Below are positions 1-64,000 of a DNA stretch of 64,000 nucleotides, in pieces. Numbering within the stretch: the stretch's first letter is position 1; each line of letters begins with the position of its first letter. Location of the stretch: sequence record OP557969.1; one strand, given 5' to 3'. The notes under the pieces are model-generated. The model was not told the origin of the DNA. It did no database searches and saw only the letters and a list, made by a program, of their open reading frames with translations. The translations under genes and the position numbers were made by a program.

Positions 1-16
1 CCTTTTCAAAAAACTG

Positions 17-265
17 ATGTATGTTAATGATAATAATTATAGTGTTAAATTATCATTCGATATTGTGTTGGATAAATTAACATTTACGGAATACACTACC
101 AATAAAACTTCATTTTTACACAAGTATAATAGAAAGGTATATAATCATATTTCTAGTTATTTAAATGAAGAATATTACTTTCAACAATCTACAATAGAAA
201 AAGTATTATTCAGTACTGAAGAATTAAAAGAATTATATTATTGGTATGAGAAATTTACATCTTGA
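17..265 (+). CDS. hypothetical protein, EExxFQxS[TL][IV]-motif family (may be 5'-truncated)
   Basis: Contains EEYYFQQSTIE. Confidence 0.7.
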   Translation: MYVNDNNYSVKLSFDIVLDKLTFTEYTTNKTSFLHKYNRKVYNHISSYLNEEYYFQQSTIEKVLFSTEELKELYYWYEKFTS

Positions 266-320
266 CATTATGGTGGTTTCATCTTACAATACAAGATAAT
301 GATGCGTTGAGGACAAATTC

Positions 321-731
321 ATGAGTATAGATTTACACAATGAACTACAATATTTTTTTGATTTGGATATATCACGTTTGAACAGACATGTCAATCATAT
401 ATCCAGAACTATATGGTGGTCTGATGAGGCTGATGAACCAAGGATTCAGATTTGTGATAATTTGTCAGTTTTAAGATTGTATGTTCTTGATACCGAAATG
501 AATATTATGATAACATACGTACCACCCACAAACAAACTTCTAATCAACACACTAAACCCAGATACAGTACTGAAAATTTTTGATTTGGATACGATACAGT
601 CAAGCGAAACACTATTCCAACGTTCATTGGTTGATGATCTAGGGGGTATTTCTTTTGACGATATATTAAAATTGAAGAAGATGTATAATGAATTATTAGA
701 GATTAAAAATACCGTTCTAATGGGGATTTAA
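321..731 (+). CDS. hypothetical protein, EExxFQxS-motif family
   Basis: SETLFQRSLVDDLGGISFDDI; RBS-like GAGG upstream. Confidence 0.85.
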   Translation: MSIDLHNELQYFFDLDISRLNRHVNHISRTIWWSDEADEPRIQICDNLSVLRLYVLDTEMNIMITYVPPTNKLLINTLNPDTVLKIFDLDTIQSSETLFQRSLVDDLGGISFDDILKLKKMYNELLEIKNTVLMGI

Positions 732-732
732 T

Positions 733-1137
733 ATGGTAAGTTTATTAGATATTGATAATACTAGTCTGGTTCTGGTGAAAAAAGGATTAATTCCAAATTC
801 TAACAAGATTGATTATGCTGTTATTGAAACAAATATTGGGAATATCTGGTACGACTCTGAAAGAGACATTGTGTTTAGCTGTGTAGATAGTGATCGTTCT
901 GAGTGCTGTAGGGTTGGGCATGACGGACAATTTATTTTCGAATTTCGTTTCTGGAAAGATTCCAGATTTCACCAGGAGCATGTTTCAATTACAAATGTAA
1001 ATTGTAATGAAGAATCATTCTTCATGGAAAGTACTATTAATGATTTTGGCTCAGTTACTTTTGAGTACTATAAAAAAGTATATAACTTGTACAGAGAAGT
1101 AATTCGAATCATAAGAACCTCTGAGGGTCAAGATTAA
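733..1137 (+). CDS. hypothetical protein, EExxFQxS-motif family
   Basis: NEESFFMESTINDFGSVTFE. Confidence 0.85.
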   Translation: MVSLLDIDNTSLVLVKKGLIPNSNKIDYAVIETNIGNIWYDSERDIVFSCVDSDRSECCRVGHDGQFIFEFRFWKDSRFHQEHVSITNVNCNEESFFMESTINDFGSVTFEYYKKVYNLYREVIRIIRTSEGQD

Positions 1138-1138
1138 T

Positions 1139-1516
1139 ATGACTACTACCATATATAATATTTTAGGTAACTTGAATAAAAACATAGATAATGATTTTGT
1201 TATAGTTGAAAACACTAAAAATATAATTCATCTACCATTGGGTACACCAGATAGGTTAATTTTTAACATATACGCTAACACACTGACATACATACACGAT
1301 GGTATGGTTATCGTTGTGCTTGATATTAAAGAAAATACAATACGATATGCATATGACTTTAACGTTTATTGGTCAAGAACTCATAGTATTGATATTGAGG
1401 AAGATGAACTTTTTCAATTATCGTTAATTGAGAAAAATGTAATAGGAGTTACCGAGATTGGTATTGTTAAAAAAGCTTTGGAATATGCAAATAAAAAAAT
1501 AAATGGCGAACTATGA
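1139..1516 (+). CDS. hypothetical protein, EExxFQxS-motif family
   Basis: EEDELFQLSLIE. Confidence 0.85.
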   Translation: MTTTIYNILGNLNKNIDNDFVIVENTKNIIHLPLGTPDRLIFNIYANTLTYIHDGMVIVVLDIKENTIRYAYDFNVYWSRTHSIDIEEDELFQLSLIEKNVIGVTEIGIVKKALEYANKKINGEL

Positions 1517-1977
1517 TGAACATTGAGGAAATAAAAAATCATTTTGAAATTGCATTGTCTTGTGATTTTGATAGTTGTTATGTTACTGAACCAGAAGATA
1601 TAATTAGAATTTCCACATCGTTTTCAGAAGAATACAATATACTCATTGAGAAATCATATGACAGAACCGAACTCTCATTTTACAATAAGGATTTACGAAC
1701 AACATCATTTATATTATTATATAACACAACATCGGATATAATAGAGATTATAACAAGTAAAACAGGTAAAACAAGTAAAGATGTACATTATGAGACTATA
1801 CCAAATGTAAGTTATTGTTCAACAGAAGAAGGATACTTCCAGGAATCACTTATTAAAAATTTATCAGTTAGCTATTCTGATTTAAGCATTATAGTCAATT
1901 ATGTGGAAAAGTTAAATGATTTCGTTCTATCGATGTTTGATATCACTGAGCAAAAACCAAAGGAAATCAAATGTTAA
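1513..1977 (+). CDS. hypothetical protein, EExxFQxS-motif family
   Basis: TEEGYFQESLIK; ATGA overlap with previous gene. Confidence 0.85.
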   Translation: MMNIEEIKNHFEIALSCDFDSCYVTEPEDIIRISTSFSEEYNILIEKSYDRTELSFYNKDLRTTSFILLYNTTSDIIEIITSKTGKTSKDVHYETIPNVSYCSTEEGYFQESLIKNLSVSYSDLSIIVNYVEKLNDFVLSMFDITEQKPKEIKC

Positions 1978-2426
1978 ATCCTGGACATTTTTTTCATTTA
2001 CTGGACATTACACCTATACCCGATTTGATCAGCGAGACTAATCATTATCGTGATATTGGAATTGTATCAATGGAATATGATTCACCTGACTTTAAATGTT
2101 ACGTAACATACGATCAGGTGGCTTATGAGTCAGAGCCTGAGATTAAAAAACCATCATATATTTTTGTGTTCATATATAATGATTATAGTGGTGATGTACT
2201 GAATGATGTTCATATTGACACATTTGAAATATGTGGTAATATTATATCAGATGATTCAGCATCCACATTTGATTTGGAATTAAACAGTACTGAAGAGTCA
2301 CTTTTTCAGTTGAGTACTATATGTGATACTATATTAACTCTAGATGACATTGAGAAATTTAAAGAACAGCTTGACGCAGTTCGTGAGATGTTCTATAATC
2401 ATTATCCAGAAGTAGAGTTCAATTAA
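1971..2426 (+). CDS. hypothetical protein, EExxFQxS-motif family
   Basis: TEESLFQLSTICD. Confidence 0.85.
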   Translation: MLNPGHFFHLLDITPIPDLISETNHYRDIGIVSMEYDSPDFKCYVTYDQVAYESEPEIKKPSYIFVFIYNDYSGDVLNDVHIDTFEICGNIISDDSASTFDLELNSTEESLFQLSTICDTILTLDDIEKFKEQLDAVREMFYNHYPEVEFN

Positions 2427-2440
2427 CTAAAGGTAATAAA

Positions 2441-2701
2441 ATGACAAAAGTAGTTCGTAAACGCCACATGATGAATATGGATGAATTTCGTACATTTGAC
2501 AAATATCGTACTATGTTTCGTATGCTGTCACAGGGTCGCCCAATCGTCATTGTAACAGAGAATTACATGTCACCTGAGATTATGTTTGGTAATTACGAAA
2601 AGGTCTTCATGTTGTACGTGAAGCGTGGATTGCTTACAATCAAGACATTAGCTGAAGCAACTGATGATGATATGGATGGAGATAATACCTTTACCATGTG
2701 A
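2441..2701 (+). CDS. hypothetical protein
   Basis: Intact ORF with AAGGT upstream. Confidence 0.75.
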   Translation: MTKVVRKRHMMNMDEFRTFDKYRTMFRMLSQGRPIVIVTENYMSPEIMFGNYEKVFMLYVKRGLLTIKTLAEATDDDMDGDNTFTM

Positions 2702-2779
2702 GGAAATATATGTCTGAAAAACCAAAAGAACCTTTAGATCGTGATGATGATTTTTATGACGAACGATATGGAGATGATA

Positions 2780-3031
2780 ATGAGTAAAAATAGTGCGGTG
2801 CTTAAAAAGATTTTAAAGGAAATTGATGGTGAATTTAATGTCACAGAAGAAGAATATCAGCATTGGAAGAAAGATTTCGAACAACTAACCGAGTATGATA
2901 AAGTGTTCAATATGATTGGCGTAATTAGCCAGTACTTACTTGGTGGAGGACGTGCAAGTGCTTCAATTCTGGCATCTGCAATCATCTGCACATCACGATG
3001 GTGTGATGAAAAAAGTTTGGAAGATTTCTAA
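2780..3031 (+). CDS. hypothetical protein
   Basis: Start moved to the ATG at 2780 after GGAG. Confidence 0.65.
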   Translation: MSKNSAVLKKILKEIDGEFNVTEEEYQHWKKDFEQLTEYDKVFNMIGVISQYLLGGGRASASILASAIICTSRWCDEKSLEDF

Positions 3032-3083
3032 ATAAGATGCTATAATATATCAGAGTACCTTAACAATATAAAAAGGATTTTAT

Positions 3084-4964
3084 ATGAAACCTATCCGAGT
3101 ACTATCTCTTTTTAATGGAATGAGTGTAGGATACATGGCATTAAAAGATGCTGGTATCCCTGTTGAAAAATATTATTCATCCGAAATTGACAAATTTGCT
3201 ATAGCTGAATCCCAAGCTAACTTCCCCGATATAATCCAATTGGGTGATGTAACTAAGTGGAGAGAATGGGATATTGAATGGGACAAGATAGATCTACTGA
3301 TGGGTGGTTTTCCATGCTTCCCAGCAGGAACTATGATAATGACAAATAAAGGTCATAAAGATATAAAAGATATAAAAATTGGTGATATGGTTCTTACACA
3401 CACTGGACAGTACCAAAAAGTATTGAGTACTGGTGTTAAAAAGGCTCCCACTCGTATTATTACGGGTCAAGGTCACCTTCCAATTGAATGTACCGATAAT
3501 CATCCATTTTGGAGTAGGGAACGTCTAGCCAATAAATGGAATAATCAACGCCGAAGATATGATTCTGTGTTTTCTGAACCGCAATGGGTAAATGCTATAG
3601 ATCTTACTAAACAAAGTTATATTTGTAATGTTAAAAATATTACACATAATACTGTAAGTGATAAAGATGAAAAATATTGGTATTTTGTTGGTCGTTTTAT
3701 GGGTGATGGATGTGCTAGTGTATCTAATAACAAATACAGTATTACTATTGTAGATTCATTAGATAAAGTTGATGAATTGAAAAAATGCTTTGATGATTTT
3801 GGATACAAATACACATTAGCTATTAAAGATAATCATGTAAGATGTGATATATATAGCAAAAAGCTTTATGATGAATTAATATGTATTGGGCATAAATCAC
3901 AAAACAAATGTTTACCACCTGAAATATTCAATGAAACTATCAATAACAAAGAAGCATTTATTAAAGGATACATGGATGCAGATGGTTGTGAGGATAAACA
4001 CAATAAAAAATACAAATTTACCACCACAAGTTATAAAATAGTTCTTGGTATGCAACAGTTAATCTTAGATACTTATCAAAGTCATTGTACTATTAGCCAA
4101 ACTGTTCCAAAAACAAAAAAATATATAAAAAATAAGTTGGTTAATCAGCTTCCGTATTGGAATGTTCATTTTAGCTATAATAAAATTAAAAGAGATGATG
4201 TAATATATGATGAAATTTATATATGGAATCGTGGTGTAAAAAGTAATGTACCAACCGGAGAATGGAAAACCGTTTACAATATTGAAGTTGCAGTAGATAA
4301 CACATATACAGCGAACAATATTGTAGTTCATAACTGCCAAGCGTGGTCAGTTGCAGGTAAACAGGGTGGAATAAATGATCCTCGTGGTATGTTATTCCAT
4401 ACAATGGTTGATATTTACCAGCACATAAAAAGTCTCAATCCAGACTTGAAAGTACTGTTCGAGAATGTTAAAATGAAAGAAGATTTCAAGCAATACATTA
4501 ATAGTGTTCTTGAGATGACACCAGTACTGATAAATTCCCAGCATTATACGCCTCACTTCAGGCAGCGATATTACTGGTACAGTACTGATAAACTTTTTAT
4601 ACCACCTGCATTATCCAATGCACCTAAACTTCAAGATATTATTGAAGATGGTTGGTACACTGACAGAACCGCTTCGTACTGTATAGATGCTAACTATTTT
4701 AAGGGTGGTGATTGTAACCAGTACTTTAATAAATCAAGAAGACAAATTGTTTTCAAAGAACCTGATATCGATAGGGATTTCCTTCTTGAACATGGTAAGC
4801 GAAATGTGGACTATCGTCATTTAACAGTACAAGAGTGTTGCATGTTGCAAGGAATTGATGTAAACTACTTCAAAGTTAGTAGTTCAACACAAGCATACAA
4901 AATGCTTGGGAATGGATGGACTATGCCAGTTATATCACACTTACTACGAGATATATTCTTTTGA
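3084..4964 (+). CDS. DNA (cytosine-5)-methyltransferase, intein-containing
   Basis: Motif I LSLFNG, SEIDK, GDV, motif IV GGFP|CQ split by an intein, ENV, RQRYYW, LTVQECCMLQG, YKMLGNGW. Confidence 0.93.
   Translation: MKPIRVLSLFNGMSVGYMALKDAGIPVEKYYSSEIDKFAIAESQANFPDIIQLGDVTKWREWDIEWDKIDLLMGGFPCFPAGTMIMTNKGHKDIKDIKIGDMVLTHTGQYQKVLSTGVKKAPTRIITGQGHLPIECTDNHPFWSRERLANKWNNQRRRYDSVFSEPQWVNAIDLTKQSYICNVKNITHNTVSDKDEKYWYFVGRFMGDGCASVSNNKYSITIVDSLDKVDELKKCFDDFGYKYTLAIKDNHVRCDIYSKKLYDELICIGHKSQNKCLPPEIFNETINNKEAFIKGYMDADGCEDKHNKKYKFTTTSYKIVLGMQQLILDTYQSHCTISQTVPKTKKYIKNKLVNQLPYWNVHFSYNKIKRDDVIYDEIYIWNRGVKSNVPTGEWKTVYNIEVAVDNTYTANNIVVHNCQAWSVAGKQGGINDPRGMLFHTMVDIYQHIKSLNPDLKVLFENVKMKEDFKQYINSVLEMTPVLINSQHYTPHFRQRYYWYSTDKLFIPPALSNAPKLQDIIEDGWYTDRTASYCIDANYFKGGDCNQYFNKSRRQIVFKEPDIDRDFLLEHGKRNVDYRHLTVQECCMLQGIDVNYFKVSSSTQAYKMLGNGWTMPVISHLLRDIFF
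3315..4334 (+). mobile_element. intein (340 aa) with LAGLIDADG homing endonuclease domain
   Basis: Starts CFPAGT, block B IECTDNHPFW, LAGLIDADG-like YFVGRFMGDG and FIKGYMDADG, ends VYNIEV...IVVHN followed by Cys+1. Confidence 0.93.
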
Positions 4965-4966
4965 AC

Positions 4967-5446
4967 ATGAACAACTACCCCACTTATACAGAACGTGCAA
5001 TGGAATTTAAACGTCAGTTAGCCAAGGATGAATTAGAATTTAATTTGTATTATCCTAATATTGGTGATGAGGTATTGTATAGTTCTCATGCTAAGAATGG
5101 AACTTTACTTCATTCCGGTAAAGGTATTGTTGTGGATATGATTAGTACGTTTAAAGGAAAACTTAATGTAATGTACAAAGTACAAGATTCAAGTACTAAG
5201 TGTATTCATGAAGTGATGCATAATATACCTACATACCCAAAAGATTTTGTTGAGCTAATATCTCGAAGGGAGAAACCTATGTTCTATTGTGGTTACGACA
5301 AATTAACCAAACAAATTATTCCTAATACTATGGGAAAATTTAAAAGTGATGTAAAATCTGAACTTAATAAGAAATTAGGTTCTTCATGGGAAACTGAAAA
5401 CGAGTTTATCGAAATTCGTTTAATTGAAGTTACTATTCTTGATTAA
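4967..5446 (+). CDS. hypothetical protein
   Basis: ORF directly after the MTase; followed by hairpin aaatccacgc-att-gcgtggattttt. Confidence 0.7.
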   Translation: MNNYPTYTERAMEFKRQLAKDELEFNLYYPNIGDEVLYSSHAKNGTLLHSGKGIVVDMISTFKGKLNVMYKVQDSSTKCIHEVMHNIPTYPKDFVELISRREKPMFYCGYDKLTKQIIPNTMGKFKSDVKSELNKKLGSSWETENEFIEIRLIEVTILD

Positions 5447-5489
5447 TTATAAATCCACGCATTGCGTGGATTTTTTCATAGGTGCATAT

Positions 5490-6005
5490 ATGACAGTTCC
5501 GTATGTTAAAATTATTAACAATATCCTTGATTTATGGGAAGATGTTATTACCGGTAAAAAGAATCCAATACCAGTACACGTACTAACTGGAAGACTACAA
5601 TTCAGAATGTCTAACAAAACTGAAACGTTTAATAATCATGATATTTGTATTACATTAAAAACACCTGTTAGTATTGTAATTAAAAAAAATAAAGATGATG
5701 AATTGTCATTATCTATTGGTCGTGATAAAATTATTTTAAGTAATTTGTCTGAAGAAGAATTCTTTCAAAGAAGTACTATCATCGACATGAAAGATTTCAC
5801 ATATGAATCATTAGTAGAACTCAATACACGTTTTGATGATATTCAGGAACGATTGCGACCAATACTCCGTAGAGAAGAAGAAGCCTGGATTGAAAGTATG
5901 AAGAAGATGCAAGAAATGTTAAAAGAAAATATTAACAATCTTGGTAAAACAACAATGGAAATTGGTAAAACTTTAAAACTCAACTTTTCAAAGGATCGTA
6001 AATGA
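5490..6005 (+). CDS. hypothetical protein, EExxFQxS-motif family
   Basis: SEEEFFQRSTIIDM; start moved to after AGGTG. Confidence 0.85.
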   Translation: MTVPYVKIINNILDLWEDVITGKKNPIPVHVLTGRLQFRMSNKTETFNNHDICITLKTPVSIVIKKNKDDELSLSIGRDKIILSNLSEEEFFQRSTIIDMKDFTYESLVELNTRFDDIQERLRPILRREEEAWIESMKKMQEMLKENINNLGKTTMEIGKTLKLNFSKDRK

Positions 6006-6454
6006 AAATCGATGAACTGATTTATATTTTAGGTAACTTGCACAAAATATTGTTACATCGCAACGAGATGAATAAACTAGGGTATAATATAACTAATTTA
6101 AATGAAACATCATTTAAATATAACTCAATCACTGGTGGAAATTATAATATTGTGTATTGTCATGAAACTGACCCTGACTGCTATCAACTTACGTTATACT
6201 TTTATCCAACAAACCCTACCATTGTTCAAGACATATCATCAATATCACTTGACCCAGATGGTGAAATGAGTATAGAATATAGCTATGATTCTAAAAAAGA
6301 ATGTTACGTTGAAGATATGAAAAATATGTTTAACGATGCATATGTGTTCCAGCTAAGTACTGTACATGATGTTGGAAGTACTAATGGGCAATTTTGGAAT
6401 ACATGCTATTATCATATGATTGGAATTTGTAAATTACTAAAAGGCGATGATTAA
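6002..6454 (+). CDS. hypothetical protein, EExxFQxS-motif family
   Basis: NDAYVFQLSTVHD. Confidence 0.8.
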   Translation: MKIDELIYILGNLHKILLHRNEMNKLGYNITNLNETSFKYNSITGGNYNIVYCHETDPDCYQLTLYFYPTNPTIVQDISSISLDPDGEMSIEYSYDSKKECYVEDMKNMFNDAYVFQLSTVHDVGSTNGQFWNTCYYHMIGICKLLKGDD

Positions 6455-6837
6455 TGAAATACAGCATTGAAGTACATTACACTACTGGTGATACTGAAAA
6501 TCAATATAACATAGTTAAGACCATTGATGTTCAATGGGATACTAAAGAGGAAGCAGTTGCTGCTTTACAGTGTCTAAAAGAGCATTGGGTGTTTTATATG
6601 AAGCAAGATAATTGCCATACAAAAGAACGCGAAACTATCGTTAAAAATGCTAAACAAAAAGAGTGGTTTGACCCAATTTCACCAGAATATTCATTTTTGG
6701 TTAAAGTTGGTGGCGTGACAGTACCCTTACGAACACCGTGGAACGGCTACTTTGAAACTCTTCATAATGCACGAGTTGTCGCTGTTGACAATCCTGAACA
6801 AATCGATTTTGATTCATTGGACTGGAAAAAATTATGA
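6454..6837 (+). CDS. hypothetical protein
   Basis: Coupled start/stop overlaps on both sides. Confidence 0.8.
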   Translation: MKYSIEVHYTTGDTENQYNIVKTIDVQWDTKEEAVAALQCLKEHWVFYMKQDNCHTKERETIVKNAKQKEWFDPISPEYSFLVKVGGVTVPLRTPWNGYFETLHNARVVAVDNPEQIDFDSLDWKKL

Positions 6838-7277
6838 CAGTACTGCACCAATTGAAGAAGGTTAAGCATCCAGTTGTATATGAGGACTGGAAACGTCAGA
6901 AGCTGATGGGTGACTTTTATTACCCAAAATCTAAAGTTCTTGCGAATTCAAGATGTACATATATCAAACATAACGATAAAGATACAGTATTTGTTGAAAT
7001 GGGGTTCAATCCATCAAATACAATGTTCAGTACTAACCAAACATTTTACAAATTTCATATCCAAAAAGATGTATTTTCTATTAAAATTATAAAACATTTA
7101 GTTGAAGATCTGGTATACAGTGAAGAAAGAGTTCCTTTATCATTAGTGGATATTCCTTATAATAATTTAGAGGAAATGTACTTCCAACAGTTGACAGTAC
7201 AAGAAAACTTTGGTATGATAGGACTTCAAGAGTTAGAGATGATTAAGCAAATTCGTGATATCTACTTTAAGGGGTAA
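6834..7277 (+). CDS. hypothetical protein, EExxFQxS-motif family
   Basis: LEEMYFQQLTVQE. Confidence 0.8.
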   Translation: MTVLHQLKKVKHPVVYEDWKRQKLMGDFYYPKSKVLANSRCTYIKHNDKDTVFVEMGFNPSNTMFSTNQTFYKFHIQKDVFSIKIIKHLVEDLVYSEERVPLSLVDIPYNNLEEMYFQQLTVQENFGMIGLQELEMIKQIRDIYFKG

Positions 7278-7746
7278 CTATGCCAGTACGTAACAGTACT
7301 TCACGCTTTACGCTTCAACAGAAAGCAGATCTTTTGAATATGGCAAACAAAGATTCTAATTATTACTATCTAGTACTCGGTGGTTCAGTTGAAAAGATTG
7401 ACCTACGTGCGTGTATGAAATAACAAAGGGGATAAAATGAGCTTACGTGAATCATGGGAACAATTTAAAGAAGAGATTGGTTATCGTGGTGTTAAGATTG
7501 AACAAATCAATCGTACTGAAAGCATCAAAGCTAGTACTAATGGAACTACCTATGATCGTTATGATGAAAAGTATGGTTTACATTCTAAACCAAAGGATAC
7601 TGAATAATGGTGTATACTAACATTTTTACTGGTATTATGCGTAAGTTTGTTAATGGTATTGGATATGTATCCAATGACAACGGTAGTACATGGGTAAAAA
7701 ATAATACGTCCGAATCTTTAGTGAAAAGTCTTCCGTATTATAAAGC

Positions 7747-7775
7747 TTGACACATGAAAATGGAGTATGTATAAT
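7747..7775 (+). promoter_or_regulatory. consensus sigma70 promoter with an inverted repeat over the -10
   Basis: TTGACA-17-TATAAT; ggagta-tgtataa-tactcc overlaps the -10. Confidence 0.8.
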
Positions 7776-7807
7776 ACTCCAATATTAATCAAATGAGGAT
7801 ATGCGAA

Positions 7808-8380
7808 ATGGCTGGTGTTGATAAAATTTGTGAATTCAGTGGCGATTATGAAGGTTACGAAATGTACAAGTCCAAGCGTAATCACATTCAAGTACTGTCA
7901 AAATATCGAAAACATTTTCGTGGACATAAAGCAACATTGTATATTTTTGAGAATGGATATTCTGAAGTTTTCACAAGTGGTGGGTACAGTACAGCTAATA
8001 TGGCACATATCAACCCAAACCCAACTGAAGATGATTGGAATAGTGGTAATGCTTTTCGTATTTCAATTTTGAATAAAATGAATCGATACGACCGTTATTG
8101 TACATTCTTTGAAAATATTTCAGAATACAAGCAAGCATTAAAGAAATATAATCAACGCTTACTAATGAATTATGATTACATTCTTCATGTACCTACTGTT
8201 CCAGGTCAGGTTAATGGTCTGTACACGAACAGTACACATGATTTAACTGCGGTGAAGCGTCGTCTTAAACGTATGTTGGGTCATGGAAAACTAACTATCA
8301 AGATTATGCGTAATGAATCTATGTATAACTTTTTAAATGTTCTTCATTACACATTAAAGGATAAAAATGGAAGCGATTAA
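7808..8380 (+). CDS. hypothetical protein
   Basis: GAGGA RBS at about 7795; long ORF. Confidence 0.8.
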   Translation: MAGVDKICEFSGDYEGYEMYKSKRNHIQVLSKYRKHFRGHKATLYIFENGYSEVFTSGGYSTANMAHINPNPTEDDWNSGNAFRISILNKMNRYDRYCTFFENISEYKQALKKYNQRLLMNYDYILHVPTVPGQVNGLYTNSTHDLTAVKRRLKRMLGHGKLTIKIMRNESMYNFLNVLHYTLKDKNGSD

Positions 8381-8564
8381 GTTTATTTTTGAGGTACTTA
8401 TTGCATTCATCGTATGTACTGTATCTATTGCTATTTCTTTAATCCCAGTCATCATTTACCAAGTCTATGGTGGCACAGACCAAACAATTGATATGCTTCT
8501 TCGTTGTTTTGGTTTCTGTATATGGTTGATTATGTTTATGTACTATATGCATATTGAGGACTGA
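8367..8564 (+). CDS. small membrane protein
   Basis: Two hydrophobic segments. Confidence 0.7.
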   Translation: MEAIKFIFEVLIAFIVCTVSIAISLIPVIIYQVYGGTDQTIDMLLRCFGFCIWLIMFMYYMHIED

Positions 8565-8566
8565 TT

Positions 8567-9397
8567 ATGTCATTGGAAAAATTAATCATTTCCGAATTCC
8601 GAAAGTACATCATGGATTGTGATAGAGATATCCAGCGTAAATTCAATGAGTATCTTGACAAATATCCATATTTGATGTTTAATCCATTTGAAACTCAAAC
8701 CGATGTTAAACTTGGATTTTACATTGGGTTTACTCAACGAATTCTACAACAATATGAGATGAAACAGGCAGAGGTTTGGGTAGAAACTGATTCGAATGAG
8801 ACGAATGTTTTTTACCTGTACTCTTATTATGCGGAAATTGTTAGTTCAATGACACTAGAAGGGTATCTATTCGTCAAAACATCTGATATTGAAAAAATAT
8901 ACATAGAACCTGTATCTTTGGATATGGTTGCCCAGCTTCCGACTATCCAGCAAATGGATGCGAATGAATTGACATATTCAGTATTTGAGTACCTTAATAG
9001 AGATGATTTAACTCAAGAAATTGAGAATATGGTTGCATCATATACTTCAACTCTTATATCTAATGGTTCACTTAGAATAGAACTGATTTACGACGATACT
9101 AGTACTAATGCAGTACGAGGTACTCGAATTGGAAAAGTTACTATACGTGTTGTCCACAATGATGTAGTACTTGGTTATATTTCGAAACGTGGTCATGACT
9201 TGTGTATGATTAACGCATATGTTATTGACCGAAAAGAATGGAACGATTTAATGCAAAAAATCGTAGACGGAAGTGGAATTCGTGATATAATGAGTAATGA
9301 AACAGTGATAATTAATCCTGATATTGACTGTGATGTATATTTTCCAGTTCCTGGATTTACACTACGTAATTTTGGTAAATTAAAGGATACAAAATGA
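8567..9397 (+). CDS. hypothetical protein
   Basis: 276-aa ORF with GAGGA RBS. Confidence 0.8.
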   Translation: MSLEKLIISEFRKYIMDCDRDIQRKFNEYLDKYPYLMFNPFETQTDVKLGFYIGFTQRILQQYEMKQAEVWVETDSNETNVFYLYSYYAEIVSSMTLEGYLFVKTSDIEKIYIEPVSLDMVAQLPTIQQMDANELTYSVFEYLNRDDLTQEIENMVASYTSTLISNGSLRIELIYDDTSTNAVRGTRIGKVTIRVVHNDVVLGYISKRGHDLCMINAYVIDRKEWNDLMQKIVDGSGIRDIMSNETVIINPDIDCDVYFPVPGFTLRNFGKLKDTK

Positions 9398-9684
9398 AAA
9401 TTTTAGAAGTTTTACTTGAAAAAGATGCATCTGGTACTCTTTATGTTGGTAATGATTTCAGTCCTGATCCAATTGATATGATACAGCGTATTCAATCACT
9501 GACCCAATCAATTTCAGTTAAACAACCTTTCCTAAAAGAATTGGAAATTCATTGCGATAAAGACATGGAGCAGCATGATAATGTTATTTCTGATATCAAA
9601 AATCTGTTGACAAAGAATGGATATGTGGAGTATAATCCTCCTATCGTAATCGTTATCCCTGACTTCATGAGAGGAACATTGTAA
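9394..9684 (+). CDS. hypothetical protein
   Basis: ATGA coupling. Confidence 0.75.
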   Translation: MKILEVLLEKDASGTLYVGNDFSPDPIDMIQRIQSLTQSISVKQPFLKELEIHCDKDMEQHDNVISDIKNLLTKNGYVEYNPPIVIVIPDFMRGTL

Positions 9685-9953
9685 TGACGAAAGAAGAAAT
9701 GAAATCTCGCTTAAGCGAACTGAAGAAAGAACGCAAACTAGTCCGTTTGGACTGGGACATTCTTAACAAAAAAGATGAGCAATCATATGCTAACTGGAGT
9801 TCTGATAAAGTTCGCAATGAACGTAGTAAAGAAGACAACAAACAGTTTATGGCACTGTCCAAGCGTTTATCTTCATTGAACAGTGAGATTACTGGTCTTC
9901 AAAAGGAAATTATTTCAATTCTTCGAGCGGAAATTAACTCACTATATGAATAA
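9684..9953 (+). CDS. coiled-coil hypothetical protein
   Basis: Charged heptad-like sequence; GAGGA RBS. Confidence 0.75.
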   Translation: MTKEEMKSRLSELKKERKLVRLDWDILNKKDEQSYANWSSDKVRNERSKEDNKQFMALSKRLSSLNSEITGLQKEIISILRAEINSLYE

Positions 9954-10242
9954 ACATGAAGTATTAGTATTAGATAATAAATTCTATGTACCAAATGATG
10001 ATAGTACTGAAACATATTATCTAATTAATAAAATTATGACTGAAACTAATACTTGTTGTCGTCAAATCCCAGGAAAATATGAGTTCAGTCAGTCTATTGG
10101 CTATTATCGTTATAATCCATTGGAATCATTTACAATTGACGTGTTGAAAATCATTGACATTCTTGTACAGAATGGGTATAATGAAAAACATGTAAATAAC
10201 TCAGAGTTACCAGTTTCAAAAATCGTTATTTCTAATAATTAG
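9946..10242 (+). CDS. hypothetical protein
   Basis: Start moved to the ATG at 9946. Confidence 0.65.
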   Translation: MNKHEVLVLDNKFYVPNDDSTETYYLINKIMTETNTCCRQIPGKYEFSQSIGYYRYNPLESFTIDVLKIIDILVQNGYNEKHVNNSELPVSKIVISNN

Positions 10243-10356
10243 AATTGGATAATAACAGATGATGTGATATAATGTTTTTATCGGCAGATGTTAAAATGCA
10301 AACCATTCCTCAATGATGAGGGTTTTTTCATTAAAAAGAAATAAAAGGGTATTAAA

Positions 10357-10566
10357 ATGGCTAAAGAAATTCACGCACAAGTACTAGATATCACCGACTT
10401 CGACCGCACTGTGAACTACATTCAATTCCAGATTCATCAAGCTGAAGAAGCTCTTGCTGCATTCCATGGTACTGGTGCAAGGCCAATCCGTTTTGCTCAC
10501 CTAGTTGCATGGAAGAAAAGTCTACAAGAAGAACTGTCTGAAATGCGTAAAGCAAATCGTAAGTAA
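10357..10566 (+). CDS. hypothetical protein
   Basis: Own promoter upstream; GC-rich terminator hairpin at about 10575-10600. Confidence 0.8.
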   Translation: MAKEIHAQVLDITDFDRTVNYIQFQIHQAEEALAAFHGTGARPIRFAHLVAWKKSLQEELSEMRKANRK

Positions 10567-10629
10567 TCTGTTTTCGCCCCATCAATTTTGGTGGGGCATT
10601 TTAATCACATAAATCAAGAGGATTAACAC

Positions 10630-11136
10630 ATGAGTATCGAGTATTGGTTTTTGTTTGTGTGTATTGGAACACTTGCATTAATTACAATTGGATTAATTTT
10701 TAATACAATGATTACTGGAAGTAAGTACTTTAAAACATTCCAGCTTTTAATGTCAGCTATGCCATATAGTGCAGAAGCCGAAAAAACAATTTCTCTAATT
10801 TTAGATAAGTTCGATGCAAATCTGTTAGTTGCGAAAATTTCGGATTGTAATACAAATATGGTATTTTATTCTACCGTCGATGAATCAGGTACAAAATATG
10901 ACAAATGTACATCTCCTATAGTTGCTGAAATTTTTATTGGTTCAAAATATTATGCTTACGGGTATGTAAGAAAATATTATTCTGAAGCAAAAGCTGAGTT
11001 AACGAAGAAACGCCCATCGGTAAAAACATTAAAACGTATCATTGCGTTGGAAAATAAACTTCGTGGCGAAATTAATACAAATGAACCACCATCAGTAATT
11101 AAATCAAAAAATAATATTGTCGTGGAGTTAGAATGA
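10630..11136 (+). CDS. membrane-anchored hypothetical protein
   Basis: N-terminal TM segment; GAGGA RBS. Confidence 0.8.
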   Translation: MSIEYWFLFVCIGTLALITIGLIFNTMITGSKYFKTFQLLMSAMPYSAEAEKTISLILDKFDANLLVAKISDCNTNMVFYSTVDESGTKYDKCTSPIVAEIFIGSKYYAYGYVRKYYSEAKAELTKKRPSVKTLKRIIALENKLRGEINTNEPPSVIKSKNNIVVELE

Positions 11137-11137
11137 G

Positions 11138-11425
11138 ATGCACCCTGAAAAATCAAAACAAATCCTTATTGATGTACAAGCTAAATTATTAGATGTTATG
11201 AAAATCATCGATGAGTTACCACAGGGTTATAAGTACAAAGTTCGTGAGATGTTATCGTGTGCCGAAACTGTTGTTTCTATGTATGATGATGTACAGAACG
11301 GAATTATTCCTGATATTTTAAACGATGATGTTAATAATACCGAAGTGAAAGAGACTATCACAGAAACAGAAAATGTATCTAATAAAAAAGTTCTTGATAT
11401 TAGTGGTATAAAAATTAATATCTAA
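11138..11425 (+). CDS. hypothetical protein
   Basis: Intact ORF, GGAG upstream. Confidence 0.7.
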   Translation: MHPEKSKQILIDVQAKLLDVMKIIDELPQGYKYKVREMLSCAETVVSMYDDVQNGIIPDILNDDVNNTEVKETITETENVSNKKVLDISGIKINI

Positions 11426-11553
11426 AATATTCAATAAGAGAATTAATGAATTATTAAATAGTTAGATATCAAAACACATACATTCGTAGTTACGTCCAAA
11501 AAATCACTTTATGTTACCCAGTCATGTACTGGGTATTTTTTTAAGGAAATAAA

Positions 11554-11946
11554 ATGACTGAATCAGAACTACATGAAATGATAGATTTCATTTATGAAAT
11601 GATACAAGATAAAAATATCATTAATACAATTACTTCTGGTCCAAGACAAATTGGTAATCAAATGACATATTCTTTATCTTTATGGATAAACCAGAACTAC
11701 AAAGTTGATTGTTTGTATTTCCGTCCTGATATTGATGCTTATTATTTTGTCAATCATGATGCATTAATGAAACCACATAAGCGTCCAGTTGATGATAACT
11801 TTGTGACACACCCATTTTACCTTGCTGAATCAGAGGAAGATGAGTTTCAAAAGAACACAACGTTAAGCCCAGGTGAAATTTGCATCCCTTACACACTAAA
11901 AGATAAAATGATTTACATCACAGAAGTTATGAAAACATGCTGGTAA
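11554..11946 (+). CDS. hypothetical protein, EExxFQxS-motif family (divergent)
   Basis: SEEDEFQKNTTL. Confidence 0.75.
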   Translation: MTESELHEMIDFIYEMIQDKNIINTITSGPRQIGNQMTYSLSLWINQNYKVDCLYFRPDIDAYYFVNHDALMKPHKRPVDDNFVTHPFYLAESEEDEFQKNTTLSPGEICIPYTLKDKMIYITEVMKTCW

Positions 11947-11993
11947 GTGCAATGAAACTCAGATATAATACTATGACTTACTAAGGAGAACAT

Positions 11994-12563
11994 ATGAACT
12001 TTATTAAATTCAACACATCTGAGTCAGAAGCATACTTTAATACAAATAATAAATTTAATATTATTCTTAAAGACGGAACGGTTGTTATCGGAGTATCATT
12101 GCTTTCATTTGATGGCGAAAAACTCGAAACTGTTTATAAATTCACCAATCTTGATGGTGATTATTGGGATACATCAGATGTATCTAAAATTTGCACACAT
12201 TATGTATTTGAATCTATTGAAGTTGGTGATGGCTGGGCATTGACCTGCAATGGTAATAAAGTATTTTCTGGTAACATATTTGGGGTAATTTCCAGTAAAG
12301 AAATAGTAGACCATCATCTTCATGTTCTCAATAATAACGCCAACACTTATACACCTGATAATATCAAAATTCACGATATTGTAACATATATTGATTATAA
12401 TGGTTTCAGACATAAAGCAATTGTAACTGAAATTAAAAAACCAAAAAATTATTTCGATCACGGTTTGATTGAAGTATATATGGTAGGTGGCGAAAAACAA
12501 TACTTTGAACATTTCACTTATACTGGTTGGGATAGATTCCTAACCGTTATTGAGGAATACTAA
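11994..12563 (+). CDS. hypothetical protein
   Basis: AAGGAG RBS. Confidence 0.8.
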   Translation: MNFIKFNTSESEAYFNTNNKFNIILKDGTVVIGVSLLSFDGEKLETVYKFTNLDGDYWDTSDVSKICTHYVFESIEVGDGWALTCNGNKVFSGNIFGVISSKEIVDHHLHVLNNNANTYTPDNIKIHDIVTYIDYNGFRHKAIVTEIKKPKNYFDHGLIEVYMVGGEKQYFEHFTYTGWDRFLTVIEEY

Positions 12564-12564
12564 C

Positions 12565-13053
12565 ATGCCGATTCGTGGTGTACCAGACCCAATACGTGAA
12601 ATTCTTAAGCACATTCGCATTGAAACACTAGAAGTTAACATGCGTCGTTATAATATATATTACTTTAAAACTTCCGAAATGAGTTCTGTACAGATTGTCA
12701 TTGGTACATCTATTAAGATTACTCGTGTACTTGATGGCAGTACTGACTTTGTTGAATACAACGTACTTACTAATAAAGTAACACATACATATAAATGGAG
12801 TGGATATAAAACTATTAAATATGAGTTTGACTTAGCTAGAACCGAAGAAGAACGATTCATGTTGAGTACTATAAATCCAGAAAACTATCCTGACATTGAT
12901 ACATTTTTGCTAATTTTAAAATTGTATAATAAAGCAAATGAGAAAGCTAAAGAGTACAATAGAATCATGTATGAACGCAAAAAAGAACGTGTACAAAAAA
13001 GTTATGATCTGTATGATAACCCATACGTGAAATATAGTAAGGGAAAGAAATGA
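12565..13053 (+). CDS. hypothetical protein, EExxFQxS-motif family
   Basis: TEEERFMLSTIN; GAGGA RBS. Confidence 0.8.
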   Translation: MPIRGVPDPIREILKHIRIETLEVNMRRYNIYYFKTSEMSSVQIVIGTSIKITRVLDGSTDFVEYNVLTNKVTHTYKWSGYKTIKYEFDLARTEEERFMLSTINPENYPDIDTFLLILKLYNKANEKAKEYNRIMYERKKERVQKSYDLYDNPYVKYSKGKK

Positions 13054-13454
13054 ATAATGAAGTTCAAATTATCATTACTCCACCTATACAAAGTCTGGAT
13101 GTAACCATTAGCGATTTTTTGGAAAAATACTATGAATGGTTTAATGAAGATTCAGTCATTTATAACCATTCATTAACGGATGGTTTTGTTGAGCTTATTG
13201 AATTAAATTCCAAATCGCTATATTTCTGTGTCGAATACAATGATTATATGACCGATGAAGCATATCGCTTTCGTTGTACATTATATCCTAACCATTTTTC
13301 TATTGGTTATAAAGACTATCAGTACTGTACCACTAACTATAGTGAAGAGGAAGAATTTCAGTACAATTTACTTTATCCAGATTTGGATTATACTATCGCA
13401 GTACTGTTGTCTAAAATCATGGATTTTTATAAAGGTAAATGTAATGCAACCTAA
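13050..13454 (+). CDS. hypothetical protein, EExxFQxS-motif family
   Basis: SEEEEFQYNLLY. Confidence 0.8.
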   Translation: MNNEVQIIITPPIQSLDVTISDFLEKYYEWFNEDSVIYNHSLTDGFVELIELNSKSLYFCVEYNDYMTDEAYRFRCTLYPNHFSIGYKDYQYCTTNYSEEEEFQYNLLYPDLDYTIAVLLSKIMDFYKGKCNAT

Positions 13455-13629
13455 AACATTCGATGAGTGGTATCAAATACATTACAATATAAATGCAGCA
13501 GATATATACTATTTTAAGCTTGAATTGTATATATCATTGCGTGACCCAGTTGAGTACTATAACAACATTATCAATTGTGATGATTTTGGTACATATTTTA
13601 GCATTGCAGTTATGGATAAAATAAGATGA
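13444..13629 (+). CDS. small hypothetical protein (MQPKTFDEW...)
   Basis: Start moved to the ATG at 13444 after AAGGT; loosely resembles the MTHEEW family. Confidence 0.6.
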   Translation: MQPKTFDEWYQIHYNINAADIYYFKLELYISLRDPVEYYNNIINCDDFGTYFSIAVMDKIR

Positions 13630-13808
13630 CACACAAAGAATGGTTAGATGAACTAAAGTTCAAACATGATCATTTTGGTCTTGGTATACGCCAGGGTCAT
13701 TATGATGTGTTAAAAGATAAACAACTTTTCAAATCATTTGTACTTGATGAGGATAGTAATCACTGGTACATCTATGAGCTTGCGGTTAGAGACAAAAAAA
13801 TTGACTAG
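13626..13808 (+). CDS. MTH[EK]EW microprotein
   Basis: Paralog of 14354..14524 (G.R.GHYD.L.DKQ.F...VLDED.N.W.IYELA.R). Confidence 0.85.
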   Translation: MTHKEWLDELKFKHDHFGLGIRQGHYDVLKDKQLFKSFVLDEDSNHWYIYELAVRDKKID

Positions 13809-13853
13809 TACTGATATATATGCTATTGTTTTGTTTTAAACAGGAGAACAATA

Positions 13854-14357
13854 ATGCTCATTACGCATGTACCGGAAAGTATTACTGAGATTTTAAGTAA
13901 AATTAATGTTAATGAATTTGAACGAACAGTTCGAAAACAAGGTACTTATCACTATAAGCACAAAGATGGTGAACATCAAATAAGCTTAGATCAGAATTAT
14001 CAAACTCTAACAATTAAAATGGTTACTCGCTGGAATTTTATTCGTAAAGATACTATTATCTGTGATTTTGGTAAAAGACTACTTAGAAAATGTTTCTCTG
14101 AAACAAATGGTATCTATCCAAACCCGAATAGAATTTTCACATATAAATACATCACAGATGAAGATGTACATTTTCAAGAGAGTTTGGTATGTGATAATAA
14201 GTACTTTCCCGCATTTTCAGATAATTTGAAGTTAAAAGAACTATATAACTATTTCTTAAACGACAATATTCAGTGGGATGAAGAATTAAAACAACGACAG
14301 ATAGAACGTGAAAAGAAAAAAGTCTGGACTGGTTCACATTGGATGCAACGTAAATGA
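13854..14357 (+). CDS. hypothetical protein, EExxFQxS-motif family
   Basis: DEDVHFQESLVCD; GGAG RBS. Confidence 0.85.
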   Translation: MLITHVPESITEILSKINVNEFERTVRKQGTYHYKHKDGEHQISLDQNYQTLTIKMVTRWNFIRKDTIICDFGKRLLRKCFSETNGIYPNPNRIFTYKYITDEDVHFQESLVCDNKYFPAFSDNLKLKELYNYFLNDNIQWDEELKQRQIEREKKKVWTGSHWMQRK

Positions 14358-14524
14358 CACATGAAGAATGGATGTCTATTATGAAAGAACGATATGATCT
14401 GTTTGGGAATGGATTTCGTGATGGTCATTACGATATTTTACGAGACAAACAACAGTTCGATTTATATGTACTAGATGAGGATGGAAATCGATGGTTCATA
14501 TATGAGCTTGCATTTAGGGAATAG
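14354..14524 (+). CDS. MTH[EK]EW microprotein (56 aa, not in ORF track)
   Basis: Translated by hand: MTHEEWMSIMKERYDLFGNGFRDGHYDILRDKQQF...YELAFRE. Confidence 0.85.
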   Translation: MTHEEWMSIMKERYDLFGNGFRDGHYDILRDKQQFDLYVLDEDGNRWFIYELAFRE

Positions 14525-14534
14525 AAGATATATT

Positions 14535-14827
<293 letters not shown>

Positions 14828-14870
14828 TTTTTCATTGACAACCTCAGTATATTTGCTATAATCACTTCAG

Positions 14871-15098
14871 ATGAATAAATCCACGAGGTATCCAAAAATG
14901 ACCAAAGCAGAACTTGTTGCATTATTGGAATCATACCCTGATGATGCATGTATTGAAGTTGTACATACTGCACGACATTTTGACATTGAAGATGTAGTAC
15001 GTTATAATGATAAAGGTGTACCAATAATGGAACTGTGTATTGGTGAAGTGAAAACTGTACCTGAATCGGAAAAACGTAAAAAAATTAATCAGGAGTAA
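14871..15098 (+). CDS. hypothetical protein
   Basis: Downstream of a TTGACA/TATAAT promoter; true start may be 14898. Confidence 0.7.
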   Translation: MNKSTRYPKMTKAELVALLESYPDDACIEVVHTARHFDIEDVVRYNDKGVPIMELCIGEVKTVPESEKRKKINQE

Positions 15099-15102
15099 TA
15101 TT

Positions 15103-15375
15103 ATGCATTTTGAAAAATTCAACACAAGTCGTGACACACGCATTGATGCTCTTTATGAAACCCAAGACTCAATTAGTATTCGTACATGTAGTGGTGATGT
15201 ATATCATGACTGTACTATTGGTTGGGAACAGGGAAGAACACGTAGTGCAGAATTCGATAACTATCGCTTCTACCAAGGGGACACCACAATCTGGCCTGAA
15301 GACGTAGAAGATATTGCAATTGAAGATGAACATAAAGATGAATTTATCAAATTTAATCCCGAAACCGAATCATAA
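15103..15375 (+). CDS. hypothetical protein
   Basis: AGGAG RBS. Confidence 0.75.
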   Translation: MHFEKFNTSRDTRIDALYETQDSISIRTCSGDVYHDCTIGWEQGRTRSAEFDNYRFYQGDTTIWPEDVEDIAIEDEHKDEFIKFNPETES

Positions 15376-15380
15376 ATAAC

Positions 15381-15505
<125 letters not shown>

Positions 15506-15512
15506 CAAAAGA

Positions 15513-15586
15513 CGGGGTATAGCACAATTGGATAGTGCAAGAGAATTCTAATCTCTAGGTTGGGGGTTCAAGTCCCTCTACCTCGG
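15513..15586 (+). tRNA. tRNA-Arg(TCT)
   Basis: CGGGGTA/TACCTCG acceptor, AGAGA-ATTCTAA-TCTCT arm, TTCAAGT T-loop. Confidence 0.88.
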
Positions 15587-15610
15587 CCTACTTTAATTAA
15601 AGGTTAAACC

Positions 15611-15775
15611 ATGACGCATGAAGAATGGATGAATGACATTAATTTTAGATATGCAGGTATCGGTAACTGGAGAAAGTATCATTGGGAAATCATATCAGAC
15701 CCAGCAGAATACGATAAACTTATGAATCATGAAGTGTATCCGTGGTTCTTTATTGAAATAATGGTACGATTATGA
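15611..15775 (+). CDS. MTHEEW microprotein (54 aa, not in ORF track)
   Basis: MTHEEWMNDINFRYAGIGNWRKYHWE...; AAGGT RBS. Confidence 0.85.
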   Translation: MTHEEWMNDINFRYAGIGNWRKYHWEIISDPAEYDKLMNHEVYPWFFIEIMVRL

Positions 15776-15932
15776 CACATGAAGAATGGATGAATGACAT
15801 TAATTTTAGATATTCGGGTATCGGTAAATGGCTAAAGTATCATTGGGAATTCATTTCAGAGCCACATCTGTATGATAAACTTATCAACGATTCTGCATAT
15901 AAAATGTACTTAATTGAACTACTGGTACGAAT

Positions 15933-15936
<4 letters not shown>
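15772..15936 (+). CDS. MTHEEW microprotein (54 aa), tandem duplicate
   Basis: MTHEEWMNDINFRYSGIGKWLKYHWE...; ATGA overlap. Confidence 0.85.
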
Positions 15937-16105
<169 letters not shown>

Positions 16106-16108
16106 AAG

Positions 16109-16553
<445 letters not shown>

Positions 16554-16581
16554 GTATCTTAATAACAGAAGGTATATTGAA

Positions 16582-16821
16582 ATGAGTAAGTATTTTGTGA
16601 GTTATAGTTATAATGTATCACGAAAGATTCCACGTGGTGACGGAATGGGATGGTCTTATGATGCATATACTTTAAATGAGTCATGTATCATCGAATTAAA
16701 AGAAAAAGACCTTGACATTTTAAAAATCAAACAATATATTCTTGATGTTGAATTGGCACATCGTACTGATATCTATCCAGATGTAAATAACATCAGCATC
16801 TTAGTACTAACCAAAGTATAA
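16582..16821 (+). CDS. hypothetical protein
   Basis: Start moved to after promoter 16522 and GAAGGT. Confidence 0.7.
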   Translation: MSKYFVSYSYNVSRKIPRGDGMGWSYDAYTLNESCIIELKEKDLDILKIKQYILDVELAHRTDIYPDVNNISILVLTKV

Positions 16822-16827
16822 GATAAA

Positions 16828-16861
<34 letters not shown>

Positions 16862-17208
16862 GAATTCCACAATCAGACGTATATGGTGTAAGTTACGTCG
16901 ATGCAATCCAGAACAAGATCTCTGGTACTCTAGGAAGTGGTTAATGTTAACCTAGACGGGTTTGATAATTGGACGATAGGCAATTATTACTTGACTAGCA
17001 GGTTTAAACTAGAGGTGACTATCCTTCACCAAACTGGAAAACCGGATGGACTTTTATTTAAAAGGGTAAGGCGTGGAAATATGTTTACAGTAGTTGCTTT
17101 TAGTAGCCTGTACGCCCCACGTCAAGGTAGCCGAAAGGCAAGTTAAAACGGGTGGTTATAAAGCTGAATTAACAGCGGCGTTTAAAAGCGTCACCATCCA
17201 TTTTTTTT
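16862..17208 (+). ncRNA. candidate structured ncRNA (about 345 nt)
   Basis: Starts at promoter 16833-16861, many hairpins including GCC-GAAA-GGC, ends in T8. Confidence 0.55.
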
Positions 17209-17224
17209 AATTAAAGTTGGTGAT

Positions 17225-17863
<639 letters not shown>

Positions 17864-17936
17864 CTTTTTAATTTAAAAGTACTTTACTGTAGTGTTTAGT
17901 ACCGTATAATGTAAACAAAAGGATAAAATAAAACTC

Positions 17937-18461
<525 letters not shown>

Positions 18462-18483
18462 TTAAAAAATCAGTACTTTATTA

Positions 18484-18697
<214 letters not shown>

Positions 18698-18700
18698 TCA

Positions 18701-18868
<168 letters not shown>

Positions 18869-18889
18869 TTCACATGATATAGGGTACAC

Positions 18890-19147
<258 letters not shown>

Positions 19148-19159
19148 ATAAAAAGAACG

Positions 19160-19427
<268 letters not shown>

Positions 19428-19436
19428 TAATTGACG

Positions 19437-19487
<51 letters not shown>

Positions 19488-19504
19488 TACAACCGACAAT
19501 GACT

Positions 19505-19571
<67 letters not shown>

Positions 19572-19746
19572 GAAGAAACTGCTAAACAGCTTGAAGAACT
19601 TTGTAGTGCTGCACCGATGCCGACTCTTGGCTTAATCAAGTTGATGCGTCGAAATAAGAAAAATTTAAAATAATACAGTAAGATGGCCTCCCCTCCATAT
19701 CATGAGAGTATAGAGACTTGTTGGTTATCTTACTTTTAAACAAACT

Positions 19747-19820
19747 GCCTCAATAGCAAAATTGGTAATGCACACGTTTTGTAAGCGTGAGATTTTTCCG
19801 TTCGAGTCGGAATTGGGGCA
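19747..19820 (+). tRNA. tRNA-Thr(TGT)
   Basis: GCCTCAA/TTGGGGC acceptor, CACGT-TTTGTAA-GCGTG arm, TTCGAGT T-loop; CCA not encoded. Confidence 0.9.
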
Positions 19821-19837
19821 CAAAATAAAGGCACACT

Positions 19838-20254
19838 ATGACATACAATATTGTTAAAATGGTGAACTATGTATTAAAAAACAACTCATGGTCACTGCAT
19901 GATGTACAATTAGAAGATATTGGTGAAGTTAGAGTATTTTGCTATGATGAAGAATTGAATGAAACCACTGATTTGAATAAATGTTTTAATATTTTTCTTG
20001 GTTATGAAATCAATGATCATTTTTATTCATTTGATGTGTATTTTGAAAAAGTTAAAATCAGAATTTCTAATGTAAATAGTGATTATTTTGACACTAGAAT
20101 TGAATTGAATTTTGACGATATTGATACTGAAGAAAAATTCTTTCAGTACTGCCTCGTAAACGACCTAAATGGCTTGACATTTGAGGACATTAGTGCTATA
20201 CTTAAAGTTCAAAGATTGATTCCAGAAGAGGTTTCAAATCCGTTTAATGACTAG
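19838..20254 (+). CDS. hypothetical protein, EExxFQxS-motif family
   Basis: TEEKFFQYCLVNDLNGLTFEDI. Confidence 0.85.
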   Translation: MTYNIVKMVNYVLKNNSWSLHDVQLEDIGEVRVFCYDEELNETTDLNKCFNIFLGYEINDHFYSFDVYFEKVKIRISNVNSDYFDTRIELNFDDIDTEEKFFQYCLVNDLNGLTFEDISAILKVQRLIPEEVSNPFND

Positions 20255-20612
20255 TTTAATAACTCGTATAATGCAAGATGTTCATAGGAATCTTTATACT
20301 GGTAATTTTGATGATCCTAACATAAAAATATTATGTTATGATGGGTTCACACTAGTACACCCATTAGAATCTAATAATATATACATAGCATATAATTCAC
20401 CTAATCTTTTGTATCAATTTGATTTATATAGTACATTAGCGAAAGTAATCTTAGATGTTTCTAAGGAGCCATTTTTTATTGCAGTACGTGATTTTGAGTA
20501 CACAGAAGAATCATTATTCCAGTACTCGATGATAAATGATATTGGTGACTTGACATTAGAAGAAATAAATGCAATAGTTGGTGTGTGTCGTTTGATTAAT
20601 ACCCACAATTAG
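20247..20612 (+). CDS. hypothetical protein, EExxFQxS-motif family
   Basis: TEESLFQYSMINDIGDLTLEEI. Confidence 0.85.
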   Translation: MTSLITRIMQDVHRNLYTGNFDDPNIKILCYDGFTLVHPLESNNIYIAYNSPNLLYQFDLYSTLAKVILDVSKEPFFIAVRDFEYTEESLFQYSMINDIGDLTLEEINAIVGVCRLINTHN

Positions 20613-20621
20613 GAGATTCAT

Positions 20622-20813
20622 ATGTTCTGGAATTTATTATGCTTGTTTGGTCGTACATTAGTTCTTGCAATTATTCATACACCTGGCATTCGTAATTATG
20701 TTTCTTATGAATTTAAGAAAAATTATCACAACAATACTGAAGATCGTGCAACTAAGATGTGCAAAGACTTCAATGTAGATGTTCCACCATTCAAGAAGTA
20801 CGAGGATGAATAA
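20622..20813 (+). CDS. small hypothetical protein
   Basis: AGGAG RBS. Confidence 0.7.
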   Translation: MFWNLLCLFGRTLVLAIIHTPGIRNYVSYEFKKNYHNNTEDRATKMCKDFNVDVPPFKKYEDE

Positions 20814-21097
20814 TGGAATTTATTGTTGCACCTGATGAACTAAAAACATTCACGTTCCGAGACAATAACAATTATCCTTATACAAATCATTCATTGAATT
20901 CATTACATGTTATTTCAATCATTGCATCTGAATACAGAGACAATCCATGTATTGATTTTAAAACCACTGATGGTGAATATACATGGGTGATCCCAAAAGA
21001 TAAATATAGTTATCAAGGGGCAGTAGAAATTCGCGACTCGATTCTACAGCAAATTGAAGATGGACATACTCATCCTAAACTAAACATTCAGTACTGA
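20813..21097 (+). CDS. hypothetical protein
   Basis: TAATG coupling. Confidence 0.7.
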   Translation: MEFIVAPDELKTFTFRDNNNYPYTNHSLNSLHVISIIASEYRDNPCIDFKTTDGEYTWVIPKDKYSYQGAVEIRDSILQQIEDGHTHPKLNIQY

Positions 21098-21247
21098 AAT
21101 CGCTTATCAGAATAACTTCTAATAATAATTATTTTTCTCTACTATCTAACAGTATTTTACAAGAATTCTGTATTTTTGAAGTTGATTTTTGAACTTCTTA
21201 TATGTTATACTTACGGCTGATTCAATTATGAATCAGCCTTTTTTCTT

Positions 21248-21679
21248 ATGAGGATTAATATAATGAATAGAGAAGTTATTAGTTTAATGGATGAGTATAT
21301 AAACCAAACGCATCGTTTGATATTTTTAAATGAATTCGAGTCCAGAACAACGTATTATTCTGGAGAATATGAGATAACGACTGGTTCATTTCTGAACGGA
21401 TATATGGAGTTTTTTGAACAAAGCGATAATGTTTTTATTTCCATATCTGAAAAACATGGTGATGGTTGTGTTATTGATGTATGGCCCAATAAAGTAGAGA
21501 TTGATACTTCACACAAAATTGTAATTGATGTAGACGAATCATTATATGATTTAACTGAAGATATGTATATGCAGCTAAATTTTGTATATGACCTAACTAA
21601 TATAAGTTATTGTAATTTAAGTAAATTATTTTATATTTGTGGCGTATTACATAATAATACACAACAAAATAAAGGATAA
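21248..21679 (+). CDS. hypothetical protein, EExxFQxS-motif family (divergent)
   Basis: TEDMYMQLNFVYDL; true start may be 21263. Confidence 0.75.
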   Translation: MRINIMNREVISLMDEYINQTHRLIFLNEFESRTTYYSGEYEITTGSFLNGYMEFFEQSDNVFISISEKHGDGCVIDVWPNKVEIDTSHKIVIDVDESLYDLTEDMYMQLNFVYDLTNISYCNLSKLFYICGVLHNNTQQNKG

Positions 21680-21687
21680 ACATTTAA

Positions 21688-22092
21688 ATGTTGAAAATTC
21701 CACAACAGGCATTATCTATACTAATTGAAAATGGTGTAATATTTTCTGAAGGATGTAGTTCATTCTATACATGTGATGTGGACCAGTACACATTTGAATA
21801 CCGTTCATTTAAAAATACATTGAGTGTTTCATGTGAAGCTTCTGACAACATTGTACTTGTCGTTTCTTTCTATGGTGTACCAAAATTCTTCATTGATATA
21901 TATTATGATTCTTTTAAGATACAAACATACGACCATTTTCTTGGTGAAGTGCTCTTGCAAATGCCAATTGAACATGTTACTATAAATGAAGATATGTTCT
22001 TTCAGCTATCTACTGTATATGATATGTGTGGTTTGACATTTGACAACATTAATGGTATTTTTGAAATTGCCAGAACCCTACGAGGAAGATGA
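21688..22092 (+). CDS. hypothetical protein, EExxFQxS-motif family
   Basis: NEDMFFQLSTVYDMCGLTFDNI. Confidence 0.85.
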   Translation: MLKIPQQALSILIENGVIFSEGCSSFYTCDVDQYTFEYRSFKNTLSVSCEASDNIVLVVSFYGVPKFFIDIYYDSFKIQTYDHFLGEVLLQMPIEHVTINEDMFFQLSTVYDMCGLTFDNINGIFEIARTLRGR

Positions 22093-22093
22093 T

Positions 22094-22501
22094 ATGGTCA
22101 AAATTTTAAGTGACAATACAGTTGATATTGTTATTGATGTACTTGAAAACAGTAATACATTTGAGAAGAAACACAGTACTGTATACTTCGGTAAAGATTG
22201 TTGGCTGAACTATACATCTGATAGTTCATTTATAATTCATGTTGAAAAGGGTGATATTGGATTAACGATACATGCTTCCTATAATAAAACAATCACTGTT
22301 ATTGCCAACAAGCCAAGTACTTCTGATTTCTGGGATATAATTGATGATTGTGATCATTTCATGTCAACATTCTATAAAACAGAAGAAGAACATTTCATGG
22401 ATAGTACTGTTCGAGAATTACAAATTCCATTTAAATTAATGAAAGCGGTAAGGGATTTTATTTCAAAATACAAAAAAACAGGAGTATGTGATGCAATTTA
22501 A
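22094..22501 (+). CDS. hypothetical protein, EExxFQxS-motif family
   Basis: TEEEHFMDSTVRE; start moved to after GAGGA. Confidence 0.85.
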   Translation: MVKILSDNTVDIVIDVLENSNTFEKKHSTVYFGKDCWLNYTSDSSFIIHVEKGDIGLTIHASYNKTITVIANKPSTSDFWDIIDDCDHFMSTFYKTEEEHFMDSTVRELQIPFKLMKAVRDFISKYKKTGVCDAI

Positions 22502-22952
22502 TGGTAATGTTTCTAAAGTTGCTTTAGTATTTGAAAATTGTGAGTGTGTGTATATTGATGTAAAAGATGTTTTATGGATGCATATTGGTGATGAGAAGAC
22601 ACTTTGTAGTCGTTTTTCGAATGGGCTGACAATTAGTACTGGTATTGGTGAGTTTGGTATTGCGTTGCGTAGTAATACCCCAGCGGATTTCATGGACAAC
22701 ACCACACTGTTGGAACGTTTAAAAATGCGTGACGTTACACATGTTTATCTATATGATAATCAAGACGTAGAACGTCATTATGTTGTTGAATGGTCAGATT
22801 ATAACATGAATGGGCAATATTCAGTAAACCAGCGTGTACAAATTACGCCAGGTGGTAATATTGTATTTGTTAGTACAACAGGTAAATTAATCAACGTAGA
22901 TGATAAAAATATCGATCTATTTACATCATACGATAGTTATAATTTGAGGTGA
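22488..22952 (+). CDS. hypothetical protein
   Basis: AGGAG RBS. Confidence 0.75.
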   Translation: MMQFNGNVSKVALVFENCECVYIDVKDVLWMHIGDEKTLCSRFSNGLTISTGIGEFGIALRSNTPADFMDNTTLLERLKMRDVTHVYLYDNQDVERHYVVEWSDYNMNGQYSVNQRVQITPGGNIVFVSTTGKLINVDDKNIDLFTSYDSYNLR

Positions 22953-22956
22953 TATT

Positions 22957-23319
22957 ATGAACTTGTGGATATTTACACTTATTTGTTGTATTACTATTGT
23001 ACTTTGTCGTCTAATTCATGTATACTCATATCATAAAGCGTTACGTATTGAGCAAGAGACTTACTTAAAAAAACAGCCACCGAAGAAGTTACCATCACCG
23101 TATGGGTTGAAACGTGAAATGCACTCCAAAAGCAAAGAGTGGGGATATGCAATCACAAAAAATGGGTATATTTACACAGCGAGTAATGGTTATTTTCAAA
23201 TTCACCACAAATTAGAGGTAGCAGTTAAGATTTTGTGGGAAATGGAGGATATTGGTGGTTATGAGCGTACTAAGTTTGAATACATATCAGATGATCCAGG
23301 AACTTCACGAGAAACATGA
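22957..23319 (+). CDS. membrane-anchored hypothetical protein
   Basis: N-terminal TM segment; GAGGTG RBS. Confidence 0.75.
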   Translation: MNLWIFTLICCITIVLCRLIHVYSYHKALRIEQETYLKKQPPKKLPSPYGLKREMHSKSKEWGYAITKNGYIYTASNGYFQIHHKLEVAVKILWEMEDIGGYERTKFEYISDDPGTSRET

Positions 23320-23466
23320 TATAATTATCGATGTTAAGAAGAAGGAAGTTGTTATGAAAAAACAAGAATATCGCATATTAGATCACTTCCATCTAAAAGC
23401 ATTTATAATGAAGTTCTGTACAGATGAACATCTTACTGGACGAGTAATACGTAAGGAGTTGTAAAA

Positions 23467-23808
23467 ATGAACTTAAGTTCAACAATTCAGTTTTTGAGCA
23501 ATAACTTTGATAGGATCATATCTCGCGGTGGGATGATTGTACATCCTGATACAGACGAAATGTACATCATTGGATTTGATAAAAATTCTTATGATCAAGT
23601 GCTTGTAATTTCAAAGTTAGAAAGTTATAATGAAGTCGTTCAGTTTTGTTGTACCGAATTTGGTATATACATTAAAGATGCTGAAACAAATACGATTTCA
23701 CATTATTTTTATCACACACTGATGGGTACTAAAGACTTCGGATTAAAGTTTGATGATTTAGTACAATGTCATTATATGTTTAAAACCTTCCCTGTTAGTG
23801 GTCACTAA
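23467..23808 (+). CDS. hypothetical protein
   Basis: AAGGAG RBS. Confidence 0.75.
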   Translation: MNLSSTIQFLSNNFDRIISRGGMIVHPDTDEMYIIGFDKNSYDQVLVISKLESYNEVVQFCCTEFGIYIKDAETNTISHYFYHTLMGTKDFGLKFDDLVQCHYMFKTFPVSGH

Positions 23809-23822
23809 GGAGTGTATCAAAT

Positions 23823-24608
23823 ATGAACAACATTTTCTTCAAAACTATTTCTTTCAAAAAAGAATCTTACTCATATTCCTATGTTGATGGTAATGTGCTT
23901 AATATTGTTCTGAATGGGGTAGATGTTCCTGTGAAATTCGACTCACATGAAGAAGCAGTCGATGGGGCAAAAGAATTGAATTCAATTCTCAATGGTGAAG
24001 ATAGTCAAAAACAAAAGGTAAAATCAGATTTAGATGCACTTTTGGAAAAAATCAAAAGTGGTGAAGTTCTTGAAATTTTAGAAAACTGTAATGAAAAACT
24101 ACGTAAAGTAGTCAATGATGTTCATGACCAGATTCAAGAAAAAGCACTAGACCAAGCCTTTAAGCATGTATCTAAAAAAGCTGAATCACGTATTGATAAT
24201 ATGGTCAAAAACATTGATGATGTACTTTCACATCTCTTTACCAAAGAATACGAATGTGACACAGACGAGCCAGTTACTGAATCTAAAAAAGAAAAACGCA
24301 ACTTTGGTTCAAGTGATGATGTATTTGGTTTTTCTAATGTACGAACAAGTGCAGATGAACCAAAGGAAATCAGTGAGATGCTCATTGGTGACATGACAAC
24401 AAAGCAACTTCGTAATGAAATTGACAAGTTTGTTACTACATCTATCAAATCTGAACGTGCACAAAATATGTTCAAAAGTATCAGTGCTAATTTTGGTACT
24501 GAAGCCACCGAACAAGCACTAAATGCATTTAAAGAATTGATTTATAATGTTGCCATTCGCAATCCAGAAAAAACACTCGAAGAAGTCCTACGAGAAAATT
24601 TCAAATAA
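23823..24608 (+). CDS. hypothetical protein
   Basis: AAGGAG RBS; terminator aagccactacactgtagtggcttttt follows. Confidence 0.85.
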   Translation: MNNIFFKTISFKKESYSYSYVDGNVLNIVLNGVDVPVKFDSHEEAVDGAKELNSILNGEDSQKQKVKSDLDALLEKIKSGEVLEILENCNEKLRKVVNDVHDQIQEKALDQAFKHVSKKAESRIDNMVKNIDDVLSHLFTKEYECDTDEPVTESKKEKRNFGSSDDVFGFSNVRTSADEPKEISEMLIGDMTTKQLRNEIDKFVTTSIKSERAQNMFKSISANFGTEATEQALNAFKELIYNVAIRNPEKTLEEVLRENFK

Positions 24609-24877
24609 TTAGATAAAAGTAAAGCCACTACACTGTAGTGGCTTTTTTTATTATTCGTTGTAACCATCAAATACAGGTGAAATAATATTATCTATATCAT
24701 AAACGATAATACTACATCCACTAAGCTTATATCTTCCCCCGATATAATTGTTCTTGACATTTATTCCACCATTGGTATAATTATTATAACATATTTATTA
24801 GGTATAACAAAAAAGTGCTTGACTGGTGCATGACAAAATGCTACTATATAGTGAATGAATAAATGAGGTGTTTTTTT

Positions 24878-25462
24878 ATGAATGTTATTGACGATAGACT
24901 AGTACTGAAAAATGGAAAAATGACTGTTAAGTTATATAAAGACGAAGCTGATTCATTCATGGCAAAAGCTATTGAAAAATCAGAACGATATAAATTATTA
25001 GCACCTGCTAGTAAATCACCGTATGGTTTTAATCATGCCCATAGTCATTTTGTAGGAATGGTTTGTGAACATGCATCTTTAGTTCTTTTTAATGAAATTG
25101 AAAATAATACTGGTATTAAACTTAATATTGATCCTGCATTTCAAAATGATGCACGCGATGGGGAGTGTGATATTAAGGTAAACAACCTTCGTATCGAAGT
25201 CAAAGGTATTAAGTATAAATCATGGACCGACTTTGGACCATGTGTCAGTACTCGACAGTTGAAAAATATCCAAAAAAAAGCTGACGTAATATTATGGGTA
25301 TTGTATAATGAGAAAAAACAAGAGTTCACTTTTGAGGGTTTCAACTATGTGAAAGATATTAGTTCTATCCCAGTTGTACTCACGGGTGTCCCAGGCAGAC
25401 CAATGATTGAAAATCATCCAGTACTGAGTATTATCAAACCACTTCAGGAGTTACCGTTATGA
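24878..25462 (+). CDS. putative PD-(D/E)XK restriction-like nuclease
   Basis: CEHAS...E...CDIKVNNLRIEVKG matches the E...D-x-(E)xK arrangement. Confidence 0.5.
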   Translation: MNVIDDRLVLKNGKMTVKLYKDEADSFMAKAIEKSERYKLLAPASKSPYGFNHAHSHFVGMVCEHASLVLFNEIENNTGIKLNIDPAFQNDARDGECDIKVNNLRIEVKGIKYKSWTDFGPCVSTRQLKNIQKKADVILWVLYNEKKQEFTFEGFNYVKDISSIPVVLTGVPGRPMIENHPVLSIIKPLQELPL

Positions 25463-25686
25463 TTACAGCCACTGTATACCAAGATATCAATGAAAAGTTT
25501 AATTCCAAAATTGCATTTTTACAATTCCCAGTTATCCCACCAGTTGGGGCAACATTAAATCTAACCATTTGTGGGTTTGAAAAATATTACGAAATTCTAG
25601 ATATTGAGTACTGTGCTGATGTGTATTCATGTAATAGTGAATTTGCCATTCCGGTATCAATCGATATTATCGTTAAAGAGGTTTAA
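25459..25686 (+). CDS. hypothetical protein
   Basis: ATGA coupling. Confidence 0.7.
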   Translation: MITATVYQDINEKFNSKIAFLQFPVIPPVGATLNLTICGFEKYYEILDIEYCADVYSCNSEFAIPVSIDIIVKEV

Positions 25687-25689
25687 AAT

Positions 25690-26145
25690 ATGTTTAAAAA
25701 TTTTATTGTTATTGTAGCAGTACTGTTTGGTGCATCATGTTTTATTACACCAGTACATGCAGAAGAACAACGTCAAACTATTAAAACTATTGGTACTGGT
25801 AAAACACCACCTAAACGTACTGCGGAAGAATACATGCCGGAAATCCGTGAGCGTTATCGTCAGACATACAGGGAAAAACATGCAAATGACAAACCAATCA
25901 AAAAGCACAAATGGGAAGTAGTTAAATCCCCTTCATTTTGTGCTGGTTATGCAAAGGTAAAGGTTGAACAACACAACAACCAGTACTATAAGGATATGTA
26001 TTACTTCTATGACTCCAGAATTTCTGACACTGATTTGATGGCAGGGAAGGTTGATAAAGAAGAATTTCTTCAAGGTTATGATATGATGGATGATGCTAAG
26101 ATCATGGAATGTGTAGATGTGTATGAAAAATATAGAGGGTTCTAA
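25690..26145 (+). CDS. secreted hypothetical protein
   Basis: Signal peptide ending VHA|EE. Confidence 0.75.
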   Translation: MFKNFIVIVAVLFGASCFITPVHAEEQRQTIKTIGTGKTPPKRTAEEYMPEIRERYRQTYREKHANDKPIKKHKWEVVKSPSFCAGYAKVKVEQHNNQYYKDMYYFYDSRISDTDLMAGKVDKEEFLQGYDMMDDAKIMECVDVYEKYRGF

Positions 26146-26606
26146 TGATACTACTAGTATTATTATCAAGCCCGTTTGCTTATTTTATTCTGTATAATAT
26201 TTTTAGTAATGCTCATCATTTTAAATACGCACAAACAATTGCAAAACATGAAGGATGGTGGCATTATTTTCCAGCACTACTGTGTTCATATATGTTCAAT
26301 GAACGCTATTTTATTTTTCCAGAATATACAAAGCACTATTATGATACTAAAATAAATGGCATAATTGAGTACTGTCTACGTAATTATCTGAATAATACAG
26401 ATAATGTTAAAGTGAATTTATTAAATGGAAATTCACCAAGAATAGTCTGTACGTCTTACATAGAAGACCCCATTTACTTATATCTATATGATCATAGTAT
26501 TTCGGTTCGTTGTTCTATGCGTAGTAGTTGTGAGTACTTTATCTTACCACCTACACAAATAAGATTAATAGAAAAATACTTGAAATTGATTGACAAAAAA
26601 GATTAG
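26145..26606 (+). CDS. membrane-associated hypothetical protein
   Basis: N-terminal hydrophobic segment. Confidence 0.7.
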   Translation: MILLVLLSSPFAYFILYNIFSNAHHFKYAQTIAKHEGWWHYFPALLCSYMFNERYFIFPEYTKHYYDTKINGIIEYCLRNYLNNTDNVKVNLLNGNSPRIVCTSYIEDPIYLYLYDHSISVRCSMRSSCEYFILPPTQIRLIEKYLKLIDKKD

Positions 26607-26650
26607 TAGTGTTATAATCACAAGACCAACCGATAAAAGAGGAACTGAAA

Positions 26651-27109
26651 ATGGACGTATTGGCTACCAATTTCAAACGTAACACAGAAGAGCGTGAAGG
26701 ATACCTTAGTATTAGTGATGTAGTTGCTGATAACTTCAAACAATACATTTTTAATAGTGCGATTAAGTTAAAATGCACAAAGGATGCTCCAGACCGTAGT
26801 TTTACTAAATGGATTGCATATTGGGAAGATTCACCAATTGCAATTGAAATGACAGTTATTACAACAGTTCTGGAAACGGGATATATCAAAGCTATTGTAG
26901 TTGATAAGAAAGTCAGATCTCTTGATGAAATTAACCCATATCCAGCCCGAAATTCTAAAGTTTTTGGGTTTTTGGTTGAAGGTAAGTTTATGATTGAAAA
27001 AGATGCAAAAGAATATGTAATTAATATGCTACAAACACCAACCGAGAAAAAAAAGGTCGTTGACCAGAATGCTATTGATTCAATCAAGAAAGCATGGGGA
27101 CTTAAGTAA
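26651..27109 (+). CDS. hypothetical protein
   Basis: GAGGA RBS. Confidence 0.8.
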   Translation: MDVLATNFKRNTEEREGYLSISDVVADNFKQYIFNSAIKLKCTKDAPDRSFTKWIAYWEDSPIAIEMTVITTVLETGYIKAIVVDKKVRSLDEINPYPARNSKVFGFLVEGKFMIEKDAKEYVINMLQTPTEKKKVVDQNAIDSIKKAWGLK

Positions 27110-27110
27110 C

Positions 27111-27533
27111 ATGTTCACACTAAGTAATACAAAATATCTTTTTCTTATTAGTATTATTGGTTGGGTTATGGCTCCAGTGCTTAATGCACTGGGGATTCCA
27201 GAGGGACACAAACTTGTCAATATTTCAGGTTTAATCCAAGCTATTTCGTGGTATTCATTAATCATATTTTTTGTGTGTATTAACACATTTGCACGCGAGT
27301 ATCGACGCTTACTTTATTTTAAAGTTTTCGGAACTACATACTATAGTTTTCTTTATACATTTATTTTAGTTCCATGTGTAGTATATGCCTTTGTTTATGA
27401 TTACTATACATATATGTGGGTGTGTAGTACAATGTTTGTTATGTTAGAATATACAAGAACTGTTCAAAACTCATATGCAGAAGAGTTTCATGATCAAGAA
27501 GTTAAACGCAAATTAACGGAGCTAAACAAATGA
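27111..27533 (+). CDS. membrane protein
   Basis: About four hydrophobic segments; start moved to 27111. Confidence 0.7.
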   Translation: MFTLSNTKYLFLISIIGWVMAPVLNALGIPEGHKLVNISGLIQAISWYSLIIFFVCINTFAREYRRLLYFKVFGTTYYSFLYTFILVPCVVYAFVYDYYTYMWVCSTMFVMLEYTRTVQNSYAEEFHDQEVKRKLTELNK

Positions 27534-27955
27534 GAGTATATAATAAAATTTGTATTTTTGTATTTTTAGTTTGTGCGTTCAATTCCTTTGGTTATTACTG
27601 CAACGAAAACAATATTTCATATGGATTAAATCCTTTGTGGTTTTCAATTTCAAATGTAGTTCAAATTGGTATTGCTATTATGTCTGCCCTTATGTTCTGT
27701 CCAATTGTCACAATGGATACTGATCATGAAAGGCTTGGATTTATCCGTGATACTGGTGACGAACCTTACAGTAGATTGATTGTGTTGTATCCATTTGTTG
27801 TTATATTAGGTACTAATATCCAACTTGGGTCTTTATCTAATAGTATTACTTCAGCAGCCATTACCATCTTTGCATTCACATTTTTTATTGTACACAAATC
27901 AGTACTTAAATGGTATATCACCCAATTGGCAGAGAAGGGTACGGAAATCAGTTGA
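27530..27955 (+). CDS. membrane protein
   Basis: About four hydrophobic segments; ATGA coupling. Confidence 0.7.
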   Translation: MRVYNKICIFVFLVCAFNSFGYYCNENNISYGLNPLWFSISNVVQIGIAIMSALMFCPIVTMDTDHERLGFIRDTGDEPYSRLIVLYPFVVILGTNIQLGSLSNSITSAAITIFAFTFFIVHKSVLKWYITQLAEKGTEIS

Positions 27956-28014
27956 CGTGATGTATCGAGTCATATATAATTATTACATCAAAACGATCAA
28001 ATGGTAAGGAACTT

Positions 28015-28266
28015 ATGAACATTGATAAGGTCAAAGAACTTAGTGCAGCACTAATTAAGAACGAAGAAGTATGTGAAGAACTTCGCAGTACTATCAAAGT
28101 GGAGTATGCACGTCTTCAAGCTATGCTTCAGGAGTCAGAATGGGTTGTAACAAAATCTATCGAATCCATCTATAAGGATATCGAATCTCTTTTCAACAAG
28201 AAAAGTAAAATCGAATCTGATTCATATAACAAACGCAAAGAATTAAATTCAGTACTTGGAATCTAA
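28015..28266 (+). CDS. coiled-coil hypothetical protein
   Basis: AAGGA RBS. Confidence 0.75.
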   Translation: MNIDKVKELSAALIKNEEVCEELRSTIKVEYARLQAMLQESEWVVTKSIESIYKDIESLFNKKSKIESDSYNKRKELNSVLGI

Positions 28267-28342
28267 AAAAAGTAGTTGACATAAAACAAAATATGGAGTA
28301 CAGTGTGCTCCATAATTAATTATAAGATAAAAGGAAACCGTT

Positions 28343-28603
28343 ATGAAATCTATTCTCGTTGCAGTTAACCAGATTGCTTCTCCATCTTTCAACTTCAAAC
28401 AAGCTGTTGCTGATAAATTGAAGAAAATCTGCCCCAACGCTGAATTAACGTTCTGTGTGTTTGATTCTGAAAAAGTATCAACGGTTGATCTAAACTATAT
28501 CATCAACGACATTAAAAGCATTTCAGGTGAAAGTAATTTAAACTTACTAAATGAGATTGCTGATGATTATGATCATACACTAGTAATTTCGGAGAAATAT
28601 TAA
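28343..28603 (+). CDS. hypothetical protein
   Basis: Promoter and AAGGA RBS upstream. Confidence 0.75.
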   Translation: MKSILVAVNQIASPSFNFKQAVADKLKKICPNAELTFCVFDSEKVSTVDLNYIINDIKSISGESNLNLLNEIADDYDHTLVISEKY

Positions 28604-28608
28604 ATTAA

Positions 28609-29028
28609 ATGATTAGATTAATTCAGTACTTAATCATTAAATTTTTTGGCTGTCATACAATTGAAGGAAAAGCTTCACTTGCACATAAAATTTTTGTAGC
28701 ATTGTGTACAGGTGATTATGACGTATTGAATAAGTACTGTAAATCTCAAGCATGTATTGATATAATGGCACTTCGTATCTATGAGTGTCAATTCAATAGA
28801 TATAATTTTTACCAGTACAGATATGATAAACAAGAATTTGATAGTTTTGAAATGTTAAAAAATTTATGCAACAATAAAAAGAATATGCATATATCTGAAT
28901 TTGTTGCTTTGTATTTTTATTTAAAAAGTTCATTGTTCATAACCACGAGTCAACTTTTTGATACTAGATTTAATGCATTCAAAGGTAAAGAATTTTACAT
29001 ATATGATAAATTCTTAGATAAGGTTTAA
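28609..29028 (+). CDS. hypothetical protein
   Basis: Intact ORF. Confidence 0.7.
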   Translation: MIRLIQYLIIKFFGCHTIEGKASLAHKIFVALCTGDYDVLNKYCKSQACIDIMALRIYECQFNRYNFYQYRYDKQEFDSFEMLKNLCNNKKNMHISEFVALYFYLKSSLFITTSQLFDTRFNAFKGKEFYIYDKFLDKV

Positions 29029-29029
29029 T

Positions 29030-29527
29030 ATGACAACAGTTTACATTGATAAACGATTAAATTTATTGATTACTGATTCTAGAGTTACATTAACCATACC
29101 ACGAAACTTATTTGGTATTTTCCCACTAAAACCAAAATATCAATATGGAGTTGTTAATCAAAAAACTTTATATGTACATGACCGTTTATTCAGTGCTAGT
29201 GGGGCAATAAGTGAAATTGATAAAGTACTGAATTGGTTAATTAACAAAGAACCTGTTATACCGCATAAAAAACTAGGTTGTCATTGTGTTCTACTATCCA
29301 AAGATTATATCATTCACATGAATATATCTAATGGTAAGTTCACTAAGAAACTTCAATATCTTCATAAAGACTATACTTTCTTTATGGGAAGTGGTGGAGA
29401 GTATATGGTAGATGCAGCAATACATGAAGACACTACGACTTTATGTAATAAAGTTTTTAGTACATTCATGGACGTTCATAACCATGATTCTTTTACCGAT
29501 AGCAATATTAATGTGTATAAATTTTAA
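29030..29527 (+). CDS. HslV/proteasome-beta-like Ntn hydrolase (putative peptidase)
   Basis: N-terminal M-T-T, DSR at about residue 16, FSASGA, MGSGG. Confidence 0.6.
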   Translation: MTTVYIDKRLNLLITDSRVTLTIPRNLFGIFPLKPKYQYGVVNQKTLYVHDRLFSASGAISEIDKVLNWLINKEPVIPHKKLGCHCVLLSKDYIIHMNISNGKFTKKLQYLHKDYTFFMGSGGEYMVDAAIHEDTTTLCNKVFSTFMDVHNHDSFTDSNINVYKF

Positions 29528-29548
29528 TTTCGTCAATAGGAGAAGTAG

Positions 29549-30514
29549 GTGAAAAAACTTGATTTGAATACAATTGCAGATGAAGTTCTGGATGAATGCT
29601 TTGGTAATGAAGAAGTGAATACGCTGGATGCGTTAGAACCAGTTCAAGAAAAAGATAACATTGACGAGAAAAATAATGGTAATTTCAAGTTTAATATTAG
29701 TCTTAAGCGACCAGCAAATGTAACAAATGAAGATATTATTCGTGATATTCAAGCAGGTATTAACGTAAAGAAAAATACTGAACTATTAGTTCGTTATAAT
29801 TACGGCTTGATTATTGATGTTGCAAGTAAATGCACGTGTTATATTCCATTTGAAGATAAGATTTCATATGGTATCGAGGGATTCATGCGAGCATTAAAAA
29901 CATTTGACCTTAGTAAGAATGTAAAGTTCGCTACGTATGCATCGTCAAGTATCTATATGACTGTATACAATGAAAGTTCAGATGCTAATCATCTGGTCCA
30001 TTTCCCTCGTTACATGAGTGTTAATAAGATACAAGTGAAACGCTTCTGTCATAATTATGAGCGTCAGCATGGTTGCCGTCCTACACCAGAAATTATTTCT
30101 GAAGAGACTGGTATTGAAATCCAGCACGTTAAGAATTGTTTATTATTCCAAAGTGAATATACTTCACTGGATGCACCATTGGATGGTGTTTCTGATGGGA
30201 CGATGAGTGATATTCTGCATTCATCTGAAGGTGATTATAATCTTAATGTTGACAGTATTCGTGCACCGTTGCGTTATACCATCAACGAACTAACTAATGA
30301 GTTGAGTGCTAAGGAATGTGAGATTATTCAACGTGTTCATGGGTTAGGTGAATTTAATCCTGAAACACTACGTGAAATTGCTGATAGTGGTTTTATCGAT
30401 GACAACGGTAAGTGTGTAAAATCCAGATCTTCGGTTCATCGTAAATACAGTGATGCTCTTAAGAAACTCAAGAAATTAGTGCTTGCTAAAGGGTACGAAT
30501 ACGAAGATTTCTAA
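29549..30514 (+). CDS. RNA polymerase sigma factor, sigma70 family
   Basis: Region 2 LLVRYNYGLI..EDKISYGIEGFMRALKTFD...KFATYA; PTPEIISEETG; SLDAPL; region 4 ETLREIA...SRSSV; GTG start after AGGAG. Confidence 0.9.
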   Translation: MKKLDLNTIADEVLDECFGNEEVNTLDALEPVQEKDNIDEKNNGNFKFNISLKRPANVTNEDIIRDIQAGINVKKNTELLVRYNYGLIIDVASKCTCYIPFEDKISYGIEGFMRALKTFDLSKNVKFATYASSSIYMTVYNESSDANHLVHFPRYMSVNKIQVKRFCHNYERQHGCRPTPEIISEETGIEIQHVKNCLLFQSEYTSLDAPLDGVSDGTMSDILHSSEGDYNLNVDSIRAPLRYTINELTNELSAKECEIIQRVHGLGEFNPETLREIADSGFIDDNGKCVKSRSSVHRKYSDALKKLKKLVLAKGYEYEDF

Positions 30515-30519
30515 ATTGT

Positions 30520-30547
30520 AAAGGTTGGCATATGCCAACCTTTTTTA
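30520..30547 (+). terminator. intrinsic terminator
   Basis: aaggttggc-atat-gccaacctt followed by a T-run. Confidence 0.8.
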
Positions 30548-30549
30548 TT

Positions 30550-30577
30550 GGGACAAAGCATAAATATATGATATAAT
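30550..30577 (+). promoter_or_regulatory. GGGACAA-N12-TGATATAAT promoter, copy 2
   Basis: Exact motif and spacing. Confidence 0.65.
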
Positions 30578-30579
30578 AA

Positions 30580-31036
30580 TTATGTACAATCCTGTTGAAT
30601 GCAGAAATGCATATAAATTAGAACCTGATCCTATCGAAAACGTAGATGGCAGATGAGCAGTTCAGCAGTGCGATGAGCAGAAGAAACCCGTCAGAAGTGG
30701 GCATAGTTTGAACCCCTCACGGCAATGCGGCTCAATAAAGAACTCCGATAAGCATACAGAGAGTTCCTAGATAGACATATAAGGAATCACACCTTACCAG
30801 ATTTGCTAAGGGAGTCTTGAAATAAGACAGCTTGAACTTTGATTGTATAGAGTTTCAAGTGAGTGCTGGGATGAAAAGACCAGTGACCGTTGCATATGAC
30901 CGTGATAGGGAGAAACAGAGCAACCCGCTTCCGTTTGTGATTGATCATTTTTACAATATAGATCCGTCCAAAATTCACGATACAATAATATCCGATGCCA
31001 TCAGCGTCAAGAAGAGACTTAATTGTCTCTTTTTTA
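30580..31036 (+). ncRNA. candidate large structured ncRNA (about 450 nt)
   Basis: Promoter-to-terminator unit with no credible ORF; long-range pairings 30645/30996 and 30717/30900; terminator at 31012-31036. Confidence 0.6.
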
Positions 31037-31194
31037 TTACTTTCATTCCCCTGTGGGGGATGAAATAGTCCTCAACAAATCCCGTCAAGTATTAAAAGTC
31101 CTAGACAGTTATGAAACATTCGCGTATAATACGTAGTATTAGAAGCGAACAGACATCTCGAAGAGATGGATGATTAACTATTAAGGAATATCCA

Positions 31195-31404
31195 ATGAAT
31201 TCAATCATATTTTTAGTAGTAGCTTTTTCTGTTAATTCCGGTGTACAAATAACCCCAATGAATTCCATGAATCAATGTATAGCAGTTCGTGATAGTACAT
31301 ACGAACAAGTAAACAAAAATATTAGAATGACAGTTAGTAAAGAACAAATGTGGTGTTACAATAGTAATACTAACGCAAAGCTTATTGTAGGACAAACTCA
31401 ATGA
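31195..31404 (+). CDS. small secreted/membrane hypothetical protein
   Basis: Hydrophobic N-terminus; AAGGA RBS. Confidence 0.7.
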   Translation: MNSIIFLVVAFSVNSGVQITPMNSMNQCIAVRDSTYEQVNKNIRMTVSKEQMWCYNSNTNAKLIVGQTQ

Positions 31405-31631
31405 GTTATGGTGTTCGTTTTGAGATTCGCTCTATTGTTATTAATGATAATAAGAAAGCATCGTTAGATAGTGACATACGTGAAATTTATCTATCATGTA
31501 TCCGTGCAAAATCTGAAGCAGATGCATTAGCACAAATGTATATTTTTAACTTTTCAAACGGATTTAATTTGGAACGAGTTATTGAAGTGAAAAAAGTACT
31601 TATAGGTTGTAGCATAGAAGGAATCGTGTAA
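31401..31631 (+). CDS. hypothetical protein
   Basis: ATGA coupling. Confidence 0.7.
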   Translation: MSYGVRFEIRSIVINDNKKASLDSDIREIYLSCIRAKSEADALAQMYIFNFSNGFNLERVIEVKKVLIGCSIEGIV

Positions 31632-31632
31632 A

Positions 31633-32421
31633 ATGTGCACTATAGATGAATTAATTAGACGGAATTCAAAATACTACAAACCATCAGAAATTGTAGGCAA
31701 CATTACTAAATCAGAGTTCGGACCAAATACACGAAAACTCATTCATGTAATGTTACGTGATGGCTTTAAATGTGATTGTTGTGGTGAATCCAATGTGGTA
31801 TTCACTTTACATAAGCACAGTACTAAAGAACGTTATAAATTCAGACCTTATGTACTTAAAGGGAAACGCCTTGTACGCATGACGTTAGACCATAATGTAC
31901 TGGACTGTCTTCAGGGTGGTAATGACAAAGAAAACATGACTGCACTGTGTGAGGATTGCAATGCATTACGCCAGCATAAATTTGCTGAGTACAGTGAGTT
32001 TAAGTTCTGGTATCATAACGCAGATCGTTCCATTGAACCTGACGTTAACTACTGCTTTATTGAGTACATTAAGAATGCAAAAGATACATACATTCTTAAA
32101 TCAATGTCACCTATTACAGTGTTTCCTGAGAATCTATTCACTACATTAAAGAATAGTTTTATGGTAGGTGATATTGATGCATTCAAGTATTTTGACAAAG
32201 GTGCAAAACATTTTGAAGTTCAATGTCTTAGTACTGCACTATGTGAACTTATTAAAATTTACATAAAAGATTATTTGGGTATTGACAATGTACGCGTACC
32301 AGAGTATACTTTTTCTATTGATTTCGATTGTGAATCAATCAAAGAGTTTGGGATTCTTTTCAATAAACAAATAGAACTTGCAATTCAAAACGAAATCAAG
32401 TACTATAATACTAACATTTAA
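31633..32421 (+). CDS. HNH endonuclease-domain protein
   Basis: RDGFKCDCCG ... MTLDHNV...GGNDKENMTALCEDCN. Confidence 0.8.
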   Translation: MCTIDELIRRNSKYYKPSEIVGNITKSEFGPNTRKLIHVMLRDGFKCDCCGESNVVFTLHKHSTKERYKFRPYVLKGKRLVRMTLDHNVLDCLQGGNDKENMTALCEDCNALRQHKFAEYSEFKFWYHNADRSIEPDVNYCFIEYIKNAKDTYILKSMSPITVFPENLFTTLKNSFMVGDIDAFKYFDKGAKHFEVQCLSTALCELIKIYIKDYLGIDNVRVPEYTFSIDFDCESIKEFGILFNKQIELAIQNEIKYYNTNI

Positions 32422-32436
32422 TCAGAGGAAATTATT

Positions 32437-32619
32437 ATGCAAATCATCATTCTTATCGTAGGTATCATTCTTGGTGTATATGGTCACTCCTGGATGAACG
32501 AGAAGTTCCCTAATACCCGTCCTGAGTATTGCAGTACGAATGTATACCAGAATGGTGAGAAACCAAAGGAAAGTATTGGTAAAAAGCTGGACAAAGTACT
32601 TGACGTTATCAACGAATAA
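32437..32619 (+). CDS. small membrane protein
   Basis: N-terminal TM segment; GAGGA RBS. Confidence 0.7.
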   Translation: MQIIILIVGIILGVYGHSWMNEKFPNTRPEYCSTNVYQNGEKPKESIGKKLDKVLDVINE

Positions 32620-32628
32620 GGGTAAAGT

Positions 32629-32829
32629 ATGTTTAAATCAAATACAAATGTTGGTAAGAAGGTTCAATTACTTGAGGATGTATCCACCTTGAGTGGAATT
32701 TTCCCAAGAGGTCACATCATGACTATTATTGCCGAAACATCCCGTGGCTGGGATTTGGAAGATGCTGATGGTAATCGCATCCTTGAGGCTGGATTCTATG
32801 GTCATCGTGAATATAAAATCATTGATTAA
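32629..32829 (+). CDS. hypothetical protein
   Basis: Intact ORF. Confidence 0.7.
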   Translation: MFKSNTNVGKKVQLLEDVSTLSGIFPRGHIMTIIAETSRGWDLEDADGNRILEAGFYGHREYKIID

Positions 32830-33046
32830 GGATGCAACATGACTTTAGAAATTGTCTTTGGTATTCTTAGCTTAGTAGTCTGTGTGGGTTGGTTTGGGTA
32901 TCTGATGATTTTTGGTGATTAATACTTGACACAAGATATCAGTACTGTATAATGTTTATATCAAAGGGAATGCAGTGAAAGGAAAGACAGCATAATCGTA
33001 CTCGTCACTGTGTTCCTGTACTTTTAAATTAAATGAGGAATTAACT

Positions 33047-33355
33047 ATGTTTCAAACTAACACTCAAGGTTTTGTAATCATTGATTTGAATCAAAACAGC
33101 GGTAATTGGATGAAACCTACTGACGCATGTATGCAGTTTGATTTCTTAGGTTACAGAATTAGTGTAAGTACTGGTGCTTCTGTACTGAGTGGTGGTTGTA
33201 TCGTCGAACATCTGGTAACTGATCCAGAAGGTCGTGAGTATGAAATTGCAGGTTCAGTACAAGATGCCATTATGTTTGTATGTCAGCGTGAAATGAATGG
33301 TTCGAATTCAAATGCACTGACTTATGCTCTTTCTCAAGAAGTGGAGATTCGTTAA
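33047..33355 (+). CDS. hypothetical protein
   Basis: Promoter at about 32926 and GAGGA RBS. Confidence 0.8.
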   Translation: MFQTNTQGFVIIDLNQNSGNWMKPTDACMQFDFLGYRISVSTGASVLSGGCIVEHLVTDPEGREYEIAGSVQDAIMFVCQREMNGSNSNALTYALSQEVEIR

Positions 33356-33606
33356 TGAAATACATTGTAGCAGTACTCGTCGCATTTTTACTCACTGCAT
33401 GTGATGCTTCAACCAAAGAACGCACAAGTGATTTTATTCTCCCGACTGAATTAAAAGAAGCCGGATGTAAGATTTATCGTATGCAAAAGGACGGTGCTGA
33501 TGTAACCTTGTATACAGTCTATTGCCCTAATGCAAATACCAGTACTGGATACACTAGCGGTAAAACACGAGTCAATACTTCAGTGATTAATGGAGCACAA
33601 CAATGA
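33355..33606 (+). CDS. putative lipoprotein
   Basis: Lipobox LLTA-C. Confidence 0.75.
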   Translation: MKYIVAVLVAFLLTACDASTKERTSDFILPTELKEAGCKIYRMQKDGADVTLYTVYCPNANTSTGYTSGKTRVNTSVINGAQQ

Positions 33607-33971
33607 GCCTTGATACAACCCGTACATCAGATTTATTAACTCGTCTGAATGATGAAGAATATCTTGCTGAAATAAAGTACAAGCTTGATAAACTGGTTCG
33701 AAGTGCTGAAGTAATTGAAGTTGAAGGTCACTTACCAATGGATCAATTCCATACGTTCAACGAAGATATGGTTTATTATCCTAATGAAATTTGGATTGAG
33801 TGGCAACATTGGACTGGTAAAACACTACGTATTGAAGGGTATTGTGTGAAGTATGAACGTGATCCTGGTTATGTGACAAAAACTTTGTCAATTTGGTGTA
33901 CAAAAACACATGAACTCGTTGAGGTGAATTTGAATTATATGAATGGCTTCCGTTGGGGTGATGTTCAATGA
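33603..33971 (+). CDS. hypothetical protein
   Basis: ATGA coupling. Confidence 0.75.
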   Translation: MSLDTTRTSDLLTRLNDEEYLAEIKYKLDKLVRSAEVIEVEGHLPMDQFHTFNEDMVYYPNEIWIEWQHWTGKTLRIEGYCVKYERDPGYVTKTLSIWCTKTHELVEVNLNYMNGFRWGDVQ

Positions 33972-34243
33972 TTAAAAAACTATTGACAGTTGTCTTTGTA
34001 TTCTGTACAATGATTCTTACAGCATGTAATGATGACGGCAGGTTTAGTGCAAAAGACTTAGTTCGTCAGGATTGTACATTCACAGGTAAGTCTTTTATTA
34101 ACGAGTATGAAATATGTACACAATCAGGTCGTATCTGTGGTGGTTGGGAAAAACGTCAGGAGCGATTGTATGTATATGAATGCCCTGGACATCACAACAA
34201 AGTACTAAGCACACACAAACTTGTTTATGATAAGGTTGAATAA
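33968..34243 (+). CDS. putative lipoprotein
   Basis: Lipobox ILTA-C; Cys-rich. Confidence 0.75.
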   Translation: MIKKLLTVVFVFCTMILTACNDDGRFSAKDLVRQDCTFTGKSFINEYEICTQSGRICGGWEKRQERLYVYECPGHHNKVLSTHKLVYDKVE

Positions 34244-34458
34244 TGACTACCAATGAAATGATGCAGGTTATTTGGGATAAAGGTTGTGATATTAAAATCA
34301 CTAGTACTGATGTTCGTGTATTCAAAACTGAATATATGGAATACTTGGACCTTGATACTTATAATAATATTGTATCAATTGAACACAAAGGTGCAGTACT
34401 TGAAACTATTGATGTGGTTCTGAAGAAAGCAACAGACCTATTAGGTGCGTCAGTGTGA
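34243..34458 (+). CDS. hypothetical protein
   Basis: TAATG coupling. Confidence 0.7.
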   Translation: MTTNEMMQVIWDKGCDIKITSTDVRVFKTEYMEYLDLDTYNNIVSIEHKGAVLETIDVVLKKATDLLGASV

Positions 34459-34609
34459 ATAATAAAGAGTGGGAAGAATACCGAAAAAAATGCCGAGAGT
34501 TTGATAAAGAACTAACTGGTACTATTAATGCAGTAATGGGTGTATCTGTTTTTATTTCAGTTGTGTCATTATTTGCTGTTATTATTAATAAATTTTTATA
34601 GGAAATCCC

Positions 34610-34807
34610 ATGTTTACTTTATATCTCGCAGTGGTTCTTACTAATGGTGAAATCACTCGTACTATTGGTGAAGGTGTATATAAAACGCCTGAGCAATGTT
34701 ACTCTGCTACACATTGGCCTCGTGATAGTGATGATACTCGTACCGAATTCAAATGCATGAAAGTAAAAGGTGATTTTGTTAACCTTAAAGTTATTGAGGC
34801 TAAATGA
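34610..34807 (+). CDS. hypothetical protein
   Basis: AGGA RBS. Confidence 0.7.
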   Translation: MFTLYLAVVLTNGEITRTIGEGVYKTPEQCYSATHWPRDSDDTRTEFKCMKVKGDFVNLKVIEAK

Positions 34808-35322
34808 TGAATATTAATGAGTTGTTAATATTATTGTTTAATCGTGGAAATGATGTAAGACGTACTATATATCAAGACAAAATACACATTGAAACTGATA
34901 AATGCTATGGTAAAACAACTCATGAGATTTTAAAACCAAACGGTAAGCGATATGCCGACGTATGTTTTCATGAACGTAGTGATGGTAGTGACATAATCAG
35001 TACTGATATTGTGTTTTATGCTAGGTCATCGGCAGAATCTTATGAAATCGAACTTGTATATTGCCCTAGTTCAAAAGCACACAATAAGCGTCAGATATTA
35101 TATGATGTTTATTCACCACCAGGTGTAGCTGAACATTTTGTTATCGATTACAGTACTGAAGAAAGTGTGTTTCAACAGAGTTTGATTCATAACTTCCAGT
35201 TGAACGATCCAAATGTACCAAAGATGTTCAATCTACTCGATGCAATTGATGTTGATTTTGAATTTGTTATGTGCATCAGAACTTCTTTAATCGATGAATT
35301 TATGGAACTACTTAATATATGA
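34804..35322 (+). CDS. hypothetical protein, EExxFQxS-motif family
   Basis: TEESVFQQSLIHNF. Confidence 0.85.
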   Translation: MMNINELLILLFNRGNDVRRTIYQDKIHIETDKCYGKTTHEILKPNGKRYADVCFHERSDGSDIISTDIVFYARSSAESYEIELVYCPSSKAHNKRQILYDVYSPPGVAEHFVIDYSTEESVFQQSLIHNFQLNDPNVPKMFNLLDAIDVDFEFVMCIRTSLIDEFMELLNI

Positions 35323-35540
35323 ATCGTTACTACATTGTTTATGAGCATGTATCTGAGTTTAATAATATACGTGGATATAAGAAAGAAGTTCAGAAGATTG
35401 ATGTATTTGTACGTGCTTTAAATCCTACTCATGCACTAATGAAACTTTTTGATGAAGTAACTAAGTACAACACACCGAAAACACAACGCTATGTTGAAAC
35501 TGTACATTGTGTAATGCTTACTGAATATGATGGAGAATGA
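35319..35540 (+). CDS. hypothetical protein
   Basis: ATGA coupling. Confidence 0.7.
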   Translation: MNRYYIVYEHVSEFNNIRGYKKEVQKIDVFVRALNPTHALMKLFDEVTKYNTPKTQRYVETVHCVMLTEYDGE

Positions 35541-35543
35541 CAA

Positions 35544-35762
35544 ATGAATTTATATCTTGTTGAAGGGTCAGTGCAAGTGTACACCGTAGATGGTGAAGGT
35601 TATCGCTTTTCACATGTAGAAGATTTTAAGTACGTTGTACAAGCGGAAGGTCAGTATGACGCAGAAATTCAGGTTAAAGAATCATTCCGTAATAAGAATG
35701 CAATTGGAAAATTCAAATACCAGAACTTACAATTCATTGTATGGCCCAGCATTAATGACTAA
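35544..35762 (+). CDS. hypothetical protein
   Basis: GGAG RBS. Confidence 0.7.
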   Translation: MNLYLVEGSVQVYTVDGEGYRFSHVEDFKYVVQAEGQYDAEIQVKESFRNKNAIGKFKYQNLQFIVWPSIND

Positions 35763-35967
35763 GATGTGGTGGTGTCATGGTGTCTATAACGTGTATGTAA
35801 ATGGTCGATATAAAATGTCTAGTACCTATGCTAGACGTGTTCATGCGAAGAATAAAGTTGATGCGGCGTGTGATATCATTGAGTGGTATGCTGGGTTTAA
35901 TACATTTGACTATATGTACGAAATAATCACAATAAATGTTGTACAAATTGACACGTCTTTGATATAA
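35755..35967 (+). CDS. hypothetical protein
   Basis: Start moved to the ATG at 35755. Confidence 0.6.
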   Translation: MTKMWWCHGVYNVYVNGRYKMSSTYARRVHAKNKVDAACDIIEWYAGFNTFDYMYEIITINVVQIDTSLI

Positions 35968-36001
35968 TAACTTTATCAAAACAACTTCATCTGAGGATTT
36001 T

Positions 36002-36664
36002 ATGTTAGTAAATCTTAATTTCATCACATCTCCTGATTGGGCATTGCGTGGTGTTTCTTTGAACTTTAAAGAAACTAATTTCGACCACATTGGTGATTGT
36101 ACTTTAGTTAATGCTACATTTGATCCACATCATCCTTTTTGGGCTAAAATTCACGATCCAAATGTAAACAATAGTACATCAGTCATGACTATTGTTCAAA
36201 CGAAACATCCTGGTATTCTTGCAGGATACCGTCCTGAACATGCAATTGAACACTTCACTGATTACGATGTGGTTGATGAATATCCAATGATCCATGAAGA
36301 TGGAAGTTTATACACATCCGAAGACTTCCGTGCTATATTTAATAGTACTGATGATATTCTACCAAGTGGTCGTCCACGCCCTGAGACTTATTGTATGCAC
36401 ACATCATATGGTGTTGCAGATACACTTGAACAGATTTTAACGAAGTACAAGAACCTTATTGAAGGTCCAGAAGAAATTGTTTTATGCTATCATCCAGTAC
36501 TGAAGTCTGACCAACCAGAGAGTGGTGGGTGGCGTTGGCATAAGAATGGGGAGTACATCGGTACTAAGCGTAGTAAAGAACGCTTTGAGTACTTGTATGA
36601 TGAGCCAGATGTTGATGTTGTTTTGTGTTATAATTTTCTTAAGGTGAAAAAGAAATGTATCTAG
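36002..36664 (+). CDS. hypothetical protein with GGWRWHKxGxYIG motif
   Basis: YGVADTLEQI...GGWRWHKNGEYIG; GAGGA RBS. Confidence 0.8.
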   Translation: MLVNLNFITSPDWALRGVSLNFKETNFDHIGDCTLVNATFDPHHPFWAKIHDPNVNNSTSVMTIVQTKHPGILAGYRPEHAIEHFTDYDVVDEYPMIHEDGSLYTSEDFRAIFNSTDDILPSGRPRPETYCMHTSYGVADTLEQILTKYKNLIEGPEEIVLCYHPVLKSDQPESGGWRWHKNGEYIGTKRSKERFEYLYDEPDVDVVLCYNFLKVKKKCI

Positions 36665-36879
36665 TATTGAATTTTGTAGTTGTGTTTTTGTTTATGTTCT
36701 ACCCTACACTAGTAGCATTAGCCACTAAACGAACATGGACACATATTATTACTGTTTTCTTTCTTAACGTTGTACTTGTATTTGTGTCTATTATTATTCC
36801 AATAAGCTTTACATATACTGACATTGTATTGGTATTCCTCTTTGTGTTCAGTTATCTTATGCTCATTGATGAAAAATAA
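36655..36879 (+). CDS. small membrane protein (possible Imm-like immunity protein)
   Basis: FMFYPTLVALATKR...VFFLNV resembles Imm-type membrane proteins (by eye). Confidence 0.5.
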   Translation: MYLVLNFVVVFLFMFYPTLVALATKRTWTHIITVFFLNVVLVFVSIIIPISFTYTDIVLVFLFVFSYLMLIDEK

Positions 36880-36954
36880 TATTGACAAACGTTCTTAGAA
36901 CTGTATAATAGCTACTGTAGTTTAAAAAAACACTTTATTTTGAGGATATGAAAT

Positions 36955-37275
36955 ATGTTATCAGTATTGTTTTCGATTCCATCCCTAGTTCTGATTTGGC
37001 TTATTGTTTACGAATTCTTTATCACTGATGTTAATGATAAAAAAGAGTTTGTACAGTTGTTTCTGCTAGATTCACCGATTGTCCGAATTTATTATACTAT
37101 CGTTTGTGTTTCAGTACTTGTATGGATTGTGAGTTTTATTTTCCCATTGGGTTCATTAGTATATACGTTGAATTTTATGGAAAATGTAGTTGCTATTCTA
37201 TGGCTAATTGCAGCATGGTATACAGGTAATGTTAGTATTTGGATTGATATTTTAAAATCTAAATTCACAAAATAA
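36955..37275 (+). CDS. membrane protein
   Basis: Three TM segments; GAGGA RBS. Confidence 0.75.
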   Translation: MLSVLFSIPSLVLIWLIVYEFFITDVNDKKEFVQLFLLDSPIVRIYYTIVCVSVLVWIVSFIFPLGSLVYTLNFMENVVAILWLIAAWYTGNVSIWIDILKSKFTK

Positions 37276-37358
37276 TATTTAATAGTAAAAAATACCCCCT
37301 ATGACATTAAATACTTCTATACTATATGTACAAATGTATTTTTCTATAGGGGTTTGTT

Positions 37359-37718
37359 ATGGGTAGATATATAAAATTAATAGCATTTGTTTGCTTATTA
37401 TTTTCATGTTTTAGTTATGGTTCGTCATCTGTAACACAATGTCGTAGTTCAAATGGAACTATATATTCATTGACAAACGATCCGAATAATGGTAAAAACA
37501 TTGTTATCAATGGTGTAACTTATCGTGTTAAAGCTCAGAGTACCATCGGTAATAAAAAGATAACGACTTATGTAAATGATTCTGGAACAATTGCGAATGT
37601 TATATTAATCGTTAACCCAATAACAGGTAATGGTGATATCTATATTGTGATTTATTTGGATACAGCATTACAACGAGAACTAAATTTGGATGAATTAAAT
37701 CTGCACTGCAAAATATAG
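37359..37718 (+). CDS. secreted hypothetical protein
   Basis: Signal peptide. Confidence 0.7.
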   Translation: MGRYIKLIAFVCLLFSCFSYGSSSVTQCRSSNGTIYSLTNDPNNGKNIVINGVTYRVKAQSTIGNKKITTYVNDSGTIANVILIVNPITGNGDIYIVIYLDTALQRELNLDELNLHCKI

Positions 37719-37728
37719 GATATAATAT

Positions 37729-38106
37729 ATGCTCAATTCTATTGTGATTTGGTTTTTAAGTATTCCAATTATTTTATCTTTTGTAATTTCTATTTGTATG
37801 ATTTTATATTTTATTTTTGCTGGGGTGTATTTTATTTTTACAAACAAAGATATTTTTATTTCTAAGCTTGATTCTATATTTGCATGTGAATCGTTAGCTT
37901 ATAATTTGTGGATAATTTGTTCTTGTATCATGGGCATGGCATTCCTACTACACGAATTTAATGTCATTGATGATAATGTTGTATATATTAGTACTGGGTT
38001 AGCATTATATCCAGCTACATGGTACTTGATTTATGTTGTCGATATATGGTATAGTACTTACAAAGAATACCATTGTAAAAAATCAGCAAAAGATGAGGGA
38101 AAGTGA
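37729..38106 (+). CDS. three-TM membrane protein (probable family member)
   Basis: Same TM layout with YF after TM1 as the 43.8 kb and 52.5 kb arrays. Confidence 0.7.
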   Translation: MLNSIVIWFLSIPIILSFVISICMILYFIFAGVYFIFTNKDIFISKLDSIFACESLAYNLWIICSCIMGMAFLLHEFNVIDDNVVYISTGLALYPATWYLIYVVDIWYSTYKEYHCKKSAKDEGK

Positions 38107-38459
38107 TAATGAAAATTATTTTGTTTTTTGTATCTATGTTAGTTTGTGGTTTAGTGTCAGCAGAACCGTTGGCAGGTGTTATTTGTACTGATGGAAATAC
38201 CAAACACACATATCAAGGTGATAGCTATGACCGCGATATCGTTTATATTGATGGTCAACAATACAGCTTTGTTAAAGAACATACCATTGGTGACATTAGC
38301 TTTACTGAGTACGCTAAAGATAAGAATCCGAAGGAATTAGCATTTATTGAAGTTGATTTGTATGAAGACAGTAATGGCTCTCAATATGCTAAACTTGTAT
38401 TGATGCGTCGTGGTGCAAAAGAAACAAGTTTTGGTGGTTTATGTAAATACAAGGACTAA
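38103..38459 (+). CDS. secreted hypothetical protein
   Basis: Signal peptide ending VSA|E. Confidence 0.7.
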   Translation: MIMKIILFFVSMLVCGLVSAEPLAGVICTDGNTKHTYQGDSYDRDIVYIDGQQYSFVKEHTIGDISFTEYAKDKNPKELAFIEVDLYEDSNGSQYAKLVLMRRGAKETSFGGLCKYKD

Positions 38460-38464
38460 ATTTT

Positions 38465-38656
38465 ATGTTGATTTATCAATGTGACGGTATTCGTGTTCTA
38501 CAACATCCTTATCTTCAAATCTTTCATGTTCAGATGTTTATGGAAGGTGATAATCCGAGAACTTATGAACGCACATATGATTATTTCACGGTCAAAGAGT
38601 GCGACAATATCGATGAAGTACGACGATTAGTACATGAACTCCAAAACAAAGGTTGA
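38465..38656 (+). CDS. hypothetical protein
   Basis: Stop codon lies inside the following terminator/promoter module. Confidence 0.7.
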   Translation: MLIYQCDGIRVLQHPYLQIFHVQMFMEGDNPRTYERTYDYFTVKECDNIDEVRRLVHELQNKG

Positions 38657-38696
38657 CTTCGGTCAGCCTTTTTTGTTATAATTATTTTATATTCTA

Positions 38697-39152
38697 ATGG
38701 AGTTTAAAATTATGTTAGTATATCGTTTTGAACTTAAATTTAGTTACATTGAACCTGATTTGAAACCAGCAACAAATGTTGGTCCATTTGCACGGTATTC
38801 TTCAAAATACAGTACTAAAAATGGTTTTGACCGTTTGTATATGTCTACGCCTACTCAGTTCCAACCTGAACCAACTGATGATGGAATCTATTCAATCAAA
38901 TATGGATGGGCATTTGGCTGTCAAAGTTTGAATGATTTGTTTCGGTTCTTTACTATGGACTTGGGAAAATTACATCGTGCTGGGTTTGCTATTTCCGTAT
39001 ATGACGTACCTGATAATCATGTGGATATTGGTCGTAATCAGGTTCAGTACTATTGCGGTAGTGCAATATTGGTTCGTATCATGTCAGTTAAGGATGCAAA
39101 GGTGGTGAACCGTCAAAGTAAAAGAGTAATACATGAGGTTCTATATGGATAA
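38697..39152 (+). CDS. hypothetical protein (possible ADP-ribosyltransferase-like fold)
   Basis: VYRFE...FGCQS...GRNQVQY pattern; weak. Confidence 0.45.
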   Translation: MEFKIMLVYRFELKFSYIEPDLKPATNVGPFARYSSKYSTKNGFDRLYMSTPTQFQPEPTDDGIYSIKYGWAFGCQSLNDLFRFFTMDLGKLHRAGFAISVYDVPDNHVDIGRNQVQYYCGSAILVRIMSVKDAKVVNRQSKRVIHEVLYG

Positions 39153-39489
39153 GACACAAATAGAATTGAAAAAATTTGTATCATTTTATCTACCAAATGA
39201 TCCACGTATGTCACAAAAAGATTTGGAATATTATAATATCCTAAGTAAACAGCTAATGAGAAAGTTTCAACAGTGTTTAAGTATATTCAATACTGATGGT
39301 AGACGTAGATACCGAATCATTTCAATGAATGATGAAAACGCAAACTACTTTGATTATGATGTTGTTTTTAGAGCATATAATGATGACCGAATTAAATTAA
39401 ATTATGATCAAATAATATTTGATCTAAGTGCTATATCTGTTATAATTACTCACATCGCCGAGATTAATGGTTTTAAAGAGTGGTATTGA
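39133..39489 (+). CDS. hypothetical protein
   Basis: True start probably 39145 after GAGG. Confidence 0.65.
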   Translation: MRFYMDKTQIELKKFVSFYLPNDPRMSQKDLEYYNILSKQLMRKFQQCLSIFNTDGRRRYRIISMNDENANYFDYDVVFRAYNDDRIKLNYDQIIFDLSAISVIITHIAEINGFKEWY

Positions 39490-39503
39490 ATAGAGGACAA
39501 TAT

Positions 39504-39770
39504 ATGAAGCTTAAATTGCAATATAATGGATTTACTTTACGTAATGATACTGAGTTTGTCAATCGTTCACCTGGTGCTGAACTTTTTTTGCGAGAGATGA
39601 ACATTCCTTTCATTATCACTACTGTAGGGGATCGTGAAGTTTTACAATACGCAGAACATCCTATTATTGATGTTCCTTGGTACTCTGAACATATGTACAT
39701 GGATATGGCACGTCGCTACAACTGTAAGTTCATAGTAGAAGGTGATAAAATTACAGTACAATTTAAATGA
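39504..39770 (+). CDS. hypothetical protein
   Basis: GAGGA RBS; start moved to 39504. Confidence 0.75.
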   Translation: MKLKLQYNGFTLRNDTEFVNRSPGAELFLREMNIPFIITTVGDREVLQYAEHPIIDVPWYSEHMYMDMARRYNCKFIVEGDKITVQFK

Positions 39771-39896
39771 TCATTTAAGCATCATTGCAAATGTAGAAAT
39801 GGTGTACATGAAGTATAATATAAAAAGGGAAATCATATATGGCTTCCCCTTTTTCTTATTACGTACAATTAAGTACATATATTAATTGGGGAAATT

Positions 39897-40469
39897 ATGA
39901 ATCGTAAAGGTCGTTTTAAGGTATCAAAGAAGAACAAAAGTTCTAGATTTAAGCCTATAGTTTTAACCGTTAAAGCCAAAGCGGAATTAACTGCACTTAG
40001 TAAAAAGATTATTTCATCTAAGATCAAAATATCATATATAAATTCAGTAAAATATCATAATGTCAAACCACGAGATCAACTTATTTCACTCATATTTAAA
40101 CGTAATGATTTTGAGATATCAGTGGATGATTATAGAGCCTATAATGCTGGTTTCATTAATGTTATTTGTACTACAGAACTAACTGAATTAGAACATTTGT
40201 CATGTATAGTAAATCTCGATAAAGGTGTAGTGAAATACCACTTTGTACATTTTACTAATATTAATGATGGAAAGGGTGTACAATCCAGAACTATAGTACC
40301 TACATGTGATGTGACTAAATTATCAAAGCTCAATGACGAAGAATATTTTCAAGAAAGTACTGTAACTGAATATATAGATGAAATTATAGCAACTTACAAA
40401 GAATGTATATGGGTTTTAAATGCAATGAAGCCTAAATTATGTTTGATGAATATTGTACGTGATTTATGA
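39897..40469 (+). CDS. hypothetical protein, EExxFQxS-motif family, basic N-terminus
   Basis: NDEEYFQESTVTE. Confidence 0.85.
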   Translation: MNRKGRFKVSKKNKSSRFKPIVLTVKAKAELTALSKKIISSKIKISYINSVKYHNVKPRDQLISLIFKRNDFEISVDDYRAYNAGFINVICTTELTELEHLSCIVNLDKGVVKYHFVHFTNINDGKGVQSRTIVPTCDVTKLSKLNDEEYFQESTVTEYIDEIIATYKECIWVLNAMKPKLCLMNIVRDL

Positions 40470-40482
40470 ATAAGGAATTGAA

Positions 40483-40926
40483 ATGTGTTGGGTAAATGTA
40501 AACAGTATTGAACTTAATGAAAAAGATATTTTTGCATTTGTAAATTTAACAAATAATACAGTTCTAAAAGGTCGATTGTTCAGTTCCAGTACTGGTGAAA
40601 AATGGATTTCATTGATGAATGATTGTGGTGAGATTTATAATGTGATGTCTTTACCACAATGGGTCTATAGTAACACTGCGGATGATGTTCTTGCAGCAGT
40701 TATGCGTGAGTTTGAAAAACTTCCCGGTGGTGATATCAAAAACAAAGTTTTTAATGCCGAGCGTAAAAATTATACAGCACAACAATTAGAATCACTCGCT
40801 ATTGCTGCATATCAAGCTGCTATTAAGAAGCCCGAATGTGTTATTCTTAAGTATATTCCAGACTTAAAACTCACGTTGGAAGATATGGACGCATTCATTT
40901 TTACATCTGAACTGGACCAGTACTGA
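40483..40926 (+). CDS. hypothetical protein
   Basis: AAGGA RBS. Confidence 0.8.
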   Translation: MCWVNVNSIELNEKDIFAFVNLTNNTVLKGRLFSSSTGEKWISLMNDCGEIYNVMSLPQWVYSNTADDVLAAVMREFEKLPGGDIKNKVFNAERKNYTAQQLESLAIAAYQAAIKKPECVILKYIPDLKLTLEDMDAFIFTSELDQY

Positions 40927-40935
40927 TTTAACTTT

Positions 40936-40963
40936 GGGACAAACCTTCCTATAATGATATAAT
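40936..40963 (+). promoter_or_regulatory. GGGACAA-N12-TGATATAAT promoter, copy 3
   Basis: Exact motif and spacing. Confidence 0.65.
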
Positions 40964-40996
40964 TTTTTTGTCAGTTTATTTAAATGACATATGAAA

Positions 40997-41004
40997 TATA
41001 AATA
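40997..41004 (+). promoter_or_regulatory. T4-type late promoter TATAAATA
   Basis: Exact T4 late consensus upstream of 41040; second copy at 41463-41470. Confidence 0.6.
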
Positions 41005-41039
41005 TTATTGTAAAGTTTATCTCTTATAGGAGTTATAAA

Positions 41040-41423
41040 ATGGTTGATAAATGGAATAAGAAAGAACCATCTCATGATGTGGATATTTCTGACCTAGATA
41101 ATGAACATAAACACAAGTACCTAGATTCACTAGGTCTACTAAAGCCGGACCAAAGTATTGCACATGATCGTCCTTCACGTGAAAAAGCATTCAGTCTGGA
41201 ATCTCTAGGTCATGAGCTAAATCGTGTGTTTGAAGAACACCCAATCTATGTACGTGATATTATTGAGAAACTTAAAGTAACTCCTAAAGAGCACTTTAAA
41301 GCAACTGTACACTCTGCATTCAATGCATTACATGAAGCACTTAAGAAAACTCACAACCTTCGTAAGATTCATGATGATATTGTAAATGCAATTGAAAGTG
41401 AAAAACATAAATTCAAGAAGTAA
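41040..41423 (+). CDS. charged protein, possible late/internal virion protein
   Basis: AGGAG RBS, late promoter; shares YLDSLGLL...EL..VF...P..V..I...L...PKE with the next gene. Confidence 0.8.
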   Translation: MVDKWNKKEPSHDVDISDLDNEHKHKYLDSLGLLKPDQSIAHDRPSREKAFSLESLGHELNRVFEEHPIYVRDIIEKLKVTPKEHFKATVHSAFNALHEALKKTHNLRKIHDDIVNAIESEKHKFKK

Positions 41424-41488
41424 TAGAAAAGAGGTTGACTTCGGTCAGCCTTTTTTATATATTATAAATATAGTCATAGAGAAAAAAC

Positions 41489-42760
41489 ATGAAATCTATG
41501 GAGAGAAATCAAATGCCAAGTAATTTTACTGATAAAAATGGTGGTAACATGGCAGGTCACTCGGATAAATGGAGTGAACGCAACCGCCGCCCAAATAGTT
41601 ACCAAGCAGGTCAAGGTTCCCGTGGCTCCAGAAACCAAGGAACTGGTCTAGCTGGTAAAGCAAATGCTGAACCAGGTGAAGTTAAAAGTACTGAGAACAT
41701 GACTGAGCTAGAAAAGCTACGTTATGTTAATTCATTAGGACTTCTTAATGCTACACAAAAACAACGTCTAGCTGATATGGAACGCGAAGAAAAAGAAAAA
41801 ACGACTGCTAAAGAAGAACCAAAACAGGAAGCACCGAAGCCGTCTAATCCTGTCAAAGAACTGTCTGATAAGTTAGGTAAGATCTTTGCAAATAAACCCC
41901 AACTTATTCAAGGTATTGTCAAAGAATTGCAATCTGTACCTAAAGAAGAATTAAAAGTCAAAGCACAAGCTGTTCTGGATGCAATGAAAGGAAATACCAG
42001 CACTGAGCCAACTGAAGTGTTCAGCACTATTATGCGTGCACTGGAAGGTAAACAACAAGGTGAAGAACGTGGTGATGAAGTAAGTCTTGAACGTGTTCTT
42101 AAAACATTTGATAGTATTGGGAAAGAAGACCGTGTTAATGCACAACAGGTTAAAAATGTACTAGCAAAATTGGAAAACCGTCTAGAAGGTAAAGATGATA
42201 AGATTAAATTGGTATCTGATGCAGTTGACAATGCACTTAAATCTTATGTACAAGGTGAAAAGAGTCGTTTTGTGACCGCGATGGATGTAGCATTCAATAC
42301 AATGAAAAAGTATGAAGCTGACCATGGTGAGAAGGTTACACCTGATGGTTATCTGATGCGTGATGATGAAGAAGGTGCAGTAGAACAGAATGATGTTCAT
42401 TCTGACGAAGATATTGATGATATGGAAGCTGAACTGTCACAAGATCGCCAAATGACTGAAAAATCACACAACGAACTAAAGAAATTAATGCAGTGGGTCG
42501 CTGATGTTGGAGAAAAAGCGGGTGCTGATAAGAAAAGTATAAACCGAAATCTTAGTTGGATTAAAGATAAAGTAGGTAACAACGCTCGTAAACTACAAAA
42601 AGCATGGACTGATGTAGTGAATGGTGCAGTAGATATTGACGTTGAATCTGGTGAAGCATATGATTATGCATTGACTACACTTGATGATTCTTTTCGTGAC
42701 TACGAAAAAGGAAACGTAACTCCTTGGGAAAAGGACATAATGAGCAAATACGGCAAATGA
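41489..42760 (+). CDS. large hydrophilic protein, possible late/internal virion protein
   Basis: Late promoter at 41463; very charged; start may be 41513. Confidence 0.85.
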   Translation: MKSMERNQMPSNFTDKNGGNMAGHSDKWSERNRRPNSYQAGQGSRGSRNQGTGLAGKANAEPGEVKSTENMTELEKLRYVNSLGLLNATQKQRLADMEREEKEKTTAKEEPKQEAPKPSNPVKELSDKLGKIFANKPQLIQGIVKELQSVPKEELKVKAQAVLDAMKGNTSTEPTEVFSTIMRALEGKQQGEERGDEVSLERVLKTFDSIGKEDRVNAQQVKNVLAKLENRLEGKDDKIKLVSDAVDNALKSYVQGEKSRFVTAMDVAFNTMKKYEADHGEKVTPDGYLMRDDEEGAVEQNDVHSDEDIDDMEAELSQDRQMTEKSHNELKKLMQWVADVGEKAGADKKSINRNLSWIKDKVGNNARKLQKAWTDVVNGAVDIDVESGEAYDYALTTLDDSFRDYEKGNVTPWEKDIMSKYGK

Positions 42761-42829
42761 TAACAAAAAGGTTGACTTCGGTCAGCCTTTTTTGTTATGA
42801 TGGTGCTATCCACTATTGAGGCCAGAGAG

Positions 42830-43453
42830 ATGACCAAGCAAGAAATATTCAAAACTTTAATTGATATATTACGTCCATCTAAATTACGGTGTGCAATGGA
42901 GTTTGATATTCCTTATGCTGAACAGGTAATCTTTCCACAAGTGAAATCAGCAGGACTTACGTTGCTTGGTATGGGAATGTACTCTGTTGTAGTTGAACAT
43001 GAAAACTATCCTGGGCGAGCATTTAAAGTGACAACATCACGCTGGGATGGCTTTCGTGCATATGCAAAGTACTGCATTGAAAACGCAGGAACTAAATTTC
43101 TTCCTGTTATATACAGTGCAAATGAGCAAGGAAACTTCGGCTGGTATGAGATGGATAAGTATTACCCTATAATTAAACAAAAAAATAATTACGATGATTT
43201 TGTGAGTACTAAAATTGGTGATTTATATTCGTATGCACATGCTGGACAGTATGCTTCATCACTATCTACTATGTGTGGTAGCCCAGAAGAAATTGCTATT
43301 GCAACAGTTGTTGCGAACATAATGAAAGAGTTTCATGGTCGTTTTGTACCAGACATTCATTCCAGAAATGTAATGATGGACAAAGATGGCAACGTATACA
43401 TCACAGATCCTATTTCATGTGATGTACGGCGAGAAATACCAATCACACAATAA
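42830..43453 (+). CDS. protein kinase, T7 gp0.7-like catalytic domain
   Basis: LLGMGMYSVV.EH...PGRAFKV, DGFRAY..YC, FLPVIY, DIHSRNVM, YITDP. Confidence 0.85.
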   Translation: MTKQEIFKTLIDILRPSKLRCAMEFDIPYAEQVIFPQVKSAGLTLLGMGMYSVVVEHENYPGRAFKVTTSRWDGFRAYAKYCIENAGTKFLPVIYSANEQGNFGWYEMDKYYPIIKQKNNYDDFVSTKIGDLYSYAHAGQYASSLSTMCGSPEEIAIATVVANIMKEFHGRFVPDIHSRNVMMDKDGNVYITDPISCDVRREIPITQ

Positions 43454-43534
43454 GACCCAGTTTTTTGTTGACAGAACTTTAATACTGTTATATTATTTAA
43501 AAATGATAAACGAATTACATCTAAGGGTAAAATC

Positions 43535-43816
43535 ATGCGTTCATTTGAAAACTTAATCGGAAAAAACCGTTTAGCAGAAATTGAAGCAGATGTAAAAGAA
43601 TTGTCACAATCAAAAAGTTATATTCACTTAGATGAACTTTTTATTAAGTACGGTGAAATTGGATTTAAGACGTTATTTGTTTTTACTTTTAAAGTTCACA
43701 GTTTAAAGTACTTCGATTTAAGTTATAAAAATGGTCAACCGAATCTATATCATATGTATTATCTCAAGAATATAGAAGAGGCTCATTCCTTATTTTCTGA
43801 ATATCTGAAGGTATAA
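43535..43816 (+). CDS. hypothetical protein
   Basis: Promoter and AAGGGT upstream. Confidence 0.75.
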   Translation: MRSFENLIGKNRLAEIEADVKELSQSKSYIHLDELFIKYGEIGFKTLFVFTFKVHSLKYFDLSYKNGQPNLYHMYYLKNIEEAHSLFSEYLKV

Positions 43817-43817
43817 A

Positions 43818-44156
43818 ATGGAACAATATTTTGAATTAATTAATAAAGTGTCATTCTATGTAGTGTCATTGACGTGGGTTTATTTCATGTTTTGCTACAT
43901 TATTGCATTCTTCCGATATACTACTTTATATGAACGTATCTATTATGATGCACCAATTTCATTCTTGGTGTTCTGTGCATGTACGTGGGGAATATTAGAA
44001 GTACTGATATGTGGATATAGAACTGATGAATTAAATCTGGTATCGGTATTGACTGGGTTATCACTTGGTGTTATGATATCTTTCTTTCCAGTATGGTTGT
44101 TCTTTGAACTGATCCATCGCATTGATGTATGGCGTTCTAATATCCCTGAAAAATAA
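43818..44156 (+). CDS. three-TM membrane protein family, array A
   Basis: TM1-FFRY, C-terminal WRSNIPEK. Confidence 0.8.
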   Translation: MEQYFELINKVSFYVVSLTWVYFMFCYIIAFFRYTTLYERIYYDAPISFLVFCACTWGILEVLICGYRTDELNLVSVLTGLSLGVMISFFPVWLFFELIHRIDVWRSNIPEK

Positions 44157-44159
44157 GGA

Positions 44160-44507
44160 TTGATAATGATTTTCTACACTAATTCGTTTGCTTATGCTAT
44201 TGCATCAATCTACATTGTGTACTTCTTATTTGGTGGAGTACTGTACTTCTTTAAGTACAAAACATTGTTTAACAGAATGTATCCAAATCACCCAATTGTA
44301 GTAGTACTTTTGATAATTTCTGTTGCTCATATCATTGTAGAAACAATAATGGGTATCAGTGCAGTACATTACAGTCTAGGTACTATTGTAATTATTACTA
44401 TGATCATAGCATACATTTTAGTAATGGGTTCTGGTTTATTTGGGAATGTAGCAATGAAAATGTATAATCGAATCAAAACATTACGTGATAATCTACCGGA
44501 GCGTTGA
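44160..44507 (+). CDS. three-TM membrane protein family, array A
   Basis: TM1-YFFKY, C-terminal LRDNLPER. Confidence 0.8.
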   Translation: MIMIFYTNSFAYAIASIYIVYFLFGGVLYFFKYKTLFNRMYPNHPIVVVLLIISVAHIIVETIMGISAVHYSLGTIVIITMIIAYILVMGSGLFGNVAMKMYNRIKTLRDNLPER

Positions 44508-44853
44508 GTTGTATAATTTAAATTTAATATCATATATCATAACAACAATGTTTACTTTCTATGCCTTTGTTGGTATAATCCTACTGTACTTTAAATTTTA
44601 TAAAGTCTTTGACCGTTTATTTCCATCATTGGAACATGAATTCTTATTGGTGATGTACATCTGTTTAACGTGTATGTCTACATTTTTCACTGTATTTGAT
44701 GGTATCATTGGTATTAAAGCTGAATATCCAAATGGAAGTACACTTGTTGCCTTTATACTGGTAGGATTCTTCGGTACTTATATCACTTTCATTTCAACAT
44801 GGTCTGTGGTTGATTATCTCATTAGATTACGAAATAAAATGCCAAATCGATAG
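44485..44853 (+). CDS. three-TM membrane protein family, array A
   Basis: TM1-YFKFY, C-terminal LRNKMPNR; start uncertain. Confidence 0.75.
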   Translation: MIIYRSVELYNLNLISYIITTMFTFYAFVGIILLYFKFYKVFDRLFPSLEHEFLLVMYICLTCMSTFFTVFDGIIGIKAEYPNGSTLVAFILVGFFGTYITFISTWSVVDYLIRLRNKMPNR

Positions 44854-44862
44854 GGGATTGCT

Positions 44863-45120
44863 ATGTTTGCATTGCGTAATAAAAATACAAAAGAGATTCT
44901 ATGTATCTCAGCAGTATGGGATTGTGCAGGAAGTGAAATGATCCTCGAAGAAGGTTCAGGTGATTGTGTTTATGTTGTTCAGGATCGTCGTGAACTTGAA
45001 TCATTACTTGATGAATTTAATGCTGGTGGTAATCCTAAAAGTACTGAATTCCCTGTGATTATTAATCCAGCATCACCTGGTTCTTATGAAATTCTACAAC
45101 TGTGGGAGATGGATAAGTAA
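44863..45120 (+). CDS. hypothetical protein
   Basis: Similar to 46992..47261 (MF/YAL.NK.....). Confidence 0.75.
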   Translation: MFALRNKNTKEILCISAVWDCAGSEMILEEGSGDCVYVVQDRRELESLLDEFNAGGNPKSTEFPVIINPASPGSYEILQLWEMDK

Positions 45121-45500
45121 TGCGTCAAATGTACAAAGTAACCGAGCTAAACAAGCGTCTGATTAAACAATCAATGTTCGAGGACAAAGAGTCTTATTAT
45201 AACTTTAAACGTGCTGTAGAGGCTGCTATCCATATCCAGAAGCTTAAAGATAGTGGTTGTATTATTCTCGAAAATGGTTCTGATGTTGTAACGGATGACT
45301 TTAGTGTAGCGTTTGATGTTTCACCAGATGGCACACTATCAATGCCACGATTAGGAACTGGAAACATGACTGTTTGGGTCGGCTTCACTATGGGTAATGT
45401 ACCAGACACGGTGTATGTAGATGATATTGAGTTGAAAGAAAGCTTCAAAAACTTATCTTATCTTGAACCACAATACGCACATGAAATGAATTTATTTTGA
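45120..45500 (+). CDS. hypothetical protein
   Basis: TAATG coupling. Confidence 0.75.
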   Translation: MRQMYKVTELNKRLIKQSMFEDKESYYNFKRAVEAAIHIQKLKDSGCIILENGSDVVTDDFSVAFDVSPDGTLSMPRLGTGNMTVWVGFTMGNVPDTVYVDDIELKESFKNLSYLEPQYAHEMNLF

Positions 45501-45576
45501 GTTGACAAACAGATTTAGTACTGTATAATGTTTACCAACGGGATGAATTTCCCATCCCTACTATCGAGGAATTACC

Positions 45577-46131
45577 ATGATTACTTTTAAGAAAACAGCT
45601 AACCATATCCATGAAATTTACATTAACGGTCATAAAGCTGGGCTTCTTCGCTTACTGGCACATCATCCTAATGTAGACGTATCTGATAATGAACCTAAAG
45701 ATTGGCGTGTCTTTTTCTTTGGAAAGTACAGTGATTTTCAAGTATCAAATCTGAAGAATATTCGTTCAGTATGCACGTTAACTGAAATTAAAGAAAAGTT
45801 AGCAGAAGCACTGAAAACCAATCCAAATGGAATCCTTCCTCCTGATAACTTTGTAGATAAAGGTTATGCTTTAGCTCATTTCAAAGATGGTACTATTCAA
45901 TCTATTAGTACTGAATATGAATATCACTGGACTGAGTACTTCACTTATGGCTCACCTAATACATTGATGGCTTCACGTAGTAAATTGGAAGAAGTACTGA
46001 CGCGTATTAATGAACGCGAGCGTCAGTTCTATGACAAACCAGAAATGTGGAGTTCAACTTACATTGACCGTATTGACTATGTTATTATGACTCCAATCTT
46101 TAACACTGCTTACTATGATTCTTTGAAATAA
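45577..46131 (+). CDS. hypothetical protein
   Basis: TTGACA promoter at about 45502; GGAGGA RBS. Confidence 0.85.
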   Translation: MITFKKTANHIHEIYINGHKAGLLRLLAHHPNVDVSDNEPKDWRVFFFGKYSDFQVSNLKNIRSVCTLTEIKEKLAEALKTNPNGILPPDNFVDKGYALAHFKDGTIQSISTEYEYHWTEYFTYGSPNTLMASRSKLEEVLTRINERERQFYDKPEMWSSTYIDRIDYVIMTPIFNTAYYDSLK

Positions 46132-46142
46132 GGATAACTTAT

Positions 46143-46319
46143 ATGAAACTACGTACTCGTAATCGCCTGATGGATGCACTGTATCATGAACAGTATTCAT
46201 TAAATGAAGTAAAGCGTCAGCTAATGTATACATATCAGTTACCAGCCCGTACTGCGAAACAGCGTGCTAAAGAATTACTGAAAGAAGCTATCGAGTACTG
46301 GGAATCCGATTCGTATTAA
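46143..46319 (+). CDS. small hypothetical protein (58 aa, not in ORF track)
   Basis: MKLRTRNRLMDALYHEQ...YWESDSY; AAGGA RBS. Confidence 0.65.
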   Translation: MKLRTRNRLMDALYHEQYSLNEVKRQLMYTYQLPARTAKQRAKELLKEAIEYWESDSY

Positions 46320-46358
46320 TATTACGTGATATGTCACATTAATTAAGTGAGACGATAA

Positions 46359-46610
46359 ATGAAAATTTTATTAGTTCTAATACTACTAATTGTTTTACCA
46401 TTTACTTTAGTATCTCCTGAACTTGCATGGAATGTGTTTGTGTACTTGGTATGTACTATTGCGGTAAATGGTATCTTGTTCTTAGTTCTATTCATAAATG
46501 GAATAGGACACGGTGGTGGATGGACCAGTACTGCTAATATTGTACATAAAACCACTATGTCTTTATTTGTAGTGTGGAATTTATTCTGGACTTGGTTTGT
46601 GTTCTTCTAA
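46359..46610 (+). CDS. membrane protein
   Basis: Three hydrophobic segments. Confidence 0.7.
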   Translation: MKILLVLILLIVLPFTLVSPELAWNVFVYLVCTIAVNGILFLVLFINGIGHGGGWTSTANIVHKTTMSLFVVWNLFWTWFVFF

Positions 46611-46618
46611 TTAAAAAT

Positions 46619-46990
46619 ATGAATATAGATTTGAAAGGTTCAACACGAACTGTTATCCTTATTGGTGATTATGCTATTAAGATTCCAACCTTTAAAAGTT
46701 GGAAGTTATTCCTAACTGGAATGATAGCGAACCTCAATGAACGTTCATGGATGCAGTACTCCAATCGTAGTGATAGTGGAATATCCCCTACGCTGTGGTC
46801 CTCTCGTACTGGTTTAATAACAGTACAGAAACGTTGTAAACCTGTACAACATAGGGGTTTATTTTGGGTTGAGTTGTGTGCGTTGGCATCAAAATCAGAG
46901 TTGAATACTGACTTCTTCTATTCAGATGCGAAGCCAGAAAACTTTGGGTATCTGTGTGGTAAGTTGGTTAAACTTGATTATGGAGATTAA
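46619..46990 (+). CDS. minimal protein-kinase-like protein (123 aa)
   Basis: GSTRTV, YAIKIP, ANLNE, DAKPENFG, LVKLDYG. Confidence 0.65.
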   Translation: MNIDLKGSTRTVILIGDYAIKIPTFKSWKLFLTGMIANLNERSWMQYSNRSDSGISPTLWSSRTGLITVQKRCKPVQHRGLFWVELCALASKSELNTDFFYSDAKPENFGYLCGKLVKLDYGD

Positions 46991-46991
46991 T

Positions 46992-47261
46992 ATGTACGCA
47001 TTGTATAATAAAGAAAAGAAACGATTTGCTAAGGTTGAAATTTCGATTGATACATTTGACATGTTGGAGTACTGTATTGTAACGGATTTATATGCTAACT
47101 TGTATTACGTTCTTGATGACGTATCAGTACTGCAACGATTGCTTGAGAATTCCAAAAGTCAATGCCAGGGCATCTATGATGGTTCATCTTATGAAACACC
47201 TGAGTGTTCCTACGGCTATCTGGACGGGTATGAGATTGTAAAGTTGGGGATTGTTGAATAA
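46992..47261 (+). CDS. hypothetical protein
   Basis: GGAG RBS; start moved to 46992. Confidence 0.75.
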   Translation: MYALYNKEKKRFAKVEISIDTFDMLEYCIVTDLYANLYYVLDDVSVLQRLLENSKSQCQGIYDGSSYETPECSYGYLDGYEIVKLGIVE

Positions 47262-47273
47262 ATTGATTAAACA

Positions 47274-47687
47274 ATGAAGAAGTGTATCGCATGTAATATT
47301 GAAAAAGACATTAGTGAATTTGGTATAAGAAAAGATACTGGGAAACATAGAAATACATGCAAAGGTTGTAGTAATATTACCAGTAAGAAAACCAGAAATA
47401 AAAAAACTGATGTCAAAAAGCTTGAAGAAATCAAAAGAAAAAATAAAGATTTCATGACCAGAGTTAAATCATTTTATGGATGTAGTATTTGTGCGATGAA
47501 GTATCCAGAATGTTTAGACTTTCACCATCTTGACCCTAATACTAAAGAACATACACCAAGTTCTATGTTCAGTAAAAGTCGAGATGCTATCAAAGATGAA
47601 ATTCGAAAGTGTATGATTCTTTGTTCTAATCATCATCGCATGGTCCATTCTGGAAGACTATGTTTAATTGAAAGAAAAAAGGGTTGA
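47274..47687 (+). CDS. zinc-finger HNH endonuclease
   Basis: CxxC...CxxC N-terminus; CSIC...LDFHH.DP..K...CMILCSNHH. Confidence 0.8.
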   Translation: MKKCIACNIEKDISEFGIRKDTGKHRNTCKGCSNITSKKTRNKKTDVKKLEEIKRKNKDFMTRVKSFYGCSICAMKYPECLDFHHLDPNTKEHTPSSMFSKSRDAIKDEIRKCMILCSNHHRMVHSGRLCLIERKKG

Positions 47688-47743
47688 CTTCTGTCAGCCC
47701 TTTTTGTTATAATCATTTCATCGAAGCTTGAGGATATTAAAAA

Positions 47744-48226
47744 ATGAACTACTTAGATTTGATTAACTCATATGTAATTAGCCCATATATTAACGATGAA
47801 AGTATTAAATGTGTAGTATCAGTTGAGGATCACCCAACTGGTGCATTAAAACTATTTGGTGCAGGTCAAATTAACAACCGCAACGGGTATACATTTGAAT
47901 ATTTACCATCAAGTGATAAGTTTGGATGTTATGACCACGAAACAAATAAGGGATATATTTGGGGAACACACTTAAGTATTGCACAATCTTCGCTTTTCGA
48001 AGACCATAATGGGTATATGTGGCGATATTTGGGTGCAGTACTGCTTGATATCGCCCGTAGGTATAAGAAGTGTATAACATTAACTTATACTCATACAAAT
48101 GAATATAAAAACGAAGTTCAAGTTAATGATGAGGAATTTTTTAAAAATATTCCTTATATTGATTTTAACTGTCAAAATGGTTATGCTACATACCCAGCAA
48201 GTTTTGAAGGTGAAAGATACTTTTAA
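47744..48226 (+). CDS. hypothetical protein
   Basis: GAGGA RBS. Confidence 0.8.
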   Translation: MNYLDLINSYVISPYINDESIKCVVSVEDHPTGALKLFGAGQINNRNGYTFEYLPSSDKFGCYDHETNKGYIWGTHLSIAQSSLFEDHNGYMWRYLGAVLLDIARRYKKCITLTYTHTNEYKNEVQVNDEEFFKNIPYIDFNCQNGYATYPASFEGERYF

Positions 48227-48319
48227 AAAAGAGTTGATTTAAAATGTATAAGTGATATACTTATCATATCAAGACGAAACAACAACCAACATGTAAACGC
48301 TACTAATTAGGAGACACAC

Positions 48320-48730
48320 ATGATCAACAAACATTTCGCAGTTTCCAAAACTGTAACCATCGATAATGAATGGGAAATTACCATTCTAAATGATACGGCT
48401 CGTGGACTACTGGCAGAGAATATTCTCCAGAAGTATATTGACTGTGAATCTGAGTTGATCATTCATGAACGCACTAAATTTCTTCTAATTGGTGGAAAGA
48501 AATGTAAAGTTCTGGTATTCACTGACAAAATGACCCGTGCAGATATCATTACTAAATTGGTTAGTTCTTCACGTCATCGTCCAGGTGTTAATAGATCAAT
48601 CGATGAGATTAAAGAAATGAAGCCAGGTGATTTATTCATTGTCGCGGGGTTTGATTCAAAAACGAGAAAAATGAGTATTTCAGAAATGTATACTAATGCT
48701 GAAATGCGTAATAAATTCTTTTCTAACTAA
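48320..48730 (+). CDS. hypothetical protein
   Basis: Own promoter; AGGAG RBS. Confidence 0.8.
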   Translation: MINKHFAVSKTVTIDNEWEITILNDTARGLLAENILQKYIDCESELIIHERTKFLLIGGKKCKVLVFTDKMTRADIITKLVSSSRHRPGVNRSIDEIKEMKPGDLFIVAGFDSKTRKMSISEMYTNAEMRNKFFSN

Positions 48731-48776
48731 TCAACCCGTGTAGTGTAATTTTATACACATTTTAGATGGATAAAAT

Positions 48777-49982
48777 ATGATCTTCGAAACTGAAAAAACA
48801 TTACTTGAAACTTACACTTTGGATAATCTAGTTAAACTTAACCTTGAACGACCAGATATCCAACGCAATTGGCAATGGAAAAATAATAACCAAAACAATC
48901 TTATTATTTCTATTCTAAAGAATTCTCCAATTGGTCAATTTTTGGTATGGAATGAAACTAGCTCGAATACTATGTACATCACTGATGGTCGTCATCGCTA
49001 TACAGTAATTTCAAACTTCATGAACAATAAATTTCCAGTCACTGTTAGAACTGAAGATGGGACTAAGGATTATTATTATGGTTCTGATGATCCAGTAGAA
49101 GAAGAAAACATTTCACTGAAACTTGGTGGAAAACGTAAAACATGGGATTTTTTATCTAAAGAAGAGCGTGATGCGTTTCGTGCAAAGGAAGTATCAGTAA
49201 CATTCGTTCATACCGACGATGCTGAAAAGATTTCAGATATGTTTATTGCAATTAATACTGCATCATCTAATCTATGTAAAGTGGATTTGTTAGTATGTAA
49301 GCACCACACAAATACATATATGAAACGTATTGATAAGCTATTTTCAATTGAGTTTGGTAAAGATGAACCCATGGCATCATTAGTTAGTGATTTTTACCGT
49401 GCAATCGGTCATTGTTGTGTTAATGGTAATCATGAGAAACACTTATCAAAGCTTAAAGCTAACCCTAAAGTACAGAAGCGTGAATTTTTTGAAATGTTCT
49501 TTATGGTCAAAGCGTTCGCGAAATTATGTGCTAGTGCACTAGATGGTAAGCTAAACTCATACCGTATGCCAAAGATGAACCAACAAATTGAAGAAGCAAT
49601 TATTAGTACTGAATCTCTTAGTGAGAAACATGCTGATGCTGATTTTGTTCAGTTTGTTAATGCAGTTCGTGAGATGAATTTAGTATCACCTGTAAAATCT
49701 GCACAAAAATTTCAATTTATCCATGAAGATATGAAGAATACCTTTAATAAGAGACTCTTTTGTATTTTGATGGGATTGTTTTATGCTTATGGTACAAGAT
49801 TGCCATTACATTTTCGTGATGTATGGGGTGACATTTATAATGAAATGTCAGAAAAAAGTTCAGAACTACCTACTAATGGAACCGATAGTCCTTCCGCAAT
49901 TTTAGCTGGCATTGAAATGATTGAACCATACTTTAGTTCAGCATTCAATAATATTCCATTGAGTGCTTACGTGGGAAAGTGA
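48777..49982 (+). CDS. DUF262 (GmrSD-N / ParB-like) domain protein
   Basis: RPDIQRNWQW, LIISILKNSPIG, ITDGRHR, DMFIAINT match the DUF262 QR..W / SI..P / DGQQR / F..IN motifs. Confidence 0.8.
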   Translation: MIFETEKTLLETYTLDNLVKLNLERPDIQRNWQWKNNNQNNLIISILKNSPIGQFLVWNETSSNTMYITDGRHRYTVISNFMNNKFPVTVRTEDGTKDYYYGSDDPVEEENISLKLGGKRKTWDFLSKEERDAFRAKEVSVTFVHTDDAEKISDMFIAINTASSNLCKVDLLVCKHHTNTYMKRIDKLFSIEFGKDEPMASLVSDFYRAIGHCCVNGNHEKHLSKLKANPKVQKREFFEMFFMVKAFAKLCASALDGKLNSYRMPKMNQQIEEAIISTESLSEKHADADFVQFVNAVREMNLVSPVKSAQKFQFIHEDMKNTFNKRLFCILMGLFYAYGTRLPLHFRDVWGDIYNEMSEKSSELPTNGTDSPSAILAGIEMIEPYFSSAFNNIPLSAYVGK

Positions 49983-50191
49983 AAAAACGTGGTGTACTAA
50001 ATACACTACAAAAACAATATCTTTTGAAAAGATATTCTTTGTGTTATCTTTGTGGACAGAAGATATCGGATTCAGATATACTACATTTTGACCATGTTCA
50101 ATCATTAAAAGATGGTGGTAGTAATGAATTAAGTAATATACGACCAACGCACTCCATTTGTAATTTACGTAAAGGTGCTAAGAGTATGTAA
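49979..50191 (+). CDS. small HNH endonuclease (70 aa)
   Basis: CYLCG...HFDHV.....GGSN...NIRPTHSICNLRKG; GTGA overlap with the DUF262 stop. Confidence 0.85.
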   Translation: MKKRGVLNTLQKQYLLKRYSLCYLCGQKISDSDILHFDHVQSLKDGGSNELSNIRPTHSICNLRKGAKSM

Positions 50192-50240
50192 AGCTAATAC
50201 TCCCCAAAGATGGGGAGTATATATAATTAAAGGGATTTAT

Positions 50241-51077
50241 ATGAGTATTAAAAATAAATTAGATCAGTATTATACAAATCCAGAGTATGCTAAAAAATGT
50301 TATACTAAATCATTAGAGTTTATTTCGTCTCGAATGGACATTAATTCATCTTATTATATGGAGCCTTGTGTTGGGACTGGTTCGTTTTATCTACAGTTTC
50401 CTGAATCCCGTCGATTTGGGTGTGACATTGATCCGGTACATCTTGATGAAAATGTTATCCATTCCGATTTTTTACTTGAATTTGGTATCAATGCAAGAAG
50501 TAAAGGTGAACCAATACTTGTTATAAGTAATCCACCTTTTGGAAAAATTTCTTCTTTAGCCATTAAGTTTTTTAATAAATGTGCATCAATGCCTGAAGTG
50601 AAATATATTTGTTTTATTGTCCCTATGACATTTCGAAAAGCAGCAACACAAAATAAACTCAATGAGATGTTTCACCTGGTATTGGATGAAGATTCTCCAA
50701 ATGACGCTTTTATACTGCACGGAGAACCACATCATGTACCATGCGTGTTTCAGATATGGGAACGTAGGGATACAGTTCGTGAGAAACATGAGATTAAGAA
50801 CAAATCAGACTATTTCGATTATTGTACTAAGGAAGAGGCTGATGTTTTTATAAAACGTGTAGGAACCAAAGCAGGTGAGTATGCCGAGCCAGGGAAAGAA
50901 CACAAAGATGCAAGTATGTACTACATCAAAACTAAGTATGTTGATGAAATCATTAAGGTTTTGAAAAGTAAAGATTACCTTGATGAGATAAAACGTATAC
51001 GTAAAACCACAGCAGGGGTATACTGTGTGTCCAAATCTGAAATCGTTCTTAATATTGAAAAACGTTTGAATCTTTGA
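50241..51077 (+). CDS. DNA amino-methyltransferase (N6-A or N4-C), gamma-type motif order
   Basis: DQYYT, motif I EPCVGTGSF, motif IV SNPPFG. Confidence 0.8.
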   Translation: MSIKNKLDQYYTNPEYAKKCYTKSLEFISSRMDINSSYYMEPCVGTGSFYLQFPESRRFGCDIDPVHLDENVIHSDFLLEFGINARSKGEPILVISNPPFGKISSLAIKFFNKCASMPEVKYICFIVPMTFRKAATQNKLNEMFHLVLDEDSPNDAFILHGEPHHVPCVFQIWERRDTVREKHEIKNKSDYFDYCTKEEADVFIKRVGTKAGEYAEPGKEHKDASMYYIKTKYVDEIIKVLKSKDYLDEIKRIRKTTAGVYCVSKSEIVLNIEKRLNL

Positions 51078-51145
51078 AAATTATAGGTTGACTTCGGTCA
51101 GCCTTTATTGTTATAATCATTTTATATAAACAAGAGGATGATTAC

Positions 51146-51649
51146 ATGACACGCATTAATTTAGTACACGTTAAAGAGCTTGCTGACCAACATTTGATGG
51201 CTGAATATCGTGAACTTCCACGGGTGTTCGGTGCTGTACAAAAACACGTCCAAGCACGTAAGAGTGTCCGTAATTTCAAAATTAACAGTACTTATCTGTT
51301 AGGTTCAGGTCATGTGACATTTTTCTACGACAAGTTACTGTACTTACAAAAGCGTCATGTTGAGATTGTCAACGAATGTTTGCGTCGTGGTATGAAGATT
51401 CAAAACACAGAAGTAAACGACATTAGCAGCTTCCCTGATGAGTTTTGTAATGACTACGTACCTTCGGAGTCAGAGATTAAAATGTCTCGTGACCGTTTGA
51501 TTGAGAAGCTCCAGATGAAGCCTAAGTGGTATAAGTTTACTGCTGTTGAAATTCCACAGTACGTTAAAGATATGCAGAACGTAAAATCTAGTACTGATAT
51601 GTTCGAAGAAATTGAAGAGCAAATCAAAGATGAAATGAATAATTATTAA
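51146..51649 (+). CDS. denV: endonuclease V, pyrimidine-dimer DNA glycosylase
   Basis: MTRINL...[19 protein letters not shown]...[13 protein letters not shown] as in T4 DenV. Confidence 0.95.
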
Positions 51650-51716
51650 AGGTAAGGGTTGACTTCGGTCAACCCTTTTTGCTATAATCATTTCATCAAC
51701 TACAGAGGGTAACGAA

Positions 51717-52490
51717 ATGAACCGTACAGAAAAAGCACTTCAAATCGAAAAAAACTTCAACTCTATGATGGCAGCACTGGAATGTCTTCTGGATACACAA
51801 ACCAACTCCATCAATTCTTTGATTGTATCAGGAAAAGGTGGTGTTGGTAAAACTTACAACGTTGACCAGCGTTTACGGAAAGCGGATGATAACTTTGAAA
51901 TTGACTACAAAAAAATCAGTGGTAAAGTAACTACTGTGGGTCTGTACGAAGCACTGTATCGTTCACGTCATGCTGCTTCTGTACTGTTGCTGGATGATGT
52001 TGATATCTTCTCTGATGAGACTAACATTGACTTACTCAAAGCTGTATTGGATACATCTGAAAAGCGTGTAGTATCATATGCAACATCTGCTAAGTACCTT
52101 GAACAGCAGGGTATTCCTAAGCAGTTTGAATTCCGTGGTAAGGTTATCTTCCTGACGAACAAAAACCTGTCACAGATTGCTAAAGGTAAAAGTAGTTTAG
52201 CACCACACATCGATGCACTTATTACTCGTAGCATCTTTGTTGACCTGCAACTGTTTACAAATGAAGAAGTAATGATTCACATTGAAAACATTATGAACAA
52301 AACAAACATCCTTGAAAACAATGGTGTTAACAAAAATGGTTGCAAAGCAATTCTGAATTGGATGCTGAACAATGAAGATCGTCTGCGTAGCCCATCACTG
52401 CGTATGCCAGTACTGATCGCTGGTTTGTATAATAAATTCCCATACGACTGGGAGTCAATGGCAGAGAATATGTTCCTTGAGAAAATTTAA
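51717..52490 (+). CDS. AAA+ ATPase
   Basis: Walker A GKGGVGKT, Walker B LLLDDVD, FLTN sensor, TRS Arg-finger-like. Confidence 0.85.
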   Translation: MNRTEKALQIEKNFNSMMAALECLLDTQTNSINSLIVSGKGGVGKTYNVDQRLRKADDNFEIDYKKISGKVTTVGLYEALYRSRHAASVLLLDDVDIFSDETNIDLLKAVLDTSEKRVVSYATSAKYLEQQGIPKQFEFRGKVIFLTNKNLSQIAKGKSSLAPHIDALITRSIFVDLQLFTNEEVMIHIENIMNKTNILENNGVNKNGCKAILNWMLNNEDRLRSPSLRMPVLIAGLYNKFPYDWESMAENMFLEKI

Positions 52491-52552
52491 TTATATGTGT
52501 TGACGATTCTACTATAGTGTAGTACTATAATACTTCATTCTGGAGATACGAT

Positions 52553-52894
52553 ATGCTTGAGTTTTTTAATTCAAATACAATGCTTGGTATTACTTTAATT
52601 TACATGTTTGTATTTTTGTTTTATCATTCAATTGTAATTAGCCTGTGGTATTTTAAAAGGAAAGTTGTTTTTAAATTGTATTCGTATGATAATGTATTCT
52701 TAGTTGTATATAGTATTGTACAAGGTGGGTTTATTTTATTTGGTATTATGACTTATTTCATTTATCGATTGGAAATTGATAATACACCACACATTACACA
52801 ATATGTTGTGTTTTCTGGACTAATCGTGTGGTTGTTGACATGTGTCGTGTACTTTATTATTAAAGCTCGTGACAAAATTAAAGGGGAATTCTAA
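52553..52894 (+). CDS. three-TM membrane protein family, array B
   Basis: LWYFKRK; C-terminal ARDKIKGEF. Confidence 0.85.
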   Translation: MLEFFNSNTMLGITLIYMFVFLFYHSIVISLWYFKRKVVFKLYSYDNVFLVVYSIVQGGFILFGIMTYFIYRLEIDNTPHITQYVVFSGLIVWLLTCVVYFIIKARDKIKGEF

Positions 52895-53232
52895 TGTTAA
52901 CATTTTTTCAGTCAGATACAATGATTAGTATTACGTTGATTTATCTGTTTGGATTTTTCTTTTATCATGCACTAGTTGTAGTACTATGGTATTTTAAAAA
53001 GAATATAGTTTTCAAACTGTATCCTAAAGGAAACGTTTCATTACTTCTTTTCACTATTATCCAAGGTATCTTTGCAATTTTTGGTATTACTGCACATTTA
53101 ATTTATTGTGCTAATCCACATTTGAACTCAATATCACAATACATTGTATTTTTTGGATTACTAATTTGGGTACTAATATACGTAACTAATCTCATCATTA
53201 ATGGTAGAGCTAAAATTCACGGAGACTTTTAA
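52894..53232 (+). CDS. three-TM membrane protein family, array B
   Basis: Close paralog of the previous gene. Confidence 0.85.
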   Translation: MLTFFQSDTMISITLIYLFGFFFYHALVVVLWYFKKNIVFKLYPKGNVSLLLFTIIQGIFAIFGITAHLIYCANPHLNSISQYIVFFGLLIWVLIYVTNLIINGRAKIHGDF

Positions 53233-53579
53233 TGTTTGAATCTTATCTTGACTTTTTAAGGAATAGTCCAGTAGCACACTCACTTGCTGGGATTGTTCTA
53301 TCAGGCTATATCACATTTTGGGTAGTTATGTTTCTAGGATGGTATTTTAAACGACAATTCTATAAGCGTAACGGTGAAGATTTTATGAATTCTGCTATTA
53401 ATCAATCGTTGTTTGCATCAACATTGATAGCATCAATTGTAGCAACACTCACTGGTGCAGTTCTATCAGCATTCGCCGCAGTTTACGGCACACTTGGAGT
53501 GGTATGTTTATCTTTAATATTGATCATTAAACTTTGTTGTGTTATGATTGAACTTCGAAATAAGATACCGGAGGAATGA
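53232..53579 (+). CDS. three-TM membrane protein family, array B
   Basis: GWYFKRQ; LRNKIPEE. Confidence 0.85.
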   Translation: MFESYLDFLRNSPVAHSLAGIVLSGYITFWVVMFLGWYFKRQFYKRNGEDFMNSAINQSLFASTLIASIVATLTGAVLSAFAAVYGTLGVVCLSLILIIKLCCVMIELRNKIPEE

Positions 53580-53914
53580 TGGAGTATTTTATTGATTTAC
53601 TGCCGTGGTATATGAAAGTGAGTATTTTATACTATATTATTAGTACTGGATTCTACTTCCTGATGTGGTTTTTTAAACGACCAATTTCAGTGTACATTGC
53701 TGATAACATGCTGCAATTAAAATTACAAGCATGGTTTTATATGGCGATGTTTATGCCTATTATTCACTATTCAATGATTAGTCTAGGTTTACGTTCTAAT
53801 GGTGAACCAATTGTATTAGTATTCTATTGGACTTCAACTCTAGTATATGTCGGTTTGTTGTTATACCCAATCGTTCATATATTACGTGCTAAAGTTCCTG
53901 ATGCGAGGTACTAA
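53576..53914 (+). CDS. three-TM membrane protein family, array B
   Basis: MWFFKRP; LRAKVPD. Confidence 0.85.
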   Translation: MMEYFIDLLPWYMKVSILYYIISTGFYFLMWFFKRPISVYIADNMLQLKLQAWFYMAMFMPIIHYSMISLGLRSNGEPIVLVFYWTSTLVYVGLLLYPIVHILRAKVPDARY

Positions 53915-54228
53915 TGGATATAGTAACATTGATTTACACGTTGTATTCATTCTATTTTATTATGTGTTGGATTGGATTTTTATTTGTACTGAAGACGTTT
54001 GATTATGTTGAAAGACAGATAAAAGAATTTTGTATTCCTTTTATTGGGTCAACCATAATTAGTATTACTTGTTTGTATTATTTGGTATGTGATCCACCAG
54101 ATAACACTGCAATGATTGACTTTATGTTAGCACCAACTACTGTTATTTTTTTATGTAGTCTGCTGCCACCTATTAGTCGTGGGTTAGCAGAATTTAGACG
54201 CAAACAAAAGCTTAAACGAGGGATGTAA
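53914..54228 (+). CDS. three-TM membrane protein family, array B
   Basis: Three TMs, basic C-terminus. Confidence 0.8.
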   Translation: MDIVTLIYTLYSFYFIMCWIGFLFVLKTFDYVERQIKEFCIPFIGSTIISITCLYYLVCDPPDNTAMIDFMLAPTTVIFLCSLLPPISRGLAEFRRKQKLKRGM

Positions 54229-54596
54229 TGGAAATCACACTTATTATATTAACTTCTATGTTGTTTATTAGTACAGTTGTTATTATTGGCAAGTTCTTCT
54301 GTGTATCCTTCTTGGAAACCGTATATGATGAAATTGCAGATGATTATGAATTAGAAGCAGGATTTTTTATTACGTATTGGGTTAGTTTATTACTGCTTAT
54401 CACAGTATGGGTTTTGCATATATTCCAATGGGGTATGGTTGGTGATGATCCATTACTGGGAATTATTTGTGCGACATTTGGGCTACTGACTGGTGCTGCC
54501 CACAATCTGATAGTAATTGTGCAAACTATAAAATGCGTATTAGTTCCACATTTTCAGAGAATGCACCAAAACATTAAACGCCGCAAACGAGGTTAA
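54228..54596 (+). CDS. three-TM membrane protein family, array B
   Basis: IGKFF; basic C-terminus. Confidence 0.8.
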   Translation: MEITLIILTSMLFISTVVIIGKFFCVSFLETVYDEIADDYELEAGFFITYWVSLLLLITVWVLHIFQWGMVGDDPLLGIICATFGLLTGAAHNLIVIVQTIKCVLVPHFQRMHQNIKRRKRG

Positions 54597-54597
54597 T

Positions 54598-54960
54598 ATG
54601 AACGGGATAGAGTTATCTGTGTTTGGTCAATCACTAATAATTATTAATACTTTCTTTTTCTCACTTAATTCATTTATGTGTATTGGGAAGTATTTTCATA
54701 AACGACCATTATCAAATATATATGATGTAATTCAAACGAGATATAGTCCAGCATATACTATAGTTATTAGCAGTTTCAATTTTGGTTTTGTTTTATTAGT
54801 AATTGGAATGTTAACATCAACGTTGAATATCATCACATTCGGTCTTATGATATGTTCATTGGCATTAACATTAGTTATATGTTGTTTAGTACTACACCTT
54901 ATGGTTCTATTATATTTAAAGATATATGAAATTCACCACCGCTTAGGTACGAGGAAATGA
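54598..54960 (+). CDS. three-TM membrane protein family, array B
   Basis: IGKYFHKRP; IHHRL. Confidence 0.8.
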   Translation: MNGIELSVFGQSLIIINTFFFSLNSFMCIGKYFHKRPLSNIYDVIQTRYSPAYTIVISSFNFGFVLLVIGMLTSTLNIITFGLMICSLALTLVICCLVLHLMVLLYLKIYEIHHRLGTRK

Positions 54961-54961
54961 T

Positions 54962-55333
54962 ATGAGTTATCGTGAAGTATTTTCTATAATTTCAATTATT
55001 ATGTTCAGTGCTGGAACATTGATTTGGTTACTATACTTTTTCTGTATTAATCCAGTGTATAATATGTTATGCAATATTAAATCAAGTACTGGCTATATGA
55101 CTTTTATGATCTTTATGGGATATTATTGTCTAAGCATTTTAGGTGTTTTTTTTGTTGTTATATTTGATATAGGGCCAAACAAGGACGGTCTACAAATGTA
55201 TGAGTTAATAACTATGTTTGGGTGTATGATACCAACCGCACTAATGTTTGTAGCTATTGGTTCTGGATGTATAAAGTTATACAATTATTTAAAATCCATT
55301 CATCATTACATTCATAATAAACGTATGTCCTAA
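54962..55333 (+). CDS. three-TM membrane protein family, array B
   Basis: LLYFFC; IHHYI. Confidence 0.8.
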   Translation: MSYREVFSIISIIMFSAGTLIWLLYFFCINPVYNMLCNIKSSTGYMTFMIFMGYYCLSILGVFFVVIFDIGPNKDGLQMYELITMFGCMIPTALMFVAIGSGCIKLYNYLKSIHHYIHNKRMS

Positions 55334-55378
55334 TAAAAATCCAGTACTGAATAGTACTGGATTATTTGAGGTAGAGCA

Positions 55379-56026
55379 ATGAAATCGAAATTAGGTTTGT
55401 TTTACAGTAATTATTTTGTTAAGCAGCGTAAATTTATAAAGAAATACTTCTCCACAGAGAAGTCCGGTCCTATTATTTTTAAAAGATCAAAATATCATAC
55501 TTACTTAGCTGGTGTTAAACAGTCTAAAAAATTTATTGCTCTATTAAATAAAAATAAAGTGAAAGCTTCTTATGTTGAAACCAGAAAGAATTCCCCTATA
55601 ACTCCTAGTGATTTTATTGAGTACGGGTGTTTTTATATTGAGAATAATGGTAACACCTATTTTATGGATATTGATTGTAATACATCGAATCTTTTTAACA
55701 TTGTAATAAAACCATCAAAACAATATAATATTTATGGTGATGCTATTATCAAATTGATCAAAAACAAAGATTGGTTTGATTTTGAAATAAATGTTTTAGA
55801 TGAAAATTTTGATGAAGTACCCATTAACCCTGAAATTTGTGATATTCTAAATAGTTTAAAAGGTAGTAGCTACAATATAACATCTGATTTAATGTTTCAG
55901 TACTCTTTAATACATAAAGATATTGAAGATTATATTGTGTGTGCTAAAATCTTGAATTATCTGTATGATGAATTTAAAAAGAGTTCTAAAATCACAGCAT
56001 TCACCCTTTATAATATTTCTGTATAA
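55379..56026 (+). CDS. hypothetical protein, EExxFQxS-motif family (divergent), basic N-terminus
   Basis: TSDLMFQYSLIHKD. Confidence 0.75.
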   Translation: MKSKLGLFYSNYFVKQRKFIKKYFSTEKSGPIIFKRSKYHTYLAGVKQSKKFIALLNKNKVKASYVETRKNSPITPSDFIEYGCFYIENNGNTYFMDIDCNTSNLFNIVIKPSKQYNIYGDAIIKLIKNKDWFDFEINVLDENFDEVPINPEICDILNSLKGSSYNITSDLMFQYSLIHKDIEDYIVCAKILNYLYDEFKKSSKITAFTLYNISV

Positions 56027-56037
56027 TTTAAAATATT

Positions 56038-56063
56038 AAAGCCAGTGCTCTCGTACTGGCTTT
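56038..56063. terminator. bidirectional terminator between convergent genes
   Basis: aaagccagt-gctctcgt-actggcttt. Confidence 0.8.
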
Positions 56064-56067
56064 AATA

Positions 56068-57213
56068 TTATTTTTTCCAAGGAAGTAACGAAGTTGGAAT
56101 TTTGATAGGTATATTTGATGAAACAACATCAGGAAAATTTGCATCCCCACAAACATACAAATTATCGTCTTCGTCTATCAACAATATATAGTTGTAACTT
56201 CTACAAAACCCATTTAAACTTCTTCCCTCTAATGCAGATAAATTTATTTCAGTGAATTGTGTTATATATGTTTCATTTGAACCAACACCACATTGACCAT
56301 TAGCATTTATACCACAAGTAAGCAATTTATTATTGTTTTGAATTATACATGATGGTCCAGCAAGGTTCGTACCTAGTTCACCTACAACATTAACCTCACC
56401 TTGTAATGATAAATTTGGAATCACTGTACTCATTGGGACACGAGATGTATTTCCAACACCGGCTTGACCTGAACCATTAGTGGATGCTACTTTAACAGTA
56501 CCGTCATTAAGAAAAATATAAGATGTTTCGATTGTATTAACTGCTTGAGTAGCTGATGTTATTGACGTATCCTGTTTGAAACTAAGTACATTTGTTGTTG
56601 TCGAACCAGAGATAAATGTAGCACCTGCGTACCAATATGTTCCATCCTGGAGTACTAAACCAGTACTTCTAATTGAACACCCAGCACTTCGAACATTTTC
56701 TATATGACTATATGTAAAGGTTGATACAATTGAAGATTCACCATTACCGAATACCCCACCAGTACCTGCACCACAGAAAAACCATTTGCCGTTTTTCAAA
56801 AATACACGCATACAAGCAGAAATAACCACACTATCAATATCACTTGCAGTTACACCAAAATCGGTAAAGAAATGAGTTATATCAATCCAATTGCCACCAG
56901 TATTTGATGGGAGATGTGGAATTACCACTCTAGTCCCTGTGTACCAGATTGTATCATCATCTTTAATAACAAGCGTACCTTGAACACCACCCCAATACCT
57001 GATTACATTAGTATTAACAAGTGTCCACTCAGTAGATGATTCCGTTGAGCCATTACCACCTTGACCATATGATGATGAACCACACCAGTATAAATCGCCA
57101 TTTTTATTTAAATAAAATTTTGCATCAGCCGAACATTGTAATCTGTATTTGAATACTGTTTTTGGTGCTGGTGCAATATTTGCATACTTAATCATTCTTC
57201 CAAAAGGTATCAT
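56068..57213 (-). CDS. RCC1-like beta-propeller protein, MLPFGR-leader family
   Basis: True start MIPFGRMIKYANI at 57213; GDLYWCGSSSYGQGGNG and LLTCGINANGQCGVG repeats. Confidence 0.85.
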   Translation of the reverse strand: MIPFGRMIKYANIAPAPKTVFKYRLQCSADAKFYLNKNGDLYWCGSSSYGQGGNGSTESSTEWTLVNTNVIRYWGGVQGTLVIKDDDTIWYTGTRVVIPHLPSNTGGNWIDITHFFTDFGVTASDIDSVVISACMRVFLKNGKWFFCGAGTGGVFGNGESSIVSTFTYSHIENVRSAGCSIRSTGLVLQDGTYWYAGATFISGSTTTNVLSFKQDTSITSATQAVNTIETSYIFLNDGTVKVASTNGSGQAGVGNTSRVPMSTVIPNLSLQGEVNVVGELGTNLAGPSCIIQNNNKLLTCGINANGQCGVGSNETYITQFTEINLSALEGRSLNGFCRSYNYILLIDEDDNLYVCGDANFPDVVSSNIPIKIPTSLLPWKK

Positions 57214-57284
57214 ATTTCCTCCTTTATCCATTGTACTGTATTTAATCCAAATTAGAAAAGCCAGTATCAAGTACTGGCATTGTA

Positions 57285-58634
57285 TTATTGTAATGGAATT
57301 TCAGTGAGTGTTTTATATGTACTTCCGTTATACACCCCTCTCCAATATACTTTACCATCAGTGCTAATCACTAATAATCCATATGTTGTAAACCCAAGAG
57401 TACCACCAACATACATAGCATCTTTGATTCTAATACCAATGTCTTCATATGTAAATGACGCGACCGCACCCGCTTGCCATGAAGGACTAGCGTAGTAATC
57501 ACTATAAACACCATGTGCTTTATATATTGATGTTGTTCCTGGTTCAAAAATTACAGTTCCACAGTAGTTCATTCGTATTTTAGTACTGGATGACGTTGGT
57601 ACATTTATACCCACGTCATCTTTTATCCCTGTGGTTAGAACGTTAAAACCCCCCGCCACACGGTTGACATCATTCTCACCGATTGAATACATACCAACGT
57701 TGTAGCCCATATAATACACACTAGAACTTCCATTCCAGAAAGAAAAACCACCACCATTACCACAGCGATATAGTTGTGAATTTGAGCAGTACATCATACC
57801 TTCGTTTGTTGCATCAAATTCATCTGCTGTTCCGATCACAGCCACTGTAGTCCATGTTTTAATCACTTGGTTTGCACTAGCGGGTTTTTGAATACCATAT
57901 CGTATATTATATCCTTTACCGACTATTGTACCATCTTCTAATTTGGCATAAAGTACAGGTCTATTACCAACAAAATACATATTATTGTGTGACATGTCTA
58001 TTGTACGTCTTAATGAAACTACTTTTTTTGTCAATTGATTATCTTTAGTAAAAGACGTAAAGTAGTAATCCGATGTTGAATTGTTTATTAAACCTTGTAT
58101 TGACAACCCCATATACCAGATTTCTCCCTTACTATTCAAAGCTGCCAAAATACAACTATATTTTGAAGTGTATGTTGGGTTTACTGAAGTTGCTGGTCCT
58201 TTGTCATATCCACCACAGAATACCATCTCCACAACTTCACCTACGTTAGCAAAATAAGAAGATACGTTGATAAAACCATTTGTTATAAAAGGTGCTGTAT
58301 TTATACTTGAATGTGTGAATATCCCATTTGCATATACACCACAAAAATGATATGAACCATCATTATCTTGGACTATTATCCCATTTGATAGTAACCAAAA
58401 ATTGTTTACATTTTTTCTTACTAATTCGATTCCTGCCCCATTAGTTGGTGTTATACCAAAAGAAACATATTTTGTTTGACCAATTCCATATAAATTTCCA
58501 TTTGATGCTAATATTGCACCAAACCAATTACCACCACCATTCTTGTTATGACCCATGCCGATAGAATCGAATTTCTTAACAGTAGGAATTTGTACTTTAT
58601 TTCCATAATTCATCATCCTTCCAAAAGGTAACAT
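57285..58634 (-). CDS. RCC1-like beta-propeller protein, MLPFGR-leader family (divergent)
   Basis: MLPFGRMMNYGNK; GNLYGIG, GEIWYMG, DGKVYWRG repeats. Confidence 0.8.
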   Translation of the reverse strand: MLPFGRMMNYGNKVQIPTVKKFDSIGMGHNKNGGGNWFGAILASNGNLYGIGQTKYVSFGITPTNGAGIELVRKNVNNFWLLSNGIIVQDNDGSYHFCGVYANGIFTHSSINTAPFITNGFINVSSYFANVGEVVEMVFCGGYDKGPATSVNPTYTSKYSCILAALNSKGEIWYMGLSIQGLINNSTSDYYFTSFTKDNQLTKKVVSLRRTIDMSHNNMYFVGNRPVLYAKLEDGTIVGKGYNIRYGIQKPASANQVIKTWTTVAVIGTADEFDATNEGMMYCSNSQLYRCGNGGGFSFWNGSSSVYYMGYNVGMYSIGENDVNRVAGGFNVLTTGIKDDVGINVPTSSSTKIRMNYCGTVIFEPGTTSIYKAHGVYSDYYASPSWQAGAVASFTYEDIGIRIKDAMYVGGTLGFTTYGLLVISTDGKVYWRGVYNGSTYKTLTEIPLQ

Positions 58635-58705
58635 ACTTCCTCCTTATTCATCATACTATATTTAATACAAATAAGAAAAGCCAGTATCAAGTACTGGCTT
58701 TTACA

Positions 58706-59896
58706 TTACAATTGTCTAGGTGTATCCAGAACATATCTATTTGTTTTAGGACCACCATCATCATAAGTTCCGGTTGAATATATATTTTTCATATCAGCAG
58801 TTAGGAAAGTACGCAACGAACCGCGATATATTTTTATTTTATCATACATAGAATATGTTATTTCTGACGGCAATGGACATGCAGTAAATTTACCAATGGT
58901 AGCATCATAACCAACACCCAATGTGCCAGCATAACTACTCGCATTTAAACCAGTTGCATATACACCTGCACTCGTAACTAGTATACTAGATTGTGCTGGG
59001 TATCCAGTATGGATTGAATAATAAGTACCGGGTGGTAATGTAGCACTATTATTTCCTAAAACTCCATTAACATTGCTAGATGTAGTTTTATTTCCCCATG
59101 CTCCATTATTAGCTAATCCACCAACTAGAAACTGACGTGCTCCTGTACTTGGATTCTCTACTAAAGCACTGACAGCACCAAATGAACAAACAGTATATTG
59201 TAATGTTTTTGTATATGTGGTACTTGGCTGATATAAAGTATATTCATTAAATGGTGTCCATGTGGTACTAGTACTTATGCCAGATGTACTACCACCAATA
59301 TATAAATTATTTTGTGTATCAAAAAACATTGCACAGTAATTTGTTGACTGTATTTGTGCAATATCTACATCTGGTGTTACCGCTTTAACAAATGAACCAT
59401 CTGATATTTGATAAGTAGTTCCTGTACCATCTGCGAATTGTCTAGCACTATTCCACCCTGTACTCCATATTGTATTATTATCCATTAAGAAAGTAAACCA
59501 CGTAGTACCTGCATACATTTGTTTAATTGAAGTACTTGAACTTTGTTTGTACAAATTTTCAATATATTGGTTATAACTTAAAAACGTAGTAGTACTAGTT
59601 TCTAAACCAATATGACTACCATATCCACAATAAAAATAATTTAAGTCATTATCTTGAACTAACAAAGTTCCTTGTGTCATCCAGCAATCTTTGACATTTT
59701 CTCTAATTAATGTCCACGACCTTACTGCATTATTATTTCCTCTACCAAACTTCCCCCAACTATTACTGCCTCGTGCGTATAGTTGACCGTCGGTATAAAG
59801 TACAACAACCTCAGTATCAGTTGGTATTATTTTCTTAATTTGAAGTGGGACGGGTACAATATTCCCGTACTTAACTATTCTCCCAAAAGGTAACAT
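58706..59896 (-). CDS. RCC1-like beta-propeller protein, MLPFGR-leader family
   Basis: MLPFGRIVKYGNI; GQLYARGSNSWGKFGRG. Confidence 0.85.
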   Translation of the reverse strand: MLPFGRIVKYGNIVPVPLQIKKIIPTDTEVVVLYTDGQLYARGSNSWGKFGRGNNNAVRSWTLIRENVKDCWMTQGTLLVQDNDLNYFYCGYGSHIGLETSTTTFLSYNQYIENLYKQSSSTSIKQMYAGTTWFTFLMDNNTIWSTGWNSARQFADGTGTTYQISDGSFVKAVTPDVDIAQIQSTNYCAMFFDTQNNLYIGGSTSGISTSTTWTPFNEYTLYQPSTTYTKTLQYTVCSFGAVSALVENPSTGARQFLVGGLANNGAWGNKTTSSNVNGVLGNNSATLPPGTYYSIHTGYPAQSSILVTSAGVYATGLNASSYAGTLGVGYDATIGKFTACPLPSEITYSMYDKIKIYRGSLRTFLTADMKNIYSTGTYDDGGPKTNRYVLDTPRQL

Positions 59897-59966
59897 ATTC
59901 CCTCCTTATTCATTATACTATATTTAATACAAATAATAAAAGCCAGTATCAAGTACTGGCCTATAT

Positions 59967-61136
59967 TTAAACTGGCGAATCTAATATAAATTCTAAACTA
60001 CTAATGCCACCATATGTGACATCTGTTCCCGTGCTATATACAAAATTACCATCAGTTATATAAGTTCGGTTATAACTACCTGCCATCTGTGACTTACTAT
60101 AATCAAACCCATCAGGTACGATTGCTTTGGTATATACTAATGCATTAGTAGATGTACCAATACCTAACATACCAGCTTGTGTAGATTGATTGTAGCCGCA
60201 ACAATATATACCATCTGTTGTAGCAATAACTTGGTTATAATTTGAAGTATTGTTAGCAATGCTTACTACATCACCAGGTGGCATTAGTGATGCTGTTTGT
60301 ACATCAAATGCTCTATAATCTTTGAGAGAACCATCTTTCCCATCTGCTTGTGCACCAAATATTCTTGAACCACCATTTGCGATGATAGTTTTACCAGTGG
60401 GATCAGTGCCTATTGCCATTGCCATTGAAGTACCATTATTCACATAGTACTTTATATTAATTGTATTACTTAAGCTGGTAGGAGCACCATAATATATATT
60501 ATATAACTTACTTCCTGAACTTGTAACTGCATTGACTCTTCCTGTATAAAATAACCATCCTTGGCTTGTAACATAACCGTGCATTAAATTACTTGCAAAC
60601 AATTTAACAGGTAATTGATTTGCTGCGGTAGGAACAGTACTTTTGACGAATCTACCAGAAACATTGTTAATTGTTGTCCCATCACCCAACTGACCATCCG
60701 ACCCTACTCCAGTACTCCATATTGTTTGGTCTGATAGTAACACACTTGTAGTCTGATAACTAACGGCTATATCTAATATTGGTAATGTTAATGTATTGAA
60801 TATAGGCATAGCAGATGTCCATATTGATACTCCTGACCCTTTCATACCAACAGTTGTTGAACTTCCACTGTACCATATTTCATTATTGCTTTTCTTAACA
60901 ACTATCGACGTGGCTCCCATCCAAAAATCTTCAACACCAGAAGTACTAAAAGTCCATGTAGTAACAGTATTTTTGTGACCTAAACCCAAAATACCATATG
61001 CATTATCACCACGCACATATAAATCACCACTGTTTGTTAAAACAGCAACATTATAGTTGTTAGCAAGTATTTTTTTAATATTTGGTTTAGCAGGTGCAAT
61101 ATTCCCGTACTTAACCATCCTCGCAAAAGGTAACAA
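59967..61136 (-). CDS. RCC1-like beta-propeller protein, MLPFGR-leader family
   Basis: TTG start MLPFARMVKYGNI; GDLYVRGDNAYGILGLG, IWSTGVGSDGQLGDG. Confidence 0.85.
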   Translation of the reverse strand: MLPFARMVKYGNIAPAKPNIKKILANNYNVAVLTNSGDLYVRGDNAYGILGLGHKNTVTTWTFSTSGVEDFWMGATSIVVKKSNNEIWYSGSSTTVGMKGSGVSIWTSAMPIFNTLTLPILDIAVSYQTTSVLLSDQTIWSTGVGSDGQLGDGTTINNVSGRFVKSTVPTAANQLPVKLFASNLMHGYVTSQGWLFYTGRVNAVTSSGSKLYNIYYGAPTSLSNTINIKYYVNNGTSMAMAIGTDPTGKTIIANGGSRIFGAQADGKDGSLKDYRAFDVQTASLMPPGDVVSIANNTSNYNQVIATTDGIYCCGYNQSTQAGMLGIGTSTNALVYTKAIVPDGFDYSKSQMAGSYNRTYITDGNFVYSTGTDVTYGGISSLEFILDSPV

Positions 61137-61213
61137 AATTAAATCTCCAAAATTAAAATAATTATATAGTATTTACAAAAAATACTAGTACATATTTCAG
61201 TACTGGCCTATTA

Positions 61214-62335
61214 TTAAAAGGGCAACGGTAACTCAGTAAAAGTACTTACGTCCGGTAAACCATACATTGAATTAGCATCACCACAGTAATACCACTTCGT
61301 AGAATCATGTACCACCGATAAACGCTGTGCACATAACACTTCCTGTATGTCATTAAACACCATCGGGACTAACTCATATGTATCCGCAAATGAAGATACA
61401 CCACCACTCGCATGAAAAGTATTCGTCCCAGCATAAAATAACTGATTAGTGTTCTTACCCACAGCAAATGTCATCAAATCCCCATCATTCTCCCATAAAG
61501 AAGAAAACTTATCAACACTACCAGAAAGCTCTGTGTAAGTACTCGTAATGGCATTCGCCGCCGCCGCATTACCCATCTGTTTATTCAAGTTCTGTCCAGC
61601 AATAAAATATCTCGTTCGTGCACTAGAATCAGTATATAATAACCCAGTGTTCGTAGTCATCATTCCAATGTCCTTAATCGTCATACCAGTCTGTGAATAA
61701 CTTAGATACGAAGTTAAATTAACATTATTACCCAACGAACCGTTAGAACTCATACCACAACGATGTAATATACCACTTGTATCAACGTAGATAGTACTAA
61801 CTAAACTCGTATACAACTCTTGTACATTATTCGCAATAAACACAGCAGTCGCCTTATTACTAACCCCACCAAATGATAGGTTATTATCAAATCCCTTAGC
61901 GTATAATTGATTATTAGTAGTCAATAATCCAATCGTGTAATAAGACATTTTCATATCCCTTACTGTACTCAAATCTACTGCCCCAAATTGATACGTAACA
62001 TCTGTCCATTTGAAAATCTGTGCACTACCAACACCACCCGTTTCAAACCATTTGTCACCACAGTACAATATGCGATTATCCTTAGTAAAGATAACTGTTA
62101 ACAATCCACTACCACACGCAAACTTTACATCACTTCTAACCTTCGTCCAATCACGTACATAGGTAGTGGTGTTATTACCTATACCTAACTTGCCATAACG
62201 GTTATAACCACGCACCCATAAATCACCACTCTTAGTAATTAATAGTAATGCGTCTCCTGTACTTATTATTCGAAATCCCGATCTAGGATCAGGTACAATA
62301 TTCCCGTACTTAACCATTCTCCCAAAAGGTAACAT
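61214..62335 (-). CDS. RCC1-like beta-propeller protein, MLPFGR-leader family
   Basis: MLPFGRMVKYGNI; GDLWVRGYNRYGKLGIG. Confidence 0.85.
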   Translation of the reverse strand: MLPFGRMVKYGNIVPDPRSGFRIISTGDALLLITKSGDLWVRGYNRYGKLGIGNNTTTYVRDWTKVRSDVKFACGSGLLTVIFTKDNRILYCGDKWFETGGVGSAQIFKWTDVTYQFGAVDLSTVRDMKMSYYTIGLLTTNNQLYAKGFDNNLSFGGVSNKATAVFIANNVQELYTSLVSTIYVDTSGILHRCGMSSNGSLGNNVNLTSYLSYSQTGMTIKDIGMMTTNTGLLYTDSSARTRYFIAGQNLNKQMGNAAAANAITSTYTELSGSVDKFSSLWENDGDLMTFAVGKNTNQLFYAGTNTFHASGGVSSFADTYELVPMVFNDIQEVLCAQRLSVVHDSTKWYYCGDANSMYGLPDVSTFTELPLPF

Positions 62336-62438
62336 ATTTCCCTCCTTTATTCATCATCTCATATTTACCCCATAAAGAAAACACTTGACACCCTTTCAGT
62401 ACTGTTGTACAATAGAAGGAATATAAGGAGAACTACAC

Positions 62439-62666
62439 ATGACAAATACACTTAAGTACTACATTAATACTCTGTCCGACCTAGAGTACGCGAAGTTTCT
62501 CGCGGATAGTTCGTGGTTGATTGGACTAAAAACACATAACAGCCCCGGATGCACCCTTATGATGTACAATGCTATTGATACCCTTATAGTGAGTATTTTA
62601 CATAGCAACATCTACGGGGATAACAATAAACAATTATCAAAAATCTTAGTACTGCTATCTCTATGA
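62439..62666 (+). CDS. small protein, terminal tandem array
   Basis: Promoter at about 62385 and AAGGAG RBS; KYYINTLS. Confidence 0.75.
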   Translation: MTNTLKYYINTLSDLEYAKFLADSSWLIGLKTHNSPGCTLMMYNAIDTLIVSILHSNIYGDNNKQLSKILVLLSL

Positions 62667-62875
62667 ACACTATGAGCACTGAACAGTTCTACATCAATGC
62701 ACTACCAACTAAAAGTCTTCAAGAAAGCCTACTGTATACACAAAAGAATCTTAAAAACTTCAAACATTGCCCTAAACTACTGAACTCGTACAGAAATAAT
62801 ATCATAAGTAATGTTTTACAAGGAGAAGAAAGTATGCAATACTATCACATCCTTATCCTTATATTGGAGTACTAA
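62663..62875 (+). CDS. small protein, terminal tandem array
   Basis: Paralog of 63074 (YINALP..LKN...N...N.LQG...Y..I). Confidence 0.75.
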   Translation: MNTMSTEQFYINALPTKSLQESLLYTQKNLKNFKHCPKLLNSYRNNIISNVLQGEESMQYYHILILILEY

Positions 62876-62876
62876 T

Positions 62877-63062
62877 ATGTATAAAGATTTCTATTGCAGT
62901 AAACTACACAAGCAATACAGGGATACATTCCCTAAAGAACCTATGCAAATGAATAGTCCCTTTTATAAATTTGACTTCAGACTGGAGACACGTTATGCAA
63001 TAGAACATCAATTCCATGAAACTAAGTACTTATCTATCATGAACCTCATCTTTAAGTTCTAA
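62877..63062 (+). CDS. small protein, terminal tandem array
   Basis: Start moved to after GGAG; KY..IM.LI C-terminus. Confidence 0.7.
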   Translation: MYKDFYCSKLHKQYRDTFPKEPMQMNSPFYKFDFRLETRYAIEHQFHETKYLSIMNLIFKF

Positions 63063-63073
63063 AAGAGTACTAT

Positions 63074-63286
63074 ATGAAAACTATGAACATACACCAGTAC
63101 TACTTAGATATTCTCCCTAAAGATGTACAGTTCATCCTTAAACAAGAATACAGTACTTTAAAAAACCTTAAAAGAACCGCACCGAATGCATTAATCCTGC
63201 ACCAAAAAAATGTAGTTGATAATATTCTACAAGGTGTACCAGGGACCGAGTACTTTAACATAATAAGGCTAATTACATTACCATGA
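63074..63286 (+). CDS. small protein, terminal tandem array
   Basis: QYYLDILP; NILQG. Confidence 0.75.
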   Translation: MKTMNIHQYYLDILPKDVQFILKQEYSTLKNLKRTAPNALILHQKNVVDNILQGVPGTEYFNIIRLITLP

Positions 63287-63468
63287 ATCATATATTATAC
63301 TATTACCAAAATCTATCCGACAGGGACAAGTACACCCACAACTCCAATGTATGGTACTACAAACGCGGTAGTATAAGAGACAAACAACATTACTTCTGTA
63401 TTGCTATAAAAGAAGCACTAACAACTAAGTACACGTACAGAGCAGTACTGAAACTTATTGATATGTAA
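63283..63468 (+). CDS. small protein, terminal tandem array
   Basis: KYTYRAVLKLI. Confidence 0.8.
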   Translation: MNHILYYYQNLSDRDKYTHNSNVWYYKRGSIRDKQHYFCIAIKEALTTKYTYRAVLKLIDM

Positions 63469-63478
63469 AGAGAATAAT

Positions 63479-63661
63479 ATGAGCATTGAATTGTACTTAA
63501 GTAAATTACAGCCTGGCGATAGATTCATCTACAATAAGTTCGAATCCAACTACAAGAACGGGAGCAACAAATATCGTCGAGGATACCTATATACAAGCAC
63601 AAGAGATGCACAAAACGAAAAGTACACATACAGAGAAGTACTAAAACTTATCTCTATATAA
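63479..63661 (+). CDS. small protein, terminal tandem array
   Basis: YKNG; KYTYREVLKLISI. Confidence 0.8.
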   Translation: MSIELYLSKLQPGDRFIYNKFESNYKNGSNKYRRGYLYTSTRDAQNEKYTYREVLKLISI

Positions 63662-63669
63662 GGTAATAT

Positions 63670-63855
63670 ATGAACAATTTTGAGTACTATACCAATAAAC
63701 TATCTATGCCTGAAAGATCTCATCTCTATGTGTGGAGAAATGCGTATAAAAACGGAAATAAACTTATACAAAGAAATTCCCTTACAGTGTGTACCAATTT
63801 AATTAAAGCAGAGTACCGTACATATATTGAAGTACTGAAACTTATCTCTATCTAA
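63670..63855 (+). CDS. small protein, terminal tandem array
   Basis: YKNG; TYIEVLKLISI. Confidence 0.8.
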   Translation: MNNFEYYTNKLSMPERSHLYVWRNAYKNGNKLIQRNSLTVCTNLIKAEYRTYIEVLKLISI

Positions 63856-63863
63856 GGTACTCT

Positions 63864-64000
63864 ATGCAAGAATTCTATATCTATAATCTCCAGCACAAAG
63901 ATAGATACAACTATAATCAATTCCAAAGGTACTACACAGTCGGGAACATCAAAGATAAAAAACGATACCTGTTATCATGTACTGTAGATGCACAAAACAA
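63864..64000 (+). CDS. small protein, terminal tandem array (runs off the window)
   Basis: MQEFYIYNLQHKDRYNY...DAQN, similar to 63479. Confidence 0.65.
   Translation, partial: MQEFYIYNLQHKDRYNYNQFQRYYTVGNIKDKKRYLLSCTVDAQN

Follow-up and report, generated by a model that had tools for sequence, protein, structure and literature searches.

AGTACT, a palindromic hexamer enriched across RaK2-like jumbo phages, may be maintained as a mark of phage DNA

Genes and signals in the window

The window analysed here comprises 64,000 nucleotides and forms the 3′-terminal part of Escherichia phage ph0011, a jumbo phage of the RaK2/PBECO4 type with a 348-kb genome. Within the window are genes for an intein-split, DNMT3-like C5 methyltransferase of the CpG type (3084-4964), a 194-aa PD-(D/E)XK protein (24878-25462), a DUF262/GmrSD_N protein (48777-49982) and a 278-aa methyltransferase (50241-51077), whose own gene is devoid of AGTACT. 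The phage carries T4-type recombination and replication genes, as well as tRNA-Ser(GCU) and an unusual tRNA-Ser(ACU), both of which read AGU, and tRNA-Thr(UGU).

A preliminary description of this DNA had placed AGTACT just upstream of the −10 box in many promoters. This was indeed observed at eight promoters of the window, all on the plus strand. In the sigma70-type early promoter at 16110-16137 (TTGACT, 9 nt, AGTACT, G, TATAAT) the site is part of the spacer and adjoins the −10, and the same register recurs with unrelated spacers in PBECO4, fEgEco12 and RaK2. A second copy of this type, again with AGTACT in the spacer, is found at 16522-16549, while the promoters at 32926-32953 and 45502-45529 share the arrangement TTGACA, 9 nt, AGTACT, G, TATAAT with unrelated spacer sequences. 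The promoter at 62385-62413 (TTGACA-17-TACAAT, 11/12 consensus matches) likewise has a spacer site, and the one at 18484-18512, upstream of tRNA-Ser(ACU), has a spacer site at 18499 and an extra site at 18472. Two AGTACT sites 20 bp apart are present both at 17587-17620, upstream of tRNA-Ser(GCU), and at 16828-16861, where one site adjoins the −35 (AGTAC-TTGACT) and the other provides the TG of the extended −10 element (AGTACTGATATAAT). Overall, AGTACT occupies fixed registers in 20 of 36 sigma70-type early promoters, as compared with 10-20% of late-type and middle-type elements and 21% of random windows. Since the site supplies the T of the −35 or the TG of the extended −10, these registers could reflect mere compatibility, with no need for regulation.

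The proposed presence of AGTACT in terminator stems was confirmed at four hairpins (folding z −3.7 to −4.8). The terminator-like hairpin at 55338-55363 has the arms CCAGTACT and AGTACTGG, with sites at 55343 and 55353 (−15.1 kcal/mol, z −4.6). On the minus strand, a terminator with the arms GCCAGTA and TACTGGC (57260-57278; z −3.7) follows an RCC1-like gene, and the arms CCAGTA and TACTGG recur at 58676-58702 (−14.1 kcal/mol, z −4.8) and 59940-59962. In addition, the 12-bp perfect palindrome TTCAGTACTGAA is located at 19177-19188, with further copies starting at 209, 14706, 19298 and 21087. It occurs 19 times in the ph0011 genome against 0.04 expected, and its RNA folding does not exceed chance.

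AGTACT is enriched throughout the genome and the clade

By eye, about 60 AGTACT sites had been estimated for the first 23 kb, where the exact count is 64, and the enrichment proved stronger than had been claimed. The window holds 163 copies, whereas base composition predicts 21.8 and dinucleotide-preserving shuffles give 17.9 ± 3.8 (maximum 30). An order-3 Markov model, which already conditions on GTAC, predicts 66 copies, and a maximal-order model predicts 133, the latter only because the hexamer itself swells the counts of AGTAC and GTACT. The sequence CAGTACTG, an extended form of 38 of these sites, is present in 38 copies against 0.6 expected. The enrichment is also genome-wide, as had been proposed: the 348,217 bp of ph0011 contain 748 copies against 118 expected (6.35-fold), which makes AGTACT the most over-represented hexamer of the genome (z 58), and each 10-kb bin contains 9-64 sites where ∼3.4 are expected. 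This corresponds to 1 site per 393 bp in the window and ∼1 per 465 bp in the whole genome. Spacing in the window is near Poisson (CV 1.08), the sole over-represented distance being the 20 bp of the promoter pair, with otherwise no helical phasing. A requirement for regular coverage is disfavoured by this spacing, whose evenness does not exceed that of a Poisson process. We looked for an earlier description of the enrichment and found none.

The trait is shared by relatives of ph0011. All RaK2-like lineages sampled, with hosts ranging from E. coli to Xanthomonas, display a 6-13 fold excess, as seen in PBECO4, fEgEco12, RaK2, Munch, GAP32, Serratia BF, XaC1 and 12 IMG/VR loci. The excess is absent from the jumbo Vibrio phage 2.275.O, T4 and PA5oct. 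Furthermore, E. coli K-12 contains only 0.06 AGTACT sites per kb versus 2.15 in the phage, a ∼36-fold difference that separates phage from host DNA.

The excess is built by synonymous choice in all frames

About 135-137 of the 163 window sites are coding, with every frame represented, and 26 are intergenic, with densities of 2.4 and 3.7 per kb, respectively; genome-wide, 84% of the 748 sites lie inside genes. The excess persisted against a within-gene shuffle of synonymous codons, which gave 42.6 ± 5.4 sites (maximum 58 in 500 shuffles) versus the 135 found in the coding sequences of the window. The frame counts are 64, 31 and 40, against 22, 7 and 13 expected. As the preliminary description had suggested, the word is assembled by synonymous choice in each frame: Ser-Thr is written AGT-ACT in 64 of 133 cases (17.8 expected), Val-Leu is written GTA-CTN in 62 of 153 (28 expected), and xAG-TAC-T occurs 31 times (5.4 expected). 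Even the amino-acid composition is bent towards AGTACT, with Ser-Thr numbering 133 versus 82 expected and Val-Leu 153 versus 102. Relative to the synonymous shuffle, the excess is uniform across early, middle and late gene blocks (2.9-3.35 fold), in every one of which 40-51% of Ser-Thr is AGT-ACT, and the density is flat along gene bodies. Recently acquired genes lack AGTACT sites.

Conceivably, the excess could be a by-product of a tRNA-linked codon-pair preference, or of promoter and terminator elements whose copies inflate the count. The phage tRNAs that read AGU, together with tRNA-Thr(UGU), would fit this idea, as would the predominance of frame 0 (AGT ACT) and the presence of the word in promoters and terminators. 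However, each of the three frames is enriched and so is intergenic DNA, only ∼8% of the sites are embedded in promoters, and the flanks are independent for 158 of the 163 sites in the window and for 716 of the 748 in the genome. Moreover, third codon positions are conserved whatever the frame (see below), and the word is perfectly palindromic even though one strand carries 92% of the genes. Codon usage was rejected as the cause since the excess outlasts the synonymous shuffle and extends to three frames and intergenic DNA, and duplication was rejected because of the independent contexts. The by-product idea is thus largely refuted by three-frame and intergenic enrichment, third-position conservation and independent contexts, and we regard it as barely credible.

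AGTACT sites are maintained at the DNA level

Sites of ph0011 are intact in 75 of 85 cases in PBECO4 (p = 9e-15) and in 49 of 59 in fEgEco12 (p = 8e-9), that is, in 83-88% of cases versus a fraction of 0.46-0.48 for control hexamers. Third-codon positions are identical at a fraction of 0.966 within AGTACT versus 0.799 nearby (p = 4e-8), irrespective of the frame. Lineage-specific losses numbered 19 versus 58 naively expected, with controls at 0.68 of expectation, whereas gains numbered 2 versus 5.5 (controls at 0.59) and did not exceed the neutral expectation. The Val-Leu AGTACT in the nuclease-like gene is present in 6/6 lineages retaining Val-Leu, and the Ser-Thr AGTACT in the sigma gene in 4/4 lineages, both being deep, convergent uses of the word. 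Positive selection, as put forward in the preliminary description, therefore holds up insofar as the sites are maintained at the DNA level, independently of protein and codon usage; the proteins named there are not supported, as detailed below. The word may also be a recombination or packaging signal, as suggested in that description.

As gains are not above neutral, the sites could instead be specifically shielded from mutation, with no functional selection at work. AGTACT would then be functionless, its six bases mutating less or being restored by a biased repair system or polymerase, which would raise the equilibrium frequency to the degree that losses are reduced. Losses were indeed 2-5 fold rarer than in controls, which alone could yield a 3-6 fold equilibrium excess, and the 21 lineage-specific sites are balanced by the 19 lineage-specific losses. 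Yet this explanation still requires a sequence-specific agent, no plausible polymerase bias being hexamer-exact and palindromic, and the neighbour spectrum lacks a very-short-patch-type repair signature. Neither the bent amino-acid composition nor the fixed registers in early but not late-type promoter elements would be expected, nor would the identical trait in phages of hosts as unlike as E. coli and Xanthomonas. We consider protection from mutation highly improbable.

A six-base word in a genome that purges palindromes

Flanking positions of AGTACT carry ≤0.17 bit, also in 73 unconstrained intergenic sites, except for the directly adjoining positions at 0.4-0.55 bit, where C is slightly favoured before the word and G behind it. 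One-mismatch neighbours are present at only 0.5-2.6 fold. This confinement of information to six bases resembles recognition of the restriction-enzyme type. In other respects ph0011 shows the textbook avoidance of restriction sites known from phages: 21 six-base palindromes have zero copies in its 348 kb, as do the type IIS sites GGTCTC and GAGGAG, and GCGC is absent against 282 expected. AGTACT runs opposite to this trend.

Candidate enzymes

The preliminary description had named the two methyltransferases of the window and the DUF262 protein as possible causes or readers of the word. None of the three fits. The 278-aa methyltransferase is essentially confined to ph0011, its nearest relatives, in rV5/phi92-like phages, being only 37% identical, and thus it cannot explain a clade-wide trait. 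The enzyme at 3084-4964 is of the CpG type, and AGTACT contains no CpG; m5CpG has been reported in RaK2 DNA (PMC3622015), which matches this enzyme type. The DUF262 protein is specific to ph0011 except for a 22% identical relative in GAP32. The sole clade-wide methyltransferase is a small Dam-family enzyme encoded outside the window, whose gene is translationally coupled to a cytidylyltransferase-like gene and kept in all enriched lineages checked.

One alternative is that a phage DNA methyltransferase or other base-modifying enzyme acts on AGTACT or on its GTAC core, the dense modified sites forming an epigenetic self-mark. Such a mark might help to tell the strands apart or to sequester DNA once it has been replicated, in the way that Dam-methylated GATC serves MutH and SeqA, or might render early promoters methylation-sensitive. 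The conservation of the Dam-family enzyme speaks for this idea. Strict recognition of a 6-bp palindrome is typical of type II methyltransferases, and 1 site per 465 bp resembles the GATC density in E. coli. AGTACT also sits at promoter positions where methylation affects RNA polymerase in other systems, namely IS10 pIN and dnaA P2. However, the characterised M.Phi93DAM, ∼44% identical to the clade enzyme, methylates GATC, as do the Dam enzymes of T1 and VT2, and several members of the clade have about as many GATC sites as expected, as though these were protected. No AGTACT-specific methyltransferase was evident among the ph0011 methyltransferases examined. In addition, methyltransferase targets are normally neutral or avoided rather than six-fold enriched, and the deamination neighbours AGTATT and AATACT are not depleted. 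Modification of the word seems unlikely on balance.

Alternatively, AGTACT could be a cis-acting signal for a DNA-processing machine instead of a static binding mark: a Chi-like signal that attenuates a phage or host exonuclease, a preferred start site of the phage primase, or an endonuclease cut or nick site that seeds recombination-dependent replication. The candidate for the last role is the 194-aa protein, which is found clade-wide, combines an invariant D-X8-E-X-K motif with a fold like that of restriction endonucleases, and is conserved above the level of sigma. Uniform genome-wide density in all frames and discrimination between phage and host are also features of Chi and DNA uptake sequences, a palindrome functions in both orientations, and the T4-type genes of ph0011 would suit such a role. 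Moreover, E. coli Chi occurs 18 times on the plus strand of ph0011 versus 1.1 expected, so this genome does accumulate signals of this kind. Nevertheless, known signals of this sort are asymmetric and 8-12 nt long, and the promoter registers are not predicted. The Vibrio outgroup phage encodes a 35% identical homologue of the 194-aa protein with all motif residues kept, yet has no inflated and no purged word. An enzyme making double-strand cuts at 748 sites would destroy the phage's own genome unless this were protected, and the putative nuclease fits the purged GCGC at least as well as AGTACT. A processing signal is thus quite unlikely in our estimation.

A putative reader of AGTACT

Since AGTACT is kept at 6-13 times chance in a clade that purges palindromes, some factor probably reads it as a mark of phage DNA. 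We tentatively propose, as the likeliest reading but one short of an even chance, that AGTACT is a selectively maintained self word of RaK2-like jumbo phages and serves as the two-fold symmetric recognition site of a putative clade-specific reader. The enrichment, the upkeep of synonymous positions, the phylogenetic limits of the trait, the contrast with host DNA, the 6-bp footprint and the promoter and terminator registers are all observed; that the reader is a phage-encoded protein, and what its binding would do, we infer. Since nothing beyond the six bases matters, such a reader would have to be as precise as a restriction or modification enzyme, and the ∼36-fold higher density of the word in the phage would concentrate it on phage DNA and tell phage from host. 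The genome builds AGTACT wherever the sequence permits, as at Ser-Thr, Val-Leu and Lys/Gln/Glu-Tyr followed by a codon starting with T. In short intergenic regions the word either occupies positions that other signals tolerate or has been co-opted by them: it adjoins the −35 and precedes the −10 of sigma70 early promoters, from where a bound dimer could modulate early transcription, and it makes up the arms of terminator hairpins. Against this model, a contiguous 6-bp palindrome is short for classical helix-turn-helix regulators. If the model is true, AGTACT marks phage DNA as self in a clade that otherwise purges short palindromes.

Comparison with known systems

The same hexamer is recognised by the ScaI restriction-modification system (AGT^ACT), and Mollivirus encodes an orphan AGTACT methyltransferase (PMC7253447), so a virus-encoded enzyme for this word exists. 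Both systems differ from the present case in that no site enrichment has been reported for them, and no homologous enzyme was found in ph0011. The Dam site GATC, read by SeqA and MutH, is likewise a short palindrome, at ∼1 per 250-450 bp. It has several reader proteins, and some promoters contain it and respond to its state; in contrast to AGTACT, its frequency in E. coli does not exceed expectation. The stoperators of cluster A mycobacteriophages are binding sites found both in the early promoter and dispersed over the entire phage genome, a distribution like that of AGTACT. However, they are 13 bp long, asymmetric, orientation-dependent and mostly intergenic, with 20-36 per genome, as opposed to 748 copies of a 6-bp palindrome, 84% of them inside genes. 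Chi (GCTGGTGG, RecBCD) is an over-represented self-mark that alters the fate of the DNA carrying it, but it is an oriented 8-mer at ∼1 per 4.5 kb that a translocating enzyme reads on single-stranded DNA. The phage word is symmetric, ten times denser, and conserved in phages whose hosts have different Chi sequences. The DUS of Neisseria and the USS of Pasteurellaceae are self-marks read by a dedicated protein in natural transformation. Whereas these words are bacterial, non-palindromic and 9-12 nt long, AGTACT is a 6-bp palindrome of a lytic phage with a putative reader. Like AGTACT, DUS and USS are short exact words with hundreds to thousands of copies at ∼1 per kb or denser, tolerated in coding DNA in all frames, conserved within a clade, rare in foreign DNA, and often arranged as inverted pairs that form terminator stems.

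AGTACT is over-represented throughout the genome of phage ph0011

The window is 100% identical to positions 284,218-348,217, the 3′ end, of the genome of Escherichia phage ph0011 (OP557969.1, 348,217 bp, genus Asteriusvirus), which belongs to the group of PBECO4/121Q/RaK2-like jumbo myoviruses. Nearly all of its genes are short, of the early type and located on the + strand, and they are accompanied by seven tRNA genes and a five-gene minus-strand block for RCC1-like proteins. For the first 23 kb the preliminary description had estimated ~60 AGTACT sites by eye, which is close to the exact count of 64. The complete window contains 163 sites, as compared to 17.9 ± 3.8 in dinucleotide-preserving shuffles and 21.8 expected from base composition, while CAGTACTG was present in 38 copies versus an expected 0.6. 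Even an order-3 Markov model, in which the excess of GTAC is already accounted for, predicted no more than 66 AGTACT sites. The expectation of 133 sites from a maximal-order Markov model was rejected as an over-conditioned 'correction'; it is circular because two thirds of the AGTAC and GTACT pentamers in the window lie within AGTACT, so that the pentamer counts owe their inflation to the hexamer. A duplication artefact was ruled out as well, since independent flanks surround 158 of the 163 window sites and 716 of the 748 genomic sites.

The enrichment had been termed genome-wide on the basis of the window, and this proved to be true for ph0011 as a whole. The complete genome contains 748 sites versus 118 expected. 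Among the 4,096 hexamers, none is more strongly over-represented than AGTACT (z 58), and CAGTACTG occurs 168 times versus 3.4 expected. Every 10-kb bin is enriched (9-64 sites). Furthermore, a 6- to 13-fold excess was found in the related phages PBECO4, fEgEco12 and RaK2, in Salmonella phage Munch, Cronobacter phage GAP32, Serratia phage BF and Xanthomonas phage XaC1, and in 12 of 12 loci of this clade from IMG/VR. No excess was detectable in the distantly related Vibrio jumbo phage 2.275.O (3 versus 7.9 expected), in T4 (6 versus 6.4) or in PA5oct (2 versus 6.8). From this presence across the clade and absence outside it, we conclude that the trait is ancient, phage-intrinsic and independent of the host. 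In E. coli K-12, the one host sampled, 100 kb contained 6 sites versus 23 expected, a density of 0.06 per kb versus 2.15 per kb in the phage; in this host AGTACT is thus rare in non-self DNA. The searchable literature yielded no earlier description of AGTACT in this clade.

AGTACT sites are built by codon and amino-acid choice

In total, 140 genes were called in the window, with coordinates that agree with the deposited annotation. Synonymous codons were shuffled within each gene, retaining the protein sequence and the per-gene codon usage, and in 500 such shuffles the coding sequences carried 42.6 ± 5.4 sites (maximum 58), as opposed to the 135 observed. The sites are indeed built in all three reading frames, as had been proposed, with 64, 31 and 40 observed versus 22, 7 and 13 expected. 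Ser-Thr pairs in the window were written as AGT-ACT in 48% of cases versus 13% expected, and the dipeptides themselves were in excess (Ser-Thr 133 versus 82 expected, Val-Leu 153 versus 102), showing that the protein sequence itself is skewed towards AGTACT. Throughout the ph0011 genome the AGT-ACT share of Ser-Thr codings was 40-51%, and the excess over the synonymous-shuffle null was alike in early, middle and late gene blocks (2.9- to 3.35-fold). Together, these counts show that AGTACT is strongly over-represented under composition-aware and codon-aware nulls.

Intergenic DNA is denser in sites than coding DNA (3.7 versus 2.4 per kb). We rejected a gene-boundary signal, as the density is flat within genes and merely 1.5- to 2-fold up at 120-20 nt upstream of starts and right after stops; it dips over ribosome-binding sites. 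Among the tRNA genes of the window are tRNA-Ser(ACU) with an unusual anticodon (18523-18614, +), tRNA-Ser(GCU) (17627-17716, +) and tRNA-Thr(UGU) (19747-19821). Both tRNA-Ser species decode AGU, the Ser codon that is inflated by AGTACT.

Sites are maintained across the clade

In a 34-kb alignment with PBECO4 (86.5% identity), 75 of 85 sites were intact versus 48% of control hexamers, drawn either from all hexamers or from those of matching composition (p 9e-15). The comparison with fEgEco12 gave 49 of 59 intact sites versus 46% of controls (p 8e-9). Third-codon positions of ph0011 and PBECO4 were 96.6% identical inside the sites versus 79.9% within 15 bp of them (p 4e-8), and the corresponding values for fEgEco12 were 90.1% and 75.3%. 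Site positions persist across the clade where the protein permits: a Val-Leu site occurs in the nuclease-like gene of all six lineages that retain Val-Leu, and a Ser-Thr site in the sigma gene of four of four lineages, while lineage-specific Ser-Thr pairs are again written AGT-ACT. AGTACT is therefore kept in every frame of coding DNA, and its conservation is clade-wide. Genes that were recently acquired by ph0011 are nearly free of sites, with none in the rV5-like methyltransferase gene and one in the DUF262 gene.

The turnover of AGTACT is near equilibrium, with 21 lineage-specific sites versus 19 lineage-specific losses, and losses were 2- to 5-fold rarer than those of control hexamers. Such a rarity of losses would also be seen if the word were hypomutable and had no function. 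Polarised gains showed no excess (strict gains 2 versus 5.5 expected), and because these are too few, selection for AGTACT and site-specific protection from mutation are not formally separable. Either process requires an agent that recognises the word, and we regard function-less hypomutability as quite improbable.

AGTACT occupies fixed positions in early promoters and lies in terminator stems

In the preliminary description, AGTACT had been placed just upstream of the -10 box of many promoters and in the stems of terminators, and all of these placements were correct. In sigma70-type early promoters the word occurs in two registers, with the site starting at about -40 and/or -20. In the -35 register it abuts the element, as in AGTAC-TTGACT or AGTAC-TTGCAA, and in the -10 register it ends 1-2 bases before the element, as in AGTACT-G-TATAAT or AGTACTGATATAAT, the latter arrangement being one in which the word provides the TG of an extended -10. 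Promoters with both registers have their sites exactly 20 bp apart. The -10-adjacent register recurs in PBECO4, fEgEco12 and RaK2 with unrelated spacers. Of the strong early-type promoters, 20 of 36 carry AGTACT at these registers, as compared to 10-20% of late-type and middle-type elements and 21% of random windows. A series of early-promoter cassettes lies at 4983-9240 of locus L003 of the ph0011 record, each composed of an A-tract, AGTAC-TTGCAA, 16 nt, GTATAAT, a conserved leader hairpin (GGGGAA...TTCCCC), a ribosome-binding site and a short gene. In one raw RNA-seq run no reads mapped to 15300-21200, and a second data set yielded solely contigs from relatives.

Inverted AGTACT pairs form terminators at 55338-55363, 57260-57278, 58676-58702 and 59940-59962, and the arms of terminator-like hairpins read CCAGTA and TACTGG. 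The minus-strand block (56068-62335, -) consists of five paralogous genes of ~380-450 aa, annotated as RCC1-like 'DNA condensation protein', and most of them (at least three) are followed by a near-identical GCCAGTA/TACTGGC terminator hairpin.

Conceivably, the excess could be a by-product of translation or of promoter structure, as the codon bias and the promoter registers might suggest. Promoter-embedded sites account for only ~8% of all AGTACT sites, and the excess over the synonymous null extends to late genes and all frames. This explanation has been largely refuted and we consider it very improbable.

The recognised sequence is short and precise

The information in AGTACT lies in its six bases. 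The base just before (C) and the base just after (G) contribute 0.4-0.55 bit in the phages of E. coli and Klebsiella, with lower values in the other lineages, and the outer flanks contribute at most 0.17 bit, even at 73 unconstrained intergenic non-promoter sites. One-mismatch neighbours showed a ratio of just 0.5- to 2.6-fold. The precision of recognition is thus that of a restriction or modification enzyme and not that of a long degenerate operator. Neither asymmetry nor orientation bias was observed, the word being its own reverse complement with symmetric flanks. Apart from the 20-bp promoter pair there was no helical phasing and there were no arrays; the gaps between sites are Poisson, and the spacing is no more even than that. 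An Rfam search of the densest 26 kb gave no match. A drive by very-short-patch-type repair was rejected, since no depletion of the neighbours AGTATT and AATACT was seen.

The methyltransferases encoded in the window appear not to account for AGTACT

Recognition of this precision would be compatible with AGTACT being the target of a DNA modification, and one of the two methyltransferases of the window had been proposed for this role, along with the DUF262 protein as a binding factor. The 278-aa 'N6-adenine methyltransferase' (50241-51077) can be dismissed as the cause, because it occurs only in ph0011. It had no match in Pfam or PDB, and its nearest relatives are found in rV5/phi92-like phages (37% identity). 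The same applies to the DUF262/GmrSD_N protein (48777-49982), which is likewise confined to ph0011. Both genes are located in a ph0011-specific island (48777-51077, +), encoding a DUF262/GmrSD_N-DndB-like protein and the 278-aa methyltransferase, for which PBECO4 lacks a syntenic counterpart; its near absence of AGTACT (1 and 0 sites) is as expected for a recent acquisition.

The C5 methyltransferase at 3084-4964 (+) also failed as a candidate, as it is DNMT3-like and of the CpG type. It is a small enzyme whose sequence is interrupted, following residue ~77, by a ~340-aa intein composed of Hint and LAGLIDADG homing endonuclease domains, and its N-extein is closest to the catalytic domains of eukaryotic DNMT3A/B (1e-18). 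This fits with the m5CpG that the authors of the RaK2 study found in RaK2 DNA by bisulfite sequencing (PMC3622015). C5 methyltransferases have been reported in RaK2 (PMC3622015) and CBB.

A single methyltransferase is shared by all enriched lineages, namely a small Dam-family enzyme (PF05869) encoded outside the window, at 62403-63457 of the ph0011 record (L004 12403-13457). Its gene has a 4-nt overlap with a cytidylyltransferase-like gene, and synteny of the two genes is preserved in all clade members listed. The pair may encode a simple GATC methyltransferase or contribute to a DNA-modification module. Its experimentally characterised relative M.Phi93DAM methylates GATC (PMC4190342), and several clade members contain GATC at roughly the expected frequency. 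By homology alone, no AGTACT or GTAC specificity was found for the phage methyltransferases, although such specificity can shift. Given the ph0011-only, CpG-type and GATC-type assignments, the methyltransferase model is left with no candidate enzyme, and we judge it unlikely that AGTACT is a modification target.

GCGC is purged from the same genomes

The tetramer GCGC is completely absent, with 0 versus 48 expected in the window and 0 versus 282 expected in the ph0011 genome. In every clade member sampled (loci L006-L012 and L020-L031), whatever its host, GCGC was the only absent tetramer, whereas it occurs at normal levels in Vibrio phage 2.275.O, T4 and PA5oct and at 7.15 per kb in E. coli K-12. 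Also absent from the ph0011 genome are 21 six-base palindromes and the type IIS sites GGTCTC/GAGACC and GAGGAG/CTCCTC. AGTACT and GCGC together separate phage from host DNA almost perfectly.

Two further sequence elements were observed in this genome. The E. coli Chi octamer GCTGGTGG is over-represented and occurs 18 times on the + strand versus 1.1 expected and 6 times in the opposite orientation versus 0.7. The initial 24 kb of the ph0011 record (3978-23321, L003) contain nine copies, with an inverted pair at 3966/3978, and another copy is located at position 45022 of the window. In addition, ~19 tandem 8-bp units of the ATGGCTAG / ACGGCTAA type are present at L003 4144-4295, within a 2-kb non-coding stretch of the record. 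This iteron-like array may be an origin or an element related to packaging or injection.

A candidate nuclease is encoded at 24878-25462

Small dimeric enzymes of the restriction-endonuclease type are the kind of protein that reads strict short palindromes. A search for early proteins conserved across the clade pointed to a 194-aa protein (24878-25462, +; phrog_16175). No other early protein of the clade is as conserved as this one, which is 53-71% identical from RaK2 to XaC1 versus only 30-43% for sigma. It contains an invariant D-X8-E-X-K motif. Across 26 sequences, D98, E107 and K109 show no variation, and D85-P86 almost none. A confident AlphaFold2 model (pLDDT 88.9) aligned only with PD-(D/E)XK nucleases, with middling scores (VIA-align Z of 7.6 for the SPARDA nuclease, 6.5 for Eco15I-N, 5.4 for HincII and 4.1 for HinP1I). 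Foldseek gave no match at E below 0.2 with this model, and sequence searches gave no hits. A relationship to T4 DenB was rejected as a language-model look-alike only (hhalign probability 2.9%). Judging from the motif and the model, the 194-aa protein is a candidate sequence-specific nuclease or reader, for either GCGC or AGTACT.

The family is restricted to phages of the clade and a 35%-identical homologue in Vibrio phage 2.275.O, in which D98, E107 and K109 are also present. Since no word is inflated or purged in the Vibrio genome, the link between this protein and AGTACT or GCGC is weakened. A nuclease of this type would suit the idea that AGTACT is a signal for a DNA-processing enzyme, an explanation to which we give a rather low probability.

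Discussion

Phages are expected to shed short palindromes, and the present clade does so to an extreme degree, yet it keeps AGTACT at a 6- to 13-fold excess. This excess has been held through the whole history of Asteriusvirus, Alcyoneusvirus, Mimasvirus, Eneladusvirus and the Salmonella and Xanthomonas relatives, with a measurable price paid in the choice of codons and even of amino acids, and implies a sequence-reading activity with genome-wide reach. The best-supported reading, which we favour tentatively, is that AGTACT would be a selectively maintained self word for a putative clade-specific reader of two-fold symmetry, and that early promoters and terminators may have accommodated or co-opted it. 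Sites for host factors (LexA and TrpR half-sites) were considered and rejected, as a Xanthomonas phage also shows the trait and the arrangement is mismatched.

More speculatively, and in our opinion doubtfully, the DNA of RaK2-like jumbo phages may be marked by an identity code of two words, in which GCGC is purged and AGTACT, rare in hosts, is inflated six-fold or more. GCGC, being abundant in hosts, would let a phage nuclease, for which the 194-aa PD-(D/E)XK protein is a candidate, destroy host DNA, while a second phage factor would direct protection, organisation, replication or transcription to phage DNA through AGTACT. In T4, self and non-self are discriminated by base hypermodification, and a two-word code would be a sequence-based alternative. 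Naming the reader of AGTACT could show how large, unmodified phage genomes are distinguished from host DNA, and how early transcription in these phages is shut off. The word is also a diagnostic signature of the clade for metagenomes, and its density dates horizontally acquired genes within clade genomes.

In their genomic anatomy, DNA uptake sequences and Chi are the closest known analogues, although AGTACT is unlike them in its palindromy, its length of 6 bp, its density and its phage setting. As with DUS/USS, inverted pairs form terminators. Chi and KOPS are asymmetric words whose orientation is biased with respect to replication or the ends of the DNA, whereas AGTACT is symmetric. Like the stoperator-type operators of phage repressors, AGTACT holds a fixed position in early promoters; however, such operators comprise 12-20 bp, are partly degenerate and occur in tens of mostly intergenic copies, whereas AGTACT is present in 748 copies, 630 of which are intragenic.

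Follow-up and report, generated by a model that had tools for sequence, protein, structure and literature searches.

A hyper-expanded family of small acidic proteins with a conserved C-terminal signature in Escherichia phage ph0011: a possible host-takeover repertoire

Tandem paralogues, in which a small domain is present in many copies in one genome, are known from jumbo phages, and a 35-copy family of phage G was reportedly termed unprecedented in 2021. In poxviruses, the ankyrin/PRANC proteins form a large paralogue family that combines a variable part with a constant C-terminal helical part. Substrates can be joined to a Clp ATPase by small proteins such as SspB (for ClpX) and ClpS (for ClpA), and the docking peptide of SspB is the extreme C-terminus of the protein, behind a flexible linker. 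The internal proteins of phage T4 are hypervariable small proteins with one short common signal, which is N-terminal and cleaved, and they are components of the virion.

We analyzed the final 64 kb of Escherichia phage ph0011 (Asteriusvirus, 348 kb; record OP557969.1), called the window below, which encodes a family that shares features with each of these systems. As in the jumbo phage paralogues, a small domain is present in many copies in one genome; however, the copies are more numerous (61), the domain and its signature are different, and neither of two papers on jumbo phage paralogue expansions mentions this type of motif or family. A published remark on paralogues in RaK2 probably covers the family, because RaK2 has members. 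The combination of variable and constant regions, the latter C-terminal and helical, recalls the poxvirus proteins, but ankyrin repeats are absent, no F-box or PRANC match was found, and the constant part is packed in the same predicted domain, unlike the separate F-box-like module of poxviruses. A bacterial host has no Skp1-cullin system. In contrast with the SspB docking peptide, the ph0011 motif is internal and predicted to be folded, and the family showed no sequence match to SspB or ClpS. The signature also differs from that of the T4 internal proteins in lying near the C-terminus, inside the predicted fold.

First, the size of the family was determined. A tail-HMM search of the whole ph0011 genome showed 61 copies, all on the + strand and mostly in two tandem arrays, which take up about one tenth (about 10 %) of the genes; the family runs on across the ends of the record. 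The original prediction of about 23 copies in the window had therefore recognized a real motif family but set its size too low. Scanning of the window ORFs of at least 40 aa with the strict pattern F[QM].[SNCL][TLMF][IVL] gave 20 hits among 347 ORFs, all 20 being annotated + strand genes, while the residue-shuffle control gave a mean of 1.96 ORFs and a maximum of 8, so that the strict motif was ten-fold above chance. Among the 23 ORFs listed originally, these 20 stood, two others (17225 and 21248) were degenerate members, and one (11554) was unsupported. The proteins are small and acidic (median pI 4.8). Members were also found in RaK2, GAP32 and Sharanji, and relatives occurred on jumbo phage contigs of CBB size and from Yersinia. 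In a library of 1.84 billion representatives of proteins, 101 metagenomic clusters at 50 % identity were found, and the motif was present in 92 of the 96 newly found representatives. In IMG/VR, a degenerate DNA pattern detected 21 stretches, all but three on contigs of 345-378 kb. Both tandem paralogue arrays and restriction to one phage clade, the marks of a lineage-specific expanded multigene family, were thus found. The family is lineage-specific, hyper-expanded and confined to RaK2-like jumbo phages.

All members in the window lie on the + strand. At its left edge (1..265; ORF 17-265, 82 aa) is the C-terminal part of a member with the strict motif at nt 164-202 (tail HMM E 1e-8). The start of this gene is upstream of the window, and one frameshift separates it from the 131-aa Sharanji orthologue, tblastn of which gave two pieces in two frames. 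It is followed by 321..731 (136 aa; strict motif nt 600-638; phrog_24941; Sharanji orthologue 65 % identical), 733..1137 (134 aa, M for Q; motif nt 1006-1044; tail HMM E 6e-15), 1139..1516 (125 aa; motif nt 1397-1435), 1513..1977 (154 aa; motif nt 1822-1860; orthologue just 46 % identical) and 1971..2426 (151 aa; motif nt 2289-2327), the last of which was the first AlphaFold2 target. Further members are 5490..6005 (171 aa, with a charged C-terminal extension; motif nt 5748-5786), the second AlphaFold2 target 6002..6454 (150 aa; motif nt 6332-6370) and 6834..7277 (147 aa, L for S; motif nt 7167-7205). The ORF at 11554..11946 is a possible degenerate member without support (tail HMM E 6; hhalign probability 5.9 %), the weak hhalign match being in register and at the expected place in the protein (nt 11830-11868). 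The products of 12565..13053 (162 aa, M for Q, with a basic C-terminal extension; motif nt 12841-12879) and 13854..14357 (167 aa; motif nt 14157-14195) have related N-terminal parts (blastp 3e-4); blastp found no orthologue of the latter in the syntenic Sharanji stretch. Between them lies 13050..13454 (134 aa; motif nt 13341-13379).

The member at 16169..16525 (118 aa; motif nt 16418-16456) has a near-consensus sigma-70 promoter upstream (16110-16137). The degenerate member 17225..17599 (124 aa, R for S) gave marginal tail HMM E values of 0.003 and 0.019, and the strict motif occurs in a metagenomic representative whose tail is similar. The gene at 19838..20254 (138 aa, C for S; motif nt 20126-20164; phrog_17453), downstream of tRNA-Thr, is syntenic with RaK2 ORF226-228, and is followed by 20247..20612 (121 aa; motif nt 20502-20540). 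The second degenerate member, listed as 21248 and annotated as 21263..21679 (138 aa; tail HMM E 0.005), was tied by full-length phmmer to 321, 19838, 20247 and 21688. The remaining members are 21688..22092 (134 aa; motif nt 21985-22023; PBECO4-type orthologues 56 % identical), 22094..22501 (135 aa, M for Q; motif nt 22379-22417), 34807..35322 (171 aa, listed as 34804; motif nt 35155-35193; phrog_28118) and two with basic N-terminal extensions, 39897..40469 (190 aa; motif nt 40332-40370; phrog_33518) and 55379..56026 (215 aa; motif nt 55880-55918; phrog_34359).

The only feature common to all members was the conserved signature of about 13 residues near the C-terminus. Its position was tightly distributed, with a median at residue 103 (interquartile range 95-114), about 30-50 residues (median 39.5) from the end of the protein, and no linker or disordered stretch was found ahead of it. 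Column conservation over 96 non-redundant groups was 81/96 for E, 75/96 for the other E and 59/96 for D(+7). The pattern D-x-x-x-[LI]T[FL]E[DE]I, which had been said to follow the motif often, was overstated, since beyond the D the values fell to 30/96 for L(+11), 24/96 for T(+12) and 29/96 for E(+14); an amphipathic helix pattern was general in this part. At the level of sequence the predicted layout held: some 100 hypervariable N-terminal residues lead into a constant signature of about 13 aa, behind which a last helix follows. At the Q position M was the only substitute (9/96 groups), T and L took each other's place, as did V, I and L at another position, and Y, L and F were interchangeable. 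Judged from the alignment, these tolerated swaps are of the type seen at packing positions. The polar positions (E, E, Q, S and D) are nearly invariant in spite of the divergence of the family, beyond what most purely structural motifs show, which is a point against a purely structural role and could reflect a common partner.

Five conserved residues (E, E, Q, S and D) within 12 positions would also suit a catalytic, ligand-binding or metal-binding site (acidic pair, Q, S, D) in a family of small enzymes or sensors; the fold has no PDB match from which any function could be read. However, the rest of the protein is unconserved, the Q is replaced by M in the 9 groups mentioned above, some members have N, C, L or R instead of the S, and sixty paralogous enzymes without a second conserved residue would be unusual; we consider such a site very unlikely.

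The codons of the signature were also investigated. The reported Ser-Thr codons were matched exactly, AGTACT being used in 8 of 10 window members and TCT ACA or TCT ACT in the other two; genome-wide, AGTACT was used in 14 of 23. Such a palindrome, or a promoter or recombination site within the coding sequence, might be conserved as DNA or RNA rather than as protein. However, third positions vary in the 56 strict genome copies: the Phe (TTT/TTC) and Glu codons were near background frequency, and the signature Ser was encoded by AGY in 30 copies and TCN in 21. CAG for Gln (58 % vs 34 % background) and ACT for Thr (64 % vs 35 %) were moderately over-used. The distance from the motif to the next gene ranged from 27 to 79 codons. 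The conserved positions thus vary synonymously, with serine codons from both blocks, which already contradicts conservation of the nucleotides, the probability of which is close to nil, and argues for protein-level selection, as had been proposed. Comparison with the Sharanji orthologues gave omega values of 0.31 for the N-terminal part, 0.20 for the tail and 0.21 for neighbouring genes, and every copy compared was under purifying selection.

The N-terminal parts had been described as lacking detectable similarity. This was confirmed by blastp, phmmer, jackhmmer and hhalign, which linked small subfamilies only, and no profile-to-profile homology was found among these parts (hhalign maximum 2.5 %). 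Although they cannot be aligned, these parts of about 100 residues have the same size and the same pattern of a helix followed by strands. On average over 166 members, hydrophobic periodicity was that of a helix in the initial tenth of the N-terminal part and that of strands from the fourth tenth on, weakest in the ninth, and control ORFs differed. Two members were modelled by AlphaFold2, one of them at high confidence. The model of the 6002..6454 product, from a 136-sequence alignment, showed one compact domain (pLDDT 89.6, pTM 0.85) with a helix at 3-25, six strands in 37-103 and helices at 106-118 and 129-147. The motif was its most confident segment (pLDDT 96-97) and formed a helix and the turn linking the sheet to the last helix. 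The model of the 1971 product, from a second subfamily, had lower confidence (pLDDT 61.9), but its elements came in the same order, with a helix at 4-13, strands in 31-101, the motif in a helix at 108-117 and another helix at 124-144. One common fold for all members is suggested but unproven, because the N-terminal parts have no profile-level homology.

The succession of one N-terminal helix, antiparallel strands in a row and a pair of C-terminal helices is also that of p32/MAM33, which is likewise acidic. The best PDB matches of the low-confidence 1971 model in Foldseek were p22 and p32 proteins, at a level that was not significant (E 0.07, TM 0.30), and p32 was absent from the best 50 matches of the high-confidence 6002 model. 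Membership of this fold was not supported, since no significant superposition or Pfam match was found.

Searches of Pfam, NCBIfam and PDB found no relatives, in agreement with the statement that the family was not recognized. At E <= 0.01, Pfam gave nothing but two chance-level matches for 22 members. In a PHROG scan of ten members, nine matched their own family over the full length (E 1e-50 to 1e-125), 21688 matched phrog_17453 in part (3.5e-10), and cross-matches were mostly in the tail; all matched PHROGs are of unknown function.

The motif is acidic-aromatic-Gln in character, and the phage has ClpP and another protein annotated as a protease, so the signature might be a processing site or a degradation signal that sets the lifetime of early proteins. 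However, a helical conformation within the fold is predicted for the motif, the residue following the Gln varies and is often bulky, and Pfam gave no match for the annotated protease; this role is highly improbable.

The original prediction had interpreted the family as a library of adaptors, in which the signature and last helix dock on a single hub to which the variable part carries different targets. The polar residues fixed at a set distance from the C-terminus over 96 otherwise unalignable groups are consistent with this, and of the candidate hubs the most concrete is the Clp machinery of the phage itself: ph0011 encodes ClpP (Pfam E 1.6e-41), a weakly ClpS-like protein and a two-ring Clp/Hsp100 ATPase. 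The ATPase is kept through 121Q, RaK2, GAP32 and PA5oct, so that RaK2 and GAP32 have it together with the family. This co-occurrence weighs little, because the Clp genes are core genes clade-wide. If the conserved helix docked on the phage machine of Clp ATPase, ClpS-like protein and ClpP, or on another single hub, some 60 surfaces could deliver host proteins, defence proteins included, to be unfolded or destroyed early in infection, which is an improbable version of events. Against docking in general, the motif is the most confident part of a compact predicted domain, it is not preceded by a disordered linker, and the Q/M and T/L swaps suit packing more than hydrogen-bonded recognition. Both models place the motif in a helix and not in the disordered region that would be expected of a short linear motif. 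The variable and constant layout of the sequence stood, but the docking mechanism was not supported by the compact model. Indeed, the motif is predicted to lie inside a compact fold and would probably be buried there, close to the outcome named beforehand as contrary to the adaptor idea, one fold with the motif in its core. The adaptor-to-hub idea is unsupported, and we regard it as unlikely.

In the window, 31 near-consensus sigma-70 promoters were found on the + strand and 0 on the other strand. Since the family genes are set among these promoters, they are probably expressed early, from host-type promoters. A CBB region syntenic with this one has been proposed as an early region (PMC5259590). 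Divergent small proteins with one short common signal could instead be loaded into the virion for injection, like the T4 internal proteins. However, no gene with a structural annotation in the ph0011 record is one of the 61 copies, and the family genes stand behind sigma-70-type promoters, so that virion loading has little to recommend it and very small odds. The structural labels were apparently carried over from phAPEC6, as the locus tags indicate, and the virion proteome of that phage is stated to comprise 62 proteins (PMC7247149).

The explanation we prefer, with a chance of about one half as a whole, is a hyper-expanded, single-domain repertoire for host takeover with a conserved structural keystone. 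Each protein would be one compact domain in which an N-terminal amphipathic helix is followed by a six-stranded antiparallel sheet and then by two C-terminal helices. The 13-residue signature would be the keystone of this domain, forming C-terminal helix 1 and the turn that follows; the aromatic pair, Q/M, T/L and V/I would supply core side chains, while T/S, the acidic run, S and D would serve as capping residues. The divergence of the N-terminal parts beyond alignment suggests a common scaffold that shows many different surfaces, and every surface probably binds or blocks another host or host-defence protein.

About 10 % of the genes in a well-sampled group of coliphages that are candidates for therapy belong to one family for which no description was found in databases or papers, with a predicted fold that has no solved relative, and the expansion is among the largest of paralogues seen in any phage. 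If the members did share a common hub, they would be the first known phage adaptor library. If they form a set of binders built on one scaffold, they would offer a wealth of inhibitors against host factors and host defences, and would help to explain how jumbo phages use their extra genome.

The window matched exactly the final 64 kb of Escherichia phage ph0011 (OP557969.1), an Asteriusvirus jumbo myovirus with a genome of 348,217 bp, and window coordinates were obtained by subtracting 284,217 from record coordinates. The G+C content of the window was 31-35% along its whole length, and the window was densely filled with small plus-strand genes, almost all annotated as hypothetical; only towards the right end did five large genes run on the minus strand. 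The core of the motif, written as a regular expression, matched 20 of 347 window ORFs (at least 40 aa), all 20 of which were annotated plus-strand genes, while a residue-shuffle control gave a mean of 1.96 matches and a maximum of 8. Of the 23 ORFs named in the original prediction, these 20 carried the strict motif and two more were degenerate members, but ORF 11554 was left unsupported (E 6 with an HMM of the tail, hhalign probability 5.9%), with a weak match at the expected place of the motif. The degenerate members were ORF 17225, the next-best match of the tail HMM (E 0.003), and ORF 21248 (annotated start 21263), which full-length phmmer joined to four solid members. The tail HMM was then applied to 1,844 record ORFs, and 61 matched at E ≤ 0.01, none of them on the minus strand; the HMM was partly built from the same genes, so this count is informative and the E-values are not. 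The family was real and larger than noted, with these 61 copies in the genome against the about 23 listed in the window. Five of the 61 copies lacked the strict pattern. Outside the window, copies were found at record 0.4, 30.7-57.6 (36 copies), 70.3, 111.9, 124.6, and 282.9 kb. The record holds 582 annotated features, so the family makes up about a tenth of the genes.

We analyzed the signature in 96 non-redundant groups (ph0011 plus database representatives), anchored on the invariant Phe as position 0. Among the positions independent of the search pattern, -5 was T in 44 groups and S in 18; E was present in 81 at -4, 75 at -3, and 48 at -2; -1 was Y (31), L (24), or F (16); and +7 was D in 59. 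The positions partly set by the pattern, together with the Phe itself, were +1 (Q 87, M 9), +3 (S 90), +4 (T 55, L 39), and +5 (V 52, I 31, L 13). There was no information upstream of -9, and downstream of the signature the sole signal was hydrophobicity repeating as in an amphipathic helix. The median position of the invariant Phe was residue 103 (interquartile range 95-114), and its median distance to the C-terminus was 39.5 residues. The layout first described, a variable N-terminal part followed by a constant signature, was correct at the level of sequence.

Codon usage at the motif was also examined. The reported use of AGTACT for Ser-Thr in 8 of 10 copies, with TCT ACA and TCT ACT in the remaining two, was exact. 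In 56 strict copies, the conserved Ser was encoded by AGY in 30 and TCN in 21, and the Phe and Glu codons varied close to background frequency; moderate over-use was seen for CAG (58% of Gln codons vs 34%) and for ACT among Thr codons. Between the motif and the stop codon lay 27 to 79 codons. Because of the Ser codon mix, the other synonymous variation, and the variable distance to the stop, a conserved DNA or RNA element was excluded, and the proposal of selection at the protein level was upheld. When window members were compared with Sharanji, a related jumbo phage, 16 of 17 had an intact orthologue, with identities from 46% to 93%. The pooled dN and omega were 0.18 and 0.31 for the N-terminal parts, 0.107 and 0.20 for the tails, and 0.085 and 0.21 for 21 neighbouring genes. 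These values show that the copies are maintained by purifying selection and that the variable parts evolve about twice as fast as the neighbours. Compared with its 131-aa Sharanji orthologue, the member at the left edge (window 1-265) is split between two frames by one frameshift, possibly a sequencing error. The cytosine methyltransferase gene at window 3084-4964 encodes 626 aa here and 286 aa in Sharanji, and DNA alignments to relatives break around this region.

The N-terminal parts, in which no similarity had been detected by eye, could not be aligned by blastp, phmmer, jackhmmer, or hhalign. Only one pair fell below 1e-3 in blastp; phmmer and six rounds of jackhmmer did not link the subfamilies, leaving the members scattered over dozens of groups plus 63 singletons, and pairwise hhalign among 13 subfamily profiles never exceeded a probability of 2.5%. 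A profile averaged over 166 members had a helical hydrophobic period in the opening tenth of the N-terminal part and a strand period from the fourth tenth onward, faintest in the ninth; residues that favour strands were enriched from the third to the last tenth. The profile of control ORFs from the ph0011 genome was flat. A common architecture is thus likely, although the N-terminal parts are unalignable.

AlphaFold2 models were made for two members, 1971 and 6002. The 1971 model (47 sequences) was weak, with a pLDDT of 61.9; it contained three helices, at 4-13, 108-117, and 124-144, the second of them carrying the motif, and strands between the first two, within 31-101. The 6002 model (136 family sequences) reached a pLDDT of 89.6 and a pTM of 0.85, and in it a first helix (3-25) is followed by six strands within 37-103, two short helices (106-110 and 112-118), a turn (119-128), and a final helix (129-147). 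The motif took up the latter of the short helices and the turn after it, and block pLDDT over residues 101-140 was 94-97, the highest of the protein. The pTM indicates that the predicted fold is one compact domain, in which we infer that the motif is buried. The substitutions fit packing positions flanked by helix caps: Q was exchanged for M only, T and L alternated, V gave way to I or L, and -1 was aromatic or Leu, while T/S ahead of the acidic run and S and D behind it were putative caps. The signature had been taken for a constant docking tail by which members with different target-binding modules share one hub, and an adaptor library of this kind is possible but less likely, with the phage Clp machinery as a concrete candidate partner. 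Five polar signature residues stay fixed, which could reflect a shared partner, and ph0011 encodes ClpP (Pfam E 1.6e-41; record 84302-84997), a two-ring Clp/Hsp100 ATPase (170840-173128), and a weak ClpS-like protein (259249-259794). However, the predicted structure of 6002 argues against a free tail, placing the motif within the compact domain, and the presence of Clp genes is no test of the adaptor idea because they are core genes of every relative; the ATPase is conserved in 121Q, RaK2, GAP32, and PA5oct.

The 6002 model was searched against PDB with Foldseek, and the best match had only E 0.044 and TM 0.3. Proteins of the p22/p32 type, which have the same order of elements as the weak 1971 model, were the best matches of that model (E 0.07), but they were absent with the good 6002 model and were rejected. 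With Foldseek against BFVD, one near-identical 86-residue entry was found (E 1.5e-9, 85% identity), and the rest were weak matches to GAP32 and Yersinia phage proteins. Profile searches of PDB sequences, Pfam, and NCBIfam gave nothing significant, in keeping with the initial failure to recognise the family. Nine of ten scanned members each had their own PHROG of unknown function, phrog_17453 was common to 21688 and 19838, and cross-matches among members lay mostly in the tail. The literature on Asteriusvirus, RaK2, phAPEC6, PBECO4, Sharanji, CBB, and jumbo-phage paralogues did not describe the motif or the family; the RaK2 paper states that paralogues make up nearly 10% of that phage's products and nothing further (PMC3622015). 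A zinc-ribbon expansion of roughly 35 copies in phage G was termed unprecedented in a comparative survey (PMC7824862).

Among 1.84 billion representatives, a profile search found 101 clusters at 50% identity, each of 62-222 residues, with no fusions to other domains. The strict motif was present in 92 of the 96 representatives added by this search, and ten sampled representatives were metagenomic. Among isolates, members were present in RaK2, GAP32, and Sharanji: at least six, some syntenic, in a 41-kb stretch of the Klebsiella phage RaK2, at least four in a 41-kb stretch of the Cronobacter phage GAP32, and the syntenic set in Sharanji. With one member as query, tblastn matched solely in Asteriusviruses. 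In IMG/VR, 21 stretches matched the motif written as degenerate DNA, and only three of them were not on contigs of 345-378 kb. Together, the isolate members and IMG/VR contigs argue that the family is confined to the RaK2-like jumbo clade.

Other paralogous genes were also present in the genome. Five tandem paralogues of 373-449 aa on the minus strand at window 56068-62335 are annotated in relatives as RCC1-like 'regulator of chromosome condensation' or DNA condensation proteins, and vary strongly in number and identity between Asteriusviruses. A second small family of five ORFs (about 55-60 aa; window 13626-13808, 14354-14524, and 15611-16097) adjoins seven clustered tRNA genes (Ser, Arg, Ser, Ser, Ile, Asn, and Thr; window 15419-19820), with an HNH homing-type endonuclease gene (window 17937-18461) between two of these tRNA genes. 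Further sets were a triple of about 112-122 aa (window 43818-44853), a pair among eight consecutive ORFs of 104-123 aa (52553-55333), and two mutually related 'structural proteins' (41040-42760). Outside the window, about 30 ORFs of 65-85 aa follow directly on one another with stop-start overlaps (record 24757-31258) and may be another tandem family.

A scan of the window for sigma-70 promoters that agree with the consensus at 11 or more of 12 bases gave 31 matches, every one on the plus strand, against 2.6 per strand in a shuffled control, and several lay directly 5' of family genes. The syntenic region of CBB, which includes a phage sigma factor, was proposed on the same grounds to be an early host-takeover region (PMC5259590), and RNA-seq of the distant relative PA5oct showed early expression of arrays of uncharacterised small genes (PMC7318152). 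We infer that the family genes are expressed early. The family consists of acidic proteins (median pI 4.8). No member was among the genes annotated as structural in the record, and a virion-loading signal was rejected on this annotation; judging by locus tags, the structural labels appear to be carried over from phAPEC6, for which a virion proteome of 62 proteins is given (PMC7247149).

With the predicted structure set against a free tail, the signature would serve as the keystone of one small domain, whose remaining surface would have diversified. The favoured reading is a repertoire with a common scaffold and variable surfaces, whose members may act as early host-takeover or counter-defence binders.

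Follow-up and report, generated by a model that had tools for sequence, protein, structure and literature searches.

A predicted gene for a ~450-nt pseudoknotted RNA is carried in several copies by RaK2-like jumbo phages and also occurs in chromosomal islands

An unannotated stretch of a jumbo phage genome was identified as what appears to be a self-contained gene (window positions 30548–31036) for a non-coding RNA of ~450 nt, whose fold, a total of 15 helices and four pseudoknots, is supported by ~80 distinct homologues. The window, meaning the whole stretch of DNA that was analysed (64,000 nucleotides), is the last 64 kb of the record of Escherichia phage ph0011 (OP557969.1, Asteriusvirus, 348,217 bp), to which the stretch under study is 100% identical. 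The gene is part of a cassette that is found in RaK2-like jumbo phages and in small chromosomal islands of Enterobacteriaceae that carry an integrase.

Location and expression signals of the RNA gene

The unit is located in a 680-nt gap in the annotation of the ph0011 record, between a gene ending at 30514 and the next gene, starting at 31195. The upstream protein is a sigma-70-family factor (regions 2 and 3 present, region 4 weak by Pfam), in agreement with an earlier note on this DNA that had placed a candidate RNA directly downstream of a phage sigma factor. The sigma factor gene is closed by an intrinsic terminator at 30520–30547 (30520–30543 by scan; 10-bp stem and T run), which lies outside the RNA and whose echo in Rfam was sub-threshold only, to a terminator-like sRNA model. 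Next to it, at 30548–30577, a consensus scan returned a sigma-70-type promoter composed of TTGGGACA, a spacer and the extended -10 box TGATATAAT (10 of 12 matches, TG present), practically as previously proposed (30550–30577). All features described here are on the plus strand. The promoter is found at the same place in all four ph0011 paralogues and across genera. The promoter form GGGACA...TGNTATAAT also precedes a tRNA cluster at 15381 and a protein gene at 40936; its use as a marker of stable RNA genes was rejected because one of the three window copies drives the protein gene.

A transcript of ~453 nt spanning 30584–31036 is predicted, its start being placed according to the -10 box and its end according to the terminator. 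The intrinsic terminator of the RNA gene at 31009–31036 (31009–31034 by consensus scan) is the AAGAGAC-TTAATT-GTCTCTT-T-run hairpin that the earlier note had recognised, and its stem is 94.7% paired with covariation in 6/6 pairs. A terminator is present in about two thirds of family members; in roughly one third it is missing and a GC hairpin follows directly after the last helix, P15. The GC content of the unit is 0.40–0.44 as compared to 0.30–0.38 in the flanks, confirming the enrichment noticed before, and the minimum free energy calculated for the predicted transcript was -116.6 kcal/mol (z = -3.28 vs shuffles). The boundaries of the RNA gene are predicted ones, given by these consensus signals. 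We infer from the sequence that the RNA would be transcribed, early in infection, and that it would be stable and act in trans on a binding partner.

Covariation supports a fold with four pseudoknots

Homologues were collected from phage records, IMG/VR, metagenomes and bacterial genomes (42 unique copies, later ~80 distinct ones) and covariation, which the earlier note had proposed to examine, was tested by pair counting; heavy compensatory change was found. RNAalifold applied to the raw MAFFT alignment of the whole unit resulted in a poor structure and was replaced by per-domain models and by a search through every pair of columns for stretches in which complementary columns vary together, followed by pair counting. 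On plain MAFFT alignments, 90.4% of cells were paired in the 3' domain vs 37–46% in slid controls, with compensatory changes in 38/52 pairs, while the 5' domain gave 92.8% vs 28–41% and compensatory changes in 27/38 pairs. These alignments are free of structural information and the compensatory changes are far above the controls, which places the element among conserved structured RNAs. Covariance models built from the nested helices only were utilized to align 99 matches of the 3' domain and 97 of the 5' domain. In the resulting alignments the paired share was 92.8% vs 37–48% in slid controls for the 3' domain (82 distinct sequences, compensatory changes in 42/52 pairs) and 95.6% vs 29–40% for the 5' domain (80 distinct sequences, 31/38 pairs), amounting to compensatory changes in 73/90 pairs for both domains together. 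For both domains, the observed paired share, covariation score and number of covarying pairs were not reached in any of 500 shuffles. None of the four pseudoknots entered the models, meaning that the alignments were not fitted to them, and all four were still 84–100% paired.

The 5' hairpin P1 (ATGCA/TGCAT, 30598–30612) has, by eye, a different self-complementary sequence in each paralogue. P2 (30625–30652) is a bulged hairpin with the conserved loop GAAAACGTA (96.6% paired, 7/8 pairs compensatory), followed by the short hairpin P3 (GCA/TGC, 30657–30671; 100% paired, 2/3 pairs covarying), the loop of which resembles a tRNA T-loop by eye. P4 (30674–30678 with 30730–30734; 100% paired, 4/5 pairs covarying) encloses P5 (30688–30691 with 30719–30722; 99.7% paired, 3/4 pairs covarying), and the variable extension of the latter is short, long or, in some homologues, replaced by a UUCG tetraloop. 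The hairpin GAACTC/GAGTTC singled out by the earlier note is P6 (30740–30766; 96–97% paired), in which 6/6 pairs covary, and P7 (TAAGG/CCTTA, 30780–30796) is 89.6% paired with covariation in 4/5 pairs. Two pseudoknots are formed in this domain. In PK3 the P6 loop AGCA (30751–30754) pairs with TGCT (30804–30807), a strand directly 5' of the invariant TAAGGGAG (84% paired, 3/4 pairs covarying; compensatory example: GC 37, UA 27, AU 5). PK4, between ATG (30725–30727) and CAT (30776–30778), is 98.3% paired with 2/3 pairs covarying and is the weakest of the four on account of its shortness.

The hairpin P8 (GTCTT-GAAAT-AAGAC, 30814–30828) was predicted in nearly all of the 42 homologues when these were folded singly, as was the trio P8–P9–P10 as a whole. 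P9 (CTTGAACT/AGTTTCAAG with the loop ATTGTA, 30830–30841 with 30848–30860, T30853 bulged) shows covariation in 11/12 pairs; both P8 and P9 covary and had been read correctly from the letters of the window. P10 (TGCTG/CAGTG, 30864–30885) is 93.8% paired, 4/5 pairs covarying. In PK2 the whole P9 loop (30842–30847/48) pairs with ATACAAT at 30980/81–30986; among the 82 distinct sequences this pairing is 99.2% paired with covariation in 6/6 pairs, and nine different complementary sequence pairs were counted by eye. PK1 (P11) joins GTTGC (30889–30893) to GCAAC (30920–30924) in the loop of P13 (100% paired, 4/5 pairs compensatory). P12 (CGTGA 30901–30905 with TCACG 30975–30979; 98.8% paired) encloses P13 (30908–30912 with 30928–30932; 100% paired) and the variable arm P14 (30934–30937 with 30969–30972; 87% paired). 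The weakest helix is the short hairpin P15 (GATG/CGTC, 30994–31008), with the conserved loop CCATCAG; it is 63–70% paired as aligned and has, by eye, the variants GACGA/TCGTC and GAAGA/TCTTC.

Insertions and deletions are located at hairpin tips. P8 is in other copies the insertion site of a peripheral module of 40–60 nt, and this module, of ~45 nt and with TACAATATAGATCCGTC, is borne by P14 in the window's copy, by P8 in others and by both in some, which suggests that the tips of the two arms are close in space. The strands between the helices include near-invariant ones (GATGAG, AGAAGAAAC, CAATGCGGC, TAGATAGACATATAAGG, TAAGGGAG, GACCGTTGC and GATAG..GAAAC), and these joining strands are taken as the putative functional core.

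The long-range architecture drawn in the earlier note, as opposed to its hairpins, appears to have been largely wrong. The strands of its helix GATGGCA 30645/TGCCATC 30996 sit in P2, which covaries locally, and in the P15 loop, which is constant. Its helix TCACGG 30717/CCGTGA 30900 is displaced by two others, as CGTGA 30901–30905 pairs with TCACG 30975–30979 (98.8–100% paired; compensatory in 3/5 pairs on the MAFFT alignment and 4/5 on the model-built one) and ACGG 30719–30722 with CCGT 30688–30691. For the pseudoknot CCTATC/GATAGG no covariation was seen, and CCTATC is the 5' strand of P2. Judging from the alignments, the true long-range contacts are the four other pseudoknots described above.

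Coding potential

The sole sizeable ORF in the unit (30832–31068, 78 aa) had no Pfam match. Stops occur in its frame in 38/41 homologues, the lengths of which differ by non-multiples of 3, so that no reading frame is kept among the 41, and the earlier statement that the stretch contains no credible ORF holds. Short hypothetical ORFs are annotated over the RNA in several database records and part of the unit is annotated as a repeat region in the UE-S1 record. Annotations such as these would fit a gene for a small protein in place of an RNA gene, or else a repeat at the DNA level, such as a MITE or a group of binding sites. We consider this extremely improbable in view of the broken frames and the length differences, the syntenic positions of the copies across genera and the four pseudoknots; no terminal inverted repeats were seen. 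Furthermore, the compensatory changes include G-U pairs, which are workable on one strand only and are tolerated on the plus strand of the RNA gene, and this argues for RNA rather than DNA. The evidence from the alignments shows selection acting on the RNA fold and not on the sequence as DNA or as message.

Copies in jumbo phages

A sensitive blastn search against 50,697 phage records returned 302 places in 73 records, 3–5 per record. All 73 records are RaK2-like (RaK2/121Q group) jumbo phages, namely of the genera Asteriusvirus, Mimasvirus (GAP32, CBB, XbC2), Eneladusvirus (BF, fHe-Yen9) and Alcyoneusvirus (RaK2, K64-1), along with unclassified Salmonella, Erwinia and Xanthomonas phages. Two further loci (L044 and L048) were rejected as family members, being chance pattern matches inside unrelated coding sequence. 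The genome of ph0011 holds four copies, at ~61, 116, 199 and 315 kb, the last of which is the window's copy. The other three are located by the endonuclease VII gene (the 199-kb copy), by a structural gene and between hypothetical genes, and are 73–94% identical to the window's copy in aligned blocks. Copy positions are syntenic across genera. The endonuclease-VII copy is also present in 7t3, Hallingskeid, fHe-Yen9-03, XaC1 and UE-S1, and a copy directly 3' of the sigma factor gene is also found in RaK2, K64-1 and two metagenomic contigs; the latter position may be ancestral. A maximum-likelihood tree built from 77 distinct copies places the window's copy within the Asteriusvirus endonuclease-VII clade, and over the core it shares 97% identity with the endonuclease-VII copy of ph0011 itself. 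On these grounds it is read as a probable recent duplicate of, or gene conversion from, that copy.

These positions bear on the proposal, made originally from the neighbourhood of the sigma factor gene, that the RNA is a polymerase or sigma decoy, which, by analogy with 6S RNA, would set the timing of the early-to-late switch in transcription through binding to either the phage sigma factor or the host sigma-70 holoenzyme. A copy directly after the sigma factor gene in ph0011, RaK2, K64-1 and two metagenomic contigs would suit such a decoy, as would the RNA's own sigma-70-type promoter, by which a feedback loop is possible. The other 2–4 copies per genome are however located elsewhere, including the other three of ph0011, and the window's copy is itself the apparent recent duplicate of the endonuclease-VII copy. 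In addition, 6S RNA is a rod with a central bubble while the fold derived here is multi-domain and pseudoknotted, and no 6S covariance model matched it. No direct support was obtained for the decoy, which we hold to be very unlikely.

Copies in chromosomal islands

The whole cassette was found in 2 of 5,426 complete E. coli genomes with 68% identity to the window's copy. In E. coli LR-29-1 the island that carries it adjoins ffs and also has a serine recombinase and an integrase disrupted by IS3. Employing a pattern scan and nhmmer, the cassette was also detected in Silvania hatchlandensis, Enterobacter chinensis, a Serratia species, a Buttiauxella MAG and Enterobacteriaceae RIT714, as well as on many metagenomic contigs; the plasmid collection held no copy. 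On one such contig (L112) an integrase (large serine or tyrosine type) is followed, in this order, by the RNA cassette, a CI-like S24 repressor, a Cro-like protein, a 286-aa protein, LprI and an invertase, and parts of this order recur in 6–11 of 14 loci. The 286-aa protein, which is conserved among the islands and adjoins the cassette, had no Pfam, NCBIfam or PADLOC assignment and no tblastn match in phages. When island and phage were compared (the phage genome up to 204 kb and from 284 kb onwards), the cassette was the only common sequence besides a DUF4326 domain.

Phage and island copies are interleaved in the tree. The E. coli island copy groups with the Eneladusvirus endonuclease-VII copies (80.6% identity by blastn, tree support 99/98), while the other island copies form one clade that also holds phage copies. 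This placement, with the E. coli copy next to Eneladusvirus and the other islands in a mixed clade, points to at least two transfers of the cassette between phages and islands.

Another conceivable role is that of a decoy or sponge directed against a defence system or an RNA-binding factor of the host; the islands would then carry it for the same benefit or so as to hinder the phage. The cassette is portable between phages and islands, early expression from a host-type promoter is predicted, and the E. coli LR-29-1 island also carries a candidate defence system, PDC-M45, consisting of DuOB, DUF488 and mSLOG-DUF4326 proteins. Nothing in the RNA resembles a known decoy, however, and we regard this role as quite unlikely.

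Transcription evidence

Contigs from four runs were aligned to the unit and 5 kb of flanks, giving depths of 1–6. One run is plainly DNA of a related phage, with an even depth that rises over the multi-copy unit, and a wastewater metatranscriptome gave thin and scattered coverage. In two libraries labelled RNA (X1 and X9, of which X1 is marked as probably DNA) contigs were found only within the unit, apart from one weak 37-nt piece. One piece from these libraries matches 30679–30837 exactly and another, bearing the leader of the endonuclease-VII copy, begins 8 nt upstream of 30586. The RNA-labelled contigs hint at a stable RNA, a reading confounded by the four-fold copy number, by conservation among relatives and by DNA carry-over.

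Conserved tail and possible functions

Conservation in the family runs past the terminator to about 31096. This tail (31041–31096) consists of a GC-rich hairpin at 31041–31065 and the motif CAAATCCCGTCAAG at 31076–31089, and is kept in sequence with little covariation. The motif repeats ATC..CGTCAAG of 31000–31011, before the terminator, and in RaK2 both repeats change together to the same variant, CTTCAAGAAAT. In the 64-kb window the tail motifs occur only beside the RNA. Most family members have a further ~100 nt of conserved sequence, including two small hairpins with covarying stems, which is absent from the window's copy.

We lean, if only slightly, towards an RNA that is stable, acts in trans, is built around a compact conserved core and is transcribed early by the host polymerase; this reading is favoured by the compact core, the RNA's own early-type promoter and the usual terminator. 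Host sigma-70 RNA polymerase would start at the strong extended -10 promoter, giving rise to an early RNA, and stop at the intrinsic terminator. The transcript would then fold into two domains, the 5' one (P2–P7) being locked by PK3 and PK4 and the 3' one (P9–P15) by PK1 and PK2, with the variable arms P1, P5 extension, P8 and P14 at the periphery of a core of near-invariant joining strands. The free, stable RNA would act in trans, the core serving as a specific binding or catalytic site, and the 3–5 copies per genome would provide dosage. The cassette would be portable as a unit that has been copied within ph0011 and moved at least two times between jumbo phages and chromosomal islands. Three observations stand against a trans-acting RNA. 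Some 60–170 nt past the terminator are kept and travel with the gene even into islands, one third of the copies are without a terminator, and a cis-acting element could also account for paralogues that are dispersed yet keep their positions across genera.

These observations, as well as the capture of the cassette by islands, would be explained by the main rival reading, in which the cassette is a replication origin. A structured pre-primer RNA made by the host polymerase would read into the GC-rich hairpin and AT-rich tail, where a persistent RNA-DNA hybrid would prime a T4-like replisome in the manner of ColE1 RNA II or of the T4 ori(uvsY) and ori(34) transcripts, and islands would be replicated by an infecting jumbo phage. 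ColE1 RNA II is a structured RNA of ~550 nt, and T4 replicates and packages plasmids that contain one of its origins. Such a role would predict what is seen here, a genome with several scattered copies whose positions are kept from genus to genus, and the conserved unit passes the terminator to include a C-run/G-run hairpin and an AT-rich stretch, with one third of the copies having no terminator before the GC hairpin. Among the genes conserved in the islands no replication gene was recognised, the cassette being the only item shared with the phage. In most copies, on the other hand, the supposed start site is immediately preceded by a strong intrinsic terminator, and the part of the tail past 31096 has been lost from the window's copy. 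A fold with four pseudoknots and a single-stranded core that is invariant furthermore fits a primer RNA poorly; we know of no primer RNA that approaches such structure. An origin is in our judgement unlikely, and the trans-acting RNA remains the preferred reading.

We also put forward, tentatively and with more doubt than confidence, that the cassette encodes a new phage RNA class with a ribozyme-like or particle-forming core that is needed by RaK2-like phages and has repeatedly been taken up by minimal integrating islands. If so, the cassette would be the handle by which a satellite of a new kind blocks a virulent jumbo phage or turns it to its own use, for instance through its replication from the cassette or through diversion of the partner of the RNA. 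That the islands carry the cassette, as the sequence shared with the phages, may be a sign of a connection between small mobile elements and jumbo phages that has so far been overlooked. Few large RNAs combine many pseudoknots with an invariant core, and past examples turned out to be ribozymes, ribonucleoprotein cores and, recently, RNA-only cages. The family is tractable, with ~80 distinct sequences, several diverged copies that amount to natural mutants, and culturable E. coli phages as carriers (121Q, PBECO4, phAPEC6 and relatives). Many genome records carry spurious small ORFs over the RNA, which a covariance model would correct.

Comparison with known RNA classes

At gathering scores, Rfam 15 (4227 families, including GOLLD, ROOL, OLE, raiA, RNase P, tmRNA, 6S, group I/II introns, HEARO, pRNA and hammerhead) yielded only tRNAs in the window. 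At E values up to 10 only terminator-like or chance matches were obtained in 30400–31300, and at E values up to 5 no family matched more than once inside the element across ten homologous loci. The Infernal/Rfam search suggested at the outset therefore returned no family for the window's copy or its ten homologues. ARAGORN found no tmRNA or tRNA gene in 30400–31300, and with no Rfam model matching either, the impression that hallmarks of tmRNA, RNase P and group I/II introns are missing was borne out. Likenesses, seen by eye, to a hammerhead core (CAGATGAG...GAAAC) and to a segment of E. coli RNase P (AACAGAGCAAC) were both dropped, as key positions differ and no Rfam match was found. A literature search found no description of this RNA. 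Based on these two results, no Rfam match and no published description found, the RNA is regarded as a new class that resembles GOLLD and ROOL in kind.

RNA-seq of the jumbo phage PA5oct, a distant relative in the same phage clade, revealed four ORF-free ncRNAs of 236–619 nt, two of which made up 1–5% of phage reads (PMC7318152). Homology to ncRNA001 and ncRNA002 of PA5oct was rejected, since neither covariance model matches the locus that contains them both (L055) and no similar blocks were seen by eye.

The RNA is similar to ColE1 RNA II and the T4 origin transcripts in its use of host polymerase, its dedicated promoter, an RNA II-like length and the conserved downstream DNA, and T4 has several origins per genome just as the cassette has several copies. 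It differs from them in having a terminator before the downstream element and four pseudoknots, and no antisense partner was seen. With 6S RNA it shares a suggested role, and some genomes have one of its copies beside a sigma gene; the multi-domain pseudoknotted fold and the absence of a 6S model match set it apart. It has in common with phi29 pRNA that it is structured and encoded by a phage, and that a hairpin loop is paired to a complementary strand in a way that covaries between relatives. The pRNA is by comparison ~120–174 nt long, single-copy and paired loop-to-loop between molecules, and no Rfam match was found for the RNA described here, in which the geometry of PK2 fits an intramolecular pseudoknot with one nucleotide, G30841, left to span the groove.

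GOLLD and ROOL are large ornate RNAs, often encoded by phages or prophages, that form homo-oligomeric cages as seen by cryo-EM (PMC12286853). The earlier note had likened the candidate to them as a new large structured phage RNA, and this is upheld by the promoter and terminator of its own, the lack of a conserved reading frame, the covariation and the absence of an Rfam match. Like GOLLD and ROOL, the RNA is large, heavily structured and phage-encoded, with several pseudoknots and its own gene. Unlike them, it is smaller (~450 nt), shows no relation to them by Rfam models, occurs as 3–5 diverged paralogues per genome at fixed positions, is followed by a conserved tail after the terminator and is also carried by islands.

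Promoter use and sequences flanking the RNA cassette

The promoter of the RNA cassette, characterized by GGGACA and an extended -10 box, was also found at other positions in the window. A cluster with seven tRNAs was identified with Rfam at 15419-19820, and a promoter composed of GGGACA, a spacer and TGTGATATAAT lies roughly 10 nt 5' of its first tRNA (window 15381-15505). In one metatranscriptome contig a promoter of the GGGACA kind was joined to the 5' end of this tRNA. The gene of a 127-aa protein (40936-41423) is driven by the GGGACA...TGNTATAAT promoter too, in the third exact copy present in the window. This form of promoter thus belongs to a general early type and is not restricted to stable RNAs.

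At the 3' end of the cassette, the terminator and the GC hairpin that follows it (31041-31065) are flanked by a direct repeat, ATC..CGTCAAG, at window 31000-31011 and 31078-31089. Both copies of this repeat carry the same variant, CTTCAAGAAAT, in phage RaK2. The 5' strand of P15, the short hairpin preceding the terminator, may have an alternative pairing partner in this repeat, or the repeat may serve as a protein site. Most family members have a second conserved module in the tail after the cassette (e.g. L008 710-840), comprising GAATTGAG, a hairpin with loop GAACGAAGTGA, AACGAAAATTC, TTTGAC and the 13-nt palindrome CATTCGAAGAATG, the two halves of which covary. This module, which is absent 3' of position 31096 in the window, might encode a small RNA, act as an operator or contain the next promoter.

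In the public records of RaK2 (L036 322-975), 7t3, Hallingskeid and others, short hypothetical ORFs that are in all likelihood spurious are annotated over the RNA gene, one of them, on the opposite strand, with a length of 217 aa. With regard to neighbouring genes, a metagenomic contig (L159 94-1561) holds a full element upstream of a sigma-factor gene and a partial one downstream. In the window, the gene recorded as an HNH endonuclease (31633-32421) had no Pfam match at E-values up to 0.01.

Chromosomal islands and integrating elements

The RNA cassette was also located in an island of roughly 10 kb adjoining ffs in the E. coli LR-29-1 chromosome (L056 7958-18302), together with an integrase split by IS3 and the three-gene candidate defence system PDC-M45 (DuOB, DUF488 and mSLOG-DUF4326). 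Approximately 400 nt downstream of this cassette (around 12970-13025) are ATCGATCGTT repeats that look like iterons.

Small integrating elements of Enterobacteriaceae form a family (L112 3817-12232 and 13 similar loci) in which an integrase is followed by the RNA cassette, a CI-like repressor, a Cro-like protein, an unknown protein of 286 aa, LprI and an invertase. As no capsid, lysis or replication genes were recognised among the conserved genes of these 14 loci, the family may be a satellite.
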